Origin: an uncultured delta proteobacterium
GTDB taxonomy: Bacteria > Desulfobacterota > Binatia > Binatales > Binataceae
Length of the DNA: 64,000 bases
Reading direction: 5' to 3'
Assembly (NCBI GenBank): GCA_963788205.1
Contig: CAWBGG010000007.1
Location: forward strand, 378,732-442,731
The first letter of the stretch is position 1, and each line of letters begins with the position of its first letter. The notes under the pieces are model-generated. The model saw only the letters and a program-made list of their open reading frames with translations, did not search any database and was not told where the DNA came from. Shown here in pieces: positions 1 through 64,000 of the stretch. Position numbers and translations under genes: made by a program.

Positions 1-816
1 GAAGGAGCCGATCGGCTTGCCGAACTGCTCTCGGACCTTGGAGTACTCGACCGCCATGTCGAGCGCGCGCTCGATTCCGCCCAGCGAGTCGGCGGCGATC
101 GCCACCGCGCCGATATCGATGATGCGCTCGGGCAGATTCACGCCGCGAAGGCGCGCATCGGGCTTGAGCGCGACGCCGTCGAACTCCACGCGGGAGATCC
201 GCCGCGTCAGGTCCAGGCACTTCATCGCCTTGACCGTCACACCGGGCGCGGCGGTCTCAACCACGAACAGCGCCACCTCGCCGTCCGAGGCGCCGGTCCG
301 CGCCGCCACGACAATGAAGTCGGCCAGATGCGCATACGGCACGAACATCTTGACGCCGGAGAGCGAGAATCCCGAGGCGGCTTCGGCCGCGATCGCGGTG
401 ACGTCGCGCGGCGCGAGGCTGTCGTTCTCATCCACGATCGCGATCGTACCGAGCGCGCTTCCGGCGGCGAGCGCGGGCAGCCATCGCAGCTTCAGTTCCT
501 CTGACCCGCCCGCCCCGAGCGCGTGCGCCGCGATCGCGGAGGAGAACAGGAACGGGCCCGGCATCGCGGCGTAGCCGCATTCCTCGAGCAGCACCGCCAT
601 ATCGAGTGTCGTCATCCCGGCGCCGCCGAATTGCTCGGGCACGATCAGCCCCGTCCAGCCGAGCTTGGCGATCTCGCCGTAGAGCTCGCGCGGAATTCCG
701 TCCGCGTCGGCCATCGCCTTGCGCACCAGCGTGGTCGGGCATTCGTTGCGCAGAAAATCGCGCGCGGTCTCCTTGAGATGGCGCTGCTCGTCGCTCAGCC
801 CGAAGTCCATCGCTGA
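1..816 (-). CDS. acyl-CoA dehydrogenase, partial (start codon at 816, 3-prime end runs off window edge)
   Basis: Reverse-complement of 1-816 is one open frame from ATG at 816. It reads MDFGLSDEQRHLKE... and ends ...EYSKVREQFGKPIGSF, the classic ACAD C-terminal motif. There is no stop inside the window, so the ORF track does not list it. Confidence 0.8.
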
Positions 817-838
817 TTCCTATCGGCGCCGCAGCGCG

Positions 839-2026
839 TCATCGCGATTTGGGCATCTTGAGCCCGCGCTCGGCGATAATGTTTTTCTGGATATGCGAGG
901 TGCCGCCGCCGATCACCAGCCCGAGCGAGAACATCCATTCGTAGGGCCAGTAAGAGTTGTCCATCGCGTACTCGTCGCCGCGCGCGAGCATCGAGTAGTT
1001 CCCCATCAGCTCCATCGCGGCGGTCGCCAGCTCGTGATTAAGCTCGGTGCCCACGAGCTTGTTGATCATCGACTCGATTCCCGGATGGCGCCCGTGGACC
1101 TGATCGGAAAGCTGGCGATACGAATGGAACCGCATTGCCGTGACGCGAATCTCGAGCTCCGCGAGCCGCTGGCGGAATACCGGGTCGTCGGCCAGGCTGC
1201 GCCGGTTGCGCTTGATCGAGCGGGCGAGCGCGAGCAGGCGGTTGAAAATCTGCCGGCTGCCGGTGGCGGAGCCGAGCATGTTGCGCTCGTGAAAGAGCGT
1301 GGCGTTGGCGACGATCCAGCCCTCGTTGAGCTTGCCGACCAGGTTTTTGCGCGGCACCCGCACGTTGTCGAAAAAGACCTCGTTGAAGCCGTGCTCGCCG
1401 GTCATCTGCACCAGCGGGCGCACCGTGACACCCGGTGAATGCATGTCGATCAAAAGGTAGGAAATGCCCCGATGCTTGGGTGCGTCGGGATCGGTGCGCA
1501 CCAGGCAGAACATCATGTCCGCCCATTGCGCGGCGGAGGTCCAGACCTTCTGCCCGTTGACGACGAATTCGTCGCCGACGATCTCGGCGCGCGTCCGCAG
1601 CGAGGCGAGATCCGATCCCGCGCCCGGCTCCGAGTAGCCCTGGCACCAGATTTCCTCGCCGGTCAGCACCTTGGGCAGGTAGCGCCGCTTCTGCTCCTCG
1701 CTGCCGAAGGCGATCAGGGTCGGCCCGAACATCCCGATCCCCTGGCCGCCGATCAGGAACGGCGCGCGCGCCTGCACCATCTCGTCGTTCACGATCGCCT
1801 GCTGCACGGGATCCATCGCCTGCCCGCCGTATTCCTTGGGCCAGGCCAGCGCGACATACCCGGCGTCGTAGAGCTTGCGCTGCCAGGCTTTGGCCCGTTC
1901 GAGCCAACTCTGGTCGGCGCGGCCCTCGTGGCGCCCGGCAAGCCCGCTGTTCGGTACGTTCTCTTCCAGAAAGGCGCGTACCCGGGCGCGGAATTGCTCC
2001 TGCTCGGGGGTGAAAGTCAGATCCAT
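839..2026 (-). CDS. acyl-CoA dehydrogenase
   Basis: 395 aa ORF. ACAD fold motifs are present (GxxxxG FAD region, WITNA-like core, C-terminal YEGT-like region). It sits in tandem with the upstream ACAD, as in two-gene ACAD pairs. Confidence 0.85.
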   Translation of the reverse strand: MDLTFTPEQEQFRARVRAFLEENVPNSGLAGRHEGRADQSWLERAKAWQRKLYDAGYVALAWPKEYGGQAMDPVQQAIVNDEMVQARAPFLIGGQGIGMFGPTLIAFGSEEQKRRYLPKVLTGEEIWCQGYSEPGAGSDLASLRTRAEIVGDEFVVNGQKVWTSAAQWADMMFCLVRTDPDAPKHRGISYLLIDMHSPGVTVRPLVQMTGEHGFNEVFFDNVRVPRKNLVGKLNEGWIVANATLFHERNMLGSATGSRQIFNRLLALARSIKRNRRSLADDPVFRQRLAELEIRVTAMRFHSYRQLSDQVHGRHPGIESMINKLVGTELNHELATAAMELMGNYSMLARGDEYAMDNSYWPYEWMFSLGLVIGGGTSHIQKNIIAERGLKMPKSR

Positions 2027-2148
2027 ACGGTGCTCCTGGCGGCGCTCCTCACGGGACCCAGCATAGTCAAAACCGCGCGACTGCGAAAACGCATCGAGCA
2101 GACCACGCGATCACGATGCGAGCCCGGTAGTGGGCGGCTTTGGAGTCG

Positions 2149-2225
2149 GATGGCCGGCAGGGACGCCGGCCACTACCCTGAATGAAGCTCCTGCATTGGG
2201 TAGGGGCCGGCCTCCGTGCCGGCCC
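2149..2225. repeat. REP/MITE-like palindromic element, family A, copy 1 (core roughly 95 bp)
   Basis: ggatggccggcagggacgccggccactaccctgaat...attgggtaggggccggcctccgtgccggcc. Each arm is itself a hairpin (ggccggc...gccggcc). A near-identical copy in inverted orientation lies at 59584-59660. Confidence 0.7.
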
Positions 2226-2330
2226 GTGCTGGTAGACCGGCCCACTACCGCGAGCCTGCAACCGTTGTCGGTCACTATCAGTGTTGATAAAGTTAAACGT
2301 GGAAGCGGATTAGTGCCGCTTCATGAGATT

Positions 2331-3167
2331 ATGGCTACCACGATTACCACCGAATGTATCAACTGCGGCGCGTGCGAGCCCGAATGCCCCAACACGGCGA
2401 TTTACGCCGGCGGCGTGCCGTGGGAACTCAACGGCGAGACCCATCCCGCGATCGCGGCGGATATCTATTACATCGTGCCGGCCAAGTGCACCGAATGCGT
2501 CGGCTTTTACGATCATGAGGCCTGCGCGGCGGTCTGCCCGGTAGATTGCTGTATCCCGGACCCTAACAACCTGGAGAGCGAGGCGGTGCTGCTGGAGCGC
2601 GCCAAGGTGCTGCACCCCGAGCAAGCTTTCGGCGCCGATTTCCCCTCCCGCTTTCGCAAAGAGGGCGTTGCGGCTGCGGACGGCGACGGCGCCACGGCCG
2701 AGGCCGCCAACGGCGCAGCCGCGCCGGCCGCGGCGGCTGCAACTGCGCCGACCGCGCCGCCGGCGCCAGCTCCCGTCGCGGCTGCGGCGACGACACAAAG
2801 TGACGAGTTCGATCCGATCGCGTGGGAAGTTCCCGTGCGATGCAAGGATTGCAACGAGAGCTACGGTGTTCCGTACCGCCATTTTCAGGTTGGGGTAGTC
2901 TTCTACTGTCCGAACTGTTCGGGATCTTTCGTCCCCAACTCGGTCATCTATCGGGCCGTCAAGGACACCTTCGAGGGTTTCTTCGGCCGGCGCCAGCGCG
3001 AGCGCGAGGCTTTTGAGCGCCGATGCGCGCGTGAGCGGGAGCAGTTCGAGCAGAAGCAGGCCGCCGAGATGGAGGCGTTCCAGGAACGGCTTCAGCGGCT
3101 CGGCAACGAGATCAAGCCCGCCGGCAAGACGGTCAGACCCAAGGGCCTCGCCTCGATGTTCACCTGA
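2331..3167 (+). CDS. ferredoxin (FdxA-like 7Fe / 2[4Fe-4S]) with long C-terminal Ala/Pro-rich, zinc-ribbon-like and coiled-coil extension
   Basis: Internal ATG at 2331 (the ORF-track N-terminus upstream is read-through of the REP element). CINCGACEPECP and CTECVGFYDHEACAAVCPVDCC cluster motifs are present. The C-terminus carries CKDC...CPNC plus a charged coiled coil. Confidence 0.8.
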   Translation: MATTITTECINCGACEPECPNTAIYAGGVPWELNGETHPAIAADIYYIVPAKCTECVGFYDHEACAAVCPVDCCIPDPNNLESEAVLLERAKVLHPEQAFGADFPSRFRKEGVAAADGDGATAEAANGAAAPAAAAATAPTAPPAPAPVAAAATTQSDEFDPIAWEVPVRCKDCNESYGVPYRHFQVGVVFYCPNCSGSFVPNSVIYRAVKDTFEGFFGRRQREREAFERRCAREREQFEQKQAAEMEAFQERLQRLGNEIKPAGKTVRPKGLASMFT

Positions 3168-3217
3168 TGCGCTGACCGCATCCCGCCCTCACCCAGCGAG
3201 CAGCTTGCGCAGCAAGC

Positions 3218-3268
3218 CGCCCGCTGACCTCTCCCGACTTGCGGCTGCGTCCAGGCCGCACCCGCGGG
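3218..3268. repeat. palindromic element family C (CCTCTCCCG...CGGGAGAGG)
   Basis: acctctcccgacttgcggctgcgtccaggccgcacccgcgggagagg. Related copies lie at about 47296-47335 and 48437-48480. Confidence 0.55.
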
Positions 3269-3291
3269 AGAGGTGTTACGAGACACGCACA

Positions 3292-3642
3292 TCAGCGAGG
3301 CTCGCGCGGGCTGAATTGCTTCTCGCGGCGGGCGCCGAGCGAATCGCCGTCGAACTCGATCTGCACGCATCGCCCGCTGCGGTAATCCAGGTCGAGCAGC
3401 AAGTACCGCACCGCGCGGCGCTTGAGCTCGCCGATCAGCGCCGCGATCGACCCGCGATCGCCGGTTTCGATCGCAGCGAGGTCGGCGGCTTCGAGCTTGC
3501 TGATACGGCAGAAGTCACGCGCCAGCGCTTCGCTTGAAAATGCCAGCGCGCCGGCCCATGCGGTGTCTTTTTCCTCGAAGACGATCAGCGCGCCGCCGCT
3601 ATCGAGCAGGAAGTGAAGTTCCGTGCAGTCGGGCGCGCTCAA
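3292..3642 (-). CDS. hypothetical protein
   Basis: 116 aa ORF. Its start overlaps the upstream ORF stop by 4 nt (ATGA), which suggests translational coupling. No recognisable domain. Confidence 0.45.
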   Translation of the reverse strand: MSAPDCTELHFLLDSGGALIVFEEKDTAWAGALAFSSEALARDFCRISKLEAADLAAIETGDRGSIAALIGELKRRAVRYLLLDLDYRSGRCVQIEFDGDSLGARREKQFSPREPR

Positions 3643-3980
3643 ACCGTCTCGACCTTGAGCTCGCCCCGCCGGATCGCCTCCGCCCGCTCTCTCACCAGCG
3701 CAGGATAGCTGTAGTAATGCTCGCCGGAGAGCCGCAGGAATGAATCGAGGTCAACCTCGTCGAGTTCCAGGCCGCCGATTTCCTTTTCGGCGCAAGCGCG
3801 ATCGGGTGCTTTGATGATCACGTCGTAGAGCGCCCGGGTCTGCTCGGATTGGAAATCCTCGCGACGCGGAATGGCGGCATCCTGGATTTTTCCGGCGTGA
3901 AGGTTGTCGAGGATGAAGCGCAGCGCCTTCAGCTCATGCCGAAGCACGTCAACTCGTTTGAGCGGCCGAGCAGTCATCAC
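3639..3980 (-). CDS. hypothetical protein
   Basis: 113 aa ORF, first of a two-gene minus-strand pair. No recognisable domain. Confidence 0.45.
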   Translation of the reverse strand: MMTARPLKRVDVLRHELKALRFILDNLHAGKIQDAAIPRREDFQSEQTRALYDVIIKAPDRACAEKEIGGLELDEVDLDSFLRLSGEHYYSYPALVRERAEAIRRGELKVETV

Positions 3981-4080
3981 GATGAGACTATCGCCGTGGG
4001 TTCGAGGGAATCAACCGAGTTAGGACCGATGGCAGCCGCCTATAGGCTATCCGGCACGATCAGGAAGGCAGCCAAATCGC

Positions 4081-4191
4081 TCCGCGTAGATCCTTCGGCT
4101 TCGCTCCGCTCGCCTCAGGATGACACAAAAGGGGGCGCGCCTGTTTGTCATTCTGAGCCGAGGCCTTCCGAAGGCGAAGAATCTACGCGGA
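4081..4191. repeat. long palindromic element (family B core GAATGACA / TGTCATTC)
   Basis: tccgcgtagatccttcggcttcgc...tcaggatgacacaaa...tttgtcattctga...gcgaagaatctacgcgga. Nested inverted repeats give a stem-loop of roughly 110 bp between the thyX 3-prime end and the next gene. Confidence 0.65.
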
Positions 4192-4239
4192 GCGATTCTC
4201 CTCCCCTGGTAACGGAGAGGTGATCGGGAAGGAGCGTCC

Positions 4240-5049
4240 TTACAACTGCTCCTTCTCTTCGACGGCGCGGAATTCCGCTTCGCTCAGCGCCTGCGCCTTG
4301 CGCGTGCCGTGGCGTTCGTACAGCTCGAACAGCTTGGACTTGTGCGGGCGCACCCTGCTGAGCGGGCACTTGTTATAATCCTCAAGCGACTCGTCGCAGT
4401 AGCCCATCCGGTTTTCGCCGCATTTCGGTTGCAAAAAGATCGCGATCTCCGGGAGCACCTTTTTGATCTCCGCGCGCATCAGGGCGACCATCCGGCGGAT
4501 CTCCCATTGCGCGCGCACGCACAATCGCAGATCGCAGATGTGGAGCATCTCGGCGAAGTTCACCATCACGTGAAAATTGGTCGGCGCGGCGTTGGGCAGC
4601 ACGAAGCGCGCGTCCTCGGCGGGAATTCCGGCTTTGAGCGCGCGCGCGTACAACTCCGAGGTTCGCGACAGCAGCTCCGAGAATTCTTCTTCCATCCCGG
4701 CGCGCCGCCACGATTCGGGCAGCACGAACGCCAGCTTGTCCTGCTTGAATTTAACGTAGCGCTGGCTCTGCTGCTCGAAGCTGATCCCGATCCGATGGCG
4801 CACGAACTGATGCGACAGCGATCGTGAAACTCCCGCGATCCCGAACCAGAACACCACCTGCTCGAGCGGCGAGGCGTGGCCGGTTTGCAACCGCTGCTGG
4901 ATGAACTCGCGGATTTTCTCGTGACTGATTTTCTCGGCCTCGATCTTCTCCCAGATTTCGATCGGCGTGTCGGAGGAATAACAGGTGCGAAACGCGGCGT
5001 AGAGCTTTTCCAGCGGCGCCTTGGCGTAGTCGATCAATTTGACTTGCAT
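4240..5049 (-). CDS. thyX: FAD-dependent thymidylate synthase ThyX
   Basis: RHRIGISFEQQSQRY matches the ThyX RHR-x7/8-S signature. Length is about 270 aa from the internal MQVKLIDY start; the upstream Arg-rich extension in the ORF track is unlikely to be real. Confidence 0.8.
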   Translation of the reverse strand: MQVKLIDYAKAPLEKLYAAFRTCYSSDTPIEIWEKIEAEKISHEKIREFIQQRLQTGHASPLEQVVFWFGIAGVSRSLSHQFVRHRIGISFEQQSQRYVKFKQDKLAFVLPESWRRAGMEEEFSELLSRTSELYARALKAGIPAEDARFVLPNAAPTNFHVMVNFAEMLHICDLRLCVRAQWEIRRMVALMRAEIKKVLPEIAIFLQPKCGENRMGYCDESLEDYNKCPLSRVRPHKSKLFELYERHGTRKAQALSEAEFRAVEEKEQL

Positions 5050-5216
5050 CTGCGCCTGACTGCTCACGGCTCTCTCTCGGCCCTCAATGACATCATAGTC
5101 CCGCACTCTAGCCCAAGCTCGTGATCGGCCGCATCTGGGGGCCTCGCGCCTGTCCACATCGCGGCGATTGCGTGGCCGCGCGCGGACTGCAAGATTCGCC
5201 CAAGGTAACATCAGTG

Positions 5217-6281
5217 ATGCCTACGATGGTCGAGGAACTTTACGCGCGGGTTCTGCGGCAGATCGTCTTTCAGCTACCCGCCGAGACCGCGCATCGCCTG
5301 ACCCTCGCGCTGCTGACGGGCGTGCCGATTGGGATGCGTCCTCATGACCCGCCCGAGCTGCGCACCACGCTCTGCGGCATTGAGCTGGCCAATCCGATTG
5401 GATTGGCCGCCGGGATGGACAAAGAGGTGAAAGCGGCCGGGGCATGGCAGGCGATGGGCTTCGGATTCGCCGAGTTCGGAACGATTACGCCGCGCCCGCA
5501 ACCCGGCAACGCGCGGCCCCGGATGTGGCGAATTCCCGAGCATCAGGCGCTCATCAACCGGCTGGGCTTTCCGAGCGCCGGGATGGAAGCAGCAGCGCGG
5601 CGCCTTGGCCGGCTGCGGCGCGCGGGGCTCAAGATGCGTGTCGGCGTAAATATCGGACCGAATCGCGATACGTCCCGCGAGCGCGTCGCCGCGGACTATG
5701 CCCTCTTGATGCGCACCCTCGGCCCGCTGGCCGATTTCGTGGTGGTAAATCTCAGCTCGCCGAACACGCCGGGGCTCAGGGAATGGCAGGCGCCCGAACG
5801 GATGCGCGAGATTTTCGCGGCCTTGAGATCGGCTGCGGCTCCGCCGGCCCGGCCGATCCTGATCAAGATCGCGCCCGATCTGGAGCCGCCGATGCTGGCG
5901 CAAATCTGCGATCAGGCGCTGGCGCTCGGGGTCAGCGGAATCGTCGCGACCAACACCACGATCGCGCGCGAGGCGGTGGGCGTAACCGCTGCGTACGAAG
6001 GCGGGCTCAGCGGGCGCCCGCTCCGGGAGCGGGCGCGGGCCGTGATTCGCGATCTCTACCGGCATACCCACGGCAAGCTGCCGATTATCGGCGTCGGCGG
6101 CGTGGCCAGTGCGCAAGACGCCTACGCGCATATCCGGGCGGGCGCGAGCGCGGTCGAGCTCTACACCGGTCTGGTCTACGGCGGGCCCGGCCTGATCGGC
6201 GCGATCAAAGCGGCGCTGGCTCGCCAACTCAAAAGCGACGGTCTACGCTCAATCGGCGAAGCAGTCGGCCGCGACGCCTGA
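5217..6281 (+). CDS. pyrD: dihydroorotate dehydrogenase (quinone), class 2
   Basis: N-terminal membrane-association helix. GLAAGMDK, NRLGFPS, GVNIGPN, VVNLSSPNTPGLR and IIGVGGV motifs are typical of PyrD class 2. Confidence 0.85.
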   Translation: MPTMVEELYARVLRQIVFQLPAETAHRLTLALLTGVPIGMRPHDPPELRTTLCGIELANPIGLAAGMDKEVKAAGAWQAMGFGFAEFGTITPRPQPGNARPRMWRIPEHQALINRLGFPSAGMEAAARRLGRLRRAGLKMRVGVNIGPNRDTSRERVAADYALLMRTLGPLADFVVVNLSSPNTPGLREWQAPERMREIFAALRSAAAPPARPILIKIAPDLEPPMLAQICDQALALGVSGIVATNTTIAREAVGVTAAYEGGLSGRPLRERARAVIRDLYRHTHGKLPIIGVGGVASAQDAYAHIRAGASAVELYTGLVYGGPGLIGAIKAALARQLKSDGLRSIGEAVGRDA

Positions 6282-6636
6282 CCCGCCGGGTCCGGACGCT
6301 CGCTCGGGACTGCATTATTAGGCCAAAAATCATGTCAGAATTGACGTCACAATACGGAAAGAGCAAGCCGATGGTTTCGGAAAACTCCAGTATTTTCGCG
6401 GGAATTGTCCAACATTAGAGATACCAAAATGGCTGTCAAAAATGGCGTCACGAATAGGCTGGCCCGTACGCTCTACGCCGGCGTCACCAACGACCCATTC
6501 GTCGCCCGCCGGCTCCTCAGGGCAGGCTCTTGAGCGCCGCGTTTTCGAGCGCAAGCAAGGTAGGCCCGGTTCCTTCACGACGCGATACCACTGTTCTCGC
6601 TCATCGCCGCCCTCTGTCACCCTCGCGCGTCTGCTT

Positions 6637-6746
6637 TGTCTGGCGCGCGAAGGGTCCCGAATCCCTGCCCGGGATTCCTCGCGCGACAGGCAACGCAGAC
6701 GCGCGGGAATGACAAGCCCCGGGATCCTTCGCGCGGCATCGCCCCC
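6637..6746. repeat. BIME-like mosaic of palindromic units (family B)
   Basis: Modules gtctggcgcgcgaagggtcccgaatcc, ccgggattcctcgcgcg and caacgcagacgcgcgggaatgacaa. The same modules recur in inverted order at 59741-59855. Confidence 0.65.
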
Positions 6747-6958
6747 CGGCGCACACCACGCGCGCGCGTGACAATCGTGAAGGAGACGTTTACAACCGGA
6801 GTCGAACTGCCCGCTACCCGGCGGAGGGAATCATGACTTCACAGCCGGCGGCGCGCAGTACCTAATCGACGTGCGATGGCTTCGGGGCATCGTTACGGGG
6901 AGACCGACGCCGGTCCAAATCCCATAGTTGCACGGTTTTATCGGATTGCCGCAGCGTC

Positions 6959-7792
6959 TTACGTTACGCCGGACCATTCGACGGCGTGAACCCGGATCGG
7001 GCGATCGAAACCTTTCAGGGAAACGTCTCCCAGGTCTTTGAAGGGCAGGCTCTTGCCGAGGCACAACTCGGCAACCACGTTCGAGACCAGAATTTGCTCC
7101 GGCTGGGCGTGGGAACACAGGCGCGCGGCCAGTTGGACCGTCGCTCCGAAGAGATCTTGCTGATGCTCGACGGGCTCCCCTGCGGCGGCGCCGATCCGAA
7201 CCTTGAGCCGATGCCCGGTGTGCTCCTCCCGATGCTTGGCCAAGGCGCTTTGAATCCGGGTTGCGCAGCGAACCGCGGCCGCGGCCGACACGAAGGACGC
7301 CATGATACCGTCGCCGGTGTGCTTGACCTCGCGGCCGTCTGCCGCGGCCAGAGCGTCCCGGACGATCGCGTCATGGACGCGTAGCAGAGCCATGACCGCC
7401 TCGTCCCCCAAGGCTTCATTCGTCGAGCCGACGATGTCCGTGAAGAGGACGGTCCGGATTGCGGGATCGCGCTCGTTGCCCGCGCCACCAACGGCGAGCA
7501 TCGCTCCCGACGGACTCTGCTCGCCTCCGCCGAGGAAGGCCTCTACAAGTTCGGGCTCGACTGGAATAATTTTCTCTGCAACCTGCCCATGTGCTTCACG
7601 ATGCACTAACTGCGCAGCCTCCGGACTGGGCGCATTGACGAGGCAGAAAGCCTTGCCCTGGCTCTCCTTGAACCAGTACTTGAGATACTCAACGCCGTAC
7701 TTCCCCTGCGTCTCGAGGTCGGCGGCGTGCGCCTGGTCAACCTGTATCGTGGTTGCTCCCTGGAGGGTATGGACGTCCATGTACAGCGGCAT
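6959..7792 (-). CDS. class III adenylate/guanylate cyclase with N-terminal DUF4242-like (nickel-binding-like) domain
   Basis: C-terminal half carries VLFTDIVGST, HTGDGIMASF, GEPVE and LFGATVQLAARL, the CYTH/class III cyclase motifs. N-terminus MPLYMDVHTL...YLKYWF resembles DUF4242. Confidence 0.75.
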   Translation of the reverse strand: MPLYMDVHTLQGATTIQVDQAHAADLETQGKYGVEYLKYWFKESQGKAFCLVNAPSPEAAQLVHREAHGQVAEKIIPVEPELVEAFLGGGEQSPSGAMLAVGGAGNERDPAIRTVLFTDIVGSTNEALGDEAVMALLRVHDAIVRDALAAADGREVKHTGDGIMASFVSAAAAVRCATRIQSALAKHREEHTGHRLKVRIGAAAGEPVEHQQDLFGATVQLAARLCSHAQPEQILVSNVVAELCLGKSLPFKDLGDVSLKGFDRPIRVHAVEWSGVT

Positions 7793-7888
7793 GTCAGCTT
7801 CCGAAAAAAGGGGTTGCCCTTACTGCCGGGGCATTTTGCGGCCTCGCACGGATGTTATATCAAACATCATGGTGATGGGGAGAACCCT

Positions 7889-9271
7889 ATGCCTGCACAA
7901 TCGATAGATCAGTTGAAGAGTTCTTTCCGTGGGCAGCTCATTCAGCCCACGGATGCTGCCTTTGAGCCCGCGCGCAAAGTCTATAACGGGATGATCGATA
8001 AACGCCCGCGTCTCATCGCGCGGTGCGTGGACGTTGCCGACGTCATCGCGGCGGTGGAGTTTGGCGCGGGAAATGGCCTGTTGACCGCGATTCGCGGCGG
8101 CGGCCATAACGGCGCCGGCCTGGGGACCTGTGACGGCGGCCTGGTGATCGACCTTTCACGAATGAAGGGCATCCGCGTGAGCCCCGCAGACAGAACCGCC
8201 CGCGTTGAGGCCGGGTGCGTTGGGGGCGAGGTGGATCATGCAACGTGTGCCTTCGGCATGGCCGTACCATCCGGCATCATCTCCACCACCGGAGTGGCCG
8301 GGCTCACCCTGGGCGGCGGTATCGGCCATCTCGCGCGCAGATTCGGCCTGACGATCGACAATCTGCTCTCTGTCGACATGGTTCTGGCCGATGGCAGTTT
8401 CGTGACGGCGGGCAGCCAAGAGAATCCCGATCTGTTCTGGGCGGTGCGCGGCGGTGGCGGAAACTTCGGCGTGGTCACTTCCTTCGAATTCCGGCTCCAT
8501 CCGGTGAAGACGGTCCACTTCGGCCCGACCTTCTGGCCGCTCGACCAGGCCGCGAAGGTCCTCGGCGCCTATCGAGACTTCATCCAGGAAGCTCCTGAGG
8601 AAGTGAGCGGCTTTTTCGCTTTTCTTGTCGTCCCACCCTGGCCGATGCTCCCTGAGCATCTCCACCATAAGAAAGTATGCGGCATCATATGGTGTTGCAC
8701 CGGGTCTGCCGAACAGGCGGAAGAATCCCTGAAGCCGATGCGATCGCTGGGTAACCCGCTTTTTGACCACGTTGCGCCTGCGCCATTTCCGGCCGCGCAG
8801 AGCTTCTTTGATCCGCTGTACGTTCCCGGCCTGCAATGGTATTGGCGGGCTGACAACTTCACCGAATTAAGCGATGAAGCCATTGCCCGGCACGTCGAAC
8901 ACGGGTCCAGGATGCCGACTACGCTCTGCACGATGCACCTCTATCCCGTCAATGGCGCGGCACAGCGCGTCGGCAAGAACGATACCGCATACAGTTTCCG
9001 CGAGGCGCTGTTCGCCGAGGTGATCGTGGGCGTGGACCCCGACCCCGCCAATCGCGAAAAAATCACGGCATGGTGCAAGGACTATTGGGACGCCCTGCAT
9101 CCGTATGCGGCCGGTGGTGCGTACGTAAACTTCATGATGGAAGAGGGCCAGGACCGCGTCCAAGCCACCTATCGGGACAACTATCAGCGTCTGGCCCGCA
9201 TCAAGAAGAAATACGACCCGAAGAACTTCTTCCGGGTAAATCAGAACATCCGACCGGCTGATTTGCCATGA
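7889..9271 (+). CDS. FAD-binding oxidoreductase (PCMH-type FAD domain, BBE-like C-terminus)
   Basis: RGGGHN, GxGxxG-like FAD-binding segment and a C-terminal YVNF...NYQRLARIKKKYDPKNFF berberine-bridge-like motif. Internal ATG at 7889 follows a GGTGATGGGGAG-like RBS. Confidence 0.8.
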   Translation: MPAQSIDQLKSSFRGQLIQPTDAAFEPARKVYNGMIDKRPRLIARCVDVADVIAAVEFGAGNGLLTAIRGGGHNGAGLGTCDGGLVIDLSRMKGIRVSPADRTARVEAGCVGGEVDHATCAFGMAVPSGIISTTGVAGLTLGGGIGHLARRFGLTIDNLLSVDMVLADGSFVTAGSQENPDLFWAVRGGGGNFGVVTSFEFRLHPVKTVHFGPTFWPLDQAAKVLGAYRDFIQEAPEEVSGFFAFLVVPPWPMLPEHLHHKKVCGIIWCCTGSAEQAEESLKPMRSLGNPLFDHVAPAPFPAAQSFFDPLYVPGLQWYWRADNFTELSDEAIARHVEHGSRMPTTLCTMHLYPVNGAAQRVGKNDTAYSFREALFAEVIVGVDPDPANREKITAWCKDYWDALHPYAAGGAYVNFMMEEGQDRVQATYRDNYQRLARIKKKYDPKNFFRVNQNIRPADLP

Positions 9272-10095
9272 CTTCACATCCGGACGACGCGCAGTACCTG
9301 GTTGACGCGCGATGGATACGGGAGCGTCGCGGCGACCCGTCGGTCGTGTTGATCGATACGCGAGCGGCGGCGGAATACTGGGGCGGGCATCTGGCCCGCG
9401 CGCGCCACTTCGATCCCTTTCCGTTCCACTACTACGACACCAGCGATAAGGGGCTTAAAGAATTCCGCGCCCAGCTCCAATGGATTTTCTCGGCGCTCGG
9501 AATCACCGGTCGGGAAACGGTGGTTTTTTACGAGCAGGATTCCGGGATGCGCGCCGCGCGGGGCGCCTGGGCGCTCGAGTATCTCGGCCATCCGGCGGTG
9601 CGGATTTTAGACGGTGGTCTCAAGGCCGCCGCAGCCGAAGAGCTGGTAACCAGCGCCGAGCCGTTCGCACCGAGCGCATTTTCGATCGCGCCGCGGCCGG
9701 AGACCATCGCGTCATACGATTACATCCTGAAACGTATCGGCCGCGGGGACGTATCAATCTTTGACGTTCGTAGTGACGCCGAGTACTACGCGGAAAACGT
9801 ACGGGCCAAATTCGGTGGCGCGATTCCCGGAGCATTTCACCTCGAATGGACCAACGCACTGGACTCCAACGGCGCCTTCAAGCCGCCCGCCGAATTGCGC
9901 GCCGCGTTCGAGCGGATGGGGCTCCGCCCCGAGAACGAGATAATTCCCTATTGCCAGGGCGGTTATCGCGCGGCGCACGCCTACTTAGCCCTCAAGCTGG
10001 CCGGATATCGCAACGTGCGCAATTACATGGGCTCGTGGGCGGAATGGGGCAATCGCGACGACGTGCCGATCGAGCGGCCGAAAAGGCCGCGCTGA
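9268..10095 (+). CDS. thiosulfate/3-mercaptopyruvate sulfurtransferase (tandem rhodanese domains)
   Basis: Two rhodanese domains. Active-site loop CQGGYRAAH in the second. Start overlaps the upstream stop (ATGA). Confidence 0.8.
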   Translation: MTSHPDDAQYLVDARWIRERRGDPSVVLIDTRAAAEYWGGHLARARHFDPFPFHYYDTSDKGLKEFRAQLQWIFSALGITGRETVVFYEQDSGMRAARGAWALEYLGHPAVRILDGGLKAAAAEELVTSAEPFAPSAFSIAPRPETIASYDYILKRIGRGDVSIFDVRSDAEYYAENVRAKFGGAIPGAFHLEWTNALDSNGAFKPPAELRAAFERMGLRPENEIIPYCQGGYRAAHAYLALKLAGYRNVRNYMGSWAEWGNRDDVPIERPKRPR

Positions 10096-10183
10096 GACTC
10101 GACGTGGCCGCGAATCTCGATTAAACAGGATTCGGTTCGGGGAGTAAGCAAACTTGCGCGGACTTTCCTGCTATCGTGCTGCA

Positions 10184-11362
10184 ATGGGTATTCGCCGGAT
10201 GGGCAACAAAGCAACGCTTGCGCTGATCGCACTATTGCTGCTCGCGGCCGTCCCTGAGGGCGGATGCGGCGGGAGCTTTTTCGATATCGCCGGAACCTCG
10301 AGCAGTTCCAGCGGCAGCGGCGGCAGCACCGGCGGTGGAGGCAGCACCGGCGGCACCGGTTTCGCCTACGTCACGAACTTCGACGGCAACGTCTCCGAGT
10401 TCAAGCTCAGCAGCAGCAACGGTTCGTTGAGCCTGATCGGCACAATTTCGGGAGGCTCGGCAGGCGGCCCGGTCGGTATCGTGGGCCATCCCTCCAACAA
10501 TTTCCTCTACGTGGCGAACTTCGCCGACAATCTGGTCCACCAGTACAGCGTCAATTCGACTTCAGGAAAGCTCACTTCGATCGGGACGATATCGGCCGGA
10601 TCAAACGCCGGGGCGAACGGAATCACGGTCACTCCCTCGGGCAGCTACGCCTACGTCACCAACCAGAGCAGCGGCACAATCGCCCAGTACTCCATCTCGT
10701 CCAACGGCACTCTGACCTCGATTGGGAGCATCGGCGGGCTCACCACGCCGGAGGGTGTCACGACCGACGGGAGTTACGTGTACGTGGCTGAAACCGGCGC
10801 GGGCACGGTCGACTCGTACAGTATCGGGACCACCGGGCTGCTGACGCTGGTCAACAAGGTGCTGATCGAAGGAACCGCTTCGGGAACTCCCAGCCAGGTA
10901 GCGCTCTATCCCGGCGGGGGTGAGCTCTACGCCACCGATAACGCGAACGGGATGGTTGCGGTATTCGAGATCGGAAGCGCCGGCGCCGGCACACTGAACT
11001 ATATCAACAGCTTCAGCACCGGCACCTCGAGCGACCAGCCGGTCGGCATCGCGGTGAGACCGGGCGGAAGCTATCTCTATACGGCCAATGCGGCCGCCGA
11101 CACGATCACCGAATACGCCGTGATCAACGGCGGACAGACGCTGCAGGGCAGCGGCAACGTGACGGGCCTGAATGAGCCGACCGGAATTGCGGTTAGTTCA
11201 TCCGCCGGCCTGGTCTATGTGACCAACCAGAGCAACGGCACCGTGAGCGCTTTCAGTGTCAACGCGTCCTCCAACTTTGCGCTGGACTACATCGGTTCCT
11301 ACGACACGGAGAGCAACGGCAACGCCAGCAGCAGTCCCCGCTTCATCGCCTTGGTGCCGTAG
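10184..11362 (+). CDS. secreted YVTN-type beta-propeller repeat protein (lactonase-like fold)
   Basis: Signal peptide, then a Gly/Ser-rich linker, then seven repeats of the YVTN/YVAN pattern (FAYVTNF, LYVANF, AYVTNQ, VYVAET, LYATDN, LYTANA, VYVTNQ). Confidence 0.75.
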   Translation: MGIRRMGNKATLALIALLLLAAVPEGGCGGSFFDIAGTSSSSSGSGGSTGGGGSTGGTGFAYVTNFDGNVSEFKLSSSNGSLSLIGTISGGSAGGPVGIVGHPSNNFLYVANFADNLVHQYSVNSTSGKLTSIGTISAGSNAGANGITVTPSGSYAYVTNQSSGTIAQYSISSNGTLTSIGSIGGLTTPEGVTTDGSYVYVAETGAGTVDSYSIGTTGLLTLVNKVLIEGTASGTPSQVALYPGGGELYATDNANGMVAVFEIGSAGAGTLNYINSFSTGTSSDQPVGIAVRPGGSYLYTANAAADTITEYAVINGGQTLQGSGNVTGLNEPTGIAVSSSAGLVYVTNQSNGTVSAFSVNASSNFALDYIGSYDTESNGNASSSPRFIALVP

Positions 11363-11412
11363 CGCTGCGGTTGCGTCGAACGACGCGCGCCGTCCGCGAG
11401 CGATCGTGGCGC

Positions 11413-12501
11413 TTAGGTCCGGTTGCGGCTGTGGGCGAGGAGTTGGCGGAGTTTGGCCGGATTGATGGGCTTTTTGAAGATCGCGCCTTCCAGGCCCTGC
11501 ATCCGGCTGCGTTTGATGATGTGGTCCTTGTCGTAGTAGTAGGCGGTCATCAGGATTACCGGCAGTTCGGGCAGCTCTTCCTTGACCTTGGTGTAGAAGT
11601 CGTAACCGTCCATCTCGGGCATCACCACGTCCGAGATCACCGCGTCGATTTTCATGTTGCGCAGCACTCCCAGCGCGGTGCTCGGGAGCGTGGCGGTATG
11701 CACGACGCACTGTTCCGCGCGCAGCAGGTCGGCCAGTGAAGTGACCACCGAGACGTCGTCGTCGAGCACCAGCACCGCCATCCCGCGCAACGGCCAATCG
11801 CCATGCGGGCGATCGTCGTCATGCTGCCCGGCTTGCGGGGCGGGCTCGCGCGGCGCCAGGTCGGTCATCTTTTTTCCCGCCAGATAGTCGCGGGTCTGAT
11901 AAACGCCCTTGCGCGACATCTCGTCCAGCCGCTGCACGATCGCCTGCACGCGCCGGATCGCGGTCCGGATCGAGTCCAGGCGCTCGCTTTCAGCTGCGAA
12001 GTCAGCCTGGCTGAAATGGGCCTCCAGCGAGCGGGTCAACAGTTCCAGGTTGTTGGTAATCGATTCGAGCGGGTTGTTGATCTCATGCGCGAGGCTCACG
12101 GCGATCTCGCCGGCGGTGGCCAGCTGCTCGCGCAGCCGCATCCGGCGCATGTCGCGCGCGAAACCGATCGAGCCGATTTCGATTCCCTGCTCGTCGCGGA
12201 TCAGCGAGCCCGAGATCGCAACCGGTATCATCTCACCGGTCTTGCTGCGAAATGTGGTCTCGAAGCTCGAGATTCGCCCGGCGTCTTTCGACTCGCGCAT
12301 CGCCTTCATCACCCGGCGCGCTTCCTCGACCGACGGATAGATGCGGGCGAGGTTCTCGCCGATCATCTCCGCGGAGCTGTAGCCGAGGTTCTGGCGCGCG
12401 CCGTCGTTGTAGTAGACCACGATACCCTGGCGATCGACCGCGATAACGATATCCGGCGAGCTTTCGATCAGCCGTTGCAGGTATTTTTCGTCGAGTGACA
12501 T
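11413..12501 (-). CDS. PAS-HisKA-receiver hybrid signalling protein lacking a recognisable HATPase domain
   Basis: N-terminal PAS. H-box SLAHEINNPL. C-terminal REC with LVLDDD, DVVMPEMDG, ILMTAY and KKP motifs. No N/G1/G2 ATP-binding boxes were seen. Confidence 0.7.
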   Translation of the reverse strand: MSLDEKYLQRLIESSPDIVIAVDRQGIVVYYNDGARQNLGYSSAEMIGENLARIYPSVEEARRVMKAMRESKDAGRISSFETTFRSKTGEMIPVAISGSLIRDEQGIEIGSIGFARDMRRMRLREQLATAGEIAVSLAHEINNPLESITNNLELLTRSLEAHFSQADFAAESERLDSIRTAIRRVQAIVQRLDEMSRKGVYQTRDYLAGKKMTDLAPREPAPQAGQHDDDRPHGDWPLRGMAVLVLDDDVSVVTSLADLLRAEQCVVHTATLPSTALGVLRNMKIDAVISDVVMPEMDGYDFYTKVKEELPELPVILMTAYYYDKDHIIKRSRMQGLEGAIFKKPINPAKLRQLLAHSRNRT

Positions 12502-12510
12502 TGGTTGGCC

Positions 12511-12927
12511 TTACGCGCTCCGGCGGGGACGAAACTTCGGCAGCGTAATCTCGTCGTTGAGCTTCTCGAATACCACTTCGACCGGCATCCCGCACCTGAG
12601 CTCGTGCGGCTTGACGCCGATCACATTGGATACCATCCGGGCGCCCTCTTCGAGCTGGACCACGACCACCGCGTAGGGAACCTCGGCCGCGAACCCCGGA
12701 TGATAGACCTGATGCATCACGTTGAAGCTGAAGACCTCGCCCCTGCCGCTGACCGGCGCCCATGAAGCGCCGCCCGAGAGGCAATGCGGACACAGCTCGC
12801 GCGGCGGAAAGCGGAACCTGCCGCAACTGTCGCATTTTTGTACAGTTAGTACGCCCCGCCGCGTAGCCTCGAAGAACGGCGCGAGCGCCGGTGTGACGAC
12901 CGGAACGGGCTTGCTGGTCTCCGGCAT
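12511..12927 (-). CDS. DUF35 zinc-ribbon/OB-fold protein (partner of SCP-x-type thiolase)
   Basis: CDSCGR...CPHC zinc ribbon followed by an OB-fold region. Lies immediately downstream of a thiolase-like gene, as in known thiolase-DUF35 pairs. Confidence 0.75.
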   Translation of the reverse strand: MPETSKPVPVVTPALAPFFEATRRGVLTVQKCDSCGRFRFPPRELCPHCLSGGASWAPVSGRGEVFSFNVMHQVYHPGFAAEVPYAVVVVQLEEGARMVSNVIGVKPHELRCGMPVEVVFEKLNDEITLPKFRPRRSA

Positions 12928-13055
12928 TATTGGATTCGCTTACTCCCGCACATGACGGCAGGCAACCTGGGCTTAACTCTGGAGAATGAAAACCCTAGGA
13001 ATCGGGGAGAAGATAGGGCTCAGAGATCTTCAACGCACTTCCAACTCAGGACACT

Positions 13056-14228
13056 CTAGTTACTTGAACCGAGAATCAGCGTGGAATGGGTCGCGAGGAT
13101 TCCGCCATTGCCCGATACCAGGCCGAGTTCGTGCCGGGGCGCCTGGCGCGCTCCGGCCTCGCCGCGCACTTGCGTGACCGCCTCGCCGATCGGCGTCATC
13201 CCCCACATGTAGAACGAGCTGAGTTGGCCGCCACCGGTATTGACCGGCAACGAACCGCCGGGCCCCAGCCGTCCGCCGGCGACGAAAGCGCCGCCTTCGC
13301 CCTTACGGCAGAACCCGTAGTCCTCGAGCGTCACCAGCACGGTAAAGGTGTAGCAATCGTACAGCTCGGCGAAGCCGATGTCTTCGAGCTCGACGCCCGC
13401 CATCTTGAACGCGGTCTGCTTGGCGATCGGCGCGCCCGACGTGAGCGTTTCGAGCGGGTCGCCGCCGGGGTGTCCCTGTCCCATGCCGAGCACGTAGACC
13501 GGTGGTTTCTTCAAGTCGCGCGCGCGTTCGGCGGAGGTGACGATCAGGCAGAGCCCGCCGTTGGATACCAGGCAGCAATCATATAGATGAAACGGCTCAA
13601 CCACCCATCGCGAGGTGTGATAGTCGTCCATCGACATCGGCTGCCCGTACATCTGGGCCTGCGGATTCAGATTGGCCCATGCGCGCTGCGCGGTCGCGAT
13701 CGCGCCCAGATGGTCGTTGCTGGTGCCATAGAGATACATGTGGCGGCGCGCGACGAAGGCGTAAGTCGCGTTCACGCCGAACAGCCCGTAGGCCGATTCG
13801 AGCGCGCGCCCGAACCCGTAGGCGGCAGCTGAGCCACCGGAGCCTTTGGCGGACTTCGGCGCGGGTGGCTTCAGCGGGGCGTCGGCGAACACGCACGCCA
13901 CCACGTCAGCCATCCCGGCCGCGATCGATTGCACCGCATGCATCACCATCGCGGCCGCGGTGGCCCCGCCGAGGTTCATGCTCGCGGTCAGGCGCAGGTT
14001 GCGCAGCCCCATCGCCTGCTGCACGTCGAACGAGGCCATCGGATTGCCCATCCAGGTAATTCCCGGATTCACCAGCATCCCGTCGAGGTCGGAACGCGTC
14101 AGCCCCGCGTCTTCAAGGGCAAGCTGCACGGCCTCGATCGCAAAGCCGAGCGCATGCGAGTGCTCGTAATTCTTGCCCATCCGGGTCGCCCCCAGACCGG
14201 CAATCGCACATTTTCCCCGAAGATCCAT
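13056..14228 (-). CDS. thiolase-like lipid-transfer protein (SCP-x-type thiolase)
   Basis: 390 aa thiolase fold. The catalytic Cys region is replaced as in SCP-x/Ltp-type enzymes. Paired with DUF35. Confidence 0.8.
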   Translation of the reverse strand: MDLRGKCAIAGLGATRMGKNYEHSHALGFAIEAVQLALEDAGLTRSDLDGMLVNPGITWMGNPMASFDVQQAMGLRNLRLTASMNLGGATAAAMVMHAVQSIAAGMADVVACVFADAPLKPPAPKSAKGSGGSAAAYGFGRALESAYGLFGVNATYAFVARRHMYLYGTSNDHLGAIATAQRAWANLNPQAQMYGQPMSMDDYHTSRWVVEPFHLYDCCLVSNGGLCLIVTSAERARDLKKPPVYVLGMGQGHPGGDPLETLTSGAPIAKQTAFKMAGVELEDIGFAELYDCYTFTVLVTLEDYGFCRKGEGGAFVAGGRLGPGGSLPVNTGGGQLSSFYMWGMTPIGEAVTQVRGEAGARQAPRHELGLVSGNGGILATHSTLILGSSN

Positions 14229-14460
14229 CGGCTGCTATCGATCATAGCCCAAGCAGCCGGAGGGTCACAGAGCGAGCACCGTCCTGCGGTTGGAAACGAT
14301 TTCACGTGGCGATGGCCTCGGTCTAATCCCAGTTAGCAAGGCCCAGCCGTCTGGCATCGAAACCGATGCCTGGTTCGAGCGTATCAACGTGCGCCCTTGC
14401 CCTGCCTCGGTTGCCAAGGCCTGAATCTTGCCCTTAAAATAGACGGATGGGAGATCGCCG

Positions 14461-15768
14461 ATGGCCGGAGCGTTGACCTTCGAGGCGCTGGTAAGCCGCG
14501 ACTACGTGCTTTCCAGCGCTGAAAACTTCGTTCTGTATGTTTTGTTTGAAGCGATCTCCGGCGGACGAAGCGGGGCGGCGGGCAGCCGACTGCCGCTCAA
14601 CCTCGGCGTGGTGCTCGATCGCTCGGGCTCGATGTACGACGAGCGGCGGCTGGAGTTCGTGGTCGAGGCGGTCAAGTTCCTGGTCGATAACCTCGCGCCC
14701 GATGACAAGATGGCGATTGTCGCGTTCGCCGACAAAGCGCAAGTGCTCGCGCCGTCCAACGCCGGTCACGACAAAGCGGCGCTCAAGCGCGCGATCGACG
14801 ACATCGATCTGCTCGATATCGGCGGCGGCACGAAGATGGCGCTCGGGATGAGCGCAGCGATCGACGAGGTCAAGAAGAACCTTGCTCCCGATCGGCTCAA
14901 CCGCGTGCTGGTCCTGACCGACGGCCAGACTTACGAAGAGATGGCCTGCGTCGAGCTGGTCAACCAGAACCGCGGGCCGCTGTCGTTCTCCGCGATGGGC
15001 GTGGGCGTGGAGTTCAACGAAAAGCTCCTGATGCGAATCGCGCAGGACTCCAACGGCAAATATCATTTCATCGGCGATGCGGCCGAGATTCCCGGCATCT
15101 TCGACGACGAGCTGCAAGGCCTGCGCGCGGTATCGGCGCGCAATGGCCGGATCGAGGTGACGCTCGCACAGGGCGTCCAGATTCGCGAGGCGTTTCGCGC
15201 CAGCCCCGATATCTATGCGCTCGGCTCGCCGCTGCTGACCGAGGATCGCAAGGTGGCCTATTCGGTCGGCGATCTCGAAGCCACCGTTCCTGCGTCGGTG
15301 CTGCTGACGCTGGTGCTGCCGCCGCGCAAGCCCGGCCTGGTCAGGATCGGTCAAAGCGCGTTCCATTACGAAGAGCCGGGCGCGGGCGAGCGATCGATCG
15401 AGACCGAGGTCACGGTTGAGTACACGCTCGATCGGGCGCTGGCGAGCAAAGTCAACGGCCGCGTGATGAACCTGGTCGATCAGGTTTCGATCGCCAAGCT
15501 CCAGGCCAAGGCCGAAGAGGAGCTCAAGCTGGGCAACATCGATCGCGCTACGCGGCTGCTCGGCAATGCGATCCAGGGCACGCAGCGGCTGGGCAACGTG
15601 AAAGCGACCCAGGCCTTGTCGGGACTCGTGGAGCAGATCAAGAAAACCCAGACCCTGCAAACCAAGGCGGCCAAAACCACCCTGTTGCAAGCGCAGGCAG
15701 TGGTGCGGAAGACCCAGATGCTCGATCCGGCGGCTCTGGAGGCGCTCAGAGATGAGAAGTCGGAATAG
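14461..15768 (+). CDS. von Willebrand factor A (vWA) domain protein with C-terminal coiled coil
   Basis: MIDAS motif DRSGSM...T...D (LVLTDGQ) and a typical vWA beta-alpha pattern. Long helical C-terminus. Confidence 0.8.
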   Translation: MAGALTFEALVSRDYVLSSAENFVLYVLFEAISGGRSGAAGSRLPLNLGVVLDRSGSMYDERRLEFVVEAVKFLVDNLAPDDKMAIVAFADKAQVLAPSNAGHDKAALKRAIDDIDLLDIGGGTKMALGMSAAIDEVKKNLAPDRLNRVLVLTDGQTYEEMACVELVNQNRGPLSFSAMGVGVEFNEKLLMRIAQDSNGKYHFIGDAAEIPGIFDDELQGLRAVSARNGRIEVTLAQGVQIREAFRASPDIYALGSPLLTEDRKVAYSVGDLEATVPASVLLTLVLPPRKPGLVRIGQSAFHYEEPGAGERSIETEVTVEYTLDRALASKVNGRVMNLVDQVSIAKLQAKAEEELKLGNIDRATRLLGNAIQGTQRLGNVKATQALSGLVEQIKKTQTLQTKAAKTTLLQAQAVVRKTQMLDPAALEALRDEKSE

Positions 15769-15831
15769 TTTCAGAATAGCAAATGTTTGCCGAAGACGCG
15801 GCCGGCTGATGGGCCGGCTGGTTGGGGGCTG

Positions 15832-16461
15832 ATGACGATGATCAAATGTGGTGAATGCGGCTACGAGAACATGGACGGCTTGGATTACTGCGACGGATGC
15901 GGCGCCAAAATAACCGCGGCGGCCCCTTCGGGCGACGGCGCGATCGCGCCGGCCGCTGAGGCACCGCCCACGGAACCGGCTGCGCCGAGCGCCTCCGATG
16001 CGCCCACCGGCGAAATAAAGCCTCCGCCCGAGCCTGCGCCTGCCGCCGAAGGCGCCGCGCCGCCTCCGGAAGCGCCGCCGCCTACACCGGCCGCTCCTCC
16101 GCCTGCCGGGGCGGTGCCGCAATTCAAGGCCAAGTTCGAGGTCACGCGCGGCGGCCGCAAGGGCCAGGAATTTCCGCTCGAAGACGGCAACAACTTCATC
16201 GGCCGATGGGACCCGGAGACCGGCTCGTTCCCTGAAGTCGACCTCGAGCAGGATGATCCCGAGGCCAAAATTTCGCGCAAGCACGCCCTGGTTAGAATCG
16301 AGAACGGCAAAATCACGGTCGAGGACATCGGCAGCCTCAACGGAACCTACGTCAACCGCCAGCCGCGCCTGCAGCCGGGATCGCCGGTCGAGATCAAAAC
16401 GGGCGACGAGATTATCATCGGTAAGACTTTCTTGAAGCTGGTGGTCGAACCCATTTCGTAG
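15832..16461 (+). CDS. zinc-ribbon - Pro/Ala-rich linker - FHA domain protein
   Basis: CGECGY...CDGCG ribbon. FHA signature FIGRWD...ISRKHALV...DIGSLNGTYVN. Confidence 0.75.
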   Translation: MTMIKCGECGYENMDGLDYCDGCGAKITAAAPSGDGAIAPAAEAPPTEPAAPSASDAPTGEIKPPPEPAPAAEGAAPPPEAPPPTPAAPPPAGAVPQFKAKFEVTRGGRKGQEFPLEDGNNFIGRWDPETGSFPEVDLEQDDPEAKISRKHALVRIENGKITVEDIGSLNGTYVNRQPRLQPGSPVEIKTGDEIIIGKTFLKLVVEPIS

Positions 16462-16540
16462 CGCGCCGGCTTCGACGGCCGGCCACGGCCGTTGGCCGCG
16501 AGGCCGCATCTTCGATGCGCCCGGCTGAAAATCTGAATTC

Positions 16541-18295
16541 GTGATGAAACCGGGTGACCCCGTACCCGCCGGCCATCTGCTCGACGGCCGATACCGCGTT
16601 AACAAGGTAATCGGCCAGGGCGGCATGGGGCGCGTCTATATGGCCAACGACACTCGTCTGGCCAACCGTCCGGTCGCCGTCAAGGAGATGATCGTCGATG
16701 CCGGCGGCGAGCAGGAAAAAAAGGCCATCGAGGACTTCCAGCGTGAGGCGAGCGTGCTCGCCGCGTTGACGCATCCCGGCATCCCCAATCTCTTCGACAA
16801 TTTCATCGAGAACGGCCGCCATTACCTGGTGATGGAGTTCGTTGCGGGCGGAGATCTTCAGGCGATGCTCGACCAGCTGGGCCCGCGCGCGCGTATCGAG
16901 GAAGCGCGGGTGCTCCGCTGGGCACGCCAGATTCTCGACGTGCTGGTCTTTCTGCACGCGCAGAAGCCGCCGATTATCTATCGCGACTTCAAGCCCGGCA
17001 ACATCATGATCGACCGGCACGGGCGCGCGATGCTGATCGACTTCGGAATCGCGCGCTTTCTGCCGCCCGGCGGGCGCGGCACTCAAATCGGATCGATCGG
17101 CTACGCGCCCCCCGAGCAATACATGGGCAAGGCGGAGCCGCGCTCGGACCTCTACTCGCTGGCGGCCACGATGCATCATCTGCTCACCGGGCGCGATCCG
17201 CAGTTGGAGCCGCCGTTCAGCTTTCCGCCCGCGCGCCAGCTTGCACCCGAGCTCTCGCCCGCTACGGAGCGGGTGATAATGAGCGCGCTGGATAAAGACG
17301 CCGCCAAGCGCCCGGCCTCCGCCAAAGAGATGCTCGATCGGCTGCCGGTCCCGCCGCCAGCCGAAGAGGAAGCCCCGACATTAGTTGGCGCGCCGATGCG
17401 AGCGGCGCCCTCGATCGCGGTGATGCCGACGATTGCGCTCTCCAGGCCCGTGGCCGCCGCCCCGGCGACGCCGGCGCCGCGTGCGCCGGCACCGGCGAGC
17501 GTGTCGTCCGCGTCCTCGATGCCGACCATCGTCCTGACGAATCCAGTTTCGGTCGCGGCGGCACCTGCGCCCGAGCCGGCCACGCCGATGTCGACCGCGC
17601 TCGAAAAGATCGCGGGACTCAAGCGCCTGGCGCGCTTCGCCACTCCGCGCATCCTCAAAACCCCGCCGGTGCGCACCGAGCCTTCTTCATCGCGAGCGCG
17701 CGTTTCATCGACCGCCAAAACCCAGGAGCTCAAGGGCAGCGGCGCCAAAGCCACGCCCTTGCACTCCCGCAGCGCGGCCAATTCCGCGTCATCGCCGCGC
17801 CATCCGAAGCGAGGCTCGGCGCCGCACACCCCCAGCTCGTCGAAGCCGGCTAGCGCACCGTCGAAGCCGGCCGCGGCGGTCAAAAAGGCCAGCGCGGCGA
17901 CGCCGCGAGCGCTCCCGCCGTTGCCGGTCGCGGCCAACGGCAAATCCGGTAAATCCGGTGCGGCGCTCGACGGACCTCGGCTGGTATGCAAGGCGGAGCA
18001 GGCCGAGTTTGGGCTCTGCGGTGAGCGAATCGTGATCGGCCGGGTGGCGGCATCGGCCGACGGCGCCGATATCGATCTCGACTTGTCCTCGCTCAAGCGC
18101 AGCGGCGAGCGAATTTCGCGCCGCCATGCCGAGATAATCCGGCTCGGCAAGGACTACTTCATCCGGGACCTGGGCAGCCTCAACGGGACTTTCATCGCGG
18201 GACGCGGCCGGCTGGGACGCGATCAACTCTACAAATTGAATGACCGCGACGAAGTCTTGCTGGGCGGCGCCAGGTTGGAGTTCCGCAAGGGATGA
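16541..18295 (+). CDS. Ser/Thr protein kinase with C-terminal FHA domain
   Basis: Kinase motifs GQGGMGRVY, VAVKEM, IYRDFKPGN (YRD instead of HRD), DFG, APE. C-terminal FHA with ISRRHAEI...DLGSLNGTF. Probable GTG start. Confidence 0.8.
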   Translation: MMKPGDPVPAGHLLDGRYRVNKVIGQGGMGRVYMANDTRLANRPVAVKEMIVDAGGEQEKKAIEDFQREASVLAALTHPGIPNLFDNFIENGRHYLVMEFVAGGDLQAMLDQLGPRARIEEARVLRWARQILDVLVFLHAQKPPIIYRDFKPGNIMIDRHGRAMLIDFGIARFLPPGGRGTQIGSIGYAPPEQYMGKAEPRSDLYSLAATMHHLLTGRDPQLEPPFSFPPARQLAPELSPATERVIMSALDKDAAKRPASAKEMLDRLPVPPPAEEEAPTLVGAPMRAAPSIAVMPTIALSRPVAAAPATPAPRAPAPASVSSASSMPTIVLTNPVSVAAAPAPEPATPMSTALEKIAGLKRLARFATPRILKTPPVRTEPSSSRARVSSTAKTQELKGSGAKATPLHSRSAANSASSPRHPKRGSAPHTPSSSKPASAPSKPAAAVKKASAATPRALPPLPVAANGKSGKSGAALDGPRLVCKAEQAEFGLCGERIVIGRVAASADGADIDLDLSSLKRSGERISRRHAEIIRLGKDYFIRDLGSLNGTFIAGRGRLGRDQLYKLNDRDEVLLGGARLEFRKG

Positions 18296-18345
18296 GCGCA
18301 AGGGCTATGATCGAAAAGGAAAGCCTACTTGGGAAGCCTATTTGA

Positions 18346-20385
18346 ATGATCACTTGTCCTGAATGCGGCTTCGCGGCCGGTGACGAAGCGAAATTCTGCG
18401 ACCGATGCGGCCAGGGACTGACTCGCGCCGCTGCGCGGCCGCCGTCGCTGCCGCCGCTCAGCCCCGGCGCCACACTCAAGGGCGGCTTCCAGATCGTCGA
18501 GTTGCTCGGCGCTAACTCCGCCGAGAATCGGTACCGTGCGACGCGCAGCGTGGACGGCGAGAACCAATCGTTCCAGCTTCGCGAGCGAATGGGGCCGGCC
18601 ACCGACCCGGAAGCGCACGAGGAGACGCCCGAGGCCGCGACCGCGAGCATTGCGGATAGAGCGGCATCGAGCACCGCGGATGATCCGAGCGGGCCGCGCG
18701 CCAAAACGCGTGATCTCAAGCCGTCCGCAGCCGCGCCGGCACCGTCGCGAGCCGAACCGGTCGCGCCCCCGTCGGTCGATTCGGAGCTGCATAGCGCCGA
18801 GGCTCCGTTGGGTTCGCCCGAGGTCGATGACGGATCGGGTGCCGAGCCGATCGTCCTGATCGAGACGGTAGCCGAAGGCGCCGCAGACGGTGCGAACCCG
18901 GCGCAAGACGCGCCCGCCGATCCGACCGGCGCGGATTCGTCTGTGGCCTCGGAGCCCCCACCGCCGGACGATCTCGGTGACGTCTTCGGCCGCGTGCTCT
19001 CGCTTTCGCAGACGATTAAGCATCCGGCGTTCCAATGCGCGCTTTCCGGATTCGCCCAGGATGGGCGCGTCTACCTGGTGTATCGCGACGAGAGTCCGCC
19101 ACCGCTCGCGGCGCGAGCCGGCGGTCTGCGGATGAGCGAGCCCGAAGCTATCGGGCTTGCGATCCAGGTGTGCCAGGCGGTCTCGGCGCTCCATCGGCGG
19201 GGCCTGCGGGTCAACGACATCTGCCCGCAATCGATCGTCATCGCGCCCGACGGCCGCGTGAAGCTCACCGGCCTGGATTACGTAAGCAACGACACCGAGC
19301 TGCAGTCCGACCCGATTTTCAACGACGGTTACACCGCGCCCGAAATCTACAAGGGCAGGCGGGCCGACAAGCGCGCCAACGTCTTTTCGGTCGGCGCGTT
19401 GCTTTACACCTGCCTGACGGGCGAGCGTATCGAGGCCGAAAGCTGGCTCGAAGAGGCGGGCGCGTTGAACTTCTACCCGCCGCATGTGGTCTCGCCCGCC
19501 CTCGAACAGGTGATTCGCCGGGCGCTGGCCTTCAATCCCGGCGAGCGATGGCCCACCGCCGACGCGCTCAAGACCGAGTTCATCAAGCTCGGCAGCACGA
19601 TCACGATTCGCGCCGCAGCCCTGACCGACGTGGGCCTAGTACGCGAACTGAACGAAGACGCGGTGATGGCGCTCCAGTACTCGCGGCAATCCCAGATCGA
19701 GCCGGCCGAAAGCTATCTCTACCTGGTAGCCGACGGGATGGGTGGGGCGGAGGCGGGCGAAGTCGCAAGTGCAATTGCCGTAAGAGCGATCCGGGAATAT
19801 GTTGAGAGCAAGCTCGCAGCCGAGGAAACCGCCGGCCCTTCCAGAGGAACCGCTGATCTTTGCGGACTGCTCAAGGACGCTCTCGAAGAAGCCAATCGCA
19901 GGATCCTCGATCATCAGGCGGCGAACCCGGAATTGCGCGGTATGGGATCGACCGCAGTCAGCGCATTGATTCTGCCGCCCGAGGCGGCCGTGGCCTGGGT
20001 CGGCGACAGCCGCGCCTACCTGAGCGACGCTGCGGGTATCCGCCAACTCACCAAGGACCATTCGCTGGTGCAGCGCCTGATCGAGATCGGACAGTTGACC
20101 CCGGAACAGGGGCGCAGCCACGAGCACAAGAACGTGATCACGCGATCGCTCGGCGCGCGGCAGAGCGGACCGGCCGGCGCCGAAGCCATCGCGATTCGGC
20201 TCAAGCGCGGCGACCGGATGGTGCTGTGCAGTGACGGCTTGACCACCCATGTCGAGGACCATCCGATCGGCGAAATCGTGCGCCGCCACAATGATCCTTA
20301 TGGGGCGGCACGTGAGCTGATAGTGGCCGCCAACGCCGGCGGCGGGACCGACAACATTTCAGTGGTAGTAATTTACGCCGAGTAG
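18346..20385 (+). CDS. zinc-ribbon - pseudokinase-like domain - PP2C Ser/Thr phosphatase fusion
   Basis: CPECGF...CDRCG ribbon. The kinase-like fold lacks the Gly loop and VAIK, and has LRVNDICPQS and LDY in place of HRDLKPxN and DFG. PP2C motifs LVADGMGG, GSTAV, VGDSRAY, SDGL, GGTDNISVVV are present. Confidence 0.75.
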   Translation: MITCPECGFAAGDEAKFCDRCGQGLTRAAARPPSLPPLSPGATLKGGFQIVELLGANSAENRYRATRSVDGENQSFQLRERMGPATDPEAHEETPEAATASIADRAASSTADDPSGPRAKTRDLKPSAAAPAPSRAEPVAPPSVDSELHSAEAPLGSPEVDDGSGAEPIVLIETVAEGAADGANPAQDAPADPTGADSSVASEPPPPDDLGDVFGRVLSLSQTIKHPAFQCALSGFAQDGRVYLVYRDESPPPLAARAGGLRMSEPEAIGLAIQVCQAVSALHRRGLRVNDICPQSIVIAPDGRVKLTGLDYVSNDTELQSDPIFNDGYTAPEIYKGRRADKRANVFSVGALLYTCLTGERIEAESWLEEAGALNFYPPHVVSPALEQVIRRALAFNPGERWPTADALKTEFIKLGSTITIRAAALTDVGLVRELNEDAVMALQYSRQSQIEPAESYLYLVADGMGGAEAGEVASAIAVRAIREYVESKLAAEETAGPSRGTADLCGLLKDALEEANRRILDHQAANPELRGMGSTAVSALILPPEAAVAWVGDSRAYLSDAAGIRQLTKDHSLVQRLIEIGQLTPEQGRSHEHKNVITRSLGARQSGPAGAEAIAIRLKRGDRMVLCSDGLTTHVEDHPIGEIVRRHNDPYGAARELIVAANAGGGTDNISVVVIYAE

Positions 20386-20412
20386 GCGTCAATAGCTGGT
20401 AGAATAATTGCG

Positions 20413-22764
20413 ATGACGAGCCAGCCGCCCAACAATCCCGATTCCGCCGCCACGGCGCCGCTGGCCGCCGGGGTCGTCCTTCAGAATCGCTACCTGATCG
20501 AGCGCCTGATCGGCGGTGGCGGAATGGGGATGGTCTATCTGGCGCGCGACCAGCGCTTGTCCAACCGGCCCTGCGCGATCAAGGAGATGGTCGATCACTT
20601 CATCGACCCGCAACAGCGCCTGGAAGCCAACGAATATTTCGCCCGCGAAGCCGACACCCTCGCCCAACTGAAGCATCCCGCGATTCCGGCGATCACCGAC
20701 CGCTTCGACGATCAGAACCGCCATTACCTGGTGATGGAGTACGTCGAGGGGCGCAACCTCGAGGAGGAGATCGCGGTCAACGGCGGTCCGTTCGCCGAGG
20801 GACTCGTGATCGACATCGGGCGCCAGTTGTGCGACGTGCTCGCCTACCTGCACAGCTTCACGCCGCCGGTCGTGTACCGCGACATGAAGCCCTCCAACGT
20901 GATGCTGACGCCCAAGGGACGGGTCGTGCTGATCGATTTCGGCATCGCGCGGCTGTTCCGCGCCGCGCGCAAGGGCACGATGATCGGCACGCTGGGCTTC
21001 GCGCCGCCCGAGCAATACCAGGGGATGGTCGATCCGCGCAGCGATATCTACTCGCTGGCGGCAACGCTGCACTACATCCTGACCGGGCGTGACCCGGAGA
21101 AGTTCCCGCCCTTCAGCTTTCCGCCGGTGCGCGAGTTGCGTCCCGAGGTCTCGGGCAACCTGGCCGGCTCGCTCGACATGGCGCTGGCCTACAAGCCCGA
21201 AGATCGCCCGCAAGCGGTTCAGGAATTCCGCGACATGATGCTCTACGGGCGCGGCGTGGCGGCCACCGGGCGCGTCAGCTCCAAGAGCGGCACCGCCGGA
21301 ATCGCGCCCCCGCCAGTCCCGGACGAAGACCTCATCCCGATCCGGCCGCGGTCCCGGAACACCTTCGCCAACGCCGCAAAGATGGCAGTGGTGCTGCTGA
21401 TGCTGGGGACGGTCGCGTTCGGCGCCACGTATATTTATTCGAGTCCGGCCCTGCAGATGCAGCTCGGGATCAAGCCGCTGATCGACAAGCTGCCGTGGCG
21501 TCACGAAGAATTGCTCGCCGCGGCCCGCGACCATCCACTCGAGTTCGCCCGCATGACCCTCCAGCTCTCGACGCGCGAGGGCGCGCCGCTGTCGCCGCCC
21601 AAGGCCTCTTTCACCGACGCGGAGCTTTCCGACGCGCGCTACCTGAAATGGGACGCGACCTTCACCAACCATCTTTCGGGGCTCGAGGGACGCTCCGACA
21701 AGGTCGAGGCGCGCTTCTTCGATCCCAGCGGACTGCAAGTCGCTTCCACCAACGTCGAGCGCTTCGTCGGCCCCGACGAGAAAACCATAGACTTCAGCGG
21801 CGTCGCGCTGGTGCCCGATCTCTCCGATCGCCCGCGCGGCGATTACAAGGTGAATCTCTCGCTGGGCGATCAGAGCCTGGCCGAGCAGCGCTTCTCGATC
21901 ACCGAAGATCTGGCGAGCAAGGCCAGGGCCGCGGCGGCCAAGGCGGCACGCGAAGCCGCGGCGCGCGAGGATCAGGAGAAACGCCTGGCGGCCGAGCACC
22001 GGCTGGCGATGATCGAGGAGCGCAAACAGAAGCCGCTGCAACTGGTCGATATCCACTTCGTCAACAGCACCAAAACCGGCACGCCGCTCTCCAGCCCGGC
22101 CGACAATTTCGACCCCGCCAAGGTGCTGTTTGTCGACTGGGAGGTCAGCTTCCAGAACCGGCTCTATAAGCTCGACAACAATCAGTACCGGGTCAACGCC
22201 GCCTACGTGGCGCCGGACGGACGCACGCTGGGCAGCGTCTACGACACCCGGATGGTTCCGGAATCGCTGCGCGAAGTCACGTTCAGCGGACGGGTCGGCA
22301 ACTCCAGCGGCGGAGCCTTCATTCCCGGCACCTACACTGTGACGTTTTATCTAAACGGCCAGTATCTGGCGGAGCGGAAGTTCCGCGTCGGTTCAGCCGA
22401 GGCGCTCAACGGCGGCGAAACCACCAGCATGGTGTCGCCCGGCGCCGCGGCGATCAGCCTCGACTCGCCGACGCTGGCCAGCGGCAATATCAGCGGGCTG
22501 GCCGGCAAGAGCAGCATCCCGATCGAGCTCCGGCTGAGACCCCAGCCCAACGGCTTTCTGCACGGCGAGCTGGTAATTCACGAAACCGGTTACGGACTCA
22601 CGCCCATCGAAGGCTATATCCGCGGCACCCATCTCTCGTTCCAGGTCCCCTATCGCGGCGAGACCCTCTACTTCGAAGGCGAGCAGAGCGGCGCCGGCCT
22701 GCAGGGAACCTTCGAGGGCGCCCCGTCAGGCGAACACGGCACCTGGACCGCCCGCCCGTCGTGA
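20413..22764 (+). CDS. membrane-anchored Ser/Thr protein kinase with large extracytoplasmic C-terminal domain
   Basis: GGGGMGMVY, CAIKEM, VYRDMKPSN, DFG, APE. One predicted TM segment (MAVVLLMLGTVAFGATYIY) followed by about 450 aa of non-cytoplasmic sequence. Confidence 0.8.
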   Translation: MTSQPPNNPDSAATAPLAAGVVLQNRYLIERLIGGGGMGMVYLARDQRLSNRPCAIKEMVDHFIDPQQRLEANEYFAREADTLAQLKHPAIPAITDRFDDQNRHYLVMEYVEGRNLEEEIAVNGGPFAEGLVIDIGRQLCDVLAYLHSFTPPVVYRDMKPSNVMLTPKGRVVLIDFGIARLFRAARKGTMIGTLGFAPPEQYQGMVDPRSDIYSLAATLHYILTGRDPEKFPPFSFPPVRELRPEVSGNLAGSLDMALAYKPEDRPQAVQEFRDMMLYGRGVAATGRVSSKSGTAGIAPPPVPDEDLIPIRPRSRNTFANAAKMAVVLLMLGTVAFGATYIYSSPALQMQLGIKPLIDKLPWRHEELLAAARDHPLEFARMTLQLSTREGAPLSPPKASFTDAELSDARYLKWDATFTNHLSGLEGRSDKVEARFFDPSGLQVASTNVERFVGPDEKTIDFSGVALVPDLSDRPRGDYKVNLSLGDQSLAEQRFSITEDLASKARAAAAKAAREAAAREDQEKRLAAEHRLAMIEERKQKPLQLVDIHFVNSTKTGTPLSSPADNFDPAKVLFVDWEVSFQNRLYKLDNNQYRVNAAYVAPDGRTLGSVYDTRMVPESLREVTFSGRVGNSSGGAFIPGTYTVTFYLNGQYLAERKFRVGSAEALNGGETTSMVSPGAAAISLDSPTLASGNISGLAGKSSIPIELRLRPQPNGFLHGELVIHETGYGLTPIEGYIRGTHLSFQVPYRGETLYFEGEQSGAGLQGTFEGAPSGEHGTWTARPS

Positions 22765-22856
22765 GGGCGACGGCGACCGTCTGACTTTGACAATCCGAAA
22801 CGCAGTAATCGCCTCGATCGCATCTTCGCGTTGATTGCCGATTATCTCTTCGCTTG

Positions 22857-22982
22857 TAGTAGCGCCGGCGTCCCGCCGGTGATTTGTCCAACTACCTGAC
22901 CCGCAGCCGACCGATGGCCCGCGATGCCCGTCGCGGTCTTCATTGGGGCCGAGTGAATCACCGGCGGGACGCCGGCGCTACT
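22857..22982. repeat. 28-bp near-perfect inverted repeat pair flanking about 66 bp
   Basis: tagtagcgccggcgtcccgccggtgattt ... aatcaccggcgggacgccggcgctacta. Lies in a 520-bp intergenic region. Confidence 0.7.
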
Positions 22983-23286
22983 ATAAGAGGCCTCGCCGCT
23001 CCTGAAGTGCTGCCGGCGTATCGCTGGCCGGCCTGGATAATCCGCCCACGGTTTGTCGAACTACGGGCGACGGGCCTGCGACGCCGCGGTGGGCGCAACC
23101 AGCGGGAGCGGGCCGATGTTGCCCGCCTTGTCGATTGCGCGCACCGCGTAGAAGCTTAGCCCGGCTATCGGCGTCACCAGAATCGATTCCTTGGCGCCGG
23201 CGGGCTTGGGCTTGGCGCTCACCGCAATCGGCGTCGCCGACGCGACGTTGCCCTGCGTGGAGACCGCTTCGATATTGCCTCGATGC

Positions 23287-24237
23287 CTAGCTTCGCCGCA
23301 CCAGCGGGATCACTTCGCGGGCGAAGCGCTCGAGCATCGCGTCGCGTTCCTCGTACGGGCCGATCATATCGATCAGGAACTCGCGCGCTCCGGATTTGCG
23401 GAAGTCGGCGATCTTGGCCGCCACGTCAGCCGGCGTGCCGAGCGCGGCGTAGCGGCGCGCCGCCTCGCGAAAGTCCATCGCGTAACGGCGGCTCAAGTGC
23501 TCGGTGGAGACCTCCAGCGCGGACTCGAAGCTCGATCCCATTGTGCAGAAGATGAACAGGGCGGTGGCGAAGCGCTCGATTTTGCGGCCGGCGCGCTGCG
23601 CCTCCGCGCCGATAAAGTCGAGCCCCTGGGCGAAGCGCTGGGGCGTGACGACATAGGGAATCCATCCGTCGCCAAGACGCGCCGCGCGCTTGAGCGCCGC
23701 GTCGGCGCGTCCGCCGATCCAGATCGGTGGGCCGCCGGGCGTGAGCGGCTTGGGCTGCATGCTGATTTCGCCGAAGCTGAAGTATTTTCCGTGATGCGCC
23801 ACGCGCGGCTCGGTCCACAGCCGCCGGATGACCTCGATCGCCTCGTTGGTGCGCCCGCCGCGCTGCTTGAGCGGAATTCCGCAGGCCTCGTATTCGGGCG
23901 GGAATTCGCCGCCGACTCCGACGCCGAAGATGAAACGGCCGGCACCGAGCAGCCGATCGAGCGTCGCAACCATCTTGGCGACGATCGTCGGATGGCGCAG
24001 CGGCAGCAGATATACGCTGGTGCCGAAGGTCAGCCGGGGCTCGATCGCGCCCCAGAATGCGATCTCTGTGAGCGGATCGATGATCGGGCCGGTGAAAGCG
24101 ACGTGATCGCCGGTGAAGACCGAATCGTAACCCATCGCGGCGACCGCCTGTACCGCGCGGCGCGCCTGCTCACCGTCGAGTGCGCCGCTGATCACGCCGA
24201 AGCGGAGATCGTTCGCGAGCGGCAACGCGTCGCTCAT
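23287..24237 (-). CDS. LLM-class (luciferase-like) flavin/F420-dependent oxidoreductase
   Basis: TIM-barrel LLM pattern: FGVISGALDG, GYDSVFTGDH, GAGRFIFGVGVG. Confidence 0.75.
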   Translation of the reverse strand: MSDALPLANDLRFGVISGALDGEQARRAVQAVAAMGYDSVFTGDHVAFTGPIIDPLTEIAFWGAIEPRLTFGTSVYLLPLRHPTIVAKMVATLDRLLGAGRFIFGVGVGGEFPPEYEACGIPLKQRGGRTNEAIEVIRRLWTEPRVAHHGKYFSFGEISMQPKPLTPGGPPIWIGGRADAALKRAARLGDGWIPYVVTPQRFAQGLDFIGAEAQRAGRKIERFATALFIFCTMGSSFESALEVSTEHLSRRYAMDFREAARRYAALGTPADVAAKIADFRKSGAREFLIDMIGPYEERDAMLERFAREVIPLVRRS

Positions 24238-24278
24238 GCGTCCTGTCCCTTCCGCCGCACGCGTGCCGCGTTGAGCGT

Positions 24279-25160
24279 CTACTTCTTTCCCGCCGCGCGG
24301 CGGCGTTCACCGCCGGAGCGCGCGGCTCGCGCATGCGCCTTGGCCGCGGACTGCTGCTCGGCCTGCTGCGTTTCGGGCGCGGCCACGCCGCGCTTGTCGA
24401 GCGAAGCCTTCAGCGCGGCCATCAGATCGATTACCTGGCCGCGGCGCGGCTCGGCCGGCGTGCCGACGGCCTGCTGGCCCGCGACCTTCTGCTGCGCTGC
24501 TTCGAGCACCCGTTCGCGATAGCTGTCGCGATATTGGGAAGGGTCGAACTTGTCGTGGGTCAGCTCGTCGATCAGCCGTTTCGCCAAGGCCAGCTCCGCT
24601 TCCTTGGCCGCCTCGTTCGCAGCGCGATCGACTTCCTCGACCGGCTTGACCTCGTCGGCATAGTAGACCGTATGGAGCATCAGGCCCTTGGCATAGGGGC
24701 GGATCAGGATCAGATGTTCCTTGCCGCGCAGCGTGTATTTCCCAAGCGCAACACGCTTGCTCGACATCATCGCGTCGCAGAGCAGGCGGTAGGCTTTGCC
24801 CGCTCCCGGCTCGGCGCCCAGATAGTACGAATCCTCGAAGTAGATCGGATCGACCGCCGACAGCGGTACGAACTCGGTTATTTCGATCGCGTGGTCGTCG
24901 CGCGCTTCGAGGTTCTTGAGTTCCTCATCGGTGAAGGTGACGTAGCGGCCCTTCTCGATCTCGTAGCCCCGGACCAGCTCGCTGCGATCGATGATCGCGT
25001 CGTCCACGGGGCAGTAGATTTTCTGCTGGATACGGCTTAGGTCCTTGGCATGCAGCAGGTTGAAGCTCACCGACTTGGCAGAGGTCGCGCCGAACAACCT
25101 GACCGGGATGGAAACCAGACCGAAGGAAATATTGCCACTGCTGACGGGCCGTGCTGCCAT
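24279..25160 (-). CDS. ku: Ku protein (NHEJ)
   Basis: ISFGLVSIPVRLF N-terminus and Ku core, with a basic C-terminal tail. Confidence 0.85.
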   Translation of the reverse strand: MAARPVSSGNISFGLVSIPVRLFGATSAKSVSFNLLHAKDLSRIQQKIYCPVDDAIIDRSELVRGYEIEKGRYVTFTDEELKNLEARDDHAIEITEFVPLSAVDPIYFEDSYYLGAEPGAGKAYRLLCDAMMSSKRVALGKYTLRGKEHLILIRPYAKGLMLHTVYYADEVKPVEEVDRAANEAAKEAELALAKRLIDELTHDKFDPSQYRDSYRERVLEAAQQKVAGQQAVGTPAEPRRGQVIDLMAALKASLDKRGVAAPETQQAEQQSAAKAHARAARSGGERRRAAGKK

Positions 25161-25284
25161 AAACGGGAGCCTCCGGATGCTGATCGTAGCCTATGAACGA
25201 CCGGCCTGCACAAGAGCCCTGCGCGGTGATTTCGCAGTAGTCTTTACCTACACCCGGTATTTTCCGGCGAAATAAAGGCGAATA

Positions 25285-27900
25285 ATGCCGCTGGAGAAGT
25301 ATCGGCAGAAGCGAATGCCGGAGCGAACGCCCGAGCCCTTCGGCAAGGTGGGCGACACCGCGCGACCGTCCGCGGGCTCGATGTTCGTGATTCAAAAGCA
25401 TGCCGCCCGCCGGCTTCACTATGACTTCCGCCTCGAGATGGAGGGCGTATTGCGCTCGTGGGCGGTGCCAAAAGGACCCTCGCTCCGCAGCGCCGACAAG
25501 CGGCTGGCCGTGATGGTCGAGGACCATCCGATTGAATACGGCAATTTCGAGGGGACGATTCCGCAGGGCAATTACGGGGCGGGCGCCGTGATCGTGTGGG
25601 ACCGCGGCGAGTATCGGCCGATCGACCTGCAAGGTGACGCCGCCGCAGCCGTGCGGGCCGGCAAGCTCGACTTCGAGCTGCACGGCTTCAAGCTGCGCGG
25701 CGCCTACACGCTGGTGCGGACGCGCGGGATGCCGAATCGGCGCCAATCGGACCGCAAGGAACAGTGGTTGCTGATCAAGAAGCGCGACGAGTACGCCTCC
25801 GACGACGATGTCCTGGTCACCCATCCGCGCTCGGTGCTCTCCGGCCTAACTATAGAAAAGCTTCGCGACGCAGACGCGGCTGGCGAACGAATCGCGGGCG
25901 GGCTCGCGCAACTCAAGGCGCGGCGGATCGAGGGCGCGTTGGCGGCCAAGGCGTTTCCCCTGATGCTCGCGAAGCTCGCCGACAATCCGTTTGACGGCGA
26001 GGGCTGGCTGTTCGAGCTCAAGTACGACGGGGTGCGGGCGCTGGCGATTCGCGACGGCGAGCACGCGCGCATCTTCGCCCGCAGCGGGATCGAGATCACC
26101 ACGCAATATCCCGAAGTCGCACTCGCGCTCGACAAGCTGCCGTTCAGCCGCCTGGTGCTCGACGGCGAAATCGTCGCCTTCGCGGACGACGGCCGGCCGA
26201 GCTTTCAGCTCCTTCAGCGCCGAATCGGCGCACACGAGCGAAACGATATCGAGCGGCTGAGCCTTTCGATTCCGGCCTGTTATCAGGTTTTCGACCTGCT
26301 CGCTTTCGCGGAGTTCGATCTGCGTCCGCTCCCACTCGAGCAGCGCAAAGCGTTCTTGGCGCAGGTCGTGAAAGGCGATGGCCCGCTGCGCTATTGCGAT
26401 CACTACAGCGCGCGTGGACGGGATTTCTTTCAGGCCGTAGCGCAGGCGGGACTGGAGGGGATGGTCGCCAAGCGCCGCGACTCGATCTACCGGGGCACGC
26501 GCGGCGATGACTGGCGCAAGATAAAGTGCCCGCGACTCGGCCGTTTTGTGATCGGGGGATGGACCGATCCGGCTGGCGCACGGTCGCATTTCGGGGCGCT
26601 GCTGCTCGGCGCGTTCGAGCCCGACGGCAGTCTGCGCTTCCTCTCGCGCGTCGGCACCGGCTTCGACCAGCGCAAACTGCGCGAGATTCATGAACTGCTG
26701 GAGCGCCGCAAGCGCGATCGCTCGCCGTTTCGCCGCCCGGCGCAGGCCGAACCACGCGTGCCGGCCGGCGCGCATTTCTGCGAAGCCGAGCTGGTATGCG
26801 AGGTGCAGTTCGGCGAATGGACCGACGAGGGCGGCCTGCGCCACCCGAGCTTCCGCAGCCTGGTCGAGGGCGCGAACCCGCGCGAGTGTGTCTACGCGGG
26901 TCCGGTGCGCGGCGATTCCAGGCCGCCCGTCCACGACGATCCGCCAGCGCCAGCGAGTGTCGATTCGGGAGGCCAGAGCGTGAAGAAGCCCCAGCGCGCA
27001 TTTACGATTACCAACGCCGGCAAGGTCTTCTGGCCGGCGGAGGGTTACACCAAGGGCGACCTGATCGTGTACTACCAGGCGATCGCGCCCTGGATGCTCC
27101 CCTATCTGAAAGACCGGCCGGTGGTGCTGACCCGCTATCCCGACGGGATCGAGGGCAAAAGTTTCTTTCAGAAAGACGCGCCGTCGTTCGCCCCCGCGTG
27201 GATCCGAACCGAATCGATATACTCGCCCGATACCGCTCGTGACATCGCCTACTTCGTGCTGGAGAGTGCCGAGGCGATCGGCTACATGGCCAACCTGGGC
27301 GCGATTCCGATTCATATCTGGTCCTCGCGCGTGCCCCATCTGGAGCGCCCCGACTGGCTGCTGTTCGATATCGATCCCAAGGGTTCGACGACCCGGCGTG
27401 CGGTGATTGTCGCCCAGGAAGTTGGCGCGGTGCTGCGCTCCGTAGGACTCCGGCCCTATCTGAAAACCTCGGGCCAGCGCGGGCTTCACGTCGTGGTCGG
27501 ACTCGAGCCCAGGTACACCTACGAGCAGGCACGGATGTTCTCCGAGATGGTGGCCGGGCTGGTCGTCAGCCGAATCCCAAGCGACGCGACGCTGGTGCGC
27601 GATACTCGCGCCCGGGGCGGCCGAGTCTATATCGACTATCTTCAGCTTGGCCAGGGCAAGACTATCGCGGCTCCGTTCGCGGCCCGTCCGGCGCCGGGCG
27701 CGCCGGTATCGGCGCCGCTCAAATGGGCCGAATTGAGCGAGGATCTCGACCCCGTGGCGTTCAATATCAAGACGATGCCCAAGCGGATGGCGCGCCTCAA
27801 ACGCGACCCGTTTATCGGCGCGCTCGAAGACCTGCAGGCCATCGAGCCGGCCCTGCCGTGCCTGGAGCGCGAAATTCGCGGTACCGCGCCGAGCAATTGA
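25285..27900 (+). CDS. ligD: ATP-dependent DNA ligase LigD (phosphoesterase-ligase-polymerase)
   Basis: N-terminal PE domain (VIQKHAARRLHYDFRLE). Ligase adenylation motif ELKYDGVRAL. C-terminal LigD polymerase/primase domain. Divergent from ku. Confidence 0.85.
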   Translation: MPLEKYRQKRMPERTPEPFGKVGDTARPSAGSMFVIQKHAARRLHYDFRLEMEGVLRSWAVPKGPSLRSADKRLAVMVEDHPIEYGNFEGTIPQGNYGAGAVIVWDRGEYRPIDLQGDAAAAVRAGKLDFELHGFKLRGAYTLVRTRGMPNRRQSDRKEQWLLIKKRDEYASDDDVLVTHPRSVLSGLTIEKLRDADAAGERIAGGLAQLKARRIEGALAAKAFPLMLAKLADNPFDGEGWLFELKYDGVRALAIRDGEHARIFARSGIEITTQYPEVALALDKLPFSRLVLDGEIVAFADDGRPSFQLLQRRIGAHERNDIERLSLSIPACYQVFDLLAFAEFDLRPLPLEQRKAFLAQVVKGDGPLRYCDHYSARGRDFFQAVAQAGLEGMVAKRRDSIYRGTRGDDWRKIKCPRLGRFVIGGWTDPAGARSHFGALLLGAFEPDGSLRFLSRVGTGFDQRKLREIHELLERRKRDRSPFRRPAQAEPRVPAGAHFCEAELVCEVQFGEWTDEGGLRHPSFRSLVEGANPRECVYAGPVRGDSRPPVHDDPPAPASVDSGGQSVKKPQRAFTITNAGKVFWPAEGYTKGDLIVYYQAIAPWMLPYLKDRPVVLTRYPDGIEGKSFFQKDAPSFAPAWIRTESIYSPDTARDIAYFVLESAEAIGYMANLGAIPIHIWSSRVPHLERPDWLLFDIDPKGSTTRRAVIVAQEVGAVLRSVGLRPYLKTSGQRGLHVVVGLEPRYTYEQARMFSEMVAGLVVSRIPSDATLVRDTRARGGRVYIDYLQLGQGKTIAAPFAARPAPGAPVSAPLKWAELSEDLDPVAFNIKTMPKRMARLKRDPFIGALEDLQAIEPALPCLEREIRGTAPSN

Positions 27901-28008
27901 AGCACTGTGAAATTTGTCCGATGGTAGAGTTTTCCGCTTGTCAAGCTCGCGGCCGGTAACTACGCTCGATCAGGCTCAGCGCAGGCGTCATGCCGCAAGG
28001 GGTCGGTT

Positions 28009-28533
28009 ATGGTAATCGACGACGAAATTGATCGCGCCCTTATCGAGGAAAATCCCGGGCCCTCGGAACTCGAAGCGGCGATGGGGCACGACACGCTATC
28101 AAACGTGCTCAGCCATCCGCCGCTGATTCTCGACACCAAAACCAGCCTCTCCGAGGCGCTGAGCCAGATGCGGGAGAATCGCCGCGGCTGCGCGCTGCTC
28201 GTCACCGACGGCAAGCTCAAGGGAATTTTTACTGAGCGCGACGTCCTGATGAAGGTGGTCGGCAAGCCGATCGATCTGGAGCACACACCGGCCAGCGCCT
28301 ATATGACGCCCGACCCCGTCGCGCTGCACGCCGATGACGTGGTGGCCTTCGCGCTCAACAAGATGGTGATCGAAGGCTTTCGCCACATTCCGCTGGTGGA
28401 TGAGGAGAAGCGTCCGGTGGGAGTGGTCTCGATGCGGGAAATAATCGAGTATCTCTCCGACTACTATCGCCGCGACATTCTCAACATTCCGCCCGACCCA
28501 AACGTCCGCTCCCGCAGCCGCGACGGAGCCTGA
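28009..28533 (+). CDS. CBS domain pair protein
   Basis: Two CBS repeats (GCALLVTDGKLKGIFTERD and HIPLVDEEKRPVGVVSMREI). Confidence 0.7.
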   Translation: MVIDDEIDRALIEENPGPSELEAAMGHDTLSNVLSHPPLILDTKTSLSEALSQMRENRRGCALLVTDGKLKGIFTERDVLMKVVGKPIDLEHTPASAYMTPDPVALHADDVVAFALNKMVIEGFRHIPLVDEEKRPVGVVSMREIIEYLSDYYRRDILNIPPDPNVRSRSRDGA

Positions 28534-28599
28534 TCGATAGAATGCGCCGCAGCGTGGGCGGCGCTGGCCGGATACCGAGACGGCGACCGCTGCGGCGCA

Positions 28600-28800
28600 C
28601 TACCGGCGCATCACGTTGGCGGCCTGCAAGCCCTTGGGCCCTTCAGTCACTTCGAATTCGACTTTCTCTCCCTGTTCGAGCGAGCGGAAACCGTCGCCAC
28701 CGATCGCCGAATAGTGGACGAACACCTCCTTTCCGTCCTGCATGGTAATGAACCCGTAACCCTTTTTGGGACTGAACCACTTGACCACGCCGTTGGACAT
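28600..28800 (-). CDS. cold-shock protein (CspA family)
   Basis: 66 aa with [15 protein letters not shown] and the RNP motifs. A long GC-poor 5-prime leader lies at 28801-28975. Confidence 0.9.
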
Positions 28801-28978
28801 TTCAGGACCCTCCCTGGAGGTACGCTTCGCACCCCGGCACGCGGTCTTGCACTCCCTTTGTCAAAGGCAAGCCCCGGCGTAACGGCGGGCATATAGCACA
28901 CCCCGGCCGCTTCGCCAAAAGGGTCAAAAACGGCTTTTCGGAGCGATTAGGAAGATTTGGAATCGTGCGAGCGGGTCT

Positions 28979-29272
28979 CTATCGCGTCCGCCAGAGGATC
29001 GGCCGGGCATGGATATGACAGTGATCCGGAATCTGCCGCATCACGCCGTCGATAACGAAGCCGTCGGCACCGTACTTCGCCTGCGCGACTACCGTTAACA
29101 CTCCGATCATGAACGAGCGTTCCGCCTCGGTGGCGGCAGCGCGATGCTCCCCCAGAACGGCCATCGGCGTATCGCACGAGTCGCAATCGAGAATCGCGAA
29201 CCGGACGGGGCTCAGAAAGTTGCAATACCTGAGCGTGTAGTCGCGCAGCTCGCAAAGTTCGCATTGCGCCAT
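28979..29272 (-). CDS. HIT-family-like small protein (tentative)
   Basis: From the internal ATG: N-terminal CELC pair and C-terminal DHCHIHARP fit the HIT H-x-H-x-H motif. The upstream Arg-rich extension in the ORF track is probably not translated. Confidence 0.45.
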   Translation of the reverse strand: MAQCELCELRDYTLRYCNFLSPVRFAILDCDSCDTPMAVLGEHRAAATEAERSFMIGVLTVVAQAKYGADGFVIDGVMRQIPDHCHIHARPILWRTR

Positions 29273-29429
29273 CGTGTCAACGCTATAGCGGCTGGGCCGC
29301 TTAGCCCGCAACCTCCAGGCACACGCAGACTCACCGGCGCAGCGAGGTCGCCGCCGACCGGAGCAATGCGTTCGCCGCGTGGAATGGCGCCCCACGCGCC
29401 GTAAGGCGCGCGGGACGCTCAATCAGATA

Positions 29430-29735
29430 TTACTTTGCCGCCGGTGAGGCGGCAGCAGCCGGAGCCGCCGGCGGGGCGGCTGGGGCCGGAGCGGCGGACG
29501 AAGCGGCGGCGGCTGCCGCCTTCGCGGCTTTTTTTGCCTTGGCCTTGCAATAGCGGACGTGACCGATCGTGGCGCCCAGGTCCTTGGCGACCTCGGCGGC
29601 CTTCTTGCCGCTGTCCAGTTCCTGCATGATCTGATCGCAGGGGACCTTGCTCGCGGCGAATGCCGGAGCGGCAAGCTGAAGACCGATAAACGCCACCAGC
29701 GCAGAACTCGCTATCGCGATTGCAAGTTTCTTCAC
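29430..29735 (-). CDS. small secreted Ala/Lys-rich protein
   Basis: GTG start preceded by a GGGAGGG RBS. Signal peptide KKLAIAIASSALVAFIGLQLAAPAFA. Low-complexity AAKAAAAA tail. Confidence 0.5.
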   Translation of the reverse strand: MKKLAIAIASSALVAFIGLQLAAPAFAASKVPCDQIMQELDSGKKAAEVAKDLGATIGHVRYCKAKAKKAAKAAAAAASSAAPAPAAPPAAPAAAASPAAK

Positions 29736-29980
29736 CTTTGGATTCCCTCCCAAGCCAAGAGTTTCGTGAGTGCCAGAACAGTATTCCAAAAATCCTGCGC
29801 GACTAAAAGTCCCGTCCATGCCGATTGCCTAGGCAATGCGTTCAGGCCGCCATGAAATGAGCCGGCTTGGAGGTGGAGAAACGGGACTTCGGCATAGCGC
29901 TATCGCAGCCTGTTTATGCCAAGATTCGTCAATACTCGGCGGAATCGATAACCACGGCCGCGGTTCGAGGACTTTTTGTG

Positions 29981-31054
29981 ATGGCTCAGGATATCAAGAC
30001 CAAAGCACTCGATTTGGCGCTCAGTCAGATCGAAAAACAATTCGGCAAGGGCTCGATAATGAAACTCGGCGAGCAGGCCATTGAGGCCGACATCGCGGTC
30101 GTCCCGACCGGCTCGCTGGGACTCGATCTGGCGCTGGGCGTGGGCGGAATTCCGCGCGGACGCGTGGTCGAAATCTACGGACCGGAGTCGTCGGGCAAGA
30201 CCACGCTTGCGCTCGAATGTATCGCCGAGGCGCAGAAGCTCGGCGGCGTATGCGCCTTCATCGATGCCGAGCACGCACTCGACGCCGCCTACGCGCGCAA
30301 GCTCGGGGTCAAGGTCGAGGAACTGCTTATTTCGCAGCCCGACAACGGCGAGCAGGCGCTGGAAATCGCCGAAACCCTGGTGCAATCGAGCGCGATCGAC
30401 GTGCTGGTAATCGACTCGGTTGCCGCGCTGGTGCCGCGCGCCGAAATCGAAGGTGAGATGGGCGAGCCGCAGATGGGCCTGCAGGCGCGCCTCATGTCGC
30501 AGGCGCTGCGCAAGCTCACCGGGATAATCTCCCGTTCGCGCACGATCGTGATCTTCATCAACCAGATTCGAATGAAAATCGGCGTGATGTTCGGGAATCC
30601 TGAGACCACGACCGGCGGCCACGCGCTCAAGTTCTATTCGTCGGTGCGAATCGATATACGGCGGATCGGAACGATCAAGAACGCGACTGAGGTGATCGGC
30701 TCGCGGACCAAGGTCAAAGTGGTCAAGAACAAGGTTGCGCCGCCATTCCGCGAGGCCGAATTCGACATCCTGTACGGCTCGGGCATCTCCAAGGAAGGCG
30801 AGCTGGTCAACATGGGCGCCGAACACAACGTGATCGAGAAACTTGGCGCCTGGTACTCGTACGAGGGCGAGCGGATCGGGCAGGGCCGCGAGGCCGCACG
30901 CGACTTTCTGAAGGCCAATGCCGACGTCGCAGCCGACGTGGAAGCCAAAATCCGCCAGAAGCTCCAGGCTCGGGCCGGAGCGCCGGTTGCGGCCGCTGCC
31001 GCCGTCGAGCCGCCCGCTGATGGAGCGCCGGCGCCGTCCAAACGCAAGGGCTGA
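29981..31054 (+). CDS. recA: recombinase RecA
   Basis: GPESSGKTT Walker A plus the full RecA core. Internal ATG at 29981; the ORF-track upstream extension is not real. Confidence 0.95.
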
Positions 31055-31094
31055 CGGCGCGCCGGACCGCGCGGGGGTGAGCCGAAGCGCAAGG

Positions 31095-31135
31095 AGCGAT
31101 TTGGCCGGCGGCCAAATCGCTCCTTGTACTTTTCT
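31095..31135 (+). terminator. rho-independent terminator after recA
   Basis: gcaaggagcgatttggccg / cggccaaatcgctccttg, an 18-bp perfect stem, followed by tacttttctg. Confidence 0.7.
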
Positions 31136-31154
31136 GACGCGGCGCGAGCGCCGG

Positions 31155-31182
31155 GTCGATGTCGGTCACGCTGTCAGCGTGA
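31155..31182 (-). terminator. hairpin, probable terminator for the convergent dsbA-like gene
   Basis: gtcggtcacgc tgtca gcgtgaccgac, an 11-bp perfect stem. Confidence 0.45.
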
Positions 31183-31211
31183 CCGACTCGACGCGAACAT
31201 TACCGTTTCGG

Positions 31212-32240
31212 CTACATCCCGCCGCCGGACGACGACTTGTTGCCACCCGACTCGGCCAGCTCCTGGTCAACCAGGCCGCGCAACATCTCGTAGGAAGCAT
31301 TGCCACTGATGAAATGTCCGTTGACAAAGAAGGTGGGCGTCCCGGTGAGGCCGAGCTTGGTGCCTTCGGCCTGGTCCTTCTGAATACCGGCCGCCTGCGC
31401 GCCCGAATCCAGGCACTTGTCAAACTTCGCGCCGTCGATGTTGATCGAGCGCGCGTAAGTCTTCATCTCGGCAATCTCCAGGCTGTCGGCCGAGAACAGC
31501 TTGTCATGAAAATCCCAGAACTTGCCCTGCTCTGAAGCGCAGCGGGCGGCTTCCGCGGCCTTTTCGGCATGCTTGTGCATCGGCAGCGGATAGTCCTTGA
31601 AGACAAAGGCAATCTTGCCGCTGTAAGCCTTGCGCAGCTTCTCGAGGGTCGGCTCAACCTTGCGGCAGTAAGGGCACTCGTAGTCCGCGAACTCCACCAC
31701 CTTGACGGCCGCATCGGGAGAGCCCTGAATCGGGGCATCACCGATCGTCACGTCCTCCTTGGGGGGCGCGAGCAACACGATCACAGTGGTCTCATCGCGC
31801 AGCGACTTCGCGTACGCCTCCATCGCCTTACGCTCGCGGCCTTCGCGGACATGCTCCTTGATCTTGTCCTTCAGCGCCTCGTAGGGCTGATCGGTTTCAA
31901 GCCCTTCCCAGTAGACTTTCAGCGCCTCATCGCTGGGATCCTTGATCTTGTTTCGAACATGACGTGTCAGAAGCTGGTCCACGGTCACATGTTCCTTCTT
32001 GGCCTGCTCCTCAAGGATGTCATTGTCGATCGCTTCGTCGATCACCTGTTTTTCGGCCGTATAATATTTGTACGCCGCATCCAGCATCTTGGCGGGCTCA
32101 CGCTTCTGAAGCTCGCCAACCGTGATGTCCCTATCACCCACGCGGGCTACCGTCCGCGACGGATCGTCAGCTCCCGCCCACGCGCGCGACGCGCACAGGG
32201 CGGCCGTCGCAATCGCCAACACTAGTATCGTTCTACGCAC
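31212..32240 (-). CDS. secreted DsbA-family thiol:disulfide oxidoreductase with N-terminal extension
   Basis: Signal peptide. CPYC active site inside a thioredoxin fold. FVNG cis-Pro region. Confidence 0.8.
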   Translation of the reverse strand: MRRTILVLAIATAALCASRAWAGADDPSRTVARVGDRDITVGELQKREPAKMLDAAYKYYTAEKQVIDEAIDNDILEEQAKKEHVTVDQLLTRHVRNKIKDPSDEALKVYWEGLETDQPYEALKDKIKEHVREGRERKAMEAYAKSLRDETTVIVLLAPPKEDVTIGDAPIQGSPDAAVKVVEFADYECPYCRKVEPTLEKLRKAYSGKIAFVFKDYPLPMHKHAEKAAEAARCASEQGKFWDFHDKLFSADSLEIAEMKTYARSINIDGAKFDKCLDSGAQAAGIQKDQAEGTKLGLTGTPTFFVNGHFISGNASYEMLRGLVDQELAESGGNKSSSGGGM

Positions 32241-32603
32241 AGCTCGTTTGATCTCCTTCCTGCGCCGACGCTTTGCCGGTCAGCGCAGATACGGTGGTGG
32301 ACAAACATTATCCTCTCAATGGCGGCGCAGGCAAGAGATCGAATCGCACGTTTGTCCGCAGGCGCGCGCAAGGCTCCTCACCCATCGCGGTTTCAATCGA
32401 TCACGCGGCCCGCGTTGATGCGATGCGCGCGAGACCGGGCCGATCGCCTGAGCTTTGCCGGCTGGAACCACGGGCGGAAAGTTTTTCCCATTGCCGTTCG
32501 TGGCACGGACTTTGGATCGTTTTAAGGGCCCGGCAGGACGAAGCAAAAAGAGCCTGAAGACGCTGTCGCGCGACGACGCGGGCTGTGTCGCGTCATAAAC
32601 ATA

Positions 32604-35354
32604 TTGTATCAGTTTAGTGACAGCCTGTTTCATTCCGCGAGCAGTCGGACCACATTACGAGCCGCGACCGCGGCTGTCGCCTGTCTTCTGATGGCCGTGC
32701 AGGCGCTGGCCCAGAACGCCCCCCAAAACATGCCACTGATTGGCAACCATCCTGCCGAGGTCGAGAGCTGGCGGCAGGCGGGATGGGCCGAGCCGGATAC
32801 GCAGCTTGTGATGCGCGTCCACTTCGCGATCCGCAACCGGGCCGCGCTGGACGAGTTTTTGTCCGAGCAACAGAACCCAAAATCCCCGGCCTATCGGCAT
32901 TGGCTGACGCCGAGCCAGTTCACGCAAAGCTTCGGGCCCAACGAGGCCGACCTTGACGCGGTCTCCGGCTGGCTCACCGCCCAGGGTTTCAGGGTCCGTG
33001 CACGCAGCCAGGCGGCGCGCTATCTCGAGTTCAGCGGACCGGAATGGCTGGTCGAGCGCGGTTTCCACATCGCGATCGGAACCTTTGCCGGCGGCCGCAC
33101 CTATGGCAACCTCACCGATCCCCTGATTCCGGCGCAATTCACCGAAGTGATCGAGTCGATAGAGGGTCTCGACAACTTTCGGCACTCGAAGCCGCTGCTC
33201 CATCGGCGGTCGGACAGCCAGTCGCCGGTTGCGGCGACGATCGCGCCGGCTCCCGACCTGAGGCTGGCGGAATGGCTCGAGCAGATCCCGCTGCACGAAG
33301 ATCCGTCGCTACCCGCCCTCGCGCCGGTCCCCGAAACGATTCTCGGCCACGTCAGGGCGTTTGCGCCCAGCGACATCCAGACCTTCTATGACGAGACTCC
33401 CCTGCTGAGCGGCGGAATCAACGGGCGTGGCGGCGACTGTATCGCGGTAGTTGGAGACTCGGACTACCTCGACGCGGCGGTGAGCGATTTCGACACGCAG
33501 TTCGGGCTGGCAGCGTCGAGCATCACGCGCGAAATCGTCGGCAGCAATCCGGGCATCAATGGCGACGAAGCTGAAGCGCTGATCGACCTGGAATGGTCGC
33601 ACGCGGTCGCTCCAGGCGCGCCCCAGAGGTTCTACCTGGGCGACATCGTCGAGGGGATTTCCACCGCCGTCAGCGACAACGCATGCAGTGCGATCAACAT
33701 CAGCTTCGGCTTCTGCGGCGCGAGCGATGGCTTCTACACTTCCATGGACTCGATCTTTGCGCAGGCCGCGGCGCAAGGACAGTCGGTGTTCGTGTCGTCG
33801 GGTGATCAAGGGGCCGCCGGACTGGTGGTCAATTCGGCGGGCACCGAATGCGTGGCCGGCACCAGCCGCAACGTGAATGAGATCGCCGCCAGCCCCAACG
33901 TCACGGGGGTGGGCGGAACTCAATTCAGTCCGAGCTACAACGCCGCCGGCAACGATTCGGGCAATGCGCCCGAAAGCGTGTGGGACGAATCGTTCGGCGC
34001 GACTGGCGGCGGCGCTAGCGCGGTGTTCAGCAAGCCCTCTTTCCAGAGCGGTTTGGGCGTGCCTGCCGACGGACACAGGGACGTGCCCGACGTCGCGATG
34101 ATCGCCAGCCCCGATCAGCCCGGCGTATTCCTGGGCGACGATTCAAATGGCAGCGCAGTGATCGATTGCTGCTGGGGAGGCACCAGTCTGGGCGCGCCGC
34201 TGTGGTCCGGAATTTCGCGGTTGCTCTCGCAGGCGAATGGCAAACGGGTCGGCAATATCGACTCGAAAGTCTACCGCATGGTTGCATCGCAAGGCGCTGC
34301 GGCGGGCCTCCGTGACGTTACGGCCGGCATCAACAGCTTTAACAGTGTGTTGGGTTTTCTGGCCGGAAACGGCTACAGCCAGGCGACGGGATTGGGAACC
34401 GTAGATTTGGCGACATTTGTCCCCGCGTTCGTGGGCTCTGCGGCTTCGACGCCAACACCGACACCGACCGGGACGCCGACTGCCACGCCGACTCGAACGC
34501 CGACGCCGACTCCGACGCGAACCGCAACGCCGGCACCAACGCCATCCGCGACACCAACCGGCGCAGCAACCCCGACTCCAAGCCCATCGCCGACTGCAAT
34601 TCCGACCGCGCGGCCAACGCCGAGCCCGTCGGCTTCTCCGACGCCAACGGCAATTCCCACAGCGCGGCCAACGCCGAGCCCGTCGCCTTCCCCGACGCCA
34701 ACGGCAATTCCTACAGCGCGGCCAACGCCAAGCCCGACGCCAACTACAATCCCTACGGCACGCCCGACGCCAACCGCAATCCCCACGGCGCGGCCAACGC
34801 TGAGCCCGTCGGCTTCCCCGACGCCAACGGCAATTCCTACAACGCGGCCGACGCCAACTGCAATCCCGACAGTGCGGCCGACGCCGACACCGACTCCGGC
34901 GAGAACCCCTACTCCCACGCCAATTCGGCCGACACCTTCGCCGACTTCGTCACCGGCGCCCTCAGCCACGCCCACACCGCCGGCCAGTTGCAATTCGCAG
35001 GTGTTCAACGCCGTGAGCACGCTGCCGGTTACCGTCAGCCCCAACTCCCCGACCTACGTCGTTGCCACAGCGGGCAATCAGTTCACGACCTCCAGGTGCA
35101 ACGCGAATTGGGTCGTCGTTACCCGTTGCCTGGTCCAGTTCACTAATGGCAGCTTCTTCAATGCTCTAGTTATGGGTACTAACTCGGGTTTGAATCCGCT
35201 GAGTATCCCGCCTTACACGAGTACGTATCTCGAATGGTCATACAGCTTCAACCTGGCAGGCGGGACGCGGATAACCAGTCCGGTTTGCCCCGTAACCTCG
35301 ACACAGCGCGGCACCGCCACCGGCAGTGCGAGCATGATTGCGTTACCGGGGTGA
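32604..35354 (+). CDS. secreted S53 (sedolisin/kumamolisin-like) peptidase with Pro/Thr/Ala-rich linker and C-terminal domain
   Basis: Signal peptide. Pro-kumamolisin activation-like prodomain. [12 protein letters not shown] serine motif. About 120 aa of [16 protein letters not shown] repeats. A Cys-containing C-terminal domain. Confidence 0.8.
34440..34900. repeat. imperfect tandem DNA repeats of about 60 bp inside the peptidase linker
   Basis: Repeating unit ccgacgccaacggcaattcc(c/t)acagcgcggccaacgccgagcccgtcg(g/c)cttc. It encodes the PT-rich linker. Confidence 0.75.
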
Positions 35355-35411
35355 TCCGCGGCAGCGAGCGCTCTCAGGGCAGCTTGCGGGTGCCCGCGCG
35401 CCGGCTTGCGC

Positions 35412-36572
35412 TCAGACCACCTGGCGAAAGCCCAGGGCCGGGGGAATACGCATCGCCTCGGCTATCGGGATTGCGCCGCTCAGCAGGCTGACCACGATCG
35501 CGGCGACCAGTCCCTGAATCGCCGCCGCCGGCATCACGAACAGCGCGCCATTGCCCCCGAGCGCCGCGCCCAGCGATACGCCGCCGGCGAATAGCCACAA
35601 TGCCACGCCCGCGCCGAGGGCGCCCCCGGCCATCCCGATCAGCGCGCATTCGCCGAACAGAAGATTGGCGATCTGGCCGGGGCTGAAGCCCAGGGCGCGC
35701 ATCACGGCGACCTCGCCGATACGATCGCGGACCATCATCGCGGCCGAGTTGGCCGCGATCAGCCACACCGTCAGGATCACCACCGCGGACAGGCTGAAGA
35801 CGATCGCACGGATGTTTCCGACCGCGGAAAGGCCGTTGGAGAGCGCGTCCTTCTCGGTCATGGTGCGGGTTTCATATGGCGAGTTGTGGAAGTGATCGTC
35901 GATTTGCTTCGAGAGCATCGCCAGGCGCTCGGGCGTGTCGGCGCGCACGATCAATTGCCAGGCGATGTCGTCGGCTGGATAGCCGTGGGCCTTCATCGCC
36001 TCGTTGAAATAGTCGCGACTGAAGATGAAAGAGTTGGGGTAATGTTTGGAGGGGATGTCGGCGACCAGAATAAAGGTCAGGTCCATCCGCGCAAACGCAT
36101 CGGCGCCGTGTAACGTGATCTGCTGGCCGAGCTTCCATCCGTACTTGGCCATCAGCGCGCGCCCCACTGTCGCGGCCCGGCGATCGTTGCGCATCGAGGT
36201 CATCACGTTCTGACTGAGCCCGTAGTCTGGGAAGACCTGGCTGATCTCCGGGCCGACCGCGGCGGCGAAAAACGAATCGCGCGGATCTCTGTAGGTCGCA
36301 GGCCATCCCCTGATCGCCACGCACGCGGCGCATCCGGGCATCTGGCGAATCTCATCGCAGTAGCGCGAGGGCAGGTCGTACCAGGGCGCGGTGCGATTGT
36401 TGACCACCAACCGCAGCGTGGTGGAAGCGTCGCGGATGATGCGATCCATCGAGGCCGGCACCGAGATCAGCACTGTGAACACGAAGGTCGCGGTGGTGAT
36501 CACCAGCGTGGTCAGCATGGTACGGCGGAAGTTGCGGCGCATATTGCGCTCGATCAATTTGAACAGGTTCAT
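35412..36572 (-). CDS. ABC transporter permease, FtsX/MacB-like
   Basis: N-terminal TM, a periplasmic domain of about 200 aa, and three C-terminal TMs typical of FtsX-like permeases. Confidence 0.8.
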   Translation of the reverse strand: MNLFKLIERNMRRNFRRTMLTTLVITTATFVFTVLISVPASMDRIIRDASTTLRLVVNNRTAPWYDLPSRYCDEIRQMPGCAACVAIRGWPATYRDPRDSFFAAAVGPEISQVFPDYGLSQNVMTSMRNDRRAATVGRALMAKYGWKLGQQITLHGADAFARMDLTFILVADIPSKHYPNSFIFSRDYFNEAMKAHGYPADDIAWQLIVRADTPERLAMLSKQIDDHFHNSPYETRTMTEKDALSNGLSAVGNIRAIVFSLSAVVILTVWLIAANSAAMMVRDRIGEVAVMRALGFSPGQIANLLFGECALIGMAGGALGAGVALWLFAGGVSLGAALGGNGALFVMPAAAIQGLVAAIVVSLLSGAIPIAEAMRIPPALGFRQVV

Positions 36573-36606
36573 CGCGATCCTCCCCTCGTGTTTGGCCGGC
36601 GCGGGC

Positions 36607-37763
36607 TCAGGCCGTGCGCAATGAATCCATCACGCCGATTCGCGCCGCGCGCGCGGCCGGCAGCAATCCTCCGATCGCGCCGATAATCGCCGCCGCGATC
36701 AGTCCCGATACCAGGGCGCGGCCGGTGAGCTGATACGAGAAGATGAACTCGCCAACACTCATCAAGCGGCTGTTGAGTCCGGTCGCGGTGGCCACGGCGA
36801 TCGCGAGCAGCTCGCCGATCAGTCCGCCAGCCACGCCGATCACGATACTCTCGATCACGAAGCTCAGCAGCACGTTGCCGCGCGTGAAGCCGAGCGCGCG
36901 CAGCACGCCGACCTCTTTGCCGCGCCGCGCCACCGCCGCGTACATCGTGTTCATGCCGCCGAAGGTCGCGCCGACGCCCAGGATGATCGCGATTATCAAT
37001 CCGAGTCCGCGCAGTTGGTCGGCGAACTCCGATTCCTGCGCGTAAAATTCGGTCTCGGTCTCAGCGTCGGACCGCAGCCGCGCGTCATTGTCGAGCGCGT
37101 GCTTGAAGGCGTCCTCCATACCGGGCTTGAGCACTACGTGGATCGAGGCGAACCCGCCGTTGGGATAGCCCATGTCCTGGCGCAGCACGTCGAGGTCGGT
37201 CCAGATTTCCGACTCGCGCGCGCTGTCGTGATCCGAGAACGCTCCCACCACCGTCCACGTTCGCCGGCCGAAGCGAACCGCTTTACCCGGCGCCAGCTCG
37301 GGGGTCCGCGCCAGCAGCTTGCGCCCGACCACCATTTCGCTGCTGCCGCGCGCGGGCCATCGCCCACTGACGATCCGCATGTCGTGATGCACGCGGTAGG
37401 CTTCGGGATAGACTCCGCGCAGAAAGGTGAAGTTCTGATTCGGCTGGTCGGGGTTGGCGAAGAATCCGGTCACCGCCTCGGGCGAGGCCAGCGTCAGGTT
37501 GCCCTCGTTCGCGATCTCCGGCGGCTCCGGATCAACTCGTACTGCTCGTAGCTGATAAAGCTGGCCGGCTCCGAGGTGATACCGCGCGCCAGCACGATCC
37601 AGTTGCCCCGATCAGCTGCGCCCATCACGGTGCCGCGCAATCCAGCGATCAACCCCGACAGGATCACGAGGATCATCACCACCAGGGCGACGCCCATAGC
37701 GGTCATCAGCGAGGTGGTCCGCCGCACCATCAGGCTGCGCAGGTTGTAGCGTATAGGAATCAT
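36607..37763 (-). pseudogene. second FtsX/MacB-like permease, split by a frameshift (N-terminal 89 aa in one frame, remainder in another)
   Basis: Frame at 37494-37763 encodes the TM1 start and ends ...ISYEQYELIRSRRRSRTRAT*. The adjacent frame continues ...EPPEIANEGNLTLASPEAVTGFFANPDQ... into ORF 36607-37473. A single-nt indel lies somewhere between 37473 and 37560. Confidence 0.6.
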
Positions 37764-37968
37764 TGTCGTGCCGGTTTAGGACGAAAGAAAAACTAGAAGT
37801 TATCAGAGAGTCATTCCCGAATCGACAGCAGCGGAACCCGGGCAGCATGCGGTTCGCCTACTGCGCCAATGCGGATTCAGGAACAAATGCATTCCTTGCT
37901 CCGCGAGGCCTGCGCTAGTCTGAACGGACGATGCATCCGGCGACGCCGGGTTGCGACGATTCTGGGAT

Positions 37969-38799
37969 ATGGCTGATCGCACTCCGATTCCGGTTGGCAA
38001 ATACGCCAAGACCGCCAAGGGCTACGAGATCCACTACCACGAGGCCGGCGGCGGTGGCGATCCGGTGGTGTTCATCCACGGCGCCGGTCCCGGCGCCAGC
38101 GGTTACAGTAACTTCAAGCGGAACTATCCGTTTTTCGCCGAGCAGGGCTTGCGCGCGATCGTGCCCGACCTGCCGGGCTACGGGCTGTCCTCCAAGCCCG
38201 CGGACGTGGCCTACACGCTCGACTTCTTCGTCGAGACCCTGCGCGGATTTCTCGACGCGATCGGCGTGCGGCGATGCGTTCCGTTGGGCAATTCGCTCGG
38301 CGGCGCGATCGCGATCAAGTACACGCTCGACTATCCCGACTCGGTGAGCAAGCTCATCCTGATGGCGCCGGGCGGCCTCGAGGAGCTGCCGACCTACCTG
38401 CAGATGGAGGGCATCCAGAACATGCTCAGGGTCCATTCCGCGGGCCCAATCAACGCAGAAGGCATCCGCAACATCATGTCCAAGCAGCTCTACGACCCCG
38501 CTCTGCTCACCGAAGAGCTGCTCGCAGAGCGCGCGGGGATTTCCGTGACCCAGCCGAGCACCGTGCTCTCCACGATGCGGGTGCCGAACATGGCCGCGCA
38601 ACTTGGTTCCATCCGATGCCCGGTGCTGGGCTTCTGGGGAATCAACGACAAGTTCAATCCGGTCAGTGGCGCGACCAAAATTGTCGAAGGATGTCCAAAC
38701 GCGCGCGTTACGCTGCTCAACCGCTGCGGTCACTGGGTGATGGTCGAGCATCGCGACTTCTTCAACCGCGCGTGCATTGACTTCCTGCGCAACGGCTGA
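37969..38799 (+). CDS. alpha/beta hydrolase, meta-cleavage product (C-C bond) hydrolase family (MhpC/BphD-like)
   Basis: GNSLGG nucleophile elbow and the alpha/beta-hydrolase pattern. Lies upstream of the hydratase gene. Confidence 0.75.
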   Translation: MADRTPIPVGKYAKTAKGYEIHYHEAGGGGDPVVFIHGAGPGASGYSNFKRNYPFFAEQGLRAIVPDLPGYGLSSKPADVAYTLDFFVETLRGFLDAIGVRRCVPLGNSLGGAIAIKYTLDYPDSVSKLILMAPGGLEELPTYLQMEGIQNMLRVHSAGPINAEGIRNIMSKQLYDPALLTEELLAERAGISVTQPSTVLSTMRVPNMAAQLGSIRCPVLGFWGINDKFNPVSGATKIVEGCPNARVTLLNRCGHWVMVEHRDFFNRACIDFLRNG

Positions 38800-38811
38800 T
38801 TCGCTCGGGCG

Positions 38812-39603
38812 ATGGATGACAGCGCCGTCAGCGCTCTGGCCGACGAGCTGTACTCGGCCTTGCGCGCGCGCTCGACCGTGGCTCCGCTCAGCGAACGCCA
38901 TCCCGACATCACGATCGCCGATGCCTATCGCATCTCGCTCCGGATGCTTGAGCGGCGCACCGCCGACGGCGAGCGCGTGATCGGCAAGAAAATCGGCGTG
39001 ACCAGCCGCGCGGTGCAGGAGATGCTCGACGTACATCAGCCCGACTTCGGCTTCCTGACCGACGCGATGCGCTATCCCGACGGCGCGACGATAAGCATCC
39101 GCCGGGCCGGGTTGATCCAGCCGCGCGCGGAAGGCGAGATCGCTTTCATCCTGAGCCATGACCTCGCCGGATCGAACGTCACCGCCGCCGACGTGCTCGA
39201 CGCCGCCGAAGCGGTGATGCCTTGCTTCGAGATCGTCGACTCGCGGATCGCGAACTGGAAGATCAAGATCGAAGACACCGTGGCCGACAACGCTTCGTGC
39301 GGCGTCTTCGTGCTCGGCCAGGCGCGCGTCGATCCCAAGGGACTCGACCTGGCCTCGGTGCGGCTCGAAATGTTTCGCAACGGAGAGCCGGTCGCTTCGG
39401 GACTCGGCTCGGCGGTGCAGGGGCATCCGGCGGCGGCGGTCGCATGGCTCGCCAACACGCTGGGCAAGTTCGGTATCCCGTTCCGAAAGGGCGAGATCAT
39501 TCTTTCCGGTTCCCTGGTGCCGCTGATCCCGGCGTCGGCCGGCGATAGCTTCGAACTGTCTATCGGCGGCATCGGCGGAGCCTCTGTCCGATTCGCCGAT
39601 TGA
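38812..39603 (+). CDS. mhpD: 2-keto-4-pentenoate (2-oxopent-4-enoate) hydratase
   Basis: MhpD/BphH/HpcG-family pattern over the full 263 aa. Confidence 0.8.
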   Translation: MDDSAVSALADELYSALRARSTVAPLSERHPDITIADAYRISLRMLERRTADGERVIGKKIGVTSRAVQEMLDVHQPDFGFLTDAMRYPDGATISIRRAGLIQPRAEGEIAFILSHDLAGSNVTAADVLDAAEAVMPCFEIVDSRIANWKIKIEDTVADNASCGVFVLGQARVDPKGLDLASVRLEMFRNGEPVASGLGSAVQGHPAAAVAWLANTLGKFGIPFRKGEIILSGSLVPLIPASAGDSFELSIGGIGGASVRFAD

Positions 39604-39850
39604 CTAGTACGCTATTAGTTCAAAATGGAAATTCCGGCTTAATGGCGCAATTGCCGTCCAGCGATGCGACACTGACGCAAGGGGGTGGATTTTGCGCTAT
39701 GGCTGCTGTACTTCCCCAGCAACGCCATTCCAAAGGCACCCGCGAGTGCGAAAAGAAGATAACTCCGTCTCAACGCTGCCTCCCCATATTGTATCCGGGA
39801 TTTCCGTTTTGACACCTCGGATTAAGATGATAATTAGTACAGGTTCCCCT

Positions 39851-40801
39851 ATGAAAGTTACCATGGACCGAAAATGTTGGGGTTTCACGCCTCCCGGCGT
39901 CAAAGCATGCTGCAGGCAGTGGTTTTGCCTATTAGTTGTCGCAGGGTTTCTAACTGGCTGTGCGTCAACCGGCACGTCAGCGTATCGCAACCCTAACTTT
40001 GACCAGAGCAAATCTTACCGGGTAGCAGTTTTCCCATTCCGCGATGCGCCTCAAGCTCCCGGAAGTGGCGATGCGCTGTCAACCATATTTGAAGGTACGC
40101 TTTTGGCAAGTGGTGGAAGGTTCGAACTGGTTGACCGTGGAGAAATAGAGCGGATTTTGCGCGAGCACCATGCGGGTGTCAATGGGATGGGGGCCGGTGT
40201 CGGCGGGGATCGTCCGGATTATGTACAAGAATTTGAGGATCCGGTTGGAGTCGGTAAACTACTCCGGGTTGACCTTGTTGTTGTGGGTACGGTAACAAAA
40301 TGGCAGGACTTGCCAGGCAGACCCTCGGTCGCAGCTTTAGTCAAAGCGGTTAGCGTAGAAAAAGGGGTTGTTGTTTGGTCTCTGGATCAGTTTACGGATG
40401 ATGCGCCTCATAACCCCGTGGATTTTGTGGCTTCCAAGCTTTGCCGCCAAATGATCGCCACGTTGGTGGGAAAGAATCCGATCGCCTTGTGGCATACGAA
40501 ATCCGAAGGCGCGGAGCTGGAGCTTGGTTCAACAAACACGCTGGTGTATCGTAACCCCAACTTTGACCAAAGCAAATCGTACCGGGTAGCAGTTTTCCCA
40601 TTTCACGACGCGCCTCAAGCCCCCGGAAGTGGAGATAGGCTGTCAAGCATATTTGAAAGTACACTTTTGGCCAGCAGTGGAAACTTCGAAGTCGTTGAGC
40701 GTGAAGAAACAGAGCGGAGTTTGCGCGAGCGCCATCCGGATGTCAATGGGATGGGGGGCCGGTGCCGGAGGGGATCATCCGGATTATCGACAAGAAGTTG
40801 A
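39851..40801 (+). CDS. CsgG/LpoB-like lipoprotein, copy 1, fused in frame to a signal-less partial copy 2 that then frameshifts
   Basis: Lipobox FLTGCAS. Core YRNPNFDQSKSYRVAVFPF(R/H)DAPQAPGSG...IFE.TLLAS.G.FE.V.R.E.ER.LRE. After copy 1 the frame runs through ...IALWHTKSEGAELELGSTNTLVYRNPNFDQ... into a second core with no stop, then goes out of frame at a run of 6 g (5 g in copies 1 and 3). Confidence 0.6.
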   Translation: MKVTMDRKCWGFTPPGVKACCRQWFCLLVVAGFLTGCASTGTSAYRNPNFDQSKSYRVAVFPFRDAPQAPGSGDALSTIFEGTLLASGGRFELVDRGEIERILREHHAGVNGMGAGVGGDRPDYVQEFEDPVGVGKLLRVDLVVVGTVTKWQDLPGRPSVAALVKAVSVEKGVVVWSLDQFTDDAPHNPVDFVASKLCRQMIATLVGKNPIALWHTKSEGAELELGSTNTLVYRNPNFDQSKSYRVAVFPFHDAPQAPGSGDRLSSIFESTLLASSGNFEVVEREETERSLRERHPDVNGMGGRCRRGSSGLSTRS

Positions 40802-41048
40802 GGATCCAGTTGCTGTCGGTAAACTTCTCCGGGTTGACCTTGTTATCGTGGGCACGGTAACAAACTGGACTCAACGTCAGGCATTCGGATCCTCGGTCGG
40901 AGCTTCTGTCAAAGCGGTTAGTGTAGAAAAAGGGGTCGTTGTGTGGTCTTTGGTTAAGTCTACGGAACACCATTACGCGATCAACGTCGTGGCTCGCAAG
41001 CTTTGCAGCCAAATGATCGCGGCATTGGTGGGTAAGAATCCGAATTAG
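40629..41048 (+). pseudogene. out-of-frame C-terminal remainder of lipoprotein copy 2
   Basis: This frame encodes GAGGDHPDYRQEVEDPVAVGKLLRVDLVIVGTVTNW...ARKLCSQMIAALVGKNPN, homologous to the C-terminal halves of copies 1 and 3. Confidence 0.6.
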
Positions 41049-41060
41049 AACTGTTCCCCT

Positions 41061-41705
41061 ATGGAGGCTACCATGCACCGAAAGTGTTGGGGCTTCGGGC
41101 CTGCCAGCGTCAGAGCATTCTGCAAGCAGTGTCTTTGCCTATTGGTAATCACAGGGTTTCTAACTGGCTGTGCGTCAACCGGCACGTTGGTGTATCGCAA
41201 CCCTAACTTTGACCAAAGCAAATCTTACCGGGTAGCAGTTTTCCCATTCCACGATGCGCCTCAATCCCCCGGAAGTGGAAATGCGCTATCAACCATATTT
41301 GAAAGTACACTTTTGGCGAGCGGTGGAAAGTTCGAAGTGGTTGAGCGTGGAGAAATAGAACGGATTTTGCGTGAGCGCCATCCGGATGTCAATGGGATGG
41401 GGGCCAGTGTCGGCAGGGATTCTGGACAAGAATTCGAGGATCCGGTTGCGGTCGGTAAGCTTCTCCGGGTTGACCTTGTTATTGTGGGCACGGTAACAAA
41501 CTGGACTCAAGGTGTGCAAGCAGGCTGGGCTACTTTTTCCACTACCGCGGTCGGAGCTTCTGTCAAAGCGGTTAGTGTGGAAAAAGGGGTTATTGTTTGG
41601 TCTTTGGATCAGTCTGCACAGCCTGCTTGGGTCCTTACCGGGCCGGTGGATGCTGTGGCTCGCAAGCTTTGCCGCCAAATGGTCGCGACATTTGTGGGAG
41701 AGTAA
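41061..41705 (+). CDS. CsgG/LpoB-like lipoprotein, copy 3 (intact)
   Basis: 214 aa. Same leader (ttcccctatg...ccatg), lipobox and core as copy 1. Upstream sequence is also duplicated. Confidence 0.7.
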   Translation: MEATMHRKCWGFGPASVRAFCKQCLCLLVITGFLTGCASTGTLVYRNPNFDQSKSYRVAVFPFHDAPQSPGSGNALSTIFESTLLASGGKFEVVERGEIERILRERHPDVNGMGASVGRDSGQEFEDPVAVGKLLRVDLVIVGTVTNWTQGVQAGWATFSTTAVGASVKAVSVEKGVIVWSLDQSAQPAWVLTGPVDAVARKLCRQMVATFVGE

Positions 41706-41889
41706 TTGTCCAATGTTGTGAATCGGCCGGTGGACCGAGGCGAACTCCGTCGACGAACTTCACGCCCGCACGGACCAGAGACAAGAGGGTGGCGCCGTCG
41801 AGGCGCCGCCAGCGCTGCTGGGCCATGTCGAGCAGCTTGAACGCCATCAGCAGTGCCTTGGTTCTTGAATCGGCGCGCCAGGCGGCTCG

Positions 41890-41957
41890 GTGAATTTTTA
41901 CGTGAGCGACGACGACAGCACGCCGACGTGGGGCAGCGCCGATTACCGGCACCAGTA
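41890..41957 (+). pseudogene. relic 3-prime fragment of a kinase paralog
   Basis: tttttacgtgagcgacgacgacagcacgccgacgtggggcagcgccgattaccggcaccagtag encodes FYVSDDDSTPTWGSADYRHQ*. It is nearly identical to the last 20 codons of the next gene (FYVSDDGSTLTWGSNSYRRQ*), and has the same stop-to-start junction. Confidence 0.65.
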
Positions 41958-41973
41958 GCGGGAGAGGAACGTC

Positions 41974-44163
41974 GTGCTTTCAGCAGGCTTCGTACTGGCC
42001 GGCCGCTACCGCGTGATTCGCTTGCTCGGCGGCGGCGGAATGAAGCGCGTCTATCTCGCCGAAGACGCGGGGCAAGCCGCACTGCGGCGCGTGGTAGTCG
42101 AGCCCGCGAACGATCCTGGCGAGCCGCAAGCGCGAGAACAGGCATCCGCAGGGCTCCAACTGAAAGCACAAGCGCTGGAGCCCCTTCGCAACGGGCACCT
42201 CGCCCAGTTGCTCGAGTTCCTTACTGAAGACGGCCGCCTCTACCTAATCCGCGAGTACGTAGAAGGCGAATCGCTAGAAGAGCGAATCAGGAGGATGCCG
42301 AAGACCGGTTTGGCGCCTGAGTTCGTAATCGGCCTCGCGCTCCAGATTCTGGACGGCCTGGTTGTTCTGCATGGACTCGATCCGCCGTTCATCTATCGCA
42401 ACCTCAAGCCCTCCAACGTGATCATCGGACCGGAGGGAGTTGCGAAGCTGGTCGATTTCGGCCTTGCGCTCGACCTCGCGCCGCCATCTCTGGCCACAAA
42501 AATCGGCGCGCGGCCATACTCCGCGCCCGAACAGTACGAGCGTCGCGACGGGCCACAGAGCGATCTCTACGCGCTCGGCGCGATCATGCACCACGCGCTG
42601 TCGGGCCGCGATCCCGTCAAATCGGCGCCGTTTCGGTTTCAGCCGCTCGAGCGGCTCCGTCCGGACCTGAATCCCGATCTCTGTAAGCTTGTTGATCGCT
42701 CGCTGGCCTTCAACGTAAACGAGCGCGTCCCGTCCGCCCAGTTCTTCAAGGATTCTCTCCTCGCCATCAAGGCAGGCCAGCCGCTGCCGGCTTTCGCCCC
42801 GGCGCAGGCGCCTGCGTCGCCGGTCGCGGCGCAGCCTGGCGCAGCGGCGCCCGCGCGACCGCGCTCGCGTCGCGCGCCCTGCCCGCACTGCCAACGACGA
42901 ATCCCGCGCGACGCGCGCACCTGCCCTTACTGCGCGCGCAACGTCGCTACGGGCGAGATAGGCGTAGGCGCGTCCTCATCAGGGCGAAAGATCCCCGCGG
43001 CTGCGATAGGCATTGCCGCCGTCGCGGCTGCCGTGGTCGCAGGCGTGTTCATCCTCAGGCCTGATCATGCGTCCAGTCCAGCGGTGCGGCAAATTGCCGC
43101 TCCCGCTTCGGTCCCTTCGCATTCGGCGGCTGAGGCCGAAGCGGAAGCGCATCGGCTCGCGCTCGCGCGGCAGTTCGACGCCGACATGGCGGCGTTTCGC
43201 GGCGCCGAGCCGTCCAGCCACTCACGAGAGAGACTCCGCCGGACGATCATAGCCGAGGGTGTTAACATGAATCCGCCGCCGGGTCTGCCCCAGGACGCAC
43301 TGCAACATCTCGATCGTGGCGATGCCGATCTCAAGGCGCGCAACTATGCCGAGGCGGCCGGCGAGTTTCGCGAGGCGCTGGACGAGGCGCCATGGCTGGC
43401 GCAGGCCTATCGGGGTCTCGCCCGGGCACGCGAATCAGCCGGCGATCTGGACGGCGAGATCGAAGCCTCCAACGACTATTTGCTCGCCTCACCGCAGGCG
43501 TCCGATGCGCTGGAGGTGAAGGCGCATGCCGCAGCGTTGGGCCAGCGAATCTTCGCAAGTCAGAGCGACGCCGCCTTGCGCAACGAGATCCAGGCCCTAC
43601 AAGTCAAGCAGCAGGAGGAGGAGGCGGAGCAGGCGCGAATTCGGGCGCAGGAGCAGGCCGAGGAAGAGGCCCGTCAAGAGCAGCAGCGGCAGAACCAGCG
43701 CCAGCAGGCCGAGCAGCAGCGCCAGCAGGTCGAGCGGGAGCAACGGTGCCGGGAAAACTTCGTCGGAAGGTGGGGAGAGTACGACGTCGAGTGCTGCGGC
43801 GAAAGACGTTCGGGCGCGACCTCTTTTTTACCGCCCGGCTCCGGCGGCAGACCGATTCAGGGGCTGGGAGGAGTATATCAGATCGACCTCGCCGGCAAGC
43901 AGCTACAAGTTTATCGGGTGCTTGGGGTAAAGTGCAGCCGTGCCTGCGAATCGACCGGTCTGTATCAAACCAGCGAACTCGTGTTCGACGGTACCCTCAC
44001 CAATCAACGCACGAATTGGAGCGGCAACTGCAGCTTCACAGCTACCGGCGAGATTCATCACTTCGACCCTTTTGAGGCAGTGCCCATCGACTCGGTGGAC
44101 TTTTACGTCAGCGACGACGGTAGCACGCTGACGTGGGGCAGCAACAGTTACCGGCGCCAGTAG
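41974..44163 (+). CDS. transmembrane Ser/Thr kinase-like protein, predicted pseudokinase, with zinc ribbon, TPR-like and coiled-coil periplasmic region
   Basis: GGGGMKRVY is present. The beta-3 Lys is lost (RRVVVEP). The catalytic loop reads IYRNLKPSN (Asp to Asn). DFG and APE are present. CPHC...CPYC ribbon, then a TM segment, then a TPR-like segment, a Q/E/R-rich coiled coil and a Cys-containing C-terminal domain. GTG start. Confidence 0.75.
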   Translation: MLSAGFVLAGRYRVIRLLGGGGMKRVYLAEDAGQAALRRVVVEPANDPGEPQAREQASAGLQLKAQALEPLRNGHLAQLLEFLTEDGRLYLIREYVEGESLEERIRRMPKTGLAPEFVIGLALQILDGLVVLHGLDPPFIYRNLKPSNVIIGPEGVAKLVDFGLALDLAPPSLATKIGARPYSAPEQYERRDGPQSDLYALGAIMHHALSGRDPVKSAPFRFQPLERLRPDLNPDLCKLVDRSLAFNVNERVPSAQFFKDSLLAIKAGQPLPAFAPAQAPASPVAAQPGAAAPARPRSRRAPCPHCQRRIPRDARTCPYCARNVATGEIGVGASSSGRKIPAAAIGIAAVAAAVVAGVFILRPDHASSPAVRQIAAPASVPSHSAAEAEAEAHRLALARQFDADMAAFRGAEPSSHSRERLRRTIIAEGVNMNPPPGLPQDALQHLDRGDADLKARNYAEAAGEFREALDEAPWLAQAYRGLARARESAGDLDGEIEASNDYLLASPQASDALEVKAHAAALGQRIFASQSDAALRNEIQALQVKQQEEEAEQARIRAQEQAEEEARQEQQRQNQRQQAEQQRQQVEREQRCRENFVGRWGEYDVECCGERRSGATSFLPPGSGGRPIQGLGGVYQIDLAGKQLQVYRVLGVKCSRACESTGLYQTSELVFDGTLTNQRTNWSGNCSFTATGEIHHFDPFEAVPIDSVDFYVSDDGSTLTWGSNSYRRQ

Positions 44164-44174
44164 GGAAGAATCGC

Positions 44175-46106
44175 ATGCTTGCAGCAGGCGTCGTATTGGC
44201 CGGTCGATACCGTGTCGTGCGTCCGCTCGGCGGCGGCGGGATGAAGCAGGTCTATCTCGTAGAAGACACGCGGCTCGCCAATCGCCCCTGCGCGCTGGCC
44301 GAGATGATCGACAGCTTCTCCGACCCCAAGGAAGCCCAGGCCACCGCCGCGGCTTTCCAGCGCGAAGCCGAAATGCTCGCAAGCCTGCGTCATGATCAAA
44401 TCGTCGTCGTTCACGACCGCTTCAGCGAGCAGAACCGCCACTACCTGGTGATGGAGTACGTCGAGGGCGACACGCTGGAGCAGAAGCTTGCGGCTGCTCC
44501 GGGCAATCGGCTGGACGAGAAGCTTATCACCGATGTCGCGCTGCAAATAACCGACGCGTTAGAATATCTGCACCGCCATAATCCGCCGGTCGTTTACCGC
44601 GATCTCAAGCCGGCCAACGTGATGCTCACCCCGGATGGGCGGGTGAAGCTGATCGATTTCGGCATCGCGCGGCTGTTCGTGCCCAAGAAGACCGCAACGA
44701 TGGTTGGGACCCAAGGCTACGCGCCGCCGGAGCAGTACGAGGGCAAGGCCGAGCCGCGGAGCGACCTCTATGCGCTCGGCGCGACGATGCACCATCTGCT
44801 CACGGGCCGCGATCCTGGCACCCAAGTGCCGTTCAGCTTTCCGCCGGTCGGTGGCCTCCGGCCGGACTGTGATTCGCGCATCGCCGACCTGATCGACGAG
44901 TCGCTCAGATACAACCTGGCCGATCGGATCACGAGCGCCTCAGAGTTCCGCAGGCGGCTAGAGAACATCAAATCACCGTCGGGCGGGTTCAGGCCGGCTG
45001 CGGCAGCATCCACGCCGACGCCGTCGGTTTCCGCTCCGCCGTTCGGCGGAGCGGTCACGGTGACGACGCTGATTCAGGCCAGACAGTGCCCGCGCTGCAC
45101 GCGCGGCGTTCCGGTCAACGCGGTCGTATGCCCCTATTGCAGCGCGCGACTGGGGCACACTGCGGTCTCGGCCGGGAAGCGCCGCCGATGGCCGCTCGCT
45201 GTTGCCTCGCTGGCCGTTGCCTTCGGAGCGGTGTTCGCCGGAGCCTATTACTACGAGAATATCTACCTGCCGCAACCGCGGCCGGCCGCCGGGCAGCAAG
45301 CGCACGCGGCACCCGAAGCGCAACCGACGGCTGCCCGGCGTGAAGCGGCGCCGGAACAGCCGCGTCCCGAGAACGCCGCCATCGCGGAGCGGAATGCAAA
45401 TCTCAGTGCGCAACTCGCCCAGGACGTAACTGCGCTCCAGCGCGCCAAGGCAGGCTCTGCGAAGGAGAAGTGGTTGCGCGAGGATGTGATCTCAGCGGCG
45501 CTGCAGATGAGTCCGCCGCCGGCAGTGCCCGACGACGCCCGGAAGCTTATCGATCAAGGAGAGGCGGCCCTGAAGGTCGCAAGCACGGCGGGCGAATATC
45601 GCAAGGCGGCGGTGGAGTTGAATCGGGCGTTGAAGCTCGCCCCGTGGTATGCGCCCGGCTACACAGCGCTGGCGGACGCGGAGGAGGGGGCGAACGATCT
45701 CGATGCGGCGGCTTCGAGTCTAAGGGCATATCTGATTGCCGCGCCGACCGCCGCGGACAGCGCGAGCGTCAGCGCGCGCATCTCGGAGCTTGAGCAACAG
45801 GCGGTCCAGCAGCGGCAGCAGGCGGCGGAACAGCGCAAGCTTGCCGAACTCAAGAAGCAGCAAGAGCAGAAGCAAGCGGAGATCGACAAGGAGCGGCAAG
45901 AAGAAAAGCAGCCTCGGAACGAAGAGCAGACACAAGACAAATACAAGGCTGCCGCGGAGGCTGATTGCCGAAGGGAGCACGCTGCGGTGAACGCATATTT
46001 GTCCTGCCTACAACGATGGCCTCATGACCTCGATCGCTGTACTGACGCACCTCCCCTTTTTCACGACTGCGAGTATCTCTATGAGAAATATGGTGAGCGG
46101 CTTTAA
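44175..46106 (+). CDS. transmembrane Ser/Thr kinase paralog (beta-3 Lys replaced) with zinc ribbon, TPR-like and coiled-coil periplasmic region
   Basis: GGGGMKQVY, CALAEM (Lys to Ala), VYRDLKPAN, DFG, APE. CPRC...CPYC ribbon and a TM segment. Overlaps the upstream gene by about 30 nt. Close paralog of the kinase at 20413. Confidence 0.75.
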   Translation: MLAAGVVLAGRYRVVRPLGGGGMKQVYLVEDTRLANRPCALAEMIDSFSDPKEAQATAAAFQREAEMLASLRHDQIVVVHDRFSEQNRHYLVMEYVEGDTLEQKLAAAPGNRLDEKLITDVALQITDALEYLHRHNPPVVYRDLKPANVMLTPDGRVKLIDFGIARLFVPKKTATMVGTQGYAPPEQYEGKAEPRSDLYALGATMHHLLTGRDPGTQVPFSFPPVGGLRPDCDSRIADLIDESLRYNLADRITSASEFRRRLENIKSPSGGFRPAAAASTPTPSVSAPPFGGAVTVTTLIQARQCPRCTRGVPVNAVVCPYCSARLGHTAVSAGKRRRWPLAVASLAVAFGAVFAGAYYYENIYLPQPRPAAGQQAHAAPEAQPTAARREAAPEQPRPENAAIAERNANLSAQLAQDVTALQRAKAGSAKEKWLREDVISAALQMSPPPAVPDDARKLIDQGEAALKVASTAGEYRKAAVELNRALKLAPWYAPGYTALADAEEGANDLDAAASSLRAYLIAAPTAADSASVSARISELEQQAVQQRQQAAEQRKLAELKKQQEQKQAEIDKERQEEKQPRNEEQTQDKYKAAAEADCRREHAAVNAYLSCLQRWPHDLDRCTDAPPLFHDCEYLYEKYGERL

Positions 46107-46358
46107 CGGCAACACGAGGAACAAGGATTCTCAACCGGCGAAATTCGCGTTCAAGCAGCGAACCCTTGCCGTCCCATTCCCGTCCCAATCAGCGGTACAC
46201 GGTTATTTCCGGTTAAAATCAGGTGCGCGCTGAACTCTGAGCAGATGCGATCGGCTACCGGCGTTGCCGGCGGGCCGGCTCTTTACGGCTTGGAACAATT
46301 CTGGGAAAAAACCATTAGTCAATCATTCGCAGATCTGCCGTCCGGCGGAGATCGGGAC

Positions 46359-47282
46359 ATGAAGCAGGACACTAAGAAGGTCAAATGCGCTCTAATCGGT
46401 TCGGGCAACATCGGCACCGACCTGCTCTACAAGCTCAAGCGCAGCGAGCTGCTCGATCCGGTATGGATGGTCGGGATCGAGCCGGCCTCCGAAGGGTTGG
46501 CGCGCGCCCGCGCGATGGGACTCAAAACCACCGACAAGGGCGTTGACGCGATGCTGCCCCACGTGAAGGAAGACGGCGTCCAGATCGCGTTCGATGCAAC
46601 TTCCGCGTACGTGCATCCGGAGAACTCGCGCAAGCTCAACGCGCTGGGCGTGATGATGCTCGACCTCACTCCCGCTGCGATCGGTCCCTATTGCGTGCCG
46701 CCGGTGAACCTGAAGGGGCACGTCGGCAAGCGCGAGATGAACGTCAACCTGGTCACCTGCGGCGGACAGGCGACGATCCCGATGGTCTACGCGGTCTCGC
46801 GCGTACAGAAGGTCACCTATGCCGAGATAATCGCGACCGTGGCGTCGCGGTCGGTCGGGCCCGGCACCCGCAAGAATATCGACGAGTTCACCCGCACCAC
46901 CGCCGGTGCGGTTGAAAAGGTCGGCGCGGCGAACAAGGGCAAGGCAATCGTAATAATCAATCCCGCCGAGCCTCCGATCATCATGCGCGACACCGTCTAC
47001 TGCACGACCGAGGACCAGCCCAACCGCGAGGCGCTGATGGACTCCGCGCTCGAGATGATCCGCGAAGTGCAGAAGTATGTCCCCGGCTACCGGCTCAAGA
47101 ACGGACCCGTGATCGACGGCAATCGGATCTCGATGTTCATGGAAGTCGAGGGCCTGGGCGACTATCTGCCGAAGTACGCCGGCAACCTCGACATCATGAC
47201 CGCCGCGGCCGCCCGCGCCGCCGAGATGTTCGCTGAAGAGATCCTGAGCGGCAGCTTGGTGCTCGAACCCGTCGCGGCTTAA
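46359..47282 (+). CDS. mhpF: acetaldehyde dehydrogenase (acetylating)
   Basis: [17 protein letters not shown]-terminus and full-length DmpF/MhpF/BphJ pattern. Confidence 0.85.
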
Positions 47283-47295
47283 CGAGTTGACTGAT

Positions 47296-47335
47296 TCTGG
47301 AACGCCTCTCCCTGACCAGAGAGAGGCCGGCGGGC
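47296..47335. repeat. two short GC hairpins in the mhpF-mhpE spacer (family C-like)
   Basis: gcctctc cctgacca gagaggc and cggcgggcg gcgct cgcccgccg. Confidence 0.5.
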
Positions 47336-47378
47336 GGCGCTGCGCCCGCCGGGTGAGGGTAGCCTGAAGGAGGCTCAC

Positions 47379-48407
47379 ATGTACTTGCGCGGGAAGAAAA
47401 TCATCCTGCACGACATGACGTTGCGCGACGGGATGCATCCGAAGCGCCATCAGATAACGCTCGATCAGATGAGATCGATCGCTGTCGGGCTCGACGAGGC
47501 GGGCGTGCCGCTGATCGAAGTCACTCACGGCGACGGCCTGGGTGGCGCCTCGATCAACTACGGCTTCCCGCGCCATTCGGATCAGGAGTATTTCGCCGCG
47601 GTGATTCCGCTCCTCAAGCACGCCAAAGTCTCCGCGCTTTTGGTGCCGGGAATCGGCACGGTCGATCACCTGAGAATGGCGCGCGAAGCGGGCGTGTCCA
47701 CAATCCGGGTCGCCACTCACTGCACCGAGGCCGATGTCTCCGAACAGCATATCGGCCTGGCGCGCGAGCTGAAGATGGATACGGTGGGCTTCCTGATGAT
47801 GGCGCACATGGCGGAGCCTGACAAAATCCTCGAGCAGGCAATGCTGATGGAATCCTACGGCGCCAACTGCATCTATGTCACCGACTCGGCGGGCTACATG
47901 CTGCCCGACCATGTGCGCGCCCGGTTCGGCCCGTTGCGCGAGAAGCTCAAGCCGGAGACCGAGCTTGGCTTCCACGGCCATCACAACCTCGCGATGGGAG
48001 TCGCCAATTCGCTTGCGGCGATCGAATGCGGAGCAACCCGTATCGACGCAGCCGCCGCCGGCCTCGGCGCCGGCGCCGGCAACACGCCGATGGAGGTGTT
48101 CGTTGCGGTCTGCGAGCGGATGGGGATCGAAACCGGCGTCAACGTATTCAAGATCGCCGACGTGGCCGAAGACCTGGTCGTGCCGATCATGGACACGCCC
48201 GTGCGCATCGATCGCGACGCGCTGACGCTCGGCTACGCCGGCGTCTACTCGACGTTCCTGCTGTTCGCCAAGCGGGCCGAGGCCAAGTATCGCGTTCCGG
48301 CGCGGGAGATTCTGATGGAGCTGGGACGGCGGCGCATGATCGGCGGCCAGGAAGACATGATAGAAGACACCGCGCTCACGATGGCGCGTGAGCGCGGCCT
48401 GCTGTAA
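47379..48407 (+). CDS. mhpE: 4-hydroxy-2-oxovalerate aldolase
   Basis: [23 protein letters not shown] and DSAGYMLP motifs of DmpG/MhpE/BphI. Confidence 0.85.
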
Positions 48408-48436
48408 GCGTGGTCCAAGAGCGGACGATCCGAAGA

Positions 48437-48480
48437 TGCCTCTCCCGCGCCTGCGGCTTGGCCGCAGACGCAAACCGGGA
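48437..48480. repeat. palindromic element family C copy; may act as a terminator after the aldolase gene
   Basis: cctctcccgcgcctgcggcttggccgcagacgcaaaccgggagagg. Confidence 0.5.
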
Positions 48481-48530
48481 GAGGTCGCCGAGCGATTTGC
48501 GCAGCATGTCGCTCTGCGGATGAGGGTGCC

Positions 48531-49814
48531 TTACGGCGCCGCTTTCACCATCGCGTCCACCGTGCAGAACTGCTTGTCGACCGCGCCCATGTTGATGTAC
48601 CAGCACTCCCGCTCGGGCGTATGCGCTCCCGGCAGATAGCACATCGAGGAATATCCGGTCTGCGTGTCGATCGCCGCGGCGCCGACAATGAACTCGCGCT
48701 TGAACGGGTAGATCGCGACTCGCGCGTCGGGCACCGGACGGTCGCGGTAGGTCAGCCAATAGATATGAGTTCGCCAGAGCTGGCCGCTGCGATCGTAGGT
48801 ATCCACGTAGGGCTCGAACCAAACCTCGGAGTCGAGGTACAGAACGGTTTTCTGCTCGAGCGCACCTGACGCCTGCCCCGTCTCGCGCCTCGGTGTCGCT
48901 TCCAGGACGTACATGTGGCGCATCTCCCAGTTCTCGGGGCAGGCTGACGCCCCGCCGTCATATGGGCAGGTGACTTCGGGCGAATGGGCCGCGTGCACGC
49001 TGGCCAGCATCTCCTTTTCGCCCAGGAAGCGATAGTTGTACTGTTCGGTCTTGGGATTGAAACCGGAATAGTGGTCCGCGTCGGCGCTGAGGGCGGAAAT
49101 CGAGGAGCTCAGCAACGCTTCACTGAGCCGGCGGACACGGCGGGAGCCCGGCGTCCAGAGCCAATCGTCGTCGCCGCGATTGGGGTCGCCGTAGCGATAG
49201 CGAATCGTTCCCGCACCCCGTTCTTCCTGCGGCGCGATTATCGGGTAAGCCCCGAACATCCAGAGACGGTTGCTGATCTTGTAGTCGGGATCGGTCGGAA
49301 TCGGCTCGACTTCGGTCCGCCCAACCAGGTTGTAACCCGCGTAATGCCCGACCTCAAGGTCGAGAATCACTCTCTGCGGCCTCCCGGTTGTGATGTATTC
49401 GCTCTGGCAGTCAAAGAACCTCAGGTCATAGTCGTCGCTGGTGATCGGCCGAAAAACGTTGTTCCAGATGAGCTTGGAGCCGACGTAAGGATCGTTCACG
49501 TCGATCAGCGGAAAAGGTTGACCCGCTACGTAGCCGACCAGACTGCGATGGTCGGAGGAAAGACGCACCTGGGAGGAATATTTCTCGGTCGCCTCCTTGT
49601 ACGGCGGAGGCCAATCCACCCGCTCGGTCGCCGTGATATTCATCCGCATGTCGTGCTTGACCATGTAGTACGTGCCGGGCGACACGAGGTCTTTCACCAG
49701 TTCCGCGTTCTGCGCAGTGATGACGTCGCCGGGCTTTACCCCCGCCTGGGCGACGGCCGCGAACACCAATGCGCTTAAGAAAAAGAGCGCTCCCCTGAAA
49801 ATCCTGCTGGCCAT
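48531..49814 (-). CDS. secreted protein, DUF1329-like (tentative)
   Basis: Signal peptide MASRIFRGALFFLSALVFAAVAQA. About 430 aa of secreted protein resembling the DUF1329 family, which is often found next to aromatic or lipid catabolic genes. Assignment is from memory of the family pattern. Confidence 0.5.
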   Translation of the reverse strand: MASRIFRGALFFLSALVFAAVAQAGVKPGDVITAQNAELVKDLVSPGTYYMVKHDMRMNITATERVDWPPPYKEATEKYSSQVRLSSDHRSLVGYVAGQPFPLIDVNDPYVGSKLIWNNVFRPITSDDYDLRFFDCQSEYITTGRPQRVILDLEVGHYAGYNLVGRTEVEPIPTDPDYKISNRLWMFGAYPIIAPQEERGAGTIRYRYGDPNRGDDDWLWTPGSRRVRRLSEALLSSSISALSADADHYSGFNPKTEQYNYRFLGEKEMLASVHAAHSPEVTCPYDGGASACPENWEMRHMYVLEATPRRETGQASGALEQKTVLYLDSEVWFEPYVDTYDRSGQLWRTHIYWLTYRDRPVPDARVAIYPFKREFIVGAAAIDTQTGYSSMCYLPGAHTPERECWYINMGAVDKQFCTVDAMVKAAP

Positions 49815-49958
49815 ACGCAGTCCCTCCCGCCGGTTGTTAACAACCCCCCGGGTTGACGAAACCCCAACTTGAGTGCGGACTATACTCAATGAGAACCAGA
49901 CGCGCCAACGCAGCGCGACCGGTTCCCGCAAGAGCCTCATTGTCAATCGCCCCATCGG

Positions 49959-52310
49959 TCATCGTATCGCCCCGCTGCTCCTGAGCGCGGCAATCCGGGC
50001 GGAATCGTAGCCCAGGTATTCGGCAAGAATCTGGTCGGTATGCTCGCTGAGCGCAGGAGCGGCGCGCGGGGCGGGAGGAACGGTCGCGGAGAACTTCGCC
50101 AGGATTCCAGTCTGCGTGACGGGACCCCATTGCGAGTGAATCACCTCGGCGAGCAGCTCGTTGGCCGCGATTTGCGGGTCGGCGAACAGGTCCTTGATTC
50201 GATTGACCGGCGTGGCCGGAATCACGGCTCGCTCTAGCATCCGCAAGGCCTCCGCGCGCTCCATATCACCGAATAAATCGCCTAGCGCGCCTGCGAGTTC
50301 CCCGCTGGCGGGTCCGCGTGCAGCATCGGCAAACACAGTGCCGGCGGCCGCGGGGCACAGCGCGCGCATCGCGTCCCACTGAGCCTCCTCGGCAATCGCA
50401 ATGAAAAGCGATTTGCCGTCGCGGCATCGATAGCATCGCGCCAGGGCGGACGGTCCCCGATACTCGGCATCGCCGTTCTCCAAGTCGGGACGGCCCTTGT
50501 AAAAGATGAATTCCCCCGCCTGAAAGGCCATCGCGGACTGGAGCAACGAGGTCTCGCACATCTGGCCGCGCCCCGTCAATCGGCGCGCGCGCAGCGCCAG
50601 CAGACATCCCAGCGCCGAGAGCATCGCCGCGCCGTAATCGCATAGCGCGCAAGCCAGGTACACCGGATGGCCGTGATGGCCGCCCTGCGCCGCCTGCAAT
50701 CCCGATCGCGCCTGAAGCAGCGGATCGAAGCTCGGCTGATCGTGCTGAGGCCCGCCATTGCCAAAGCCGGTGACCGACATATAGACCAGGCCGGGATTCA
50801 GCGCAGCGAGGGTCTCGTAGCCGAAGCCCATCTTGCGCATTCGGCCGGGCCGTAGATTCTCGACCAGGATGTCGGCCTTCTTCGTAAGCCCGTAAACGAT
50901 CTCGCGTCCGGCGGCGGATTCCAGGTTCACCGCCATCCCGCGCTTGCCCTGGTTCCAGCCCAGAAAGGCGAGCGCGAGATGACGCACCGAGTCGCCGCGC
51001 ATGCTCTCGACCTTGATTACGTCGGCGCCCATCTGCGCGAGCAGCATCGGGCCGTACGATCCCGCGATGTAACTGGCAAAATCGAGCACCAACACGCCGG
51101 CCAGCGGACCCGCACGATGCGAGCGGGCTTGTGAGCCTTCGCGATCCGGCCGGTCCGAAGGCACATTGCTGCTGATCGATGCGATGATCCCGGCGGCGCT
51201 TTGGGCGCGTGCATCAAAGGCCGGCGCGGGCCCGGCGATCTCACCGGGAGTATCGTGCAGAGTGATCGACACTCCCATCTGGACGGTCGGGCCGAGCGTA
51301 GGGTCGGCGATCTCACGCCGCATGTTGAGGAATCGCACTTGCGAGTCCTCGACAAATTCCTGGCGCGTAAGCACCGGCGCCGCGGGAACATCGCCCTCGC
51401 GGAAAATCCGCAGCCAGTCATCGCGCGTCCGGGTACGCATCGTAGCGTCGAGAATTTCCTTGAGCCGCGGCCAGTTTTCCTGGCATCCCCAGGGCGCGCC
51501 TTCAAAACGCGGATCGCCAACGAGATCCACCCGGTCGATCGCGATCGCGAGCTTGTTCCAGAAGACCGTGCTGGCGCAGGCGACGAACAGGTAGAGGCCG
51601 TCTGCAGTCTGAAAAAGCCGAAACGACGGGATCGGACCGAGCGGGTCGTTGGCGCCCTCGGCATAGAGCGCGACCAGCTTGGGATGGCGGATGATCGTGC
51701 CGGTCTGAAGGGCGAGCGCCGCCGCCAGCAGCGGCACTTCTATTAGTTGTCCTTCGCGAGATTGTCCTGCGTCACCGGCGTCGCGCGCGATCAGCGCGGC
51801 GACTGCGGCTGCCGCCGCCATCACGCCCGCCGCATAGCCGACCGCCGGCAAGGTGAGCGGCGCGGGATCTCCGCTGCGGGTGAACTGATTTCCGGCCAGC
51901 CCGCCGCGAGCCTGCACCGCCTCTTCGCACGCGTCGAAGCCGGCTTCCGCGCCTCGGCTGCCGAAGGGCGGCATGCTGACCAGCAGCGCGCCCGGATTTA
52001 TCGCCCGAATCGAATCGTAGCCGAGGCCGAGTGCCCGCGCGCGTGCCGGCGTATGGCCCGTAATCACGATGTCGGCCCAGCGGATGAGATCGCGCACCTG
52101 GTCGCCCGAATCCCGCGACTCGAAATCCAGGAATAGCGAGCGCTTATTGCGATTGGCGACGTGAAAATGCGGTCCGCCGCGGCTGGCGGCGCCGTTCGAC
52201 GGCTCAACCTTGATTACGCTCGCACCATGCTCGCCCAGCAGCATCGCGGCGTACGCGGCGGCGAGATGCGAGCTGAACTCGACCAGCTTGACGCCTTCGA
52301 GCGACTTCAT
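49959..52310 (-). CDS. CoA-transferase family III protein with two fused CaiB/BaiF-like domains
   Basis: 783 aa. The GVKLVEFSS...IKVE N-terminal pattern repeats at residues about 400 onward (GVLVLDFASY...IKVES). Confidence 0.75.
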   Translation of the reverse strand: MKSLEGVKLVEFSSHLAAAYAAMLLGEHGASVIKVEPSNGAASRGGPHFHVANRNKRSLFLDFESRDSGDQVRDLIRWADIVITGHTPARARALGLGYDSIRAINPGALLVSMPPFGSRGAEAGFDACEEAVQARGGLAGNQFTRSGDPAPLTLPAVGYAAGVMAAAAAVAALIARDAGDAGQSREGQLIEVPLLAAALALQTGTIIRHPKLVALYAEGANDPLGPIPSFRLFQTADGLYLFVACASTVFWNKLAIAIDRVDLVGDPRFEGAPWGCQENWPRLKEILDATMRTRTRDDWLRIFREGDVPAAPVLTRQEFVEDSQVRFLNMRREIADPTLGPTVQMGVSITLHDTPGEIAGPAPAFDARAQSAAGIIASISSNVPSDRPDREGSQARSHRAGPLAGVLVLDFASYIAGSYGPMLLAQMGADVIKVESMRGDSVRHLALAFLGWNQGKRGMAVNLESAAGREIVYGLTKKADILVENLRPGRMRKMGFGYETLAALNPGLVYMSVTGFGNGGPQHDQPSFDPLLQARSGLQAAQGGHHGHPVYLACALCDYGAAMLSALGCLLALRARRLTGRGQMCETSLLQSAMAFQAGEFIFYKGRPDLENGDAEYRGPSALARCYRCRDGKSLFIAIAEEAQWDAMRALCPAAAGTVFADAARGPASGELAGALGDLFGDMERAEALRMLERAVIPATPVNRIKDLFADPQIAANELLAEVIHSQWGPVTQTGILAKFSATVPPAPRAAPALSEHTDQILAEYLGYDSARIAALRSSGAIR

Positions 52311-52357
52311 GATTTAGCTTCGGCGCTGCTTCATCGATCGCAAAATCGAGCCGGTCC

Positions 52358-53572
52358 TCATATCACGCCGGTCTCGCGCAAGCGGGCGACCTGTTCGCGG
52401 CTGTAGCCGAGCTCATCGAGCACCGCGTCGGTATGCTCGCCGAGTTTCGGCGCCGGCCCGCGCGGATTGGCGGGAGTCGCGCTGAATCTAATCGGCATCC
52501 CGACCAGCTTCAGTTGGCCGTACTCGGGATGCTCGTAGTCAACGATATAGTCATTGGCCACAATCTGCGGATCATCGGGAAGATCAGTGATCGAATTGAC
52601 CACGCTATATACCAGGTCGCCGGCGACTTTCAGGATCGCGATCCACTCGGCGCGGGTTCGGGTCGCAATCGTACGATCCATAATCTCGATCAGCGCGGCG
52701 GCATTCTGGGCCCGCACCGGCAGGACCGAGAAGCGCGGATCCTCGATCAACTCAATGTGTCCGAGCGCGGTGCAGAAATCCTTCCAGTAGCGATCCGGCT
52801 CGGCCATCGCGAAGCAAATCCACTTGCCGTCGGCGCATCGGTAGTGATTCCAGAGCGGGTTCACGGCCCGCGTGCGTGGCATCCGCCCGAACTCGCGCCC
52901 GGTCATGATCCGCGAGGCCACGTTGAGGCGCTGCAGCAGAGTCATCGAGCCGAGCAGTGAAGTATCCACTTCCTGGCCGACGCCGTATTTGTCGCGAGCC
53001 AGTATGGCTGTGACTATTCCCAGCGCGAGCACGATCGCCCCGGCCTCGTCGGCGACGCCGGCGCATACCGGACGCGGCGGATCGTCGGGCGCGCCGCCAA
53101 TGGTCATCATGAGGCCCGAGCGCGCTTGCGCCATCAAGTCGAACGACGGTTCGGCAGCGTCCGGCCCCTCGGGTCCGTAGCCCGAAGCGGTGGCATAAAT
53201 CAGGCGCGGGTTGTGGGCCTTGAGCGTTGGGTAGTCGAGTCCCAGCCGCTTGGCCACGCCGAGCCTGAAGTTCTGCACGAACACGTCGCTCTTCTCGACC
53301 AATTTGTACACGATTTCGAGCGCTTCGGGGCGCTTGAGGTCGAGCCCGACGCTTTTCTTGTGCCGGTTGTTGCACTCGAAGAGAAAATTGGGGGAGCCCT
53401 TGGCGCCGATCGGCGGCGACGCGGGCATCATGCCGCGACCGGGATCGCCCCATTTGCGATCTTCGATCTTGATTATCTCGGCGCCCATGTCGGCCAGCGT
53501 GGTGGTCGCGGCTGGCCCCTGCTGCCAGATCGACCATTCGGTTATGCGGATTCCCTTGAGCGGTGCATCCAT
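52358..53572 (-). CDS. CoA-transferase family III (CaiB/BaiF)
   Basis: GIRITEWS...IIKIE and the full family III pattern. Start chosen at the MDAPLKG methionine. Confidence 0.75.
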   Translation of the reverse strand: MDAPLKGIRITEWSIWQQGPAATTTLADMGAEIIKIEDRKWGDPGRGMMPASPPIGAKGSPNFLFECNNRHKKSVGLDLKRPEALEIVYKLVEKSDVFVQNFRLGVAKRLGLDYPTLKAHNPRLIYATASGYGPEGPDAAEPSFDLMAQARSGLMMTIGGAPDDPPRPVCAGVADEAGAIVLALGIVTAILARDKYGVGQEVDTSLLGSMTLLQRLNVASRIMTGREFGRMPRTRAVNPLWNHYRCADGKWICFAMAEPDRYWKDFCTALGHIELIEDPRFSVLPVRAQNAAALIEIMDRTIATRTRAEWIAILKVAGDLVYSVVNSITDLPDDPQIVANDYIVDYEHPEYGQLKLVGMPIRFSATPANPRGPAPKLGEHTDAVLDELGYSREQVARLRETGVI

Positions 53573-53721
53573 GACCCGTGTCATTAGCACAAGTGCGGCC
53601 GGGTCCAATGGGTCTGAAGGATGGTCCAAATGGGGTAAGTTTCCGACGAACACGATCTCCGGCAGCAATGGCTTGAGCTTGGCCGCCATTGCGGCGAGAA
53701 GTCGCCGATTCGATTGAAGAC

Positions 53722-54234
53722 TCAAGGCCTGAGCCGGGCGGAAAGCTCGCGTCTCGCCAGCTCTCGTTCCCTCGCACTTCCGTCGCGTAGCGCGTCAACC
53801 AGCGCGAGCAGCTGGTAAAGTTCCCGGTCCTTCAGAGCGGCTTGCGGGGCTCCTTTGTAAAGCGGCAGGAATGAGTAGCCCCGTTTGGACCCTTCCTCAA
53901 ATGGCCAAACCGGCACTGGGTCCTCCTGGGTGATCTGGCGATTGAGCGGCTCCGCCGCAGAAGCGGTCGGAATGCCGCGAGTCATGCCTCCCTTCTGGGC
54001 TGGAAAAGCGTACTTGATCCCATGGATCAGGAACTCCTCCAGCGCTTTGGCGTTCACGCGGTCGCCGAGCTCGGGCCCGTGAATCAGCCGCGCTGCGCGC
54101 GCGCGGCGAATTGAAGCATGAACCTCGGATGGGCTCATGTGGAGATCGACGGCCAGTCGGGCGTAGGTCGGCCGCTTGTCCTGCGCTTTGAGAATAAGCT
54201 TGAGCAGAACAGCGATGTCCTGAGGCTTCAACAT
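53722..54234 (-). CDS. putative HTH-type transcriptional regulator
   Basis: 170 aa. N-terminal helix-turn-helix-like segment (KRPTYARLAVDLHMSPSEVHASIRRA). Divergent from the thiolase/DUF35 genes. Confidence 0.45.
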   Translation of the reverse strand: MLKPQDIAVLLKLILKAQDKRPTYARLAVDLHMSPSEVHASIRRARAARLIHGPELGDRVNAKALEEFLIHGIKYAFPAQKGGMTRGIPTASAAEPLNRQITQEDPVPVWPFEEGSKRGYSFLPLYKGAPQAALKDRELYQLLALVDALRDGSARERELARRELSARLRP

Positions 54235-54424
54235 CAGAGTGTATTATCCTGGCCCATTCAGTATTCGCGATTCTAGAATATAGAATGCAGCCTTTCAAGA
54301 ACGTGACCACTTGCGCCGCTTGGCTTCAATACGTCGTCCAAATGGGTTAGTCGGCGCGGGGCGCGCGGACGATCGGTTTGACATCGAACGCGATAGTTGC
54401 GATGAGGCAAAGCGGGCGCGGGCG

Positions 54425-55618
54425 ATGAGCCAATACACCGTCAAGGACAAGGTCGCGATCGTCGGCATCGGCGAGACCGCTTATTACAAACGCGGCGGCG
54501 CGCCGGTGCCGGAATTCGTACTGGCCTGCGAAGCGATTCTCAAGGCGGCCGACGACGCCGGCATCAAGGTCGAGGACATCGACGGTTTCGCCTCGTTCGC
54601 GACCGAACGCAACGCGGCGGCGCGAGTCGCGGCCGCGCTGGGCGTGAAGCACTTCAGCCTGGCCAATATGGTATGGAATGGCGGCGGCGGCGGCGGCTCG
54701 GCGGCGATTGGCAATGCGGCGGCGGCGATCGCCGCAGGCTACTCGAAATACGTGGTCGTATACCGGGCGCTGGCGCAGGGACAGTTCGGACGCTTCGGCG
54801 CCAGCGCTCCGATGACCACGGTCTCGGGCGCGATGGGCGCGTACTCGAACTTCTCCTCGTACGTCGCGCCCTACGGACTGCTCGCGCCGGCTCATTGGGT
54901 CGCGTTGCGGGTGCGCCGCTTCATGCACGAGCATCACATCAATCAGGATCCGCTGGCCGCGATTGCGCTCGCCTCGTACCATCACGCGCAGTTCAATCCG
55001 CGCGCCGTGATGCATGGCAAGCCGCTCACGCGCGAGCAGTACGACAAGTCGCGATGGGTGGTCGAGCCGTTCCATCTCTATGATTGCTGCATGGAGAACG
55101 ACGGCGCGGCGGCCGCGATCCTGACCACTGCCGAGCGGGCACGCGACCTGAAGCAGAAACCCGCCTGGGTGATGGGGGCGGCGCAAGGCTCAGGCTTTCG
55201 CACCGAGGTCGCGGCCGAAAACACTTGGGATTATCCGACGGCCAACTTCAAGACCGTCGCGCCGCGGCTGTTCGAGATGGCCGGGATCACCGCCAAAGAC
55301 GTCGACGTGGCCCAGATGTACGAGCACTTTACCGGCGGCGTCGTGATGGCGATGGTCGAGCATGGCTTCTGCCGTCCCGACGAATTGATGGAGTTCTGCC
55401 GCTTCGAAAACCTGATCGCACCCGACGGCAAGCTGCCGCTTAACACCAGCGGCGGCAACCTCGCCGAGTGCTACGTGCACGGGATGGAGCTGATCAACGA
55501 GGCCGTGCGGCAGGTCCGCGGTACATCCACCTCGCAGGTGAAAGACGCCGAAATCTCGCTGGTGGTATCGGGACCGATGGTCGCGCAGGGCGTGAGCGAC
55601 CTCATCCTGCACGGATGA
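54425..55618 (+). CDS. thiolase-like lipid-transfer protein (SCP-x type)
   Basis: Paralog of 13056-14228. VAIVGIGET N-terminus. Confidence 0.8.
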   Translation: MSQYTVKDKVAIVGIGETAYYKRGGAPVPEFVLACEAILKAADDAGIKVEDIDGFASFATERNAAARVAAALGVKHFSLANMVWNGGGGGGSAAIGNAAAAIAAGYSKYVVVYRALAQGQFGRFGASAPMTTVSGAMGAYSNFSSYVAPYGLLAPAHWVALRVRRFMHEHHINQDPLAAIALASYHHAQFNPRAVMHGKPLTREQYDKSRWVVEPFHLYDCCMENDGAAAAILTTAERARDLKQKPAWVMGAAQGSGFRTEVAAENTWDYPTANFKTVAPRLFEMAGITAKDVDVAQMYEHFTGGVVMAMVEHGFCRPDELMEFCRFENLIAPDGKLPLNTSGGNLAECYVHGMELINEAVRQVRGTSTSQVKDAEISLVVSGPMVAQGVSDLILHG

Positions 55619-55630
55619 CTTCTGGTACGG

Positions 55631-56103
55631 ATGAAGATTCTGATGGCGAACCCAGCATCAAAACCGTATCTGCCGCCCGGGCTGCCGATTCCCCGGCCGA
55701 CTCCCGACGCGCTCGACAAGCCCTTCTGGGACGCGGCGGCGCGGCATGAACTGGTGGTCCAGAAATGCGCGAAGTGCGGGACGCTGCAATTCGCGCCCGA
55801 ATGGGTCTGCTACAAGTGCCACACGTTCGAGCTCACCTGGCAAAAGCTCTCCGGCAGGGGCGGATCTATAGCTGGGAGCGGGTTTGGAATCCGGCCCATC
55901 CGGCCCTCAAAGATGCGCTTCCGTACCTCGTGGTGCTGGTCGAGCTGTCCGACGGCGACGGCATCCGGATGGTCGGCAATCTGCTCGGCGACCCGAAGCA
56001 AGAGGTCCGTATCGGGGCTGAAGTCGAGGCAGTATTCGAGGACCATCCCGAGCATCAGTTCACCCTGATCCAATGGGCCATGGTCCCGGGACGATCCCGT
56101 TAG
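55631..56103 (+). pseudogene. DUF35 zinc-ribbon/OB-fold gene with a single-nt frameshift
   Basis: Frame 1 gives CAKCG...CYKCHTFELTWQKLSGRG and then nonsense. Frame 2 continues RIYSWERVWNPAHPALKDALPYLVVLVEL..., homologous to the intact DUF35 at 12511. The switch is at the G-run caggggcgg near 55860. Confidence 0.65.
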
Positions 56104-56226
56104 TCCAATTGGACGCTTGTCCCAGGCGGCGCGATGGTAAGATAATCACTGGTCGGAACCCGTAAGACGCCAAGACAAGCGGGCGTGGATACAATCGCGG
56201 TCCGAACCAGTTAAGGAGACATAATC

Positions 56227-57474
56227 ATGGCGGGCGGAACCATTGACATCAATATTGAGGTCGACGAGGCAAACCGTTGGCGTCTGGAGACGCCGGGCAC
56301 CCAGGGCTGGAAGCGCACCGCGAGACCCGACGATCCCAACAAGTACCTGATGATCTCCGCGGACTGCCACGCGGGCGAGCCGGCCAACCTGTGGGTCGAC
56401 CGGATCGAGCCGGAGTATCGCAGTCGGCTGCCACGCACCGAGATCGATGAGAAGGGCGTGAAGTGGTCGATCTCCGAGGGCTGGCAGAAATCCCGCCTGC
56501 TCGACATGAAGCTGGACGGCGAAGACGGCGTCCGCGCCAAGGCTGGCGCGAGTCCCGCGGAAAGAATCAGGGACGACAACCGTGACGGTGTCGACGCCGA
56601 GATTATCTTCCCGAATCGGGGCCTGATGATGTGGGCGACGCCTGACCCGGCGTTCGCCGAGGCGCAATGCCGCGTCTATAACACCTGGGCATGGGAAGCC
56701 TACGGTCCGTACAACCATCGGCTCTCCCCGATGGCTTGCATCGCGCCCGGCGTAGTCGAGGGAGCCATCAAGGAAATCGAGCGCTGTGCCAAGCTGGGTT
56801 TTCGCGGCCTCAGCCTGCCGTGCAAGCCGATCTTCGGTCCGCACGACTCGCGCCATCCCAACTACAACTTGGCGATTTACAATCCGATGTGGAAGCTAAT
56901 CGAGGCGACCGGGATGCCGGTCACGTTCCACGTCTCGACCGGACGCGATCCGCGCGTGGCGCGTAAGGACGGCGGCGCCGTCATCAACTACGTGTCGCAT
57001 GCGATCACGCAGACGGTCGAGCCGCTGGCCTGCGTGTGCGCCTCGGGAGTCATAGAGCACTATCCGGGAATCCAGTTCTCGGGTATCGAGTGCGGTATCG
57101 GCTGGGTCGCATGGTCGGTCGACGCGATGGATGAGATCTACCGCAAGCATCACATGTGGGCCTTCCCGAAACTCAAGAAGATGCCGAGCGAGTACTTCCA
57201 CTCCAACTGCTCGGCGTCATTCCAGGAAGATCGGGTTGGCCTGGACACGTGCGTCAAGTACGGCCTGGTCGACAACATCATGTGGGCCAACGACTATCCG
57301 CATCACGAGGGTTCGTGGCCTCATTCGGCGGCAGCTATCGAGCGCCAGATGGGCCATCTGACCGAGGAGCAGCGCGCGAAGATCCTCGGCCTCAACGCGG
57401 CGCGGATTTTCAAGTTCGACGGCGACGCTCTGTTGAAGGCCCATCGCGATCGACTGAGCGCGGCAGCGAACTGA
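56227..57474 (+). CDS. amidohydrolase-2 family metal-dependent hydrolase/decarboxylase
   Basis: ISADCHAG, HVSTG and WANDYPHHEG metal-binding motifs. Good AGGAGA RBS. Confidence 0.75.
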   Translation: MAGGTIDINIEVDEANRWRLETPGTQGWKRTARPDDPNKYLMISADCHAGEPANLWVDRIEPEYRSRLPRTEIDEKGVKWSISEGWQKSRLLDMKLDGEDGVRAKAGASPAERIRDDNRDGVDAEIIFPNRGLMMWATPDPAFAEAQCRVYNTWAWEAYGPYNHRLSPMACIAPGVVEGAIKEIERCAKLGFRGLSLPCKPIFGPHDSRHPNYNLAIYNPMWKLIEATGMPVTFHVSTGRDPRVARKDGGAVINYVSHAITQTVEPLACVCASGVIEHYPGIQFSGIECGIGWVAWSVDAMDEIYRKHHMWAFPKLKKMPSEYFHSNCSASFQEDRVGLDTCVKYGLVDNIMWANDYPHHEGSWPHSAAAIERQMGHLTEEQRAKILGLNAARIFKFDGDALLKAHRDRLSAAAN

Positions 57475-57560
57475 GCAGACCGCGCGCGCACGCCGGATCT
57501 TGCGGAGGGGCGGGTCTACGATCCGTCCCTTCTTTCTTTTTCGAGGAGAATCTTTTCTTT

Positions 57561-58175
57561 CTAGGAGAACAGTCCCGGTTCGCGTGAGCTCAGTAGCGTC
57601 AGCCCGCGGTACATGTACTGCAGCCCGGAGATTCCGCAGGCCGCGACCGTCGCGTACATCAGGATCAGGAAGTACATCGGCGCGATCAGGTTGAACTGGG
57701 CGAGTGCCGCCAGCACGCAGAGAAGCTGAAGGAACGTGCTGGTTTTACCCAGAAATGTCGGCCGCACCGGGATTCGGTCGTTGGTAAACCACGACAGCAT
57801 GAAGTAGCCGAACACCGTGATCACGTCGCGAATGACGATCACGCCCAGCAGCCATCCCGGCAGCAACTGATAGACCGTCAGCGCGACGATAGCGCTGACC
57901 AGCAGCAGCTTGTCGGCAAACGGATCGAGGAACGCACCCAGCTCGCTTTTGGCGTCGAACCATCGTGCGACCGTGCCGTCAAGCCCGTCGGTCAGCGCGG
58001 CGGCGCCGAACAGGTAGAGCGCGTAGTTGAAGCGGCGCTCGCTCAGCAACACGATCAAGAAAGGAATCGAGATCAGGCGGCAAAGCGTGAGCAAGTTGGG
58101 CAATTTCAGCAGTTGGCCCAGCCGCAGTTGAGGTTGCGGCTCGATTCTGCGCGGCTTGAGCGAAGGTCCGGCCAT
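57561..58175 (-). CDS. CDP-alcohol phosphatidyltransferase
   Basis: DGxxAR...G...D...D motif (ALTDGLDGTVARW...GAFLDPFADK) in a multi-TM protein. Confidence 0.8.
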   Translation of the reverse strand: MAGPSLKPRRIEPQPQLRLGQLLKLPNLLTLCRLISIPFLIVLLSERRFNYALYLFGAAALTDGLDGTVARWFDAKSELGAFLDPFADKLLLVSAIVALTVYQLLPGWLLGVIVIRDVITVFGYFMLSWFTNDRIPVRPTFLGKTSTFLQLLCVLAALAQFNLIAPMYFLILMYATVAACGISGLQYMYRGLTLLSSREPGLFS

Positions 58176-58188
58176 CGCGCTACGCTCG

Positions 58189-59487
58189 TCAGGTTAACGC
58201 AGCCGCGGCCTTGCGCAGCCGTCCGGCGACTGCGGGAGTTACCAGCGCCCGCATCGAGACCATGCCGTCATTGTATTCTTCGCTGAGCACCTGCCCCTCG
58301 CGCCGCGCCATCGCGATCAGGTCGCCGCGCGCGGCCGAAAGCTCGACCTGCACTTCTTCGCGCAGCCCGGCGAAGAATCGCGCGAGCGCCTCCAGCAGCC
58401 GATCGAGCCCGTCGCGTCGCAGCGCCGAAATCGTCACGCTCTCGAATCCCTCTGGCGCGCGCGGCGGATTCTCTGCCAGGTCGGCCTTGTTCAAGACCAT
58501 GATTCGCGGCGTCGCACCGGCGCCGATTTCCGCGAGCACTCGATCGACCACCGCGATCTGCTCCGCCGCCAGCGCCGAGCTTGAATCCACCACATGCAAA
58601 ATGAGGTTCGCGGTGCGGACTTCCTCGAGCGTGGCCTTGAAGGCCTCCACCAGCATGTGGGGCAGGCGATGGATAAAGCCGACCGTGTCCGCGAGCATCA
58701 CGTTTGCGCCGCCCGGCAGCCGCAGCCGCCGGATGGTCGGATCGAGCGTCGAGAAGGGGCGATCCGCGACCACCACGCCGGCATCGGTGAGCGCGTTCAT
58801 CAGGGTCGATTTGCCGGAATTGGTATAGCCGGCCAGCGCGACCGTCGGATACGGAAATTCGAGCCGTCGGCGGCGCTGGATCGCACGGGTCCGTTCCACA
58901 TCGCGCAGGCGGGTGCGCAGGCGCGTAAGACGCTCGCGCACGCGGCGGCGGTCCACTTCGAGCTGGGTTTCGCCGGGACCGCGCGTGCCGATTCGGCCGC
59001 CGCCGGCCGAGCCGCCCGTCATGCGCGACAGATGCATCCATTGGCGCGTGAGCCGCGGTTGCAGGTAGGCGAGCTGCGCAACCTCGACCTGCAGCTTGCC
59101 CTCCAGAGTTCGCGCGCGCTGGGCGAAAATGTCGAGAATGAGCTGGCTGCGATCGATGACGCGGAACTCGAGTTCCTTCTCGAGATTGCGGGCCTGTGCC
59201 GGGCTGAGACTATCGTCGAAGATCGCCAGCGAGGCGCCGTTCTGGCGCGCAGCCTCGCGCACTTCTGCGACTTTGCCCCGCCCGATGAAGGTCCGGGGAT
59301 CGATCTCCTTGAGACGCTGGCGAACCGTGGCGGCAACCTGCGCGCCAGCCCCCTCAGTCAGCGCCGCAAGCTCGGCCAGCGATTCCTCGCTGCTGATTTC
59401 GTGGCCGTTGCCAAGGTCTACTCCGACCAGCACGGCGCGCTCGATGTTCTGGGTCTGGCGAGATGAATCCGTGGTTGATACTCCCAT
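58189..59487 (-). CDS. hflX: GTPase HflX
   Basis: HflX N-terminal domain plus a GTPase domain (GYTNSGKST, DTVGF, NKAD). Confidence 0.9.
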   Translation of the reverse strand: MGVSTTDSSRQTQNIERAVLVGVDLGNGHEISSEESLAELAALTEGAGAQVAATVRQRLKEIDPRTFIGRGKVAEVREAARQNGASLAIFDDSLSPAQARNLEKELEFRVIDRSQLILDIFAQRARTLEGKLQVEVAQLAYLQPRLTRQWMHLSRMTGGSAGGGRIGTRGPGETQLEVDRRRVRERLTRLRTRLRDVERTRAIQRRRRLEFPYPTVALAGYTNSGKSTLMNALTDAGVVVADRPFSTLDPTIRRLRLPGGANVMLADTVGFIHRLPHMLVEAFKATLEEVRTANLILHVVDSSSALAAEQIAVVDRVLAEIGAGATPRIMVLNKADLAENPPRAPEGFESVTISALRRDGLDRLLEALARFFAGLREEVQVELSAARGDLIAMARREGQVLSEEYNDGMVSMRALVTPAVAGRLRKAAAALT

Positions 59488-59583
59488 TTGCAGCCTATCA
59501 AAGAAACGCGCCGGCGGCTAAGCCGGCAAGACAGAAGAGCGCCATCACCCAATTTTCGGTAGTGCGCGGTTTTGACAGCACGG

Positions 59584-59660
59584 GCCGGCACGGAGGCCGG
59601 CCCCTACCCAATCAAGGAGCCTTGATTCAGGGTAGTGGCCGGCGTCCCTGCCGGCCATCC
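59584..59660. repeat. REP/MITE-like palindromic element, family A, copy 2 (inverted relative to copy 1)
   Basis: Reverse complement matches 2149-2225 except for the central 12 nt. Flanked by 30-bp imperfect direct repeats (cacccaattttcggtagtgcgcggttttgaca / cacccaactttctggtagtgtctcggtttggca). Confidence 0.7.
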
Positions 59661-59740
59661 GACCCCAAAATCGTACATCACCCAACTTTCTGGTAGTGTC
59701 TCGGTTTGGCATCGAAGGCAGTGTCGGCAGGTGGAAAAAA

Positions 59741-59855
59741 AGGATTCGGGATTCTTCGCGCGCCAGACAACGCAGACGCGCGAGAATGACAACGTTGACA
59801 AGCTTTTTCTGTCATTCCCGCGCGTGGCTGGCGCGCGAGGAATCCCGGATCTTCT
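59741..59855. repeat. BIME-like mosaic of palindromic units (family B)
   Basis: Contains the hairpin cgcgcgagaatgacaacg...tgtcattcccgcgcg and shares modules with 6637-6746. Confidence 0.65.
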
Positions 59856-59968
59856 TCCGCTCGCCCCACTCGCGAGCATTCTCAAACTGTGACACTAGCG
59901 ATTTTCTCCGCACCATGACAAATCGCTGGCATTTCTGTACCCTAGAGGTACGGTTGAGGACTGGTAAT

Positions 59969-60313
59969 ATGCAGGAAATGCGCACTCCGAGGACCGGCGT
60001 CTTGGAGGCGCTCCTACGCCTGGAGCGCTCACCGGAAGCTCCCTCACGCGAAGCGCTGGAACGGGCCAGGCAGATCGCTCGCTTCATAGAACAACACAAA
60101 TCACCAGTGCCGTTCGTATTTCCAACCGAAATCGGCGGCATTCAATTCGAATGGCGTGGCAAACCGCGCGAAGTTGACCTTGAAGTGCTCCCTCAGGGAA
60201 CAGCGCTCGCGTTTTCAACGCTGGTTGACGGAAAGTGTTCCCGCGAAGGCGAGATCAAAGAAGATGTCGAGCGCGAAGTGCGTAATCTATTGAGCTGGAT
60301 GGTGGGACTCTAA
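59969..60313 (+). CDS. hypothetical protein
   Basis: 114 aa from the internal ATG. The upstream part of the ORF-track entry is read-through of the repeat elements. No recognisable domain. Lower GC than surrounding DNA. Confidence 0.4.
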   Translation: MQEMRTPRTGVLEALLRLERSPEAPSREALERARQIARFIEQHKSPVPFVFPTEIGGIQFEWRGKPREVDLEVLPQGTALAFSTLVDGKCSREGEIKEDVEREVRNLLSWMVGL

Positions 60314-60346
60314 CCGCCTTCCACGCCCGCATCCCGTCTCCCGCCT

Positions 60347-60757
60347 CTACGCCTTTTTCGGCAGTCGTATTAGCCTCGCTGTCCTCGCCATAGTTGCTGC
60401 GGACCCGCCTGATATGCGTTTGCCGGGTGAATTCGCCCGATAGGCGCAAAGATGGCCCGATGGAGGCTCATCGGTAACGACGATACAGCCGGCGTCGCGG
60501 ATCTCCTGAACGGTGATTGTGGCAAGCCCGTCGTTTGGATAGCCCCTCAACACCTCGTCTTCAGTGGCCCGGTCGCGTCGATAAACCGAAAGTTCTTCAG
60601 TTCGGAACGCCCCACTCGACACGACAGGAACGCCATTGGTATCAAAGTCCACGTATCGAGCCTGGATGCGTCGGTAGACCTCGACCGCACCGGGTATAGA
60701 CGGGCCGGACAATCGGCGATCCGAGAGGGAGGCAACATCTGAGAATCTTTGCTTCAA
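60347..60757 (-). CDS. hypothetical protein
   Basis: 136 aa, lower GC. No recognisable domain. Confidence 0.4.
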   Translation of the reverse strand: MKQRFSDVASLSDRRLSGPSIPGAVEVYRRIQARYVDFDTNGVPVVSSGAFRTEELSVYRRDRATEDEVLRGYPNDGLATITVQEIRDAGCIVVTDEPPSGHLCAYRANSPGKRISGGSAATMARTARLIRLPKKA

Positions 60758-61107
60758 CAGTGCAAGGAGGCAGTCTCAGGCAGTCTCAGCCGGTCGCAAC
60801 GTGGCGAAGCAGCACGCTCGTGCTCTTGCAACCACGCCTCGACTTCACGCTCAAGTCCAAGATTCTCGCCTTTGCCGCTTGGTGGTCGGGAAGGCCAGCG
60901 CAAGGGCCGCCGCAGAGAGCCCGCGCAGCCGTGGCCGCCGTTGCTCCGCGCTCTTACGGGCGCACGTCGGGGACGTGGCGGTGCTGGTAGAGGCCGTCTG
61001 GAGCCTCAAGGCCGGCTTCCCGAAAGAGGCCGCAGCATGAGCGGCCAAGACCGCATCCGCGAGATAGCCGACTCCGGGCGGGCCGGCGCGGTTGGGAAAT
61101 GGCGCCA

Positions 61108-61932
61108 TCAATATCTAGCGAGCCAATATCCTAAGCACACACCGACAACCAGCGCGATCAGAGGCCACGTCAGAAACGCGGCCGTCCAGCGCCATCCGAT
61201 GAAAACCACTTCGCCGGCTACAACACGAACGCCGGGCGGCAGCTTCGGCCTCTCCCCGTGGCTCTTCAAACTTTCGTAGGCAGGTCTCACGGCAACGTGC
61301 CTTTCCCAGCTCTCCGCCTCGCCTTCCATCCACATATTGGAATGCGCGGTCCCGTCTCTGATCTGACTGAATTTGGTTGCCTGCCAGAGAATTTGAACTG
61401 CACGACCGATCTCAAGGACCGCCTCTTCTGGGTCAGGGTCGTGCAATGCCTTTTGGGCTCCAGCTAGGTTCCTCAGGAAGTCGCAAGCATCTTCCGCAGC
61501 GATAGCGGTTTGGCTGGCAAGCCCAAGGGCTGTGTTGATGCGGAACCCGACCGGCAACCTGTTTTGCTTCAAGGAGGCGTTATATCTGCGCTCTTGCTCG
61601 CGCTCCGAAATGTCGGGGTCCAGCCAATCAATTACGCTGCCCGCTAACCATTCGGCCGCTTCTGCTAACGGCTCAGCCAAGTCGGTTTCGCCGTCTCGTT
61701 GTTCTTCCTTTCCCTTGCGAATCCACGAGATACCGCGTGCCAGAACCGTTGCCGCGTGCCCGACATAGCGCTTTTGCCTGTCGGTCCCAAGGCTCAGCAG
61801 GTCACTATTATACGACAAGTCTTTGCACGCCCCCTTACTGTATCTTAGGACCCTATCCAACAGTTCATCCCTTCGCTGTAGCCATCTGAGTAACTCGTCT
61901 AAGTCAGCCGCCAACTGGTCATAGTAATCCAT
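61108..61932 (-). CDS. hypothetical protein with C-terminal transmembrane anchor
   Basis: 274 aa, mostly helical and acidic, with a C-terminal TM (FLTWPLIALVVGVCLGYWLARY). Last gene of a minus-strand four-gene run. Confidence 0.5.
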   Translation of the reverse strand: MDYYDQLAADLDELLRWLQRRDELLDRVLRYSKGACKDLSYNSDLLSLGTDRQKRYVGHAATVLARGISWIRKGKEEQRDGETDLAEPLAEAAEWLAGSVIDWLDPDISEREQERRYNASLKQNRLPVGFRINTALGLASQTAIAAEDACDFLRNLAGAQKALHDPDPEEAVLEIGRAVQILWQATKFSQIRDGTAHSNMWMEGEAESWERHVAVRPAYESLKSHGERPKLPPGVRVVAGEVVFIGWRWTAAFLTWPLIALVVGVCLGYWLARY

Positions 61933-61950
61933 AGGAAGGTGGCTGAACCC

Positions 61951-62244
61951 CTATTTTTCCTTGAGGCGCGGATCGTCGGTCGCAATGCACGTTGCCATTT
62001 CGTGGGCCAAGTTGTCGTAGGCATCTAATTTGGCGAATTTGCCCTGCTCCGCAGGCCAGCGAATTGGTTTCCGAGCTTCTGCCCTCGCGGCTTCGCATTG
62101 TGCCGCAGTATCGTAGCTCGACTCGACCTGCCACTGACTTAGGGGCGCTTCTGCGTCCACTCGGGGGTCTTCCGTGTTCTGCGCGGGCGGGATTACCAGG
62201 TACCAGCCTGTGAGCGCGAGCGCGGCGGCGTGGACGAGTCGCAT
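61951..62244 (-). CDS. small secreted protein, paralog A
   Basis: 97 aa, signal-like AAALALTGWYLVIPP. Conserved LSQW...YDTAAQCEAARA...IATDDPRLKEK. Its start lies 1 nt after the stop of paralog B. Confidence 0.55.
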   Translation of the reverse strand: MRLVHAAALALTGWYLVIPPAQNTEDPRVDAEAPLSQWQVESSYDTAAQCEAARAEARKPIRWPAEQGKFAKLDAYDNLAHEMATCIATDDPRLKEK

Positions 62245-62245
62245 C

Positions 62246-62548
62246 CTACTTTTCCTTCAGGCGCGGATCGTCGCTGGCGATGCACTGTTCGCTCGCAGTC
62301 GCGTTATACTGCTGCTGTCGCACGGTGGCGATATACGGACCCTGATTCGGCAGGTCTAATATCTTCTGGGCGTCGGTAATTGCCGACGCTCTAGCTGCCT
62401 CGCAGGCTGCCGCTGTATCGTAGGCGCCTTCATGCGCCCATTGCGAGAGCGGTTCATATAGTAAGACATCCCCGCCGAGCTTGCCCATCGGCGGCATCAG
62501 AAGGTACCAGCCTGCAAGCGCGAGCGCGGCGGCGTGAGCCAACTTCAC
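62246..62548 (-). CDS. small secreted protein, paralog B
   Basis: GTG start with GGAG RBS. AAALALAGWYLLMPP, LSQW...YDTAAACEAARA...IASDDPRLKEK. Both genes begin with the same ctacttttccttcaggcgcggatcgtcg segment at the DNA level. Confidence 0.55.
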   Translation of the reverse strand: MKLAHAAALALAGWYLLMPPMGKLGGDVLLYEPLSQWAHEGAYDTAAACEAARASAITDAQKILDLPNQGPYIATVRQQQYNATASEQCIASDDPRLKEK

Positions 62549-62576
62549 GTGATTCTTTACTCCGCCGGAGCCAACG

Positions 62577-62930
62577 TCACGATTGATTCGGACGCCGCTG
62601 TGCCGCCAATGCTTCAAGGCCTTCGTTAATCTCATTCATGAGTTCTGTGACACGTTCCATCCTCGCGAGCACACGCCTCAAGACATGTACGTTTTCGGTG
62701 ATTACTTCGTCGGGCATGAGATCGATGCCGGCAGTAATCAAGTCAGAAGACACTTTTGTTGAGGCAATTGCTCTTGCTTTTATTTGGCCCAAGGTACTGC
62801 ATTCTTCTGATGTAAGATTTTGAGCGTCAAGCTCCGCAGCCAGCCGATTGTATTTCTCGATGGCAGAGGAAAGGCGCCGAGTCTGCGCTAGGAGAGCGTC
62901 TCGTAGATCTTCTAGGTCGTTGTTCGGCAC
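62577..62930 (-). CDS. hypothetical coiled-coil protein
   Basis: 117 aa helical protein. First gene of the minus-strand run. Confidence 0.4.
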   Translation of the reverse strand: MPNNDLEDLRDALLAQTRRLSSAIEKYNRLAAELDAQNLTSEECSTLGQIKARAIASTKVSSDLITAGIDLMPDEVITENVHVLRRVLARMERVTELMNEINEGLEALAAQRRPNQS

Positions 62931-63150
62931 GTGCGCTTCGCGGCCCAGACTTGCCGACTTCTTGGCGAATCGCTAACATCGCTTTTTGGCGATCCTGGCT
63001 TGTTCGCGGCAAGCCTGAGTTTGCATCGAGCCAGGGTCTTGCGAGATGAATCCGTGATTGTGGACCTCACCGCAGGGACGGTTACAACTCGACTCTATCA
63101 AAGCCGGGTACTAAGACAACTGCGCGAACCGAGGAGCGCGGTGCGCTCGT

Positions 63151-64000
63151 TCAGCGCAGCTCGACCGCTTCTGCGTCCAGGACGCGGCTGGCTTCGGCGA
63201 CGAACGCCTCGGTCGGGCAGACTCGGAGCTGGTCGGCGAGCAGGAACACCGCCTCGCGATTCTCGCCGAGACCCAGATGCAGATAGACCAGCCCGCGCCC
63301 CGAATGGCGGGCGAGCAGGTCCTTGAACCGCACTACCGCGGCGTCATCGAGCCGCGCCTTGGGCGCGCGGATATGCACTTCGCGAATCGAATCCGCCAGC
63401 GCTATCGGCAGCGGCCGCAGATCTTCGAGGATGATCTGGGCGCGATCCTCGTCGACATCGAGCTTGCCGCGCGCCACCACCGGCTCGTCGCTCATGATCG
63501 CCGCCTCGCACCGCGAATAAGTCTCAGGCCACGCGATTACCTCGACCACGCCCTCGCGATCCTCCAGATGAAACGTCGCGTAGCGCTTGCCGCTCTTGGC
63601 GCTGTTCTTGAGCTTGACGGCCTGGACCACGCCGGTCAGCACGACCTGGCTTCCGTCCGGCGCGGCGGAAAGATCGGCGGTGGTGAGCGGGCTCATGTGC
63701 CGCACCTCGCGATCGAACGGATCGAGCGGATGGGCGGTGATATAGAAGCCGAGCGCCTCCTTCTCGGCCTTGAGCTTTTCCTTGGGAGCCCATTCGGCGA
63801 CCGCGGCGCGCGGCGCCAGCGACGGCACCCTCGCCTCGCCGAACAGGCCGATCTGGTTGCGGGCCGCGGCCTCGTTGCGTTGGGCAAACTTGATGACCTC
63901 TTCGACCTGGGCCATCAACTCGGCGCGCGGCGCGCCCGTAGAATCGAACGCGCCGCATTTGATCAGCGCTTCGAGCACGCGCCGGTTGACGAGCTGGGTG
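63151..64000 (-). CDS. DNA polymerase III alpha subunit family (DnaE or DnaE2), C-terminal portion only
   Basis: ...HQLVNRRVLEALIKCGAFD..., LGFYITAHPL and the OB-fold tail. The reading frame continues past the window end. Confidence 0.75.
   Translation of the reverse strand, partial: TQLVNRRVLEALIKCGAFDSTGAPRAELMAQVEEVIKFAQRNEAAARNQIGLFGEARVPSLAPRAAVAEWAPKEKLKAEKEALGFYITAHPLDPFDREVRHMSPLTTADLSAAPDGSQVVLTGVVQAVKLKNSAKSGKRYATFHLEDREGVVEVIAWPETYSRCEAAIMSDEPVVARGKLDVDEDRAQIILEDLRPLPIALADSIREVHIRAPKARLDDAAVVRFKDLLARHSGRGLVYLHLGLGENREAVFLLADQLRVCPTEAFVAEASRVLDAEAVELR

Follow-up and report, generated by a model that had tools for sequence, protein, structure and literature searches.

The window, i.e. 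the whole 64-kb stretch of DNA that was analysed, comes from an uncultured Binatota bacterium and contains a five-gene operon whose genes 1 to 5 occupy, in the ORF list, positions 14461-15768, 15787-16461, 16541-18295, 18346-20385 and 20413-22764, all on the + strand. The operon and the features within and around it are as follows.

14411..14440, + strand: promoter-like site (TTGCCA, 18-nt spacer, TAAAAT; 10/12 in a consensus scan)
14461..15768, + strand: gene 1, putative ArnB-like hub, 435 aa (Pfam VWA, PDB search)
15550..15723, + strand: gene 1 tail (aa 364-421), predicted to accept phosphate at multiple sites and to dock FHA
15838..16461, + strand: gene 2, putative ArnA-like reader, 207 aa, from the conserved ATG
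16541..18295, + strand: gene 3, soluble Hanks kinase with FHA (Pfam Pkinase 133 bits, FHA 50.5 bits)
17714..17731, + strand: AKTQEL in the gene 3 linker, aa 392-397
18346..20385, + strand: gene 4, putative eraser, 679 aa (Pfam zinc ribbon, partial Pkinase, PP2C 67 bits)
18700..18717, + strand: AKTRDL in the disordered insert of the gene 4 pseudokinase, aa 119-124
20413..22764, + strand: gene 5, receptor-type Hanks kinase, 783 aa (Pfam Pkinase 127 bits)
22919..22936, + strand: weak terminator-like hairpin (pattern scan), 155 bp past the gene 5 stop codon

With the ORFs taken as listed, the intergenic gaps are 18, 79, 50 and 27 bp. The mechanical ORF of gene 2 begins early, at TTG 15787, but conservation among 45 orthologues begins at ATG 15838, so that the first gap is 69 bp and the 27-79 bp range given in the preliminary description holds, as do its five co-directional genes and, by a Pfam search of the five proteins, its domain calls (vWA, zinc-ribbon FHA, kinase-FHA, PP2C, membrane kinase). 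The promoter-like site, a pattern match only, lies 20 bp before the gene 1 ATG in a 232-bp divergent intergenic region; the downstream hairpin is weak because terminator-like hairpins in the operon region are not enriched over shuffles.

The arrangement is strictly conserved. In a set of 82 loci (80 metagenome loci found via gene 4, plus L001 and L002), each neighbour lies on the expected side and strand in every locus whose contig extends far enough: gene 3, directly upstream of gene 4, in 54/54 loci, gene 2 in 45/45, gene 5 in 43/43 and gene 1 in 39/39. All five genes occur in order in 38 loci, without a single counter-example and with gene 4 identity down to 55%. Outside this set, the pair of a vWA gene followed by a zinc-ribbon FHA gene is found in 34 of 40 loci that belong to other phyla (Chloroflexota, cyanobacteria and others), with the ribbon present in 32, and most of the loci with this pair also have PP2C and kinase matches nearby. 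The refuting possibility named in the preliminary description, that Hanks kinase genes, being abundant, came to lie beside unrelated vWA and FHA genes by chance, could invoke the abundance of kinases in the genome (two further kinase genes lie at 41974-46106 of the same window) but was rejected, its probability being negligible given that the five-gene order and orientation are kept in every informative locus and that the core pair recurs with PP2C and kinase across phyla. The chromosomal synteny is conserved as well: lactonase, PAS/REC, (OB, thiolase), operon, (membrane FHA, lipoprotein), Ku, LigD.

The product of gene 1 consists of N-terminal beta-strands, the vWA domain, a beta-sandwich and a C-terminal helical, Thr-rich region. 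The Pfam VWA model scores 68 bits and the MIDAS is intact (D53, S55, S57, T124, D154), with these residues invariant across lineages; the C-terminal half has no Pfam match even at E up to 5. The architecture resembles that of ArnB, an archaeal motility and stress regulator, in its split beta-sandwich, vWA domain and Thr-rich helical region. [quoted passage not shown] With a 12-sequence cross-phylum gene 1 profile (A7), ArnB moves up to first place among PDB chains (E=1.1e-29, in two stretches), the second stretch, with an individual E of 0.0056, extending to the end of the helical bundle; for the bundle alone, the support for ArnB homology is modest (18.8 bits). No transmembrane segment or signal peptide is apparent by eye, and the product is apparently cytoplasmic.

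Gene 2 is related to ArnA, another archaeal motility and stress regulator, over its full length. It combines a zinc ribbon (CxxC-x10-CxxC), a linker rich in Pro and Ala that holds a conserved TGEI, and a canonical FHA domain (GR, SxxH, NG), the start and the motifs being conserved across 45 orthologues; Pfam reports FHA at 54 bits and a weak zinc ribbon. With the query taken from ATG 15832, phmmer aligns residues 5-182 with residues 4-180 of ArnA (5a8i_A, 8s05_C; E about 1e-11), collinearly through the zinc finger, linker and FHA domain, and the best PDB match of the ribbon alone is the ArnA zinc finger, with identical Cys spacing.

The Thr-rich tail of gene 1 carries six TxxL/M sites (T364, T374, T383, T396, T406, T418), among them KKTQTL, AKTTLL and RKTQML, and is mostly invariant in 21 Binatota sequences, aa 394-423 included. 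The motif surrounds 6 of the 9 tail threonines, compared with 2.1 expected (shuffle p=0.004), and is enriched at p<0.05 in 9 of 11 cross-phylum homologues tested, although the TxxL spacing could partly reflect amphipathic-helix periodicity instead of a kinase or FHA motif. T418 is invariant in 12 cross-phylum sequences and aligned with ArnB T375, one of the three sites phosphorylated by ArnC within 5 min (PMC12852372). The most likely substrate of the operon is the conserved Thr-rich tail of its own vWA protein, and the target, described at first as not obvious, is only partly obscure.

Gene 4 comprises an ArnA-type zinc ribbon (aa 4-21), a pseudokinase (aa about 41-417) split by a disordered insert of about 130 aa, and a PP2C domain (aa 423-677). 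The Pfam Pkinase match is limited to profile positions 56-263, and the pseudokinase call stands: the Gly-rich loop is missing (GANSAENRY instead) and the VAIK, HRD..N and DFG motifs are replaced by FQLRE, VND..S and GLD, with APE retained, the degenerate motifs being invariant in 25 homologues. Equally invariant in these homologues are the PP2C residues D438, D463, D554, D630 and D669, which makes for an active-looking phosphatase domain. Among PDB chains, aa 423-676 rank tPphA-type phosphatases first (5d2u, 2j82), followed by PstP, PppA and Stp1. The fusion, initially considered unusual, is common: fusions with 28-42% identity, their kinase motifs just as degenerate, occur both among the representatives of database-wide clusters and in MAGs that bear the labels Chloroflexota, Sericytochromatia, Acidobacteriota and Methylomirabilota, and a PP2C-kinase fusion class, with D. 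radiodurans listed, was reported in 2005 (PMC1262709).

The TerY-P triad, a stress or anti-phage defence switch, shares its three domain types (vWA, PP2C and kinase) with the operon; additionally, the Pfam vWA-TerF-like model scores 29.6 bits on gene 1, just above its cut-off of 29.4, and the operon kinases match the PADLOC kinase models PD-T4-6 and mad6. These kinase matches are generic, though, PADLOC has no match for the vWA protein, the FHA protein or the PP2C domain of gene 4, and the generic VWA model scores far above the TerF-like one. By definition, TerY-P includes a TerY-like vWA, a PP2C and a kinase that bears a zinc ribbon or OB fold at its C-terminus (PMC11090510), neither of which is found there in the two operon kinases. 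There is no effector gene, and no ter genes were detected among the flanking ORFs scanned. The conserved synteny and the 76-90% identity of gene 1 among the Binatota homologues listed point to vertical inheritance and purifying selection, not to a mobile, diversifying defence island, and such a defence role is very unlikely.

The proposed writer, eraser and reader logic is supported. The catalytic motifs of the two remaining proteins are intact, as is the PP2C. Gene 3 encodes a kinase domain (aa 11-270; YRD type, with VAVKE, YRDFKPGN and DFG in the alignment), a disordered linker of about 200 aa and a C-terminal FHA domain (aa 497-575), the second in the operon, as noted previously. In gene 5, the kinase domain (aa 20-280) is followed by a juxtamembrane SGTAG(I/L), conserved including its Thr, and a single TM-like hydrophobic stretch (aa about 322-345). 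Beyond it, the extracytoplasmic region (aa 346-783) has no Pfam match above cut-off; it comprises two Ig/FnIII-like beta-sandwiches, a long helix and an avidin-like barrel of eight strands. This putative periplasmic sensor, with its paired Ig-like domains and its barrel, is Binatota-specific.

The juxtamembrane Thr would also suit a PknB/PstP/FhaA/FhaB-like regulator of growth and envelope, in which the kinases and the phosphatase act mainly on division or wall synthesis while the vWA protein serves as a passive scaffold, as would the NCBIfam matches to PknB-type kinases (203 and 185 bits), Stp1/IreP (228.8 bits on gene 4; cut-off 230) and FhaB/FipA (47 bits), but every one of these scores is under the curated cut-off. 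Also in favour of such a regulator, the two cyanobacterial plasmid loci that were examined have serine-hydrolase and ARC6/PARC6-family genes a few kb upstream, within a larger cluster that contains additional vWA genes. PASTA repeats are absent, there is no ftsW, rodA or pbp near the operon, and its most conserved protein is the vWA hub rather than the kinases, so this reading is unlikely.

A short motif is shared by the putative substrate, the soluble kinase and the phosphatase. Gene 1 has three copies of [AKRS]KTxx[LM] (41/41 orthologues); the motif also stands in the gene 3 linker, which varies elsewhere (as SST-AKT-x-(D/E)-L, 46/51), and in the insert of gene 4 (77/78), where P117, A119, K120, T121 and L124 are invariant in 25 homologues and the rest is unalignable; its density is 1.85 per 1000 aa, compared with 0.15 in background ORFs. 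That [A/K/R]KTxxL is common to the tail of gene 1, the linker of gene 3 and the insert of gene 4 is a Binatota-specific feature.

The operon was at first described as complete, but most relatives carry two further genes: a multi-TM FHA gene 3' of gene 5 in 32 of 37 related loci with room, and a lipoprotein gene in 31 related loci in all. These genes, a hint of an envelope-linked output that an ArnA/ArnB-type model does not cover, would fit a Thr-phosphorylation pathway, of the T6SS PpkA/PppA/Fha or YscD type, gating a secretion or surface-structure machine that spans the envelope. So would the transmembrane kinase with its extracytoplasmic domain, weak FHA matches to TagH (36 bits) and the Yop-YscD cytoplasmic domain (39 bits), and CsgG-like lipoproteins and two more kinases 17-23 kb from the operon within the window. 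Both additional genes are absent from this window, however, the TagH score is far under the cut-off of 120 bits, and, as noted initially for T6SS, the scan of flanking ORFs turned up no T6SS or T3SS core genes. The vWA domain of PpkA is a periplasmic part of the kinase, whereas that of gene 1 is a separate protein, and among known structures gene 1 has its best relative in ArnB and gene 2 in ArnA. A machine-gating pathway is accordingly rather improbable, and of the T6SS and TerY-P comparators drawn originally the shared domains stand, as analogies only.

The closest known systems are the archaeal ArnA/ArnB switch and the Deinococcus radiodurans DRA0331-0334 operon, both missed in the preliminary description. 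Rather than a system of a new kind, the operon is a bacterial variant of a mechanism already known. In Sulfolobus, a Hanks kinase multi-phosphorylates the ArnB tail, which the ArnA FHA then binds tightly; the phosphatase is PP2A, as opposed to PP2C, the kinases are encoded outside the operon, whereas the Binatota operon bundles two kinases and a phosphatase, and the output is the archaellum, which is absent from bacteria. The Deinococcus operon, a bacterial counterpart, is collinear with genes 1 and 4, and experiments there are reported to reveal phosphatase activity of DRA0334 and FHA-kinase interplay (preprint 10.64898/2026.01.23.701218).

It is fairly probable that the operon is a self-contained ArnA/ArnB-type phospho-threonine switch. 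Gene 5 would be the input, its Ig-like domains and avidin-like barrel sensing an extracytoplasmic cue, and gene 1 the hub and main substrate, its six conserved TxxL/M sites accepting phosphate. The FHA domain of gene 3 may recruit the soluble kinase to primed pThr, so that multi-site phosphorylation is spread or amplified. The zinc ribbon of gene 2, the reader, would hold loosely to gene 1 until its FHA domain clamps the phosphorylated tail, the output being the transition from a loose to a tight complex of the two proteins. The PP2C domain of gene 4 would reset the switch, with the zinc ribbon and the catalytically dead kinase domain as docking modules that target it, and the AKTxxL site in the disordered insert could also make gene 4 FHA-recruitable. 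By analogy with Sulfolobus and Deinococcus, the downstream target is probably no secretion machine but a response to stress, starvation or DNA damage that is reached indirectly.

The five genes at 14461–22764 make up a bacterial, operon-encoded variant of a known switch, the archaeal ArnA/ArnB pair, and are relatives of a Deinococcus radiodurans operon that is already under study. The components and the transcription signals are as follows.

20 bp upstream of gene 1: promoter-like site, TTGCCA, 18 nt, TAAAAT (10/12 matches; pattern match only)
14461–15768, plus strand: gene 1, ArnB-like vWA protein, the putative hub (435 aa)
15787–16461, plus strand: gene 2, ArnA-like zinc-ribbon–FHA protein, the putative reader (224 aa counted from a TTG start)
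16541–18295, plus strand: gene 3, soluble kinase–FHA protein (584 aa)
18346–20385, plus strand: gene 4, zinc-ribbon–pseudokinase–PP2C protein, the putative eraser (679 aa)
20413–22764, plus strand: gene 5, membrane receptor kinase with an extracytoplasmic region (783 aa)
after gene 5: weak hairpin (pattern match only)

With the ORFs as listed, the intergenic gaps are 18, 79, 50 and 27 bp. However, the conservation of gene 2 in 45 orthologues starts at the ATG at 15838 (MIKCxECGYEN), so that the first gap is probably 69 bp rather than 18 bp, in agreement with the 27–79 bp range given in the preliminary description. The promoter-like site sits in a divergent intergenic region of 232 bp, and the pattern scan of the plus strand found a single, weaker match (9/12) inside the operon, within gene 5. 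Together with the hairpin, these pattern matches are compatible with one transcription unit. Rfam and tRNA scans of the window gave no matches.

The link between this operon and the archaeal switch comes, decisively, from sequence searches against the PDB. In Sulfolobus, ArnB consists of a beta-sandwich that is split by a vWA domain with a MIDAS and is followed, at the C-terminus, by a regulatory helical bundle; the ArnA zinc finger holds the sandwich–bundle junction loosely, the Hanks kinase ArnC acts on several bundle threonines (T353, T363 and T375 first), and, after this phosphorylation, binding by the ArnA FHA domain becomes tight, a state reversed by PP2A (PMC12852372; PMC6509490). In phmmer searches, gene 1 matches a Catenulispora vWA protein (4fx5_A, E=2.4e-13, query 32–403) and ArnB itself (8s05_A, E=3.6e-12, query 50–401) in the Sulfolobus acidocaldarius ArnA–ArnB complex (8S05). 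With a profile of 12 sequences related to gene 1, from several phyla, ArnB becomes the top PDB hit (E=1.1e-29), and the alignment covers two stretches, one corresponding to the vWA domain and the second extending across the beta-sandwich and up to where the helical bundle ends (chain 245–381, individual E=0.0056). The MIDAS residues are invariant in the cross-phylum alignment of gene 1, and at the sequence level the protein follows the ArnB layout, namely, a vWA domain with a MIDAS inserted into a beta-sandwich, then a helical bundle. Gene 2 aligns collinearly with ArnA (5a8i_A and 8s05_C; query 5–182 to chain 4–180, E ~1e-11); the best PDB match of its ribbon alone is the ArnA zinc finger, with identical CxxC-x10-CxxC spacing, and the GR, SxxH and NG signatures are recognizable by eye within a strongly conserved FHA region. 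By sequence comparison, gene 2 thus has the composition of an ArnA-type partner: a Cys4 zinc ribbon, a linker and an FHA domain of the pThr-binding kind. All 39 informative Binatota-type loci have gene 2 next to gene 1.

The operon shares with the Sulfolobus ArnA and ArnB genes (Saci_1210/Saci_1211; PDB 8S05, 5A8I and 5A8J) the adjacency of homologous zinc-ribbon–linker–FHA and split-sandwich–vWA genes, as well as Hanks-type kinases in the role of writers (ArnC and ArnD in Sulfolobus). It differs in that the host is a bacterium rather than a crenarchaeon, the kinases and the phosphatase are encoded within the operon, one of the kinases has its own FHA domain and another is a membrane receptor, a PP2C takes the place of PP2A as eraser, and the output cannot be the archaellum. 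Given the PP2C eraser and the bacterial host, the operon is better described as working like ArnAB than as a member of the arn network itself. An explicit account of a bacterial ArnAB-like operon was not found in the literature searched, nor was one of bacterial pseudokinase–PP2C fusions.

Pfam searches identify VWA in gene 1 (68 bits), FHA in gene 2 (54 bits), Pkinase and FHA in gene 3 (133 and 50.5 bits), a zinc ribbon, a partial Pkinase domain (profile 56–263) and PP2C (67 bits) in gene 4, and Pkinase in gene 5 (127 bits); the C-terminal half of gene 1 has no Pfam match even at E up to 5. When the three kinase-like domains are aligned, genes 3 and 5 prove to retain the Gly-rich loop, VA(V/I)K, the alphaC Glu, YRD..N and DFG, and K57, E79, D157, N162 and D175 of gene 5 are invariant, as are T189 and T193 in its activation loop and T294 in the juxtamembrane region. 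In the same alignment, the corresponding sites of gene 4 read GANSAENRY, FQLRE, VND..S and GLD, with APE retained, and a disordered insert of ~130 aa separates strand beta3 from helix alphaC. In 25 homologues of gene 4, the degenerate kinase motifs, the four ribbon cysteines and the PP2C residues D438, D463, D554, D630 and D669 are all invariant; gene 4 thus appears to encode a conserved, functional pseudokinase fused to an active-looking phosphatase. Its phosphatase domain scores 228.8 bits with the NCBIfam Stp1/IreP model (NF033484), below the cut-off of 230; the N-terminal zinc ribbon and the pseudokinase of gene 4 fall outside that family.

The C-terminal tail of gene 1 is conserved and rich in threonines. 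In 21 Binatota sequences, most of the last 75 residues, including 394–423, are invariant, and six of the nine tail threonines (T364, T374, T383, T396, T406 and T418) have the TxxL/M form (2.1 expected upon shuffling, p=0.004), compared with only 1 of the 11 threonines elsewhere in gene 1. The same enrichment (p<0.05) is detected in 9 of 11 homologues tested, which come from Methylomirabilota, Chloroflexota, Deinococcus, cyanobacteria and a deltaproteobacterium. The pattern pT-x-x-(L/I/V) is the classic FHA ligand, and mycobacterial Hanks kinases prefer threonines with a large hydrophobic residue at +3. T418 is invariant across phyla and aligns with T377 of the ArnB chain, which is T375 in UniProt numbering (the +2 offset was fixed by the LIETT and SIETT motifs). 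These features suggest that the tail is a multi-site phosphorylation substrate that creates an FHA binding site.

A short shared motif, [A/K/R/S]-K-T-x-x-[L/M], occurs in three copies in the tail of gene 1 (41/41 orthologues), once in the gene 3 linker, most of which varies (SST-AKT-x-D/E-L; 46/51), and once in the disordered insert of gene 4 (GPR-AKT-x-x-L-K; 77/78), where P117, A119, K120, T121 and L124 are invariant, and never in genes 2 and 5. At 1.85 occurrences per 1000 aa, it is denser than in the six-frame ORFs of the window (0.15). Gene 5 has a conserved juxtamembrane SGTAG(I/L) and gene 2 a conserved TGEI in the linker. The hub, the soluble kinase and the phosphatase would all, on this pattern, carry FHA docking sites written by the same kinases. 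Outside the Binatota-type loci, the motif is retained in the vWA tail only (SKTISL, AKTLKI and AKTQTL in DRA0331, the Deinococcus vWA protein), and its presence in the kinase linker and the phosphatase insert as a general feature of the family is accordingly rejected.

The five genes could also have been brought together by chance, and this explanation is refuted by their strict co-conservation in the informative related loci. The named close homologues of genes 1, 4 and 5 are labelled Candidatus Binatales or Binataceae, apart from one labelled Stellaceae, which places the window in an uncultured Binatota bacterium, and the protein collection contains a 679-aa entry (P0001) that is 100% identical to gene 4. 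The five-gene order is retained on two long contigs with gene 4 at 59–62% identity, and a metagenome scan with gene 4 yielded 80 further loci, the neighbours of which were checked by tblastn. Wherever the contig has room, the neighbours are found on the correct side and strand (54 of 54 loci for gene 3, 45 of 45 for gene 2, 43 of 43 for gene 5 and 39 of 39 for gene 1), with the complete ordered set in 38 loci. Gene 1 has the highest median best-segment identity, 78%, followed by gene 5 (65%), gene 2 (63%), gene 4 (58%) and gene 3 (55%), so the vWA protein is the most constrained component.

The chromosomal surroundings are conserved as well, in the order lactonase, PAS–HisKA–REC, (OB-fold protein, thiolase), operon, Ku and LigD, which argues for vertical inheritance. 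The flanking genes considered here are the following.

11413–12501, minus strand: PAS–HisKA–REC protein without a recognizable HATPase domain, upstream of the operon
23287–24237, minus strand: luciferase-like monooxygenase gene, the next gene after 22764 in the window
24279–25160, minus strand: Ku, just downstream of the operon
25285–27900, plus strand: full LigD with phosphoesterase, ligase and primase–polymerase domains, downstream of the operon

The PAS–HisKA–REC gene is kept in place in 24 related loci at ~70% identity; five related loci have Ku on their downstream side, four of them together with LigD. Next after gene 5, 32 of the 37 related loci with room have a gene for a multi-TM protein with a C-terminal FHA domain (14718–16388 in L002, one of the two Binatota-type loci counted beside the 80), and a gene for a lipoprotein of ~258 aa that belongs to no known family adjoins it in the loci listed (31 loci overall). 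Neither gene is present in the window or in the other such locus, L001, and the ancestral operon probably consisted of seven genes. Both the lipoprotein and the extracytoplasmic region of gene 5 yield sub-threshold Pfam matches only (E up to 5). At the sequence level, all 548 hits to the gene 5 sensor region come from relatives that, where named, are Binataceae; its resemblances to an avidin-like barrel and Ig-like domains are fold-level and compatible with ligand or surface sensing.

The preliminary description compared the operon with the TerY-P triad and with the T6SS-associated PpkA/PppA/Fha pathway. Both resemble it in their general logic, which combines a Hanks kinase and a PP2C with a vWA and/or FHA domain. 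The TerY-P triad is defined by a TerY-like vWA protein, a PP2C and a kinase with a C-terminal zinc ribbon or OB fold (PMC11090510). Gene 1 scores 29.6 bits with the vWA-TerF-like model PF10138 (cut-off 29.4) and 68 bits with the generic VWA model, and is assigned to no family by PADLOC, which reports only generic kinase hits for the operon, with no hit to a TerY-P model or a phosphatase. Furthermore, the C-terminal part of the kinases is an FHA domain in gene 3 and a TM-like segment plus a sensor region in gene 5, not a zinc ribbon or OB fold, and the stable, conserved chromosomal synteny is unlike a mobile or defence context; membership in the triad is therefore rejected. A T6SS-type pathway is not supported either: the score with the TagH model TIGR03354 is 36 bits against a cut-off of 120, the vWA protein is separate and, by eye, lacks a TM segment or signal peptide, and there are no T6SS genes among the flanking ORFs scanned, whose products either are catabolic, PAS/REC, Ku/LigD, CsgG-like, protease-like or kinase proteins or lack any Pfam match. 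What speaks for an output of this general kind is the membrane FHA protein and the lipoprotein encoded in the relatives, which keep an envelope-linked output open. Control of growth in the manner of PknB/PstP is possible as a partial role, although the model scores are under the cut-off and no wall or division genes are found nearby.

Another of the closest known systems is the D. radiodurans operon of DRA0331 (vWA), DRA0332 (kinase), DRA0333 (FraH-like FHA) and DRA0334 (PP2C). A 2026 bioRxiv preprint (10.64898/2026.01.23.701218) reports that its phosphatase activity depends on Mn and that the FHA protein and the phosphatase antagonize each other in acting on kinases such as RqkA; the archaeal work is alluded to there and no more. 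In BLASTP comparisons, DRA0331 is 28% identical to gene 1 over residues 13–421 (E=3e-29), DRA0332 is 36% identical to gene 3, and DRA0334 is 32% identical to gene 4 over residues 263–676 (E=3e-39), which encompass the pseudokinase C-lobe, including APE, and the PP2C domain; DRA0333 consists of a ribbon and an FHA domain. One cluster thus unites a collinear vWA orthologue, a zinc-ribbon–FHA protein, a Hanks kinase and a PP2C with a kinase-like N-terminal region. The differences lie in the gene order (vWA, kinase, FHA, PP2C), the lack of a kinase–FHA fusion, the location of the zinc ribbon on the kinases, with a disordered N-terminus in the phosphatase instead, and the sensor, which combines SH3b with a beta-helix, as opposed to the Ig-like domains and avidin-like barrel of gene 5.

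Two labels in the Deinococcus locus (L163) differ from the domains detected here. The region of DRA0334 (L163:11910–13760) denoted ‘KI-FHA’ in the preprint, aa 210–368, aligns with the C-lobe of the gene 4 pseudokinase (APE: GLTAPEV), and therefore DRA0334 looks like a pseudokinase–PP2C rather than an FHA–PP2C fusion. Directly downstream, L163:13801–16764 bears no annotation beyond ‘right-handed parallel beta-helix repeat-containing protein’; in its product, a zinc ribbon and a full Hanks kinase domain (Pkinase 137 bits) precede a TM segment, an SH3b domain and the beta-helix. It is a receptor kinase and a counterpart of gene 5.

Queried with gene 4, a set of 1.84 billion cluster representatives yielded many fusions that span the pseudokinase and the PP2C, at 28–42% identity. 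In the 23 fusions examined, the Gly loop and the catalytic loop are degenerate, DFG is degenerate in most, APE is kept in 20, and an N-terminal zinc ribbon is present in 20. The 23-sequence alignment was too divergent for scanning species-representative genomes, so a profile of nine fusions was used, the first sequence of which, employed for confirmation, has its closest relatives in Chloroflexota. The scan yielded 80 loci, mostly from Chloroflexota, about two thirds of which match the PP2C part only; other labels include Sericytochromatia, Acidobacteriota (Blastocatellia), Poribacteria, a deltaproteobacterium, Methylomirabilota and Gemmatimonadota. In tblastn searches with the domains of the window, a recurrent cassette emerges in the order kinase ... 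PP2C, vWA, FHA, with the vWA protein 30–37% identical to gene 1 over most of its length. An FHA ORF follows the vWA gene within 2.5 kb in 34 of the 40 loci from other phyla that have room downstream, and 32 of these 34 ORFs contain a CxxC-x(8-14)-CxxC ribbon. A MAG labelled Methylomirabilota (L071) has a four-gene version that lacks gene 3 and consists of vWA (60% identical), FHA (63%), pseudokinase–PP2C and a gene 5-like kinase with a sensor region 32% identical to that of gene 5.

The Chloroflexota and cyanobacterial cassettes differ from the operon in gene order, and some copies reside on plasmids, in larger clusters; functional characterization of these cassettes was not found in the literature searched. 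FraH of Anabaena is a related zinc-ribbon–FHA protein. On a Gloeothece plasmid, vWA, FHA, PP2C, FHA–kinase and kinase genes stand in a row. In this plasmid and one from Trichormus (L164:1–15068 and L165:1–11952), the vWA, FHA and PP2C genes close a larger cluster, together with two additional vWA genes, a member of the ARC6/PARC6 family and a serine hydrolase gene, and therefore a mobile, expanded version of the cassette exists.

A mechanism for the five-gene switch can be proposed by analogy with ArnAB, and as a whole it seems to us somewhat better than an even bet. Gene 5 would sense an extracytoplasmic cue and, together with gene 3, which would be recruited via its own FHA domain, phosphorylate the tail of gene 1 at multiple sites. 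Gene 2 would then shift from ribbon-tethered to FHA-clamped binding, and gene 4, guided by its ribbon and pseudokinase, would reset the switch. The output would be the state of the gene 1–gene 2 complex, acting on some partner, possibly via the MIDAS face.

The ArnB-like hub with a Thr-rich tail may represent an ancient phospho-switch common to Crenarchaeota and several bacterial phyla. The CxxC-x10-CxxC ribbon could serve as a common docking tag that brings the reader, the eraser and, in Deinococcus, the writers to the same hub surface, in which case the reader and the eraser would compete for the hub. In Binatota, a periplasmic small-ligand sensor, the avidin-like barrel, might be coupled to a cytoplasmic stress or DNA-damage response. 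The reading that joins the ancient switch, the docking tag and this coupling is speculative, and we consider it unlikely. The DNA-damage part of it fits with Ku and LigD downstream of the operon, with the repression of DNA-damage-response genes by the ArnA/ArnB pair in S. islandicus (PMC10470591), and with the action of the Deinococcus phosphatase on RqkA. Apart from this reading, the proximity of Ku and LigD can be noted because the S. islandicus pair and the Deinococcus operon are both tied to DNA-damage responses; it may also be plain synteny.

What is new here is the explicit ArnAB homology of a bacterial cassette, the apparent pseudokinase identity of the DRA0334 ‘KI-FHA’ region, the ribbon common to the reader and the eraser, the shared KTxxL motif and the avidin-like sensor. 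A widespread, essentially uncharacterized bacterial cassette is thereby tied to ArnA/ArnB, the one mechanism known in structural detail, which leads to testable predictions on the substrate protein, the threonines, the reader domain and the roles of the zinc ribbons and the dead kinase domain. The ArnAB switch, it is suggested, is not an archaeal peculiarity. ArnB-like architectures have been noted in bacteria and regarded as mostly not phosphorylation-dependent or multi-phosphorylated (PMC12852372); for many bacteria, the gene neighbourhoods argue against this view. The practical payoff is modest, and the Binatota are uncultured.

Elsewhere in the window, the genes between 39692 and 46106 look like a second kinase-plus-envelope cluster.

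39692–40801 and 41061–41705: CsgG-like ORFs
41974–44163: Hanks kinase gene with a TPR region
44133–46106: Hanks kinase gene with a zinc-ribbon-like UPF0547 motif

The two CsgG-like ORFs coincide with a dip in GC content at 40–42 kb (54.5% vs ~63%) that shows positive GC skew. Further downstream, tblastn detects a second thiolase-like match at 54827–55609, 38% identical to the thiolase at 13056–14228, and, adjoining it, a match to the OB-fold protein at 55685–56040 that is split over two frames (55685–55861 and 55855–56040); the thiolase and OB-fold matches fall within 54311–56040.

Follow-up and report, generated by a model that had tools for sequence, protein, structure and literature searches.

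Two described gene sets resemble the first of the loci considered here: the actinobacterial cluster with the order fhaA-fhaB-pstP-...-pknA-pknB, and the threonine-phosphorylation pathway PpkA/PppA/Fha1 of Pseudomonas type VI secretion, in which PpkA carries a VWA domain. A kinase-like protein relevant to the second locus is HER3, whose catalytic Asp is replaced by Asn (xRN). Kinases that position their lysine differently are also known, and in WNK1 and POMK a lysine on strand beta2 is catalytic (PMC10211241, PMC13519141). Catalogued bacterial pseudokinase families comprise ActPs1-3, GLW, CP1, DYD and DLHK (bioRxiv 10.1101/2025.01.12.632604; PMC12599244). We found no published bacterial example of a WNK-like relocated lysine.

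Does the absence of the beta3 Lys from a bacterial kinase signify decay, or could the residue have moved? We analysed a window of 64,000 nucleotides, the whole stretch of DNA under study, which encodes five kinase-like proteins. The window belongs to a Binatia (Binatota) genome. It carries two Ser/Thr phospho-signalling loci that are unrelated to each other, and both draw on ancient members of a single (Y/F)RD clade of bacterial Hanks-type kinases. We consider it likely that both loci are made of ancient kinases, that 44175 is active through a WNK-like moved lysine of convergent origin, and that 41974 is its pseudokinase duplicate.

Results

Five kinase-like genes and their kinship

Genes are named here by their first nucleotide (Table 1); the numbers 16541, 20413, 41974 and 44175 of the first-pass annotation are likewise gene starts and not positions of motifs. 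Every one of the five kinase-like ORFs scores above the gathering cutoff of the Pfam profile Pkinase (PF00069), at 50.3–140.1 bits against 31.7. The full canonical set of beta3 Lys, alphaC Glu, HRD Asp, Asn and DFG Asp occurs in 16541 and 20413 only. In 44175 the beta3 Lys is the sole residue missing; 41974 is without three of them (beta3 Lys, alphaC Glu and catalytic Asp), and 18346 lacks the beta3 Lys (Arg in its place), the Asn and the DFG Asp. By the sequence definition, under which a pseudokinase is missing at least one of the VAIK Lys, the HRD Asp and the DFG Asp, the name would apply to 44175 through its Lys, to 41974 through Lys and Asp, and to 18346 through Lys and DFG Asp. We regard 41974 and 18346 as likely to be catalytically inactive and 44175 as unlikely to be so; its beta2 Lys, described below, is why the definition would mislead in this case.

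Table 1. Genes of the two loci, with the matches on which each assignment is based.
Feature	Coordinates	Strand	Evidence
VWA-domain protein, operon gene 1	14461..15768	+	Pfam VWA E=1.2e-18
FHA-domain (phosphothreonine-binding) protein, operon gene 2	15787..16461	+	Pfam FHA E=2e-14
Cytoplasmic Hanks-type Ser/Thr kinase, C-terminal FHA	16541..18295	+	Pfam Pkinase 1.9e-38, FHA 2.8e-13
Zn-ribbon/pseudokinase/PP2C phosphatase fusion	18346..20385	+	Pfam PP2C 2.8e-18, Pkinase 2.9e-13; NCBIfam Stp1_PP2C 6e-68
Membrane Hanks-type Ser/Thr kinase	20413..22764	+	Pfam Pkinase 9e-37
Putative pseudokinase paralog of adjoining 44175	41974..44163	+	motifs, NJ tree, homology to 44175
Hanks-type kinase, WNK-like relocated Lys (predicted)	44175..46106	+	Pfam Pkinase; alignments to StkP, WNK1

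The motif strings quoted in the first-pass annotation are all present in the translations, and Tyr does replace His in the four catalytic loops that it listed (IYRDFKPGN, VYRDMKPSN, IYRNLKPSN and VYRDLKPAN); DFG is kept in the same four copies. The annotation had taken the tyrosine as a mark of one divergent clade and had named a wide occurrence of YRD in ordinary bacterial kinases as evidence against its reading. Such an occurrence was in part found. Among 235 related bacterial kinase domains, sampled as 50%-identity representatives, the first HRD residue is H in 95, Y in 86 and F in 51, so that Y or F accounts for 58%. YRD is also the native motif of PKA, where Tyr164 is the regulatory-spine residue RS1. 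Since YRD is native to PKA and Y or F marks a large clade of bacterial kinases, it is no defect. The clade has a signature of its own (PP before [VI][YF]RD, IARxF, APPEQY, GRDP and PFSF), which supports the placement of 16541, 20413, 41974 and 44175 in one (Y/F)RD clade. To this extent the proposal of one divergent clade stands; its expansion is not specific to this genome, as orthologs occur in other Binatia genomes.

According to the first-pass annotation, these genes are recent paralogs forming a graded series of decay, with 44175 at its start, 41974 further along and the PP2C-fused domain as the end state. All three are pseudokinases by the formal definition, and 41974 is degraded at three positions, both points in favour of such a series. 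The kinase domains of the window are, however, only 35–56% identical to one another, whereas Binatia orthologs in other genomes share 80–91% (16541 and 20413 types), 59–74% (44175 type) or 57–88% (PP2C fusion), and in an NJ tree the three states sit on three separate ancient lineages. The paralogs are therefore not recent, and we hold a decay series to be very improbable. As had been noted, QNRHYLVMEYVEG is common to 20413 and 44175, with 37/39 nt identical. The low identity among the paralogs had been overlooked, as had the loss of the alphaC Glu in 41974.

A conserved operon with two canonical kinases and a PP2C-fused pseudokinase

Locus 1 (14461–22764) is a five-gene operon in the order VWA, FHA, kinase-FHA, pseudokinase-PP2C and membrane kinase. 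The operon is conserved, and the VWA and FHA genes hold the same positions in loci L081 and L082. The kinase 16541 has the Gly loop GQGGMG, the beta3 motif VAVKEM with its Lys, IYRDFKPGN (nt 16976–17002) and DFG; a hydropathy scan found no TM segment in its product, and its orthologs (80–91% identical) agree in architecture and motifs. The kinase 20413 likewise keeps the beta3 Lys (CAIKEM), VYRDMKPSN (nt 20872–20898) and DFG. Its kinase domain is followed by a single TM segment at about aa 318–343 (hydropathy scan); the domain beyond it is extracytoplasmic, spans about 440 aa and has no match in Pfam. Orthologs are 86–91% identical. Because both have the full catalytic set, 16541 and 20413 are presumed to be active.

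The kinase-like domain of 18346 was correctly described as lacking the Gly loop, the VAIK Lys and DFG. We found no GxGxxG, beta3 Lys or DFG in it: the beta3 site holds Arg (QLRER), LTGLDY stands where DFG is expected (TGLD replaces DFG), and the catalytic loop reads VNDICPQS, in which the HRD Asp is present as VND. The three N-lobe strands are nevertheless still there, as beta1–beta3 at aa 48–83 (pLDDT above 90 in the AF2 model), and an insertion, disordered and some 110 residues long, splits the N-lobe, after which the domain continues from alphaC onward. Foldseek matches the model to PknB with a target TM of 0.79. Among 119 full-length orthologs, the pseudokinase and the PP2C domain reach a mean column conservation of 0.84 and 0.82, the linker one of 0.49. 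A pseudokinase conserved to this degree across Binatia is not what the end point of recent decay would look like; since it equals its PP2C partner in conservation, it is, by sequence, an ancient and maintained pseudokinase. The phosphatase scores 67 bits in Pfam (cutoff 20.3) and 228.8 bits against Stp1_PP2C of NCBIfam, slightly below the equivalog cutoff of 230; its metal-binding motifs ADGMGG and GGTDN are conserved, which places it among PP2C/PPM phosphatases of the Stp1/IreP type. It would reverse phosphorylation by the 16541 and 20413 kinases, and the pseudokinase domain would serve as a regulatory or docking module.

A family of kinases with the lysine on beta2

The product of 44175 is composed of a kinase domain, a Zn ribbon, a TM segment, a TPR-like region and a coiled coil; C-terminal to the kinase domain, Pfam returned only the Zn ribbon and weak TPR matches. 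The kinase domain has a normal kinase fold in the AF2 model (pLDDT 88.7). As the first-pass annotation had read it, Lys is replaced by Ala in CALAEM (A42, nt 44298–44300) and YRD and DFG are kept. The assignment of this site was upheld by two alignments: A42 falls on the Lys of StkP VAVK (phmmer) and on Cys250 of WNK1 (BLASTP). In the latter, K24 pairs with WNK1 K233; the WNK1 sequence used was confirmed against PDB 6cn9. K24 (nt 44244–44246) lies on beta2, in GGGGMKQVY, where it takes the place of the third glycine of the Gly loop; in the canonical copies this loop reads GGGGMG or GQGGMG. The kinase thus shows both sequence features of the WNK-type arrangement, a non-basic beta3 residue and a beta2 Lys at the third glycine. 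Also intact are the alphaC Glu (E64), VYRDLKPAN (nt 44592–44618), DFG (nt 44655–44663) and APE. A beta2 Lys (GGGGMK) in both copies without the beta3 Lys, 44175 and 41974, had gone unnoticed.

The arrangement is not peculiar to this gene. The 120 best homologs of the 44175 domain (58–66% identical) all carry G.GGMK, ALAE, YRD and DFG, and 51 further homologs bring the beta2 Lys/beta3 Ala pair to 171/171 proteins; at 80/80 genomic loci it is found in the single kinase. Among the 235 domains, beta2 K occurs with a beta3 residue other than K in 48, both positions are K in 1, neither is in 14, and 162 are canonical. Fisher's test, which ignores kinship, gives p=4.5e-35, and this value overstates independence because the K/A pair arose once, in one clade that counts as a single event. 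The alphaC Glu, HRD Asp, Asn and DFG Asp are retained in 47/48 members of the beta2-Lys clade, and domains without either lysine are otherwise catalytically intact in only 5/14 cases. What sets the clade (n=47) apart from its canonical (Y/F)RD sisters (n=66) is confined to two columns: beta2 is K in 100% versus 0%, and beta3 is A in 98% versus K in 100%. K24 is the only invariant N-lobe Lys of the family. With these key columns excluded, the clade is exactly monophyletic in an NJ tree, with moderate bootstrap values, from NJ only, of 23/50, or 33/50 without the window's 41974 (46–66%).

The K-to-A exchange is thus without exception in the 171 homologs, at the 80 loci and in 47 clusters of representatives. 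Because it is family-wide, paired with a beta2 Lys and accompanied by the other catalytic residues, we read it as a probable relocation and not as decay, and the proposed series from active kinase to pseudokinase breaks down at its first step. By these alignments 44175 is a member of a large, strictly conserved Binatota family with the Lys on the neighbouring strand. The Lys that anchors ATP would have left beta3, where Ala is now found, for the third glycine of the Gly loop on beta2. As a substitute for the beta3 Lys, Lys24 would there reach the ATP phosphates and Glu64 of alphaC, from which we infer that 44175 is active.

Could the family instead consist of conserved pseudokinases that bind ATP, possibly through Lys24, and signal by conformation or as scaffolds, with no phosphotransfer? 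Its activity is deduced from conservation alone, and an ATP-binding non-catalytic scaffold would retain many of the same residues; some pseudokinases do bind nucleotide and keep most motifs, and reviews name bacterial families whose beta3 residue is altered and for which ATP binding is predicted (PMC12599244). A layout of Zn ribbon, TM segment and periplasmic domain would suit a receptor scaffold as well. Against this, the base Asp, the Lys and Asn of HRDxKxxN, the DFG Asp, the alphaC Glu and APE are present in 47/48 representatives and 171/171 homologs, whereas domains that lack both lysines usually degrade further and 41974, the family's own case of lost function, has shed Asp and Glu too. 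The genomic setting also favours catalysis: at 74/80 loci a membrane protein bearing two FHA domains is encoded directly upstream of the kinase, and at 64/80 a PHP phosphoesterase directly downstream of it, counts that describe the main subfamily and not the 44175 subtype of the window, for which no conserved gene neighbourhood was found. Phosphothreonine readers next to main-family kinases imply an active kinase, and an operon of this kind suggests that phosphothreonine is made. WNK1 and POMK, moreover, show that catalysis is compatible with such an arrangement (PMC10211241). We therefore judge a non-catalytic family to be unlikely, and 44175 is most likely an active kinase that is convergent with WNK.

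A degenerate duplicate next to 44175

The adjoining gene 41974, which forms locus 2 (41974–46106) with 44175 as a tandem pair, has the same layout: kinase-like domain, Zn ribbon, TM segment, TPR-like region and coiled coil. Judged by its sequence, it is a whole-gene tandem duplicate of 44175; the C-terminal halves are homologous as well (34% identity, E=2e-35). It retains the beta2 Lys (K24, nt 42043–42045, Gly loop GGGGMK). The reported losses of the beta3 Lys and the catalytic Asp are borne out by V42 (nt 42097–42099, in RVVVEP) and N143 (nt 42400–42402, in IYRNLKPSN, nt 42391–42417), and the alphaC Glu is replaced by Lys (K64, nt 42163–42165; LQLKAQ versus FQREAE). After duplication from 44175, Ala would have changed to Val in this copy, and neither the alphaC Glu nor the catalytic Asp would have been kept.

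In the NJ tree 41974 lies within the beta2-Lys clade as its only degenerate member. The best database match is 50% identical and no ortholog was found in a protein collection that does not include the window's own 44175, 41974 and 20413 proteins; with the lineage incompletely covered, the absence of an ortholog is weaker evidence than it looks. The GC1/2/3 pattern is still of the coding type. We conclude that 41974 is probably a lineage-specific pseudokinase, which would probably partner with or regulate its neighbour.

Discussion

The components of locus 1, namely FHA proteins, a PP2C, two Hanks kinases and a VWA protein, are those of the actinobacterial cluster and of the PpkA/PppA/Fha1 pathway, and PpkA (5hnv) is among the Foldseek fold matches of 44175. 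Neither rodA/pbpA nor type VI secretion genes are present in the window. In contrast to both systems, locus 1 has its PP2C in one polypeptide with a Zn ribbon and a pseudokinase, and its VWA domain forms a separate protein.

PknB, StkP and PknA are the best sequence and structure matches, and the cytoplasmic kinase domain, one TM segment and extracytoplasmic sensor follow the standard layout of bacterial receptor kinases. Unlike these proteins, which have HRD and a beta3 Lys, the clade of the window has (Y/F)RD, its own signature and one subclade with a moved Lys, and its kinases are without PASTA domains. The catalogued pseudokinase families ActPs1-3, GLW, CP1, DYD and DLHK likewise miss the VAIK Lys. 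ActPs2 and DYD have Arg in its place, as does the PP2C-fused domain 18346, and basic residues, namely Arg, are conserved on beta2 of DLHK. By their published descriptions, on which the comparison is based, none combines a beta2 Lys and a beta3 Ala with an intact HRD Asp, DFG and alphaC Glu; they range over Actinobacteria, Firmicutes, Proteobacteria and Cyanobacteria, and Binatota are not among these.

Like HER3/ErbB3, 41974 has xRN; it has also lost the alphaC Glu and adjoins an intact paralog of the same receptor-like architecture; the bacterial pair shares no common descent with ErbB3. Purely by this analogy we infer that 41974 and 44175 may heterodimerise, with allosteric activation. The fuller proposal, that the move of the lysine is a convergent innovation rather than a neutral exchange and confers WNK-like regulation on these Binatota receptor kinases (e.g. 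through an anion or osmolyte that binds in the vacated beta3 pocket and gates autophosphorylation) and that the two proteins form an allosteric pseudokinase-kinase heterodimer, we consider a rather remote prospect.

POMK shares the beta2 Lys but differs from the 44175 family in that its DFG/HRD equivalents are rearranged and its substrate is a glycan, whereas the family keeps the canonical HRD-type motif and DFG. WNK1 (PDB 6cn9) is closer. A small residue occupies beta3 (Cys250 in WNK1, Ala42 in 44175), the Lys sits at the third-glycine position in a residue-for-residue alignment (GRGSFK and GGGGMK), and the alphaC Glu, HRD Asp and Asn are retained in both. Could 44175 then be a true relative of WNK, by shared ancestry or horizontal transfer? 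PP precedes the catalytic loop in both (TPPIIHRDLK and NPPVVYRDLK), and the eukaryotic structures that match best include WNK1 and WNK3, from rank 28 onward. Yet the 60 best PDB sequence matches contain no WNK, but bacterial StkP, PknA, PknB and PknF followed by Aurora, NEK1 and CDPK, and the 23 best Foldseek matches are bacterial Stk1, PknA, PknB and PknI. Identity to WNK1 is just 28%, Pfam found no WNK C-terminal (CCT/PF2-like) domains, and its nearest sisters, bacterial (Y/F)RD kinases with the canonical Lys, differ solely at the two swapped positions. Kinship with WNK is accordingly exceedingly improbable. 44175 is bacterial, has YRD and DFG where WNK has HRD and DLG, and finds its closest kin among PknB-type kinases; the move of its lysine would have arisen independently of eukaryotic WNK, and the likeness between the two is best read as convergence.

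Kinase motifs in the window

Five ORFs of the 64-kb window pass the Pfam gathering score for Pkinase (5/5), and an HMM scan of all its ORFs detected no kinase-like domain beyond these: four kinases, named here by gene start (16541, 20413, 41974 and 44175), and a domain fused to a PP2C phosphatase. The catalytic loops listed in the first-pass annotation, IYRDFKPGN, VYRDMKPSN, IYRNLKPSN and VYRDLKPAN, were all found in the translations, the numbers attached to them being gene starts and not motif positions. The beta3 strands translate as VAVKEM (16541), CAIKEM (20413), RVVVEP (41974) and CALAEM (44175). The position of the beta3 lysine had been assigned correctly, the Ala of CALAEM falling on the lysine of StkP VAVK in a phmmer alignment. 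Two features had gone unremarked: the Gly loop of both copies without a beta3 Lys reads GGGGMK, that of the canonical copies being GGGGMG or GQGGMG, and the alphaC Glu of 41974 is replaced too (LQLKAQ vs FQREAE).

Does tyrosine in place of the histidine of HRD mark a single divergent clade expanded in this genome, as first proposed? A profile of the window's kinases served as query, and its top 150 representatives at 50% identity yielded 235 domains. Of these, 95 begin the motif with H, 86 with Y and 51 with F; the sample is biased to relatives of the query and does not give a YRD frequency for all bacterial kinases. The Y/F group is united by further signature residues, seldom met in the H group: PP ahead of the loop, IARxF, APPEQY, GRDP and PFSF. 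The idea of one clade therefore holds for the window's kinases; this (Y/F)RD clade is, however, large and widespread. The bacterial model kinases in the PDB (StkP, PknA, PknB) fall on the HRD side. In PKA, tyrosine is native at this position, solved chains reading LIYRDLKPEN. YRD is compatible with activity and in itself ordinary.

A lysine relocated from beta3 to beta2

Has 44175 lost its lysine, or has the residue moved? Each of the 120 homologs that match its kinase domain best (58–66% identical, mostly named Candidatus Binatus or Binataceae) combines G.GGMK.VY, ALAE, [IV]YRD and DFG, and 51 further homologs retrieved with 41974 show the same four features, one of them with FRD. When GTDB species were scanned, each represented by one genome, at least 594 stretches matched, of which 80 loci were kept; each encodes one kinase with these features. 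Nearly all are Binatia MAGs, a few being labelled only Proteobacteria and two Acidiferrales. The few MAGs labelled Acidiferrales or Limnocylindrales that bear the family could reflect mis-binning.

The two positions covary. Among the 235 domains, those with a beta2 lysine have a non-lysine residue at beta3 in 48 cases and lysine in one, while those without it have a beta3 lysine in 162 cases and another residue in 14 (Fisher p = 4.5e-35, a statistic that ignores phylogeny). As possible intermediates the sample includes one G/A domain and one K/K domain, the latter degenerate and not part of the clade. A neighbor-joining tree built without the key columns shows the 48 domains with a beta2 but no beta3 lysine as exactly monophyletic (bootstrap 23/50, rising to 33/50 without the long-branched 41974). 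Two columns alone set this clade apart from its canonical (Y/F)RD sisters: beta2 is K in 100% vs 0%, and beta3 is A in 98% vs K in 100%. Of the clade domains, 47/48 retain the catalytic Asp and Asn together with the alphaC Glu and the Asp of DFG, compared to just 5/14 of the other domains lacking a beta3 lysine. The beta2 lysine of 44175, K24, is the sole invariant lysine of the N-lobe in a 10-sequence family alignment, and the AF2 model of 44175 is a confident kinase fold (pLDDT 88.7). The lysine of 44175 is relocated from beta3 to beta2 and not lost. These proteins form a bacterial kinase family that spans the phylum and has, by convergence, moved its lysine in the manner of WNK; its members are probably active kinases.

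The tandem copy 41974

The neighbor of 44175 had been called a pseudokinase, and by its sequence it is one: YRN replaces YRD, V occupies beta3, and the alphaC Glu is gone. It is placed inside the beta2-Lys clade as its lone degenerate member (K/V, alphaC Lys, YRN). Homology to 44175 extends over the entire C-terminal half, with Zn ribbon, TM, TPR-like region and coiled coil (34% identity, E=2e-35), which makes the pair the product of a tandem duplication of the whole gene. The look-up collection contained no homolog more than 50% identical to 41974; the collection is without the window's own 44175, 41974 and 20413 proteins, so that close relatives of 41974 may be under-sampled. A tandem YRN partner was absent from 83 other contexts (the 80 loci plus three further ones, L083-L085). 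The codon-position GC pattern of the gene is still of coding type. 41974 is best read as a putative lineage-specific pseudokinase derived from a beta2-Lys kinase; we infer, and no more, a regulatory partnership with 44175. If this is true, an active 44175 beside a derived dead copy would be a pair well suited to tracing the origin of a pseudokinase from this type of active site.

Gene context of the beta2-Lys kinases

In the main subfamily (~505 aa), the product of the gene immediately upstream on the same strand is, at 74/80 loci, a membrane protein carrying two FHA domains; at 64/80, the gene immediately downstream encodes a PHP-family phosphoesterase, which may be the cognate phosphatase of the kinase. 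FHA domains read phosphothreonine, and such an operon therefore makes little sense around a dead kinase; the neighborhood is circumstantial support for activity of the main subfamily. The three-gene arrangement of loci L001-L080 is exemplified by L045 in the table.

44175 itself is of a second subtype, which has VYRDLKPAN and a TPR-like C-terminus of greater length and whose neighborhood is variable. None of the neighbors of 41974/44175 recurs beside orthologs in the 80 loci or in the contigs of the database proteins P0003 and P0001, and the context of the tandem pair therefore gives no functional clue. Directly upstream of the pair lie two adjacent ORFs with weak CsgG-like matches; as conserved partners they were rejected, not being recurrent next to orthologs. 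At locus L083 (GCA_049692055.1), type IV secretion genes (VirB4, TrbL), a Fic protein and an FGE-sulfatase-domain protein lie beside a kinase closely related to the 44175 subtype. The suggestion is that this subtype can travel on mobile elements.

Positions of further features in the window and in relatives
Feature	Position	Strand	Remark
Operon of locus 1	14461-22764
Zn-ribbon/pseudokinase/PP2C fusion	18346-20385
Ku	24279-25160	-	Divergent from LigD; bacterial NHEJ pair
LigD, full-length (phosphoesterase, ligase, primase-polymerase domains)	25285-27900	+	NHEJ pair with Ku
RecA	29867-31054	+	About 2 kb beyond LigD
916-aa protein, pro-kumamolisin (sedolisin) activation domain	32604-35354	+
CsgG-like ORF (weak match)	39692-40801	+
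CsgG-like ORF (weak match)	41061-41705	+
Acetaldehyde dehydrogenase and 4-hydroxy-2-oxovalerate aldolase pair (meta-cleavage pathway)	46245-48407	+	Downstream of kinase pair
Antisense ORFs (503-730 aa)	14434-16626, 46392-48473, 37915-39426	-	Antisense to well-supported genes; no family match
Three-gene arrangement, locus L045	4436-5611, 6001-7512, 7526-8182		Main subfamily
44175-subtype relative and neighbors, locus L083	1-8333

The three antisense ORFs are typical high-GC shadow ORFs, not genes.

Age of the paralogs

The kinases had been taken for a graded decay series among recent paralogs. This proved wrong, orthologs being closer than the paralogs within the window. Window kinase domains are 35–56% identical to one another and 24–30% to the PP2C-fused domain. 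Relatives elsewhere reach 76–91% for 16541 and 79–91% for 20413, with motifs and architecture the same in both cases, and 59–74% for 44175. The PP2C fusion has 119 full-length relatives at 57–88% identity and one 100% identical database entry (P0321). All five genes of locus 1 (VWA, FHA, kinase-FHA, Zn-ribbon/pseudokinase/PP2C and membrane kinase) recur in the same arrangement in two further assemblies of Binatia. Because of these closer relatives elsewhere, the recurrent cluster, and a pseudokinase as conserved as its phosphatase, the lineages are old and maintained and not steps of one decay.

The stretch QNRHYLVMEYVEG shared by 20413 and 44175 is real: 13 residues, with 37/39 nt identical. 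Recent gene conversion, which such local identity might bring to mind, was rejected, DNA identity over the two kinase domains being 69% and the longest exact match 31 nt. QNRHYLVMEYVEG is conserved throughout the kinase family, and the local DNA identity results from this protein conservation together with high GC3 codon bias.

The pseudokinase fused to PP2C

The PP2C-fused domain was, by its sequence, likewise rightly called a pseudokinase: Arg stands at beta3 (QLRER), the catalytic loop reads VNDICPQS, and TGLD replaces DFG. In the AF2 model, a conserved segment (aa 48-83) forms three beta-strands at pLDDT > 90, followed after beta3 by a disordered insertion of ~110 residues and then by alphaC; the model superposes on PknB over the whole fold (target TM 0.79). 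The domain, as modeled, is more than a C-lobe remnant, with a split N-lobe. In an alignment of orthologs (MAFFT, fast settings), mean conservation is 0.84 for the pseudokinase, 0.82 for the phosphatase and 0.49 for the linker; the pseudokinase-PP2C fusion, split N-lobe included, is conserved. The insertion (aa 84-205), which separates beta1-beta3 from alphaC, is of low complexity and poorly conserved, and contains a short motif, DPxGPRAKT, that is strongly conserved across orthologs.

Among the closest relatives, the representatives P0172-P0320, many (e.g. P0193, P0250, P0272, P0182) are giant proteins with 2–6 tandem kinase domains, degenerate domains (HRN, FRA, GFG and similar) taking turns with intact ones. 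Bacterial pseudokinase domains are far more plentiful in them than in the window.

Comparison with WNK kinases and catalogued pseudokinases

The searched literature treats relocation of the catalytic lysine to beta2 as an oddity of the eukaryotic WNK kinases and of POMK; in WNK1 and POMK it is the lysine on beta2 that is catalytic (PMC10211241; PMC13519141, August 2026). Our search, which covered open-access texts and bioRxiv, turned up no family of bacterial kinases with a beta2 lysine. The bacterial Ser/Thr kinase atlas and a 2025 review list seven bacterial pseudokinase families and name WNK solely as a eukaryotic analogy. By their published descriptions, none of the seven fits the configuration or phylum of 44175.

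Could the family descend from WNK kinases? BLASTP to WNK1 (query sequence checked as PDB 6cn9_A) places K24 on Lys233 and A42, the beta3 Ala, on Cys250, at 28% identity. WNK ancestry was rejected on the sequence and fold rankings. The 60 best PDB sequence hits include no WNK and consist of bacterial StkP, PknA, PknB and PknF, then Aurora, NEK1 and a CDPK. The best 23 structural matches are likewise all bacterial (Stk1, PknA, PknB, PknI), WNK1 and WNK3 appearing from rank 28. A domain scan of the 44175 family did not detect WNK C-terminal domains, and WNK kinases carry DLG where the family has DFG. Sequence and model comparisons thus point to convergence, not ancestry, as the source of the WNK likeness.

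If this is true, thousands of metagenomic proteins can be mislabeled when "pseudokinase" is called from motifs. The family, whose canonical sisters differ at just those two positions, would serve as a natural experiment: is the swap neutral, or does new regulation come with it? It would also lend itself to simple swap-back mutagenesis (K24G plus A42K). The exact two-site swap known from WNK kinases would then have been made independently by a large bacterial family and conserved across an uncultured phylum.

Follow-up and report, generated by a model that had tools for sequence, protein, structure and literature searches.

Within the window, by which we mean the whole stretch of 64,000 nucleotides of DNA analysed here, a meta-cleavage lower-pathway operon is encoded in which the second and third genes lie 6755 nt apart: the hydratase gene ends at position 39603, and the gene of the acetylating acetaldehyde dehydrogenase (mhpF) starts at 46359, just as an earlier interpretation made from the DNA alone (the sequence-only reading) had placed them. 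The true start of mhpF was set by alignment to L001, the nearest relative. Between the two lie three lipoprotein paralogs (lipo1, lipo2 and lipo3), a relic of 76 nt from the 3' end of a kinase gene, and the kinase genes kin1 and kin2, all of them on the plus strand (Table 1).

Table 1. Features of the operon and of the block between hydratase and dehydrogenase genes (positions counted from the first letter of the window).
Feature	Coordinates	Strand	Remarks
Hydrolase acting on the meta-cleavage product (alpha/beta hydrolase); the operon's first gene	37951–38799	+	Pfam Abhydrolase_1, 9.6e-26
2-keto-4-pentenoate hydratase-type protein (MhpD/BphH-like), left flank of the insertion	38812–39603	+	Pfam FAA_hydrolase
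Left copy of a possible 10–12 nt target duplication (GCTATTAGTTCAA)	39611–39623	.	Aligns to L001 CCTGTCAGGCAA
193 nt enclosed by an 18-nt inverted repeat (TCAAAATGGAAATTCCGG / CCGGGATTTCCGTTTTGA)	39620–39812	.	Extreme left edge of the insert
lipo1, small lipoprotein, lipobox LTGC, PelC/GNA1162/CsgG-fold family	39851–~40492	+	Weak Pfam CsgG match
lipo2, mature-domain copy fused in frame to lipo1	~40529–41048	+	Without own start codon or signal peptide
lipo3, intact lipoprotein paralog	41061–41705	+	AlphaFold model, pLDDT 80.7
G+C-rich spacer between low-GC block and kinase relic	41706–41882	.	41706–41973: 64% G+C
Relic of kin1-like 3' end (encodes ...VNFYVSDDDSTPTWGSADYRHQ*)	41883–41958	+	84% nt identity to kin1 44088–44163
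kin1, membrane-spanning pseudokinase	41974–44163	+	Pfam Pkinase, 9e-25
kin2, membrane-spanning Ser/Thr kinase	44175 (or GTG 44133)–46106	+	Pfam Pkinase, 1e-40
Non-coding right end of the insert	46107–46310	.	46107–46358: 56% G+C
Right copy of the possible target duplication (ACCATTAGTCAA; ACCATTAGT-CAA)	46311–46322	.	Aligns to L001 CCTGTCAGGCAA
Acetylating acetaldehyde dehydrogenase (mhpF; MhpF/DmpF-like), right flank	46359–47282	+	Pfam AcetDehyd-dimer, 9.5e-61
4-hydroxy-2-oxovalerate aldolase (mhpE; MhpE/DmpG-like)	47379–48407	+	Pfam HMGL-like and DmpG_comm

L001 exhibits 84–91% nucleotide identity to the window and is syntenic with its 32.5–55.7 kb region on both sides of the insert. The alignment stops at 39609 and restarts at 46377, with ~53 nt between these points in L001, and the other closest genome (L002) has the same empty site of ~53 nt. 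In 79 of 80 related loci, those that hold a dehydrogenase homologue, the gap between hydratase and dehydrogenase genes is 18–239 nt, which bears out the premise of the sequence-only reading that these genes are normally adjacent. Since both close relatives have only ~53 nt at this position and the gap is this short in 79/80 loci, the block is a lineage-specific insertion; the empty-site alignment had been set beforehand as the comparison that could refute an insertion, and its outcome favours one. The insertion is real, though as a genome change it is of an everyday kind. The flanking genes are well conserved between the window and L001 (hydrolase: 94% amino acid identity, omega 0.08; hydratase: 89% identity), and mhpF and mhpE are intact and under purifying selection (94% and 95% amino acid identity, omega 0.11 and 0.06, respectively).

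The insert is not uniform in composition. The G+C content is 50–54% over 39.5–41.7 kb, whereas the window averages 63.4% (sd 2.9%, 1-kb windows), and a strong deviation in tetranucleotide composition occurs nowhere in the 64 kb but at 39.5–42 kb (z = 6.1). The left junction and the lipoprotein genes are indeed poor in G+C, as had been claimed; the low G+C is confined to the left 2.1 kb of the insert, with the kinase part at 64–65%, and the two sharply distinct classes meet at ~41706. The same division is seen at third codon positions, where GC3 is 0.50 for the lipoprotein genes (lipo1: 0.505), 0.74–0.75 for the kinase genes and 0.78–0.86 (about 0.83) for native genes. The GC3 of 0.50 versus about 0.83 argues strongly for a foreign origin of the lipoprotein block, whereas the composition of the kinase pair is near-native.

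In case of the lipoprotein block, lipo1 and lipo3 share 69% amino acid identity, and lipo2 contains one frameshift in a G-run near 40750: once a single G is dropped, the frame is open all the way to the stop at 41048, and lipo2 could be either a pseudogene or the product of a homopolymer sequencing error. The family is rare, with just 18 homologues of lipo3 among 5.8 billion proteins; the cysteine of the LTGC motif is invariant in these 18 sequences and the motif as a whole is largely conserved. The best PDB matches of the lipo3 model were PelC (TM to target 0.70–0.82; Foldseek E down to 6e-10), followed by GNA1162, CsgG and LpoB. By their lipobox and the shared alpha/beta fold predicted in the model, the lipoproteins belong to the PelC/CsgG superfamily. 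No pel, csg or flagellar genes were found near the lipoprotein genes, and no pel/csg secretion genes anywhere in the window or beside the homologues in L081 and L084–L087; the homologues elsewhere occur in variable contexts, beside a DDE transposase (L085) or AbiE fragments. A phage or plasmid origin of the lipoprotein was considered and dropped, with no match found.

The protein encoded by kin1 consists of a kinase fold, a zinc ribbon, a transmembrane helix, a TPR-like region, a Q/E-rich coil and a Cys-rich C-terminal domain. It exhibits YRN in place of HRD in the catalytic loop, whereby the catalytic Asp is lost, and has no beta3 Lys; the same catalytic loss is seen in the kin1 orthologues P0020 (YGN) and L089_k723 (YHN). 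The kin2 product retains YRD and DFG, displays GGGGMK in beta2 and has CALAEM in beta3, with Lys replaced by Ala. Judged by these motifs, the full active Hanks-type set (beta3 Lys, catalytic Asp and DFG Asp) is complete in neither protein, and the lysine placement of kin2 is WNK-like. By a crude motif classification, kin2 shares the exchange of beta3 Lys for Ala with 158 of 223 retrieved relatives; kin1 and kin2 come from a large kinase family, known mostly from Binataceae-labelled metagenome-assembled genomes, that shows replacement of the beta3 Lys together with a Lys in the glycine loop.

All of the insert content listed in the sequence-only reading is present, with one amendment: the two kinases, which share 37% amino acid identity, are not recent paralogs but a conserved pseudokinase/kinase pair. 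The kin2 gene starts 11 nt after kin1, the two genes together give one continuous alignment to L089 (70.9% over 3199 nt) and likewise to L082, and their adjacency is kept in L082 and L089/L090. In these three metagenomic loci the pair adjoins integrase, ArdC/SSB or toxin-antitoxin genes: the neighbours are an integrase and Imm_superinfect genes in L082, and Patatin, PIN, SSB and ArdC genes in L089, with the same genes in L090, which ends before the SSB/ArdC region. Since the best homologue anywhere is 56–63% identical and homologous pairs lie in such mobile-element contexts, a foreign origin of the kinase pair is plausible as well. The suggestion of acquired or mobile cargo can therefore be divided: insertion is apparent from the empty sites in L001 and L002, the lipoprotein block is very probably foreign and the kinases plausibly so, while the mobility of the block is what we infer from sequence context.

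The frame of the relic upstream of kin1 is closed by a stop just upstream, and the relic can be aligned, too, with the kin1 homologues of L082 and L089 at their 3' ends; the G+C-rich spacer that precedes it contains no open frame and no convincing homology. Kinase arrays with C-type-lectin (FGE-sulfatase) ends beside diversity-generating retroelements constitute a comparable system (cf. PMC7517822), and the kin2 homologues in L083 form such an array, located beside bAvd and a reverse transcriptase. A retroelement of this type in the window was rejected: there is no RT/Avd homologue and no FGE-sulfatase or lectin domain, and the differences between relic and kin1 show no adenine-specific pattern by eye. 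PADLOC matches to PD-T4-6 and other defence kinases (E down to 1e-61) fall for the most part within the generic kinase domain. The membrane-spanning receptor architecture of kin1 and kin2 looks unlike that of defence kinases such as PD-T4-6. We also discarded the idea that lipoproteins and kinases constitute one functional module: the lipoprotein homologues never adjoin kinases, and the kinase pairs never adjoin such lipoproteins.

At the right junction, the window aligns from 46311 onwards to the L001 spacer upstream of mhpF. The search for short direct repeats at the junctions, as proposed in the sequence-only reading, did yield an imperfect pair of 10–12 nt, both copies of which match one single L001 sequence (CCTGTCAGGCAA); since ~20% of random 30-nt pairs score equally, this repeat is by itself not above chance. 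The pair weakly suggests an imperfect target duplication. The arms of the 18-nt inverted repeat (39620–39637 and 39795–39812) are complementary at 16/18 positions and lie 157 nt apart, with two matches occurring in 0/100 shuffles; the right end of the insert offers no counterpart to them. When metagenomes were scanned with the 18-nt arm, at least 120 single matches were obtained, estimated to be about the chance number, and most of these match in the seed only; of four matches aligned by blastn, three reach 23–27 nt and one 53 nt at 81%. The one locus with a paired arm, L159, encloses hydrolase genes and not a transposase. With matches at about chance level, mostly limited to the seed, and a pair that holds hydrolases, the repeat was dropped as an IS or MITE end. 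We likewise rejected the left spacer as a degenerate copy of the region upstream of mhpF: the local alignment is marginal (8/500 shuffles equal) and not significant when long gaps are allowed.

As the sequence-only reading had stated, no integrase or transposase was recognised: the larger ORFs of the window contain no integrase, transposase or recombinase domains, all ORFs of the insert encode lipoproteins or kinases, and in tblastn the window matched neither the integrase fragment of L082 nor the reverse transcriptase of L083. No tRNA or tmRNA genes are present in the window, no att-like repeats were found at the insert, and neither the window nor any fetched locus holds matching left and right terminal repeats, copies of the non-coding ends of the insert or RNA genes. 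The non-coding right end shows no significant fold (z -0.3) and has no copy elsewhere in the window or the fetched loci. Several classes of mobile element are not supported on these grounds: integron cassettes, which were rejected (no integrase; spacers after lipo3 and kin2 that fold no better than shuffles, z -1.4 and -0.3), an insertion sequence or transposon (no transposase gene and no matching inverted repeats at both termini) and an integrase-type island, ICE or prophage (no recombinase, no tRNA/tmRNA and no lipoprotein match in phages or plasmids).

We therefore consider the block to be a lineage-specific composite islet of accessory genes in the operon spacer, with a probability of roughly 0.85. 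An ancestral arrangement, from which the relatives lost the block by precise deletion, has nothing direct in its favour beyond the fact that there are only two close relatives, at a dS of about 0.3–0.5 from the window; it would require at least two independent clean deletions (L001 and L002) as well as absence in 77 more distant loci, while the lipoprotein block is without any amelioration (GC3 0.50) and the L001 spacer matches the joined window flanks free of scars, and we regard it as very improbable. The same holds for a chimeric join during assembly, a concern since the source is a metagenomic contig and one to which the frameshift in lipo2 adds by suggesting some sequencing error: two false joins would be needed, each restoring collinearity with L001, and the left junction is reproduced at 100% identity over 2019 nt (37953–39971) by an independent Logan contig of run SRR28062071 (L088), which ends where the lipoprotein repeat starts. 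Exact look-ups of mhpF and mhpE returned no independent assembly support for the right junction.

A decayed transposon or an IS-bounded or MITE-assisted remnant deserves more attention, in which a DDE transposase would have made a staggered cut with an 8–12 nt duplication before transposase and right end were lost. Both copies of the imperfect direct repeat matching one L001 sequence, an inverted repeat that begins exactly at the left edge of the insert and the DDE transposase beside one lipoprotein homologue in L085 would all fit such an origin, which we still deem unlikely given that the larger ORFs of the window include no transposase, that the second arm lies 157 nt away with no counterpart at the right end, that the direct repeat alone does not exceed chance and that the arm recurs in metagenomes at about chance level, with hydrolases between its one pair. 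Arrival in two steps is a better, if still doubtful, candidate: a kinase array would have entered first, followed by the low-GC lipoprotein array into or next to its first kinase gene, leaving the 3' relic. The compositional boundary, the position of the relic just to the right of the lipoprotein block and the lack of any such neighbourhood of lipoproteins and kinases elsewhere speak for this order of events, whereas the DNA left of the lipoprotein block holds no 5' part of a truncated kinase, lipo3 and the relic are set apart by 177 nt of unrelated, G+C-rich DNA, and the composite could equally have arisen in a donor.

Under the composite islet reading, an islet of ~6.69 kb (roughly 39620–46310) would have entered the short hydratase–dehydrogenase spacer of what is probably a Binatia-type bacterium after the split from its nearest sequenced relative. 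It would join two unrelated sets of cargo: three PelC/CsgG-fold lipoprotein genes in tandem, derived from a donor of much lower G+C, and a conserved membrane-spanning signalling pair, pseudokinase then kinase, preceded by a kin1-like stump. Because of this stump, the pair would have been excised from a tandem array of kinases, or recombined inside one, of the kind that mobile elements of related bacteria carry. The block would have entered at a staggered break through an illegitimate or transposition-like process, which would explain both the possible 10–12 nt duplication and the lack of a recombinase; one candidate route is end-joining by Ku and LigD, whose genes we take to lie at 24279–27900 of the window from a reading of the translations. 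No plus-strand terminator or sigma-70-like promoter is predicted between kin2 and mhpF by scans that may not suit this phylum. Given that all inserted genes share the direction of the operon and that a terminator is not predicted, read-through transcription probably still reaches mhpF and mhpE, and co-expression of the cargo with the catabolic genes is likewise probable.

The locus offers a clean, dated case, complete with an empty site, of accessory genes placed inside a catabolic operon with no gene broken. Such a case is useful for exploring what lets an operon absorb an insertion and in what way a host promoter can be borrowed by cargo. Of greater interest than the insertion is the cargo, which combines a very rare PelC-fold lipoprotein family with a conserved pseudokinase/kinase pair; activity of kin2-type enzymes, if borne out, would show that bacteria arrived independently at the 'with no lysine' solution. 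A far-reaching and distinctly improbable extension would see kin1/kin2 as an undescribed mobile module of pseudokinase receptor and WNK-like kinase, carried on integrative/conjugative elements of Binatia-like bacteria with sensor ends diversified by retroelements in some copies, and here wired together with ring-forming PelC-like lipoproteins into an aromatic-degradation operon, such that envelope sensing is co-expressed with catabolism.

Comparison with known systems places these parts in context. PelC, GNA1162, CsgG and LpoB are small periplasm-facing lipoproteins whose fold the window lipoproteins are predicted to share, although the latter differ in exhibiting only 16–18% identity and a glycine-rich insert of variable length. 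With Hanks-type Ser/Thr kinases, kin2 shares the kinase fold, the catalytic Asp and DFG; it resembles the eukaryotic WNK ('with no lysine') kinases in carrying a Lys in the glycine-loop strand, with no evidence of common descent. As in mhp/dmp/bph-type meta-cleavage clusters, all four enzymes are encoded intact and in the usual order and orientation, but the adjacency of hydratase and dehydrogenase genes, contiguous in the closest relatives, is broken by 6755 nt. The block itself is most similar to genomic islets in being absent from the empty site of relatives, in its partly atypical composition, accessory cargo and possible short flanking direct repeat, and in having no mobility genes of its own; it differs in the absence of an integrase or att site, in lying within the spacer of an operon, not at a tRNA or an intergenic hotspot, and in being a composite of two compositional classes.

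Gene content at the site was established from the ORF listing and Pfam scans of the window, and the features are collected in the table below. The sequence-only reading had suggested that the block is acquired or mobile cargo inserted into a catabolic operon, and our analysis supports this interpretation. An upstream ATG at 46245 was discarded as the start of the dehydrogenase gene (mhpF) in favour of 46359, given by alignment with L001, the locus of the closest relative; with this start the gap between the hydratase and dehydrogenase genes amounts to 6755 nt, such that ORFs, Pfam matches and alignment confirm the separation originally reported. All inserted genes are co-oriented with the operon, and a G+C-rich spacer of 177 nt without an open frame lies between lipo3 and the relic.

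Features at the insertion site and end-joining genes of the window (lipo1–lipo3, lipoprotein paralogs of the insert; kin1 and kin2, its putative pseudokinase and kinase)
Feature	Coordinates	Strand	Basis or remark
Alpha/beta hydrolase	37951–38799	+	Pfam scan
Hydratase, FAA-hydrolase fold	38812–39603	+	Pfam scan
lipo1	39851 to ~40492	+	ORF listing
lipo2	~40529–41048	+	mature copy in lipo1 frame
lipo3	41061–41705	+	ORF listing
Relic of kin1-like 3' end	41883–41958	+	76 nt, 84% identical to last 76 nt of kin1
kin1	41974–44163	+	
kin2	44175–46106	+	starts 11 nt past kin1
Acetaldehyde dehydrogenase (mhpF)	start 46359	+	start set by alignment with nearest relative
Aldolase, DmpG-type (mhpE)	47379–48407	+	Pfam scan
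Ku	24279–25160	-	read from translation
LigD, multidomain	25285–27900	+	read from translation

Comparison with 80 loci containing a related hydratase, taken from a one-genome-per-species scan, shows that the 6.7-kb interval is a derived composite insertion in the operon spacer. L001, the closest of these loci (a soil MAG labelled 'uncultured delta proteobacterium', 89% amino acid identity), is collinear with the window over 32.5–55.7 kb at 77–91% nucleotide identity, and its alignment halts at window position 39609 (L001 10798) and restarts at 46377 (L001 10852). The next closest locus, L002, exhibits the same empty site, with the inserted genes absent from this position in both relatives; across the whole set, the dehydrogenase match starts 18–239 nt past the hydratase match in 79/80 loci, the remaining one having no dehydrogenase. 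The branching implied by identity, ((window, L001), L002), allows a single gain on the window's branch to account for the data. Were the block instead ancestral and lost from the relatives by clean deletion, at least two such deletions would be required and the un-ameliorated lipoprotein block would be left unexplained. A chimeric join during assembly is argued against by L088, a 2019-nt contig from the independent Logan assembly of run SRR28062071, which is 100% identical to window 37953–39971, spans the left junction and stops at the onset of the lipoprotein repeat; for the right junction, exact look-ups of mhpF and mhpE gave no second contig.

Within the derived insertion, the low G+C content claimed from the sequence holds for the lipoprotein-bearing left third and not for the remainder: G+C is 50–54% across 39.5–41.7 kb versus a window mean of 63.4%, and GC3 is 0.50 in the lipoprotein genes, 0.74–0.75 in kin1/kin2 and 0.78–0.86 in operon genes, native kinases, RecA and LigD. 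In a tetranucleotide scan of the 64 kb (2-kb windows), 39.5–42 kb is the sole strong outlier, with z up to 6.1. A second, milder G+C dip (57–58%) at 61001–63000 contains a minus-strand ORF (61108–61932) with no Pfam match, and a pro-kumamolisin-type peptidase lies at 32604–35354, whose long repetitive Pro/Thr/Ser-rich tail accounts for a strong local anomaly in GC and AT skew at 34.25–35.25 kb.

The lipoprotein part of the insert is clearly foreign. Its three gene copies, each of ~210 aa, share 69–82% protein identity over the main aligned stretches and 74–88% DNA identity over most repeat families, with dN/dS among them of 0.42–0.66. Lacking its own start codon and signal peptide, lipo2 extends the lipo1 reading frame; its only defect is one extra G in the G-run at 40750–40758, and deleting one G restores the whole frame: lipo2 may be a recent pseudogene, or the run may hold a homopolymer sequencing error in a two-domain lipo1-lipo2 lipoprotein. 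A search of 5.8 billion proteins gave only 18 members of this rare family; 18/18 have a lipoprotein signal peptide and an invariant lipobox Cys, and most have LxGC. Outside the window each homologue is a single gene, and the surroundings vary: one adjoins a DDE transposase (L085), another sits among AbiE toxin-antitoxin fragments (L086), an S1/P1 nuclease gene lies nearby in L081 and L086, and the L081 homologue is also lower in G+C than its neighbours. These homologues adjoin kinases in none of the examined loci (L081, L084–L087), and the lipoprotein has no match in plasmid or phage collections.

Both kinase paralogs and the kinase relic that had been read in the remainder of the insert are present; kin1 and kin2 are only 37% identical and hence not recent duplicates. 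In both proteins an N-terminal kinase fold is accompanied by a zinc ribbon (CxxC...CxxC), a single hydrophobic helix, a TPR-like region and a coil rich in Q/E; the last ~130 aa of kin1 form a Cys-rich domain without a family match. Only two full-length relatives of kin1 were found, both in metagenomic loci: P0020 in L082 (56%; gene at 10001–12172) and a 723-aa protein in L089/L090 (63%; L089 9768–11939). A kin2-type kinase begins 11–15 nt past the kin1-type gene (11 in the window, 13–15 in the relatives), the first 325–367 residues of these partner kinases are 62–65% identical to kin2, and window 41998–45151 aligns as a single block with L089 9792–12917 (70.9%, 3199 nt); this adjacency and one-block alignment mark the kin1/kin2 pair as a conserved unit. 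Alignment with L082 and L089 places the relic and the initial 90 nt of kin1 together on the boundary between kin1-type 3' end and kin2-type 5' end, indicating that a tandem kinase array was either the source of the segment or the site of its recombination. In all three kin1-type proteins the catalytic Asp is replaced by Asn (YRN, YGN, YHN) and the beta3 lysine is absent; judged by these motifs they are predicted to be conserved pseudokinases, and the sequences suggest a pseudokinase/kinase receptor pair.

The pair is neighboured by a phage-type integrase and Imm_superinfect genes in L082 and by patatin, PIN toxin, SSB and ArdC in L089, and annotation of homologous loci shows the kinase part of the insert to be a gene pair found in putative mobile-element contexts elsewhere. 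In a further metagenomic locus, L083 (569–12871), four tandem kinases, three of which carry FGE-sulfatase (C-type-lectin) ends, precede bAvd and a reverse transcriptase; the arrangement resembles a diversity-generating retroelement whose targets are kinases. Neighbours of these kinds are typically found in mobile or defence islands. PADLOC matches on the kinases (PD-T4-6, others) fall for the most part on the generic kinase domain; they are not diagnostic.

As to the junctions, the spacer of L001 has the sequence CTAGTAGCCTGTCAGGCAACGATCCGCGATCTGC..., whilst the left flank of the window runs CTAGTACGCTATTAGTTCAA and then diverges; in the L001 alignment, the right flank picks up again at ACCATTAGTCAATCATTCGCAGATCTGCC. 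Counterparts of the L001 sequence CCTGTCAGGCAA in both window flanks weakly suggest an imperfect target duplication of 10–12 nt, which we treat as weak evidence because ~20% of random 30-nt pairs score as well as the junction repeat alone. Tests for a longer duplication at the junctions, derived from the region upstream of mhpF, gave no support. The 18-nt inverted repeat TCAAAATGGAAATTCCGG (39620–39637 / 39795–39812, 16/18 complementary) is real, with 0/100 shuffles giving two matches: it bounds a 193-nt segment whose left end coincides with that of the insert, the partner arm lies 157 nt off, and no similar sequence occurs at the right end of the insert. When metagenomes were scanned with the arm, at least 120 single matches were obtained, estimated to be about the chance number, and no clear family; most stop at the seed (of four blastn matches, three reach 23–27 nt and one reaches 53 nt at 81%), and in L159, a locus holding a paired arm 1.65 kb away, the pair encloses hydrolase genes without a transposase. 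Scans of the 64-kb window gave no tRNA or Rfam family and, among its larger ORFs, no integrase or transposase, in agreement with the sequence-only reading as regards the latter two; the insert spacers show no attC-like folding. The combination of a short duplication and missing recombinase genes would suit either a transposase-type staggered cut or end-joining at a break; as the window encodes Ku and LigD, capture of DNA at a break is possible.

The four catabolic genes are intact, with dN/dS versus L001 of 0.08 (hydrolase), 0.26 (hydratase), 0.11 (mhpF) and 0.06 (mhpE); these values give no sign of decay 3' of the insert, with much of the divergence from L001 possibly predating insertion. Neither a plus-strand terminator in the kin2–mhpF interval nor a sigma-70-like promoter within 46107–46358 emerged from simple scans, which may not suit this phylum; read-through from upstream would be the simplest route to mhpF and mhpE expression.

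The insertion is an ordinary small genomic islet of an already known kind, to which the cargo lends modest added interest. The AlphaFold model of the lipoprotein, built on the family alignment (mean pLDDT 80.7), points to PelC as best solved-structure match (TM to target 0.70–0.82, identity only 16–18%), followed by GNA1162, CsgG, TolB N-domain and LpoB; PelC is a ring-forming outer-membrane lipoprotein of Pel polysaccharide export, and no pel or csg genes lie near the lipoprotein genes. In kin2, YRD and DFG are kept, the beta3 lysine position is occupied by Ala (CALAEM) and the glycine-loop strand (GGGGMK) carries a lysine; the native window kinases (16541–18295, 20413–22764) exhibit canonical AVKEM/AIKEM and no glycine-loop-strand lysine. 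A native signalling cluster at 14461–22764 encodes one vWA, one zinc-ribbon FHA and one kinase-FHA protein, together with a kinase-like-PP2C phosphatase fusion and a kinase of 783 aa whose C-terminal region is large. The kin2-like lysine arrangement also occurs in L082, L083 and L089, and beta2 Lys, beta3 Ala and catalytic Asp are combined in 158/223 retrieved kinase homologues by a crude motif classification that left 47 unclassifiable; the kin2-type family, in which catalytic Asp and DFG are retained, is large, its members stemming mostly from Binataceae-labelled MAGs. A literature search found no bacterial precedent for such placement. In eukaryotic WNK kinases the lysine has moved to the glycine-loop strand and the beta3 lysine is absent: set against this background, the lysine placement of kin2 appears to mirror that of the WNK kinases, a likeness that we offer as a lead.
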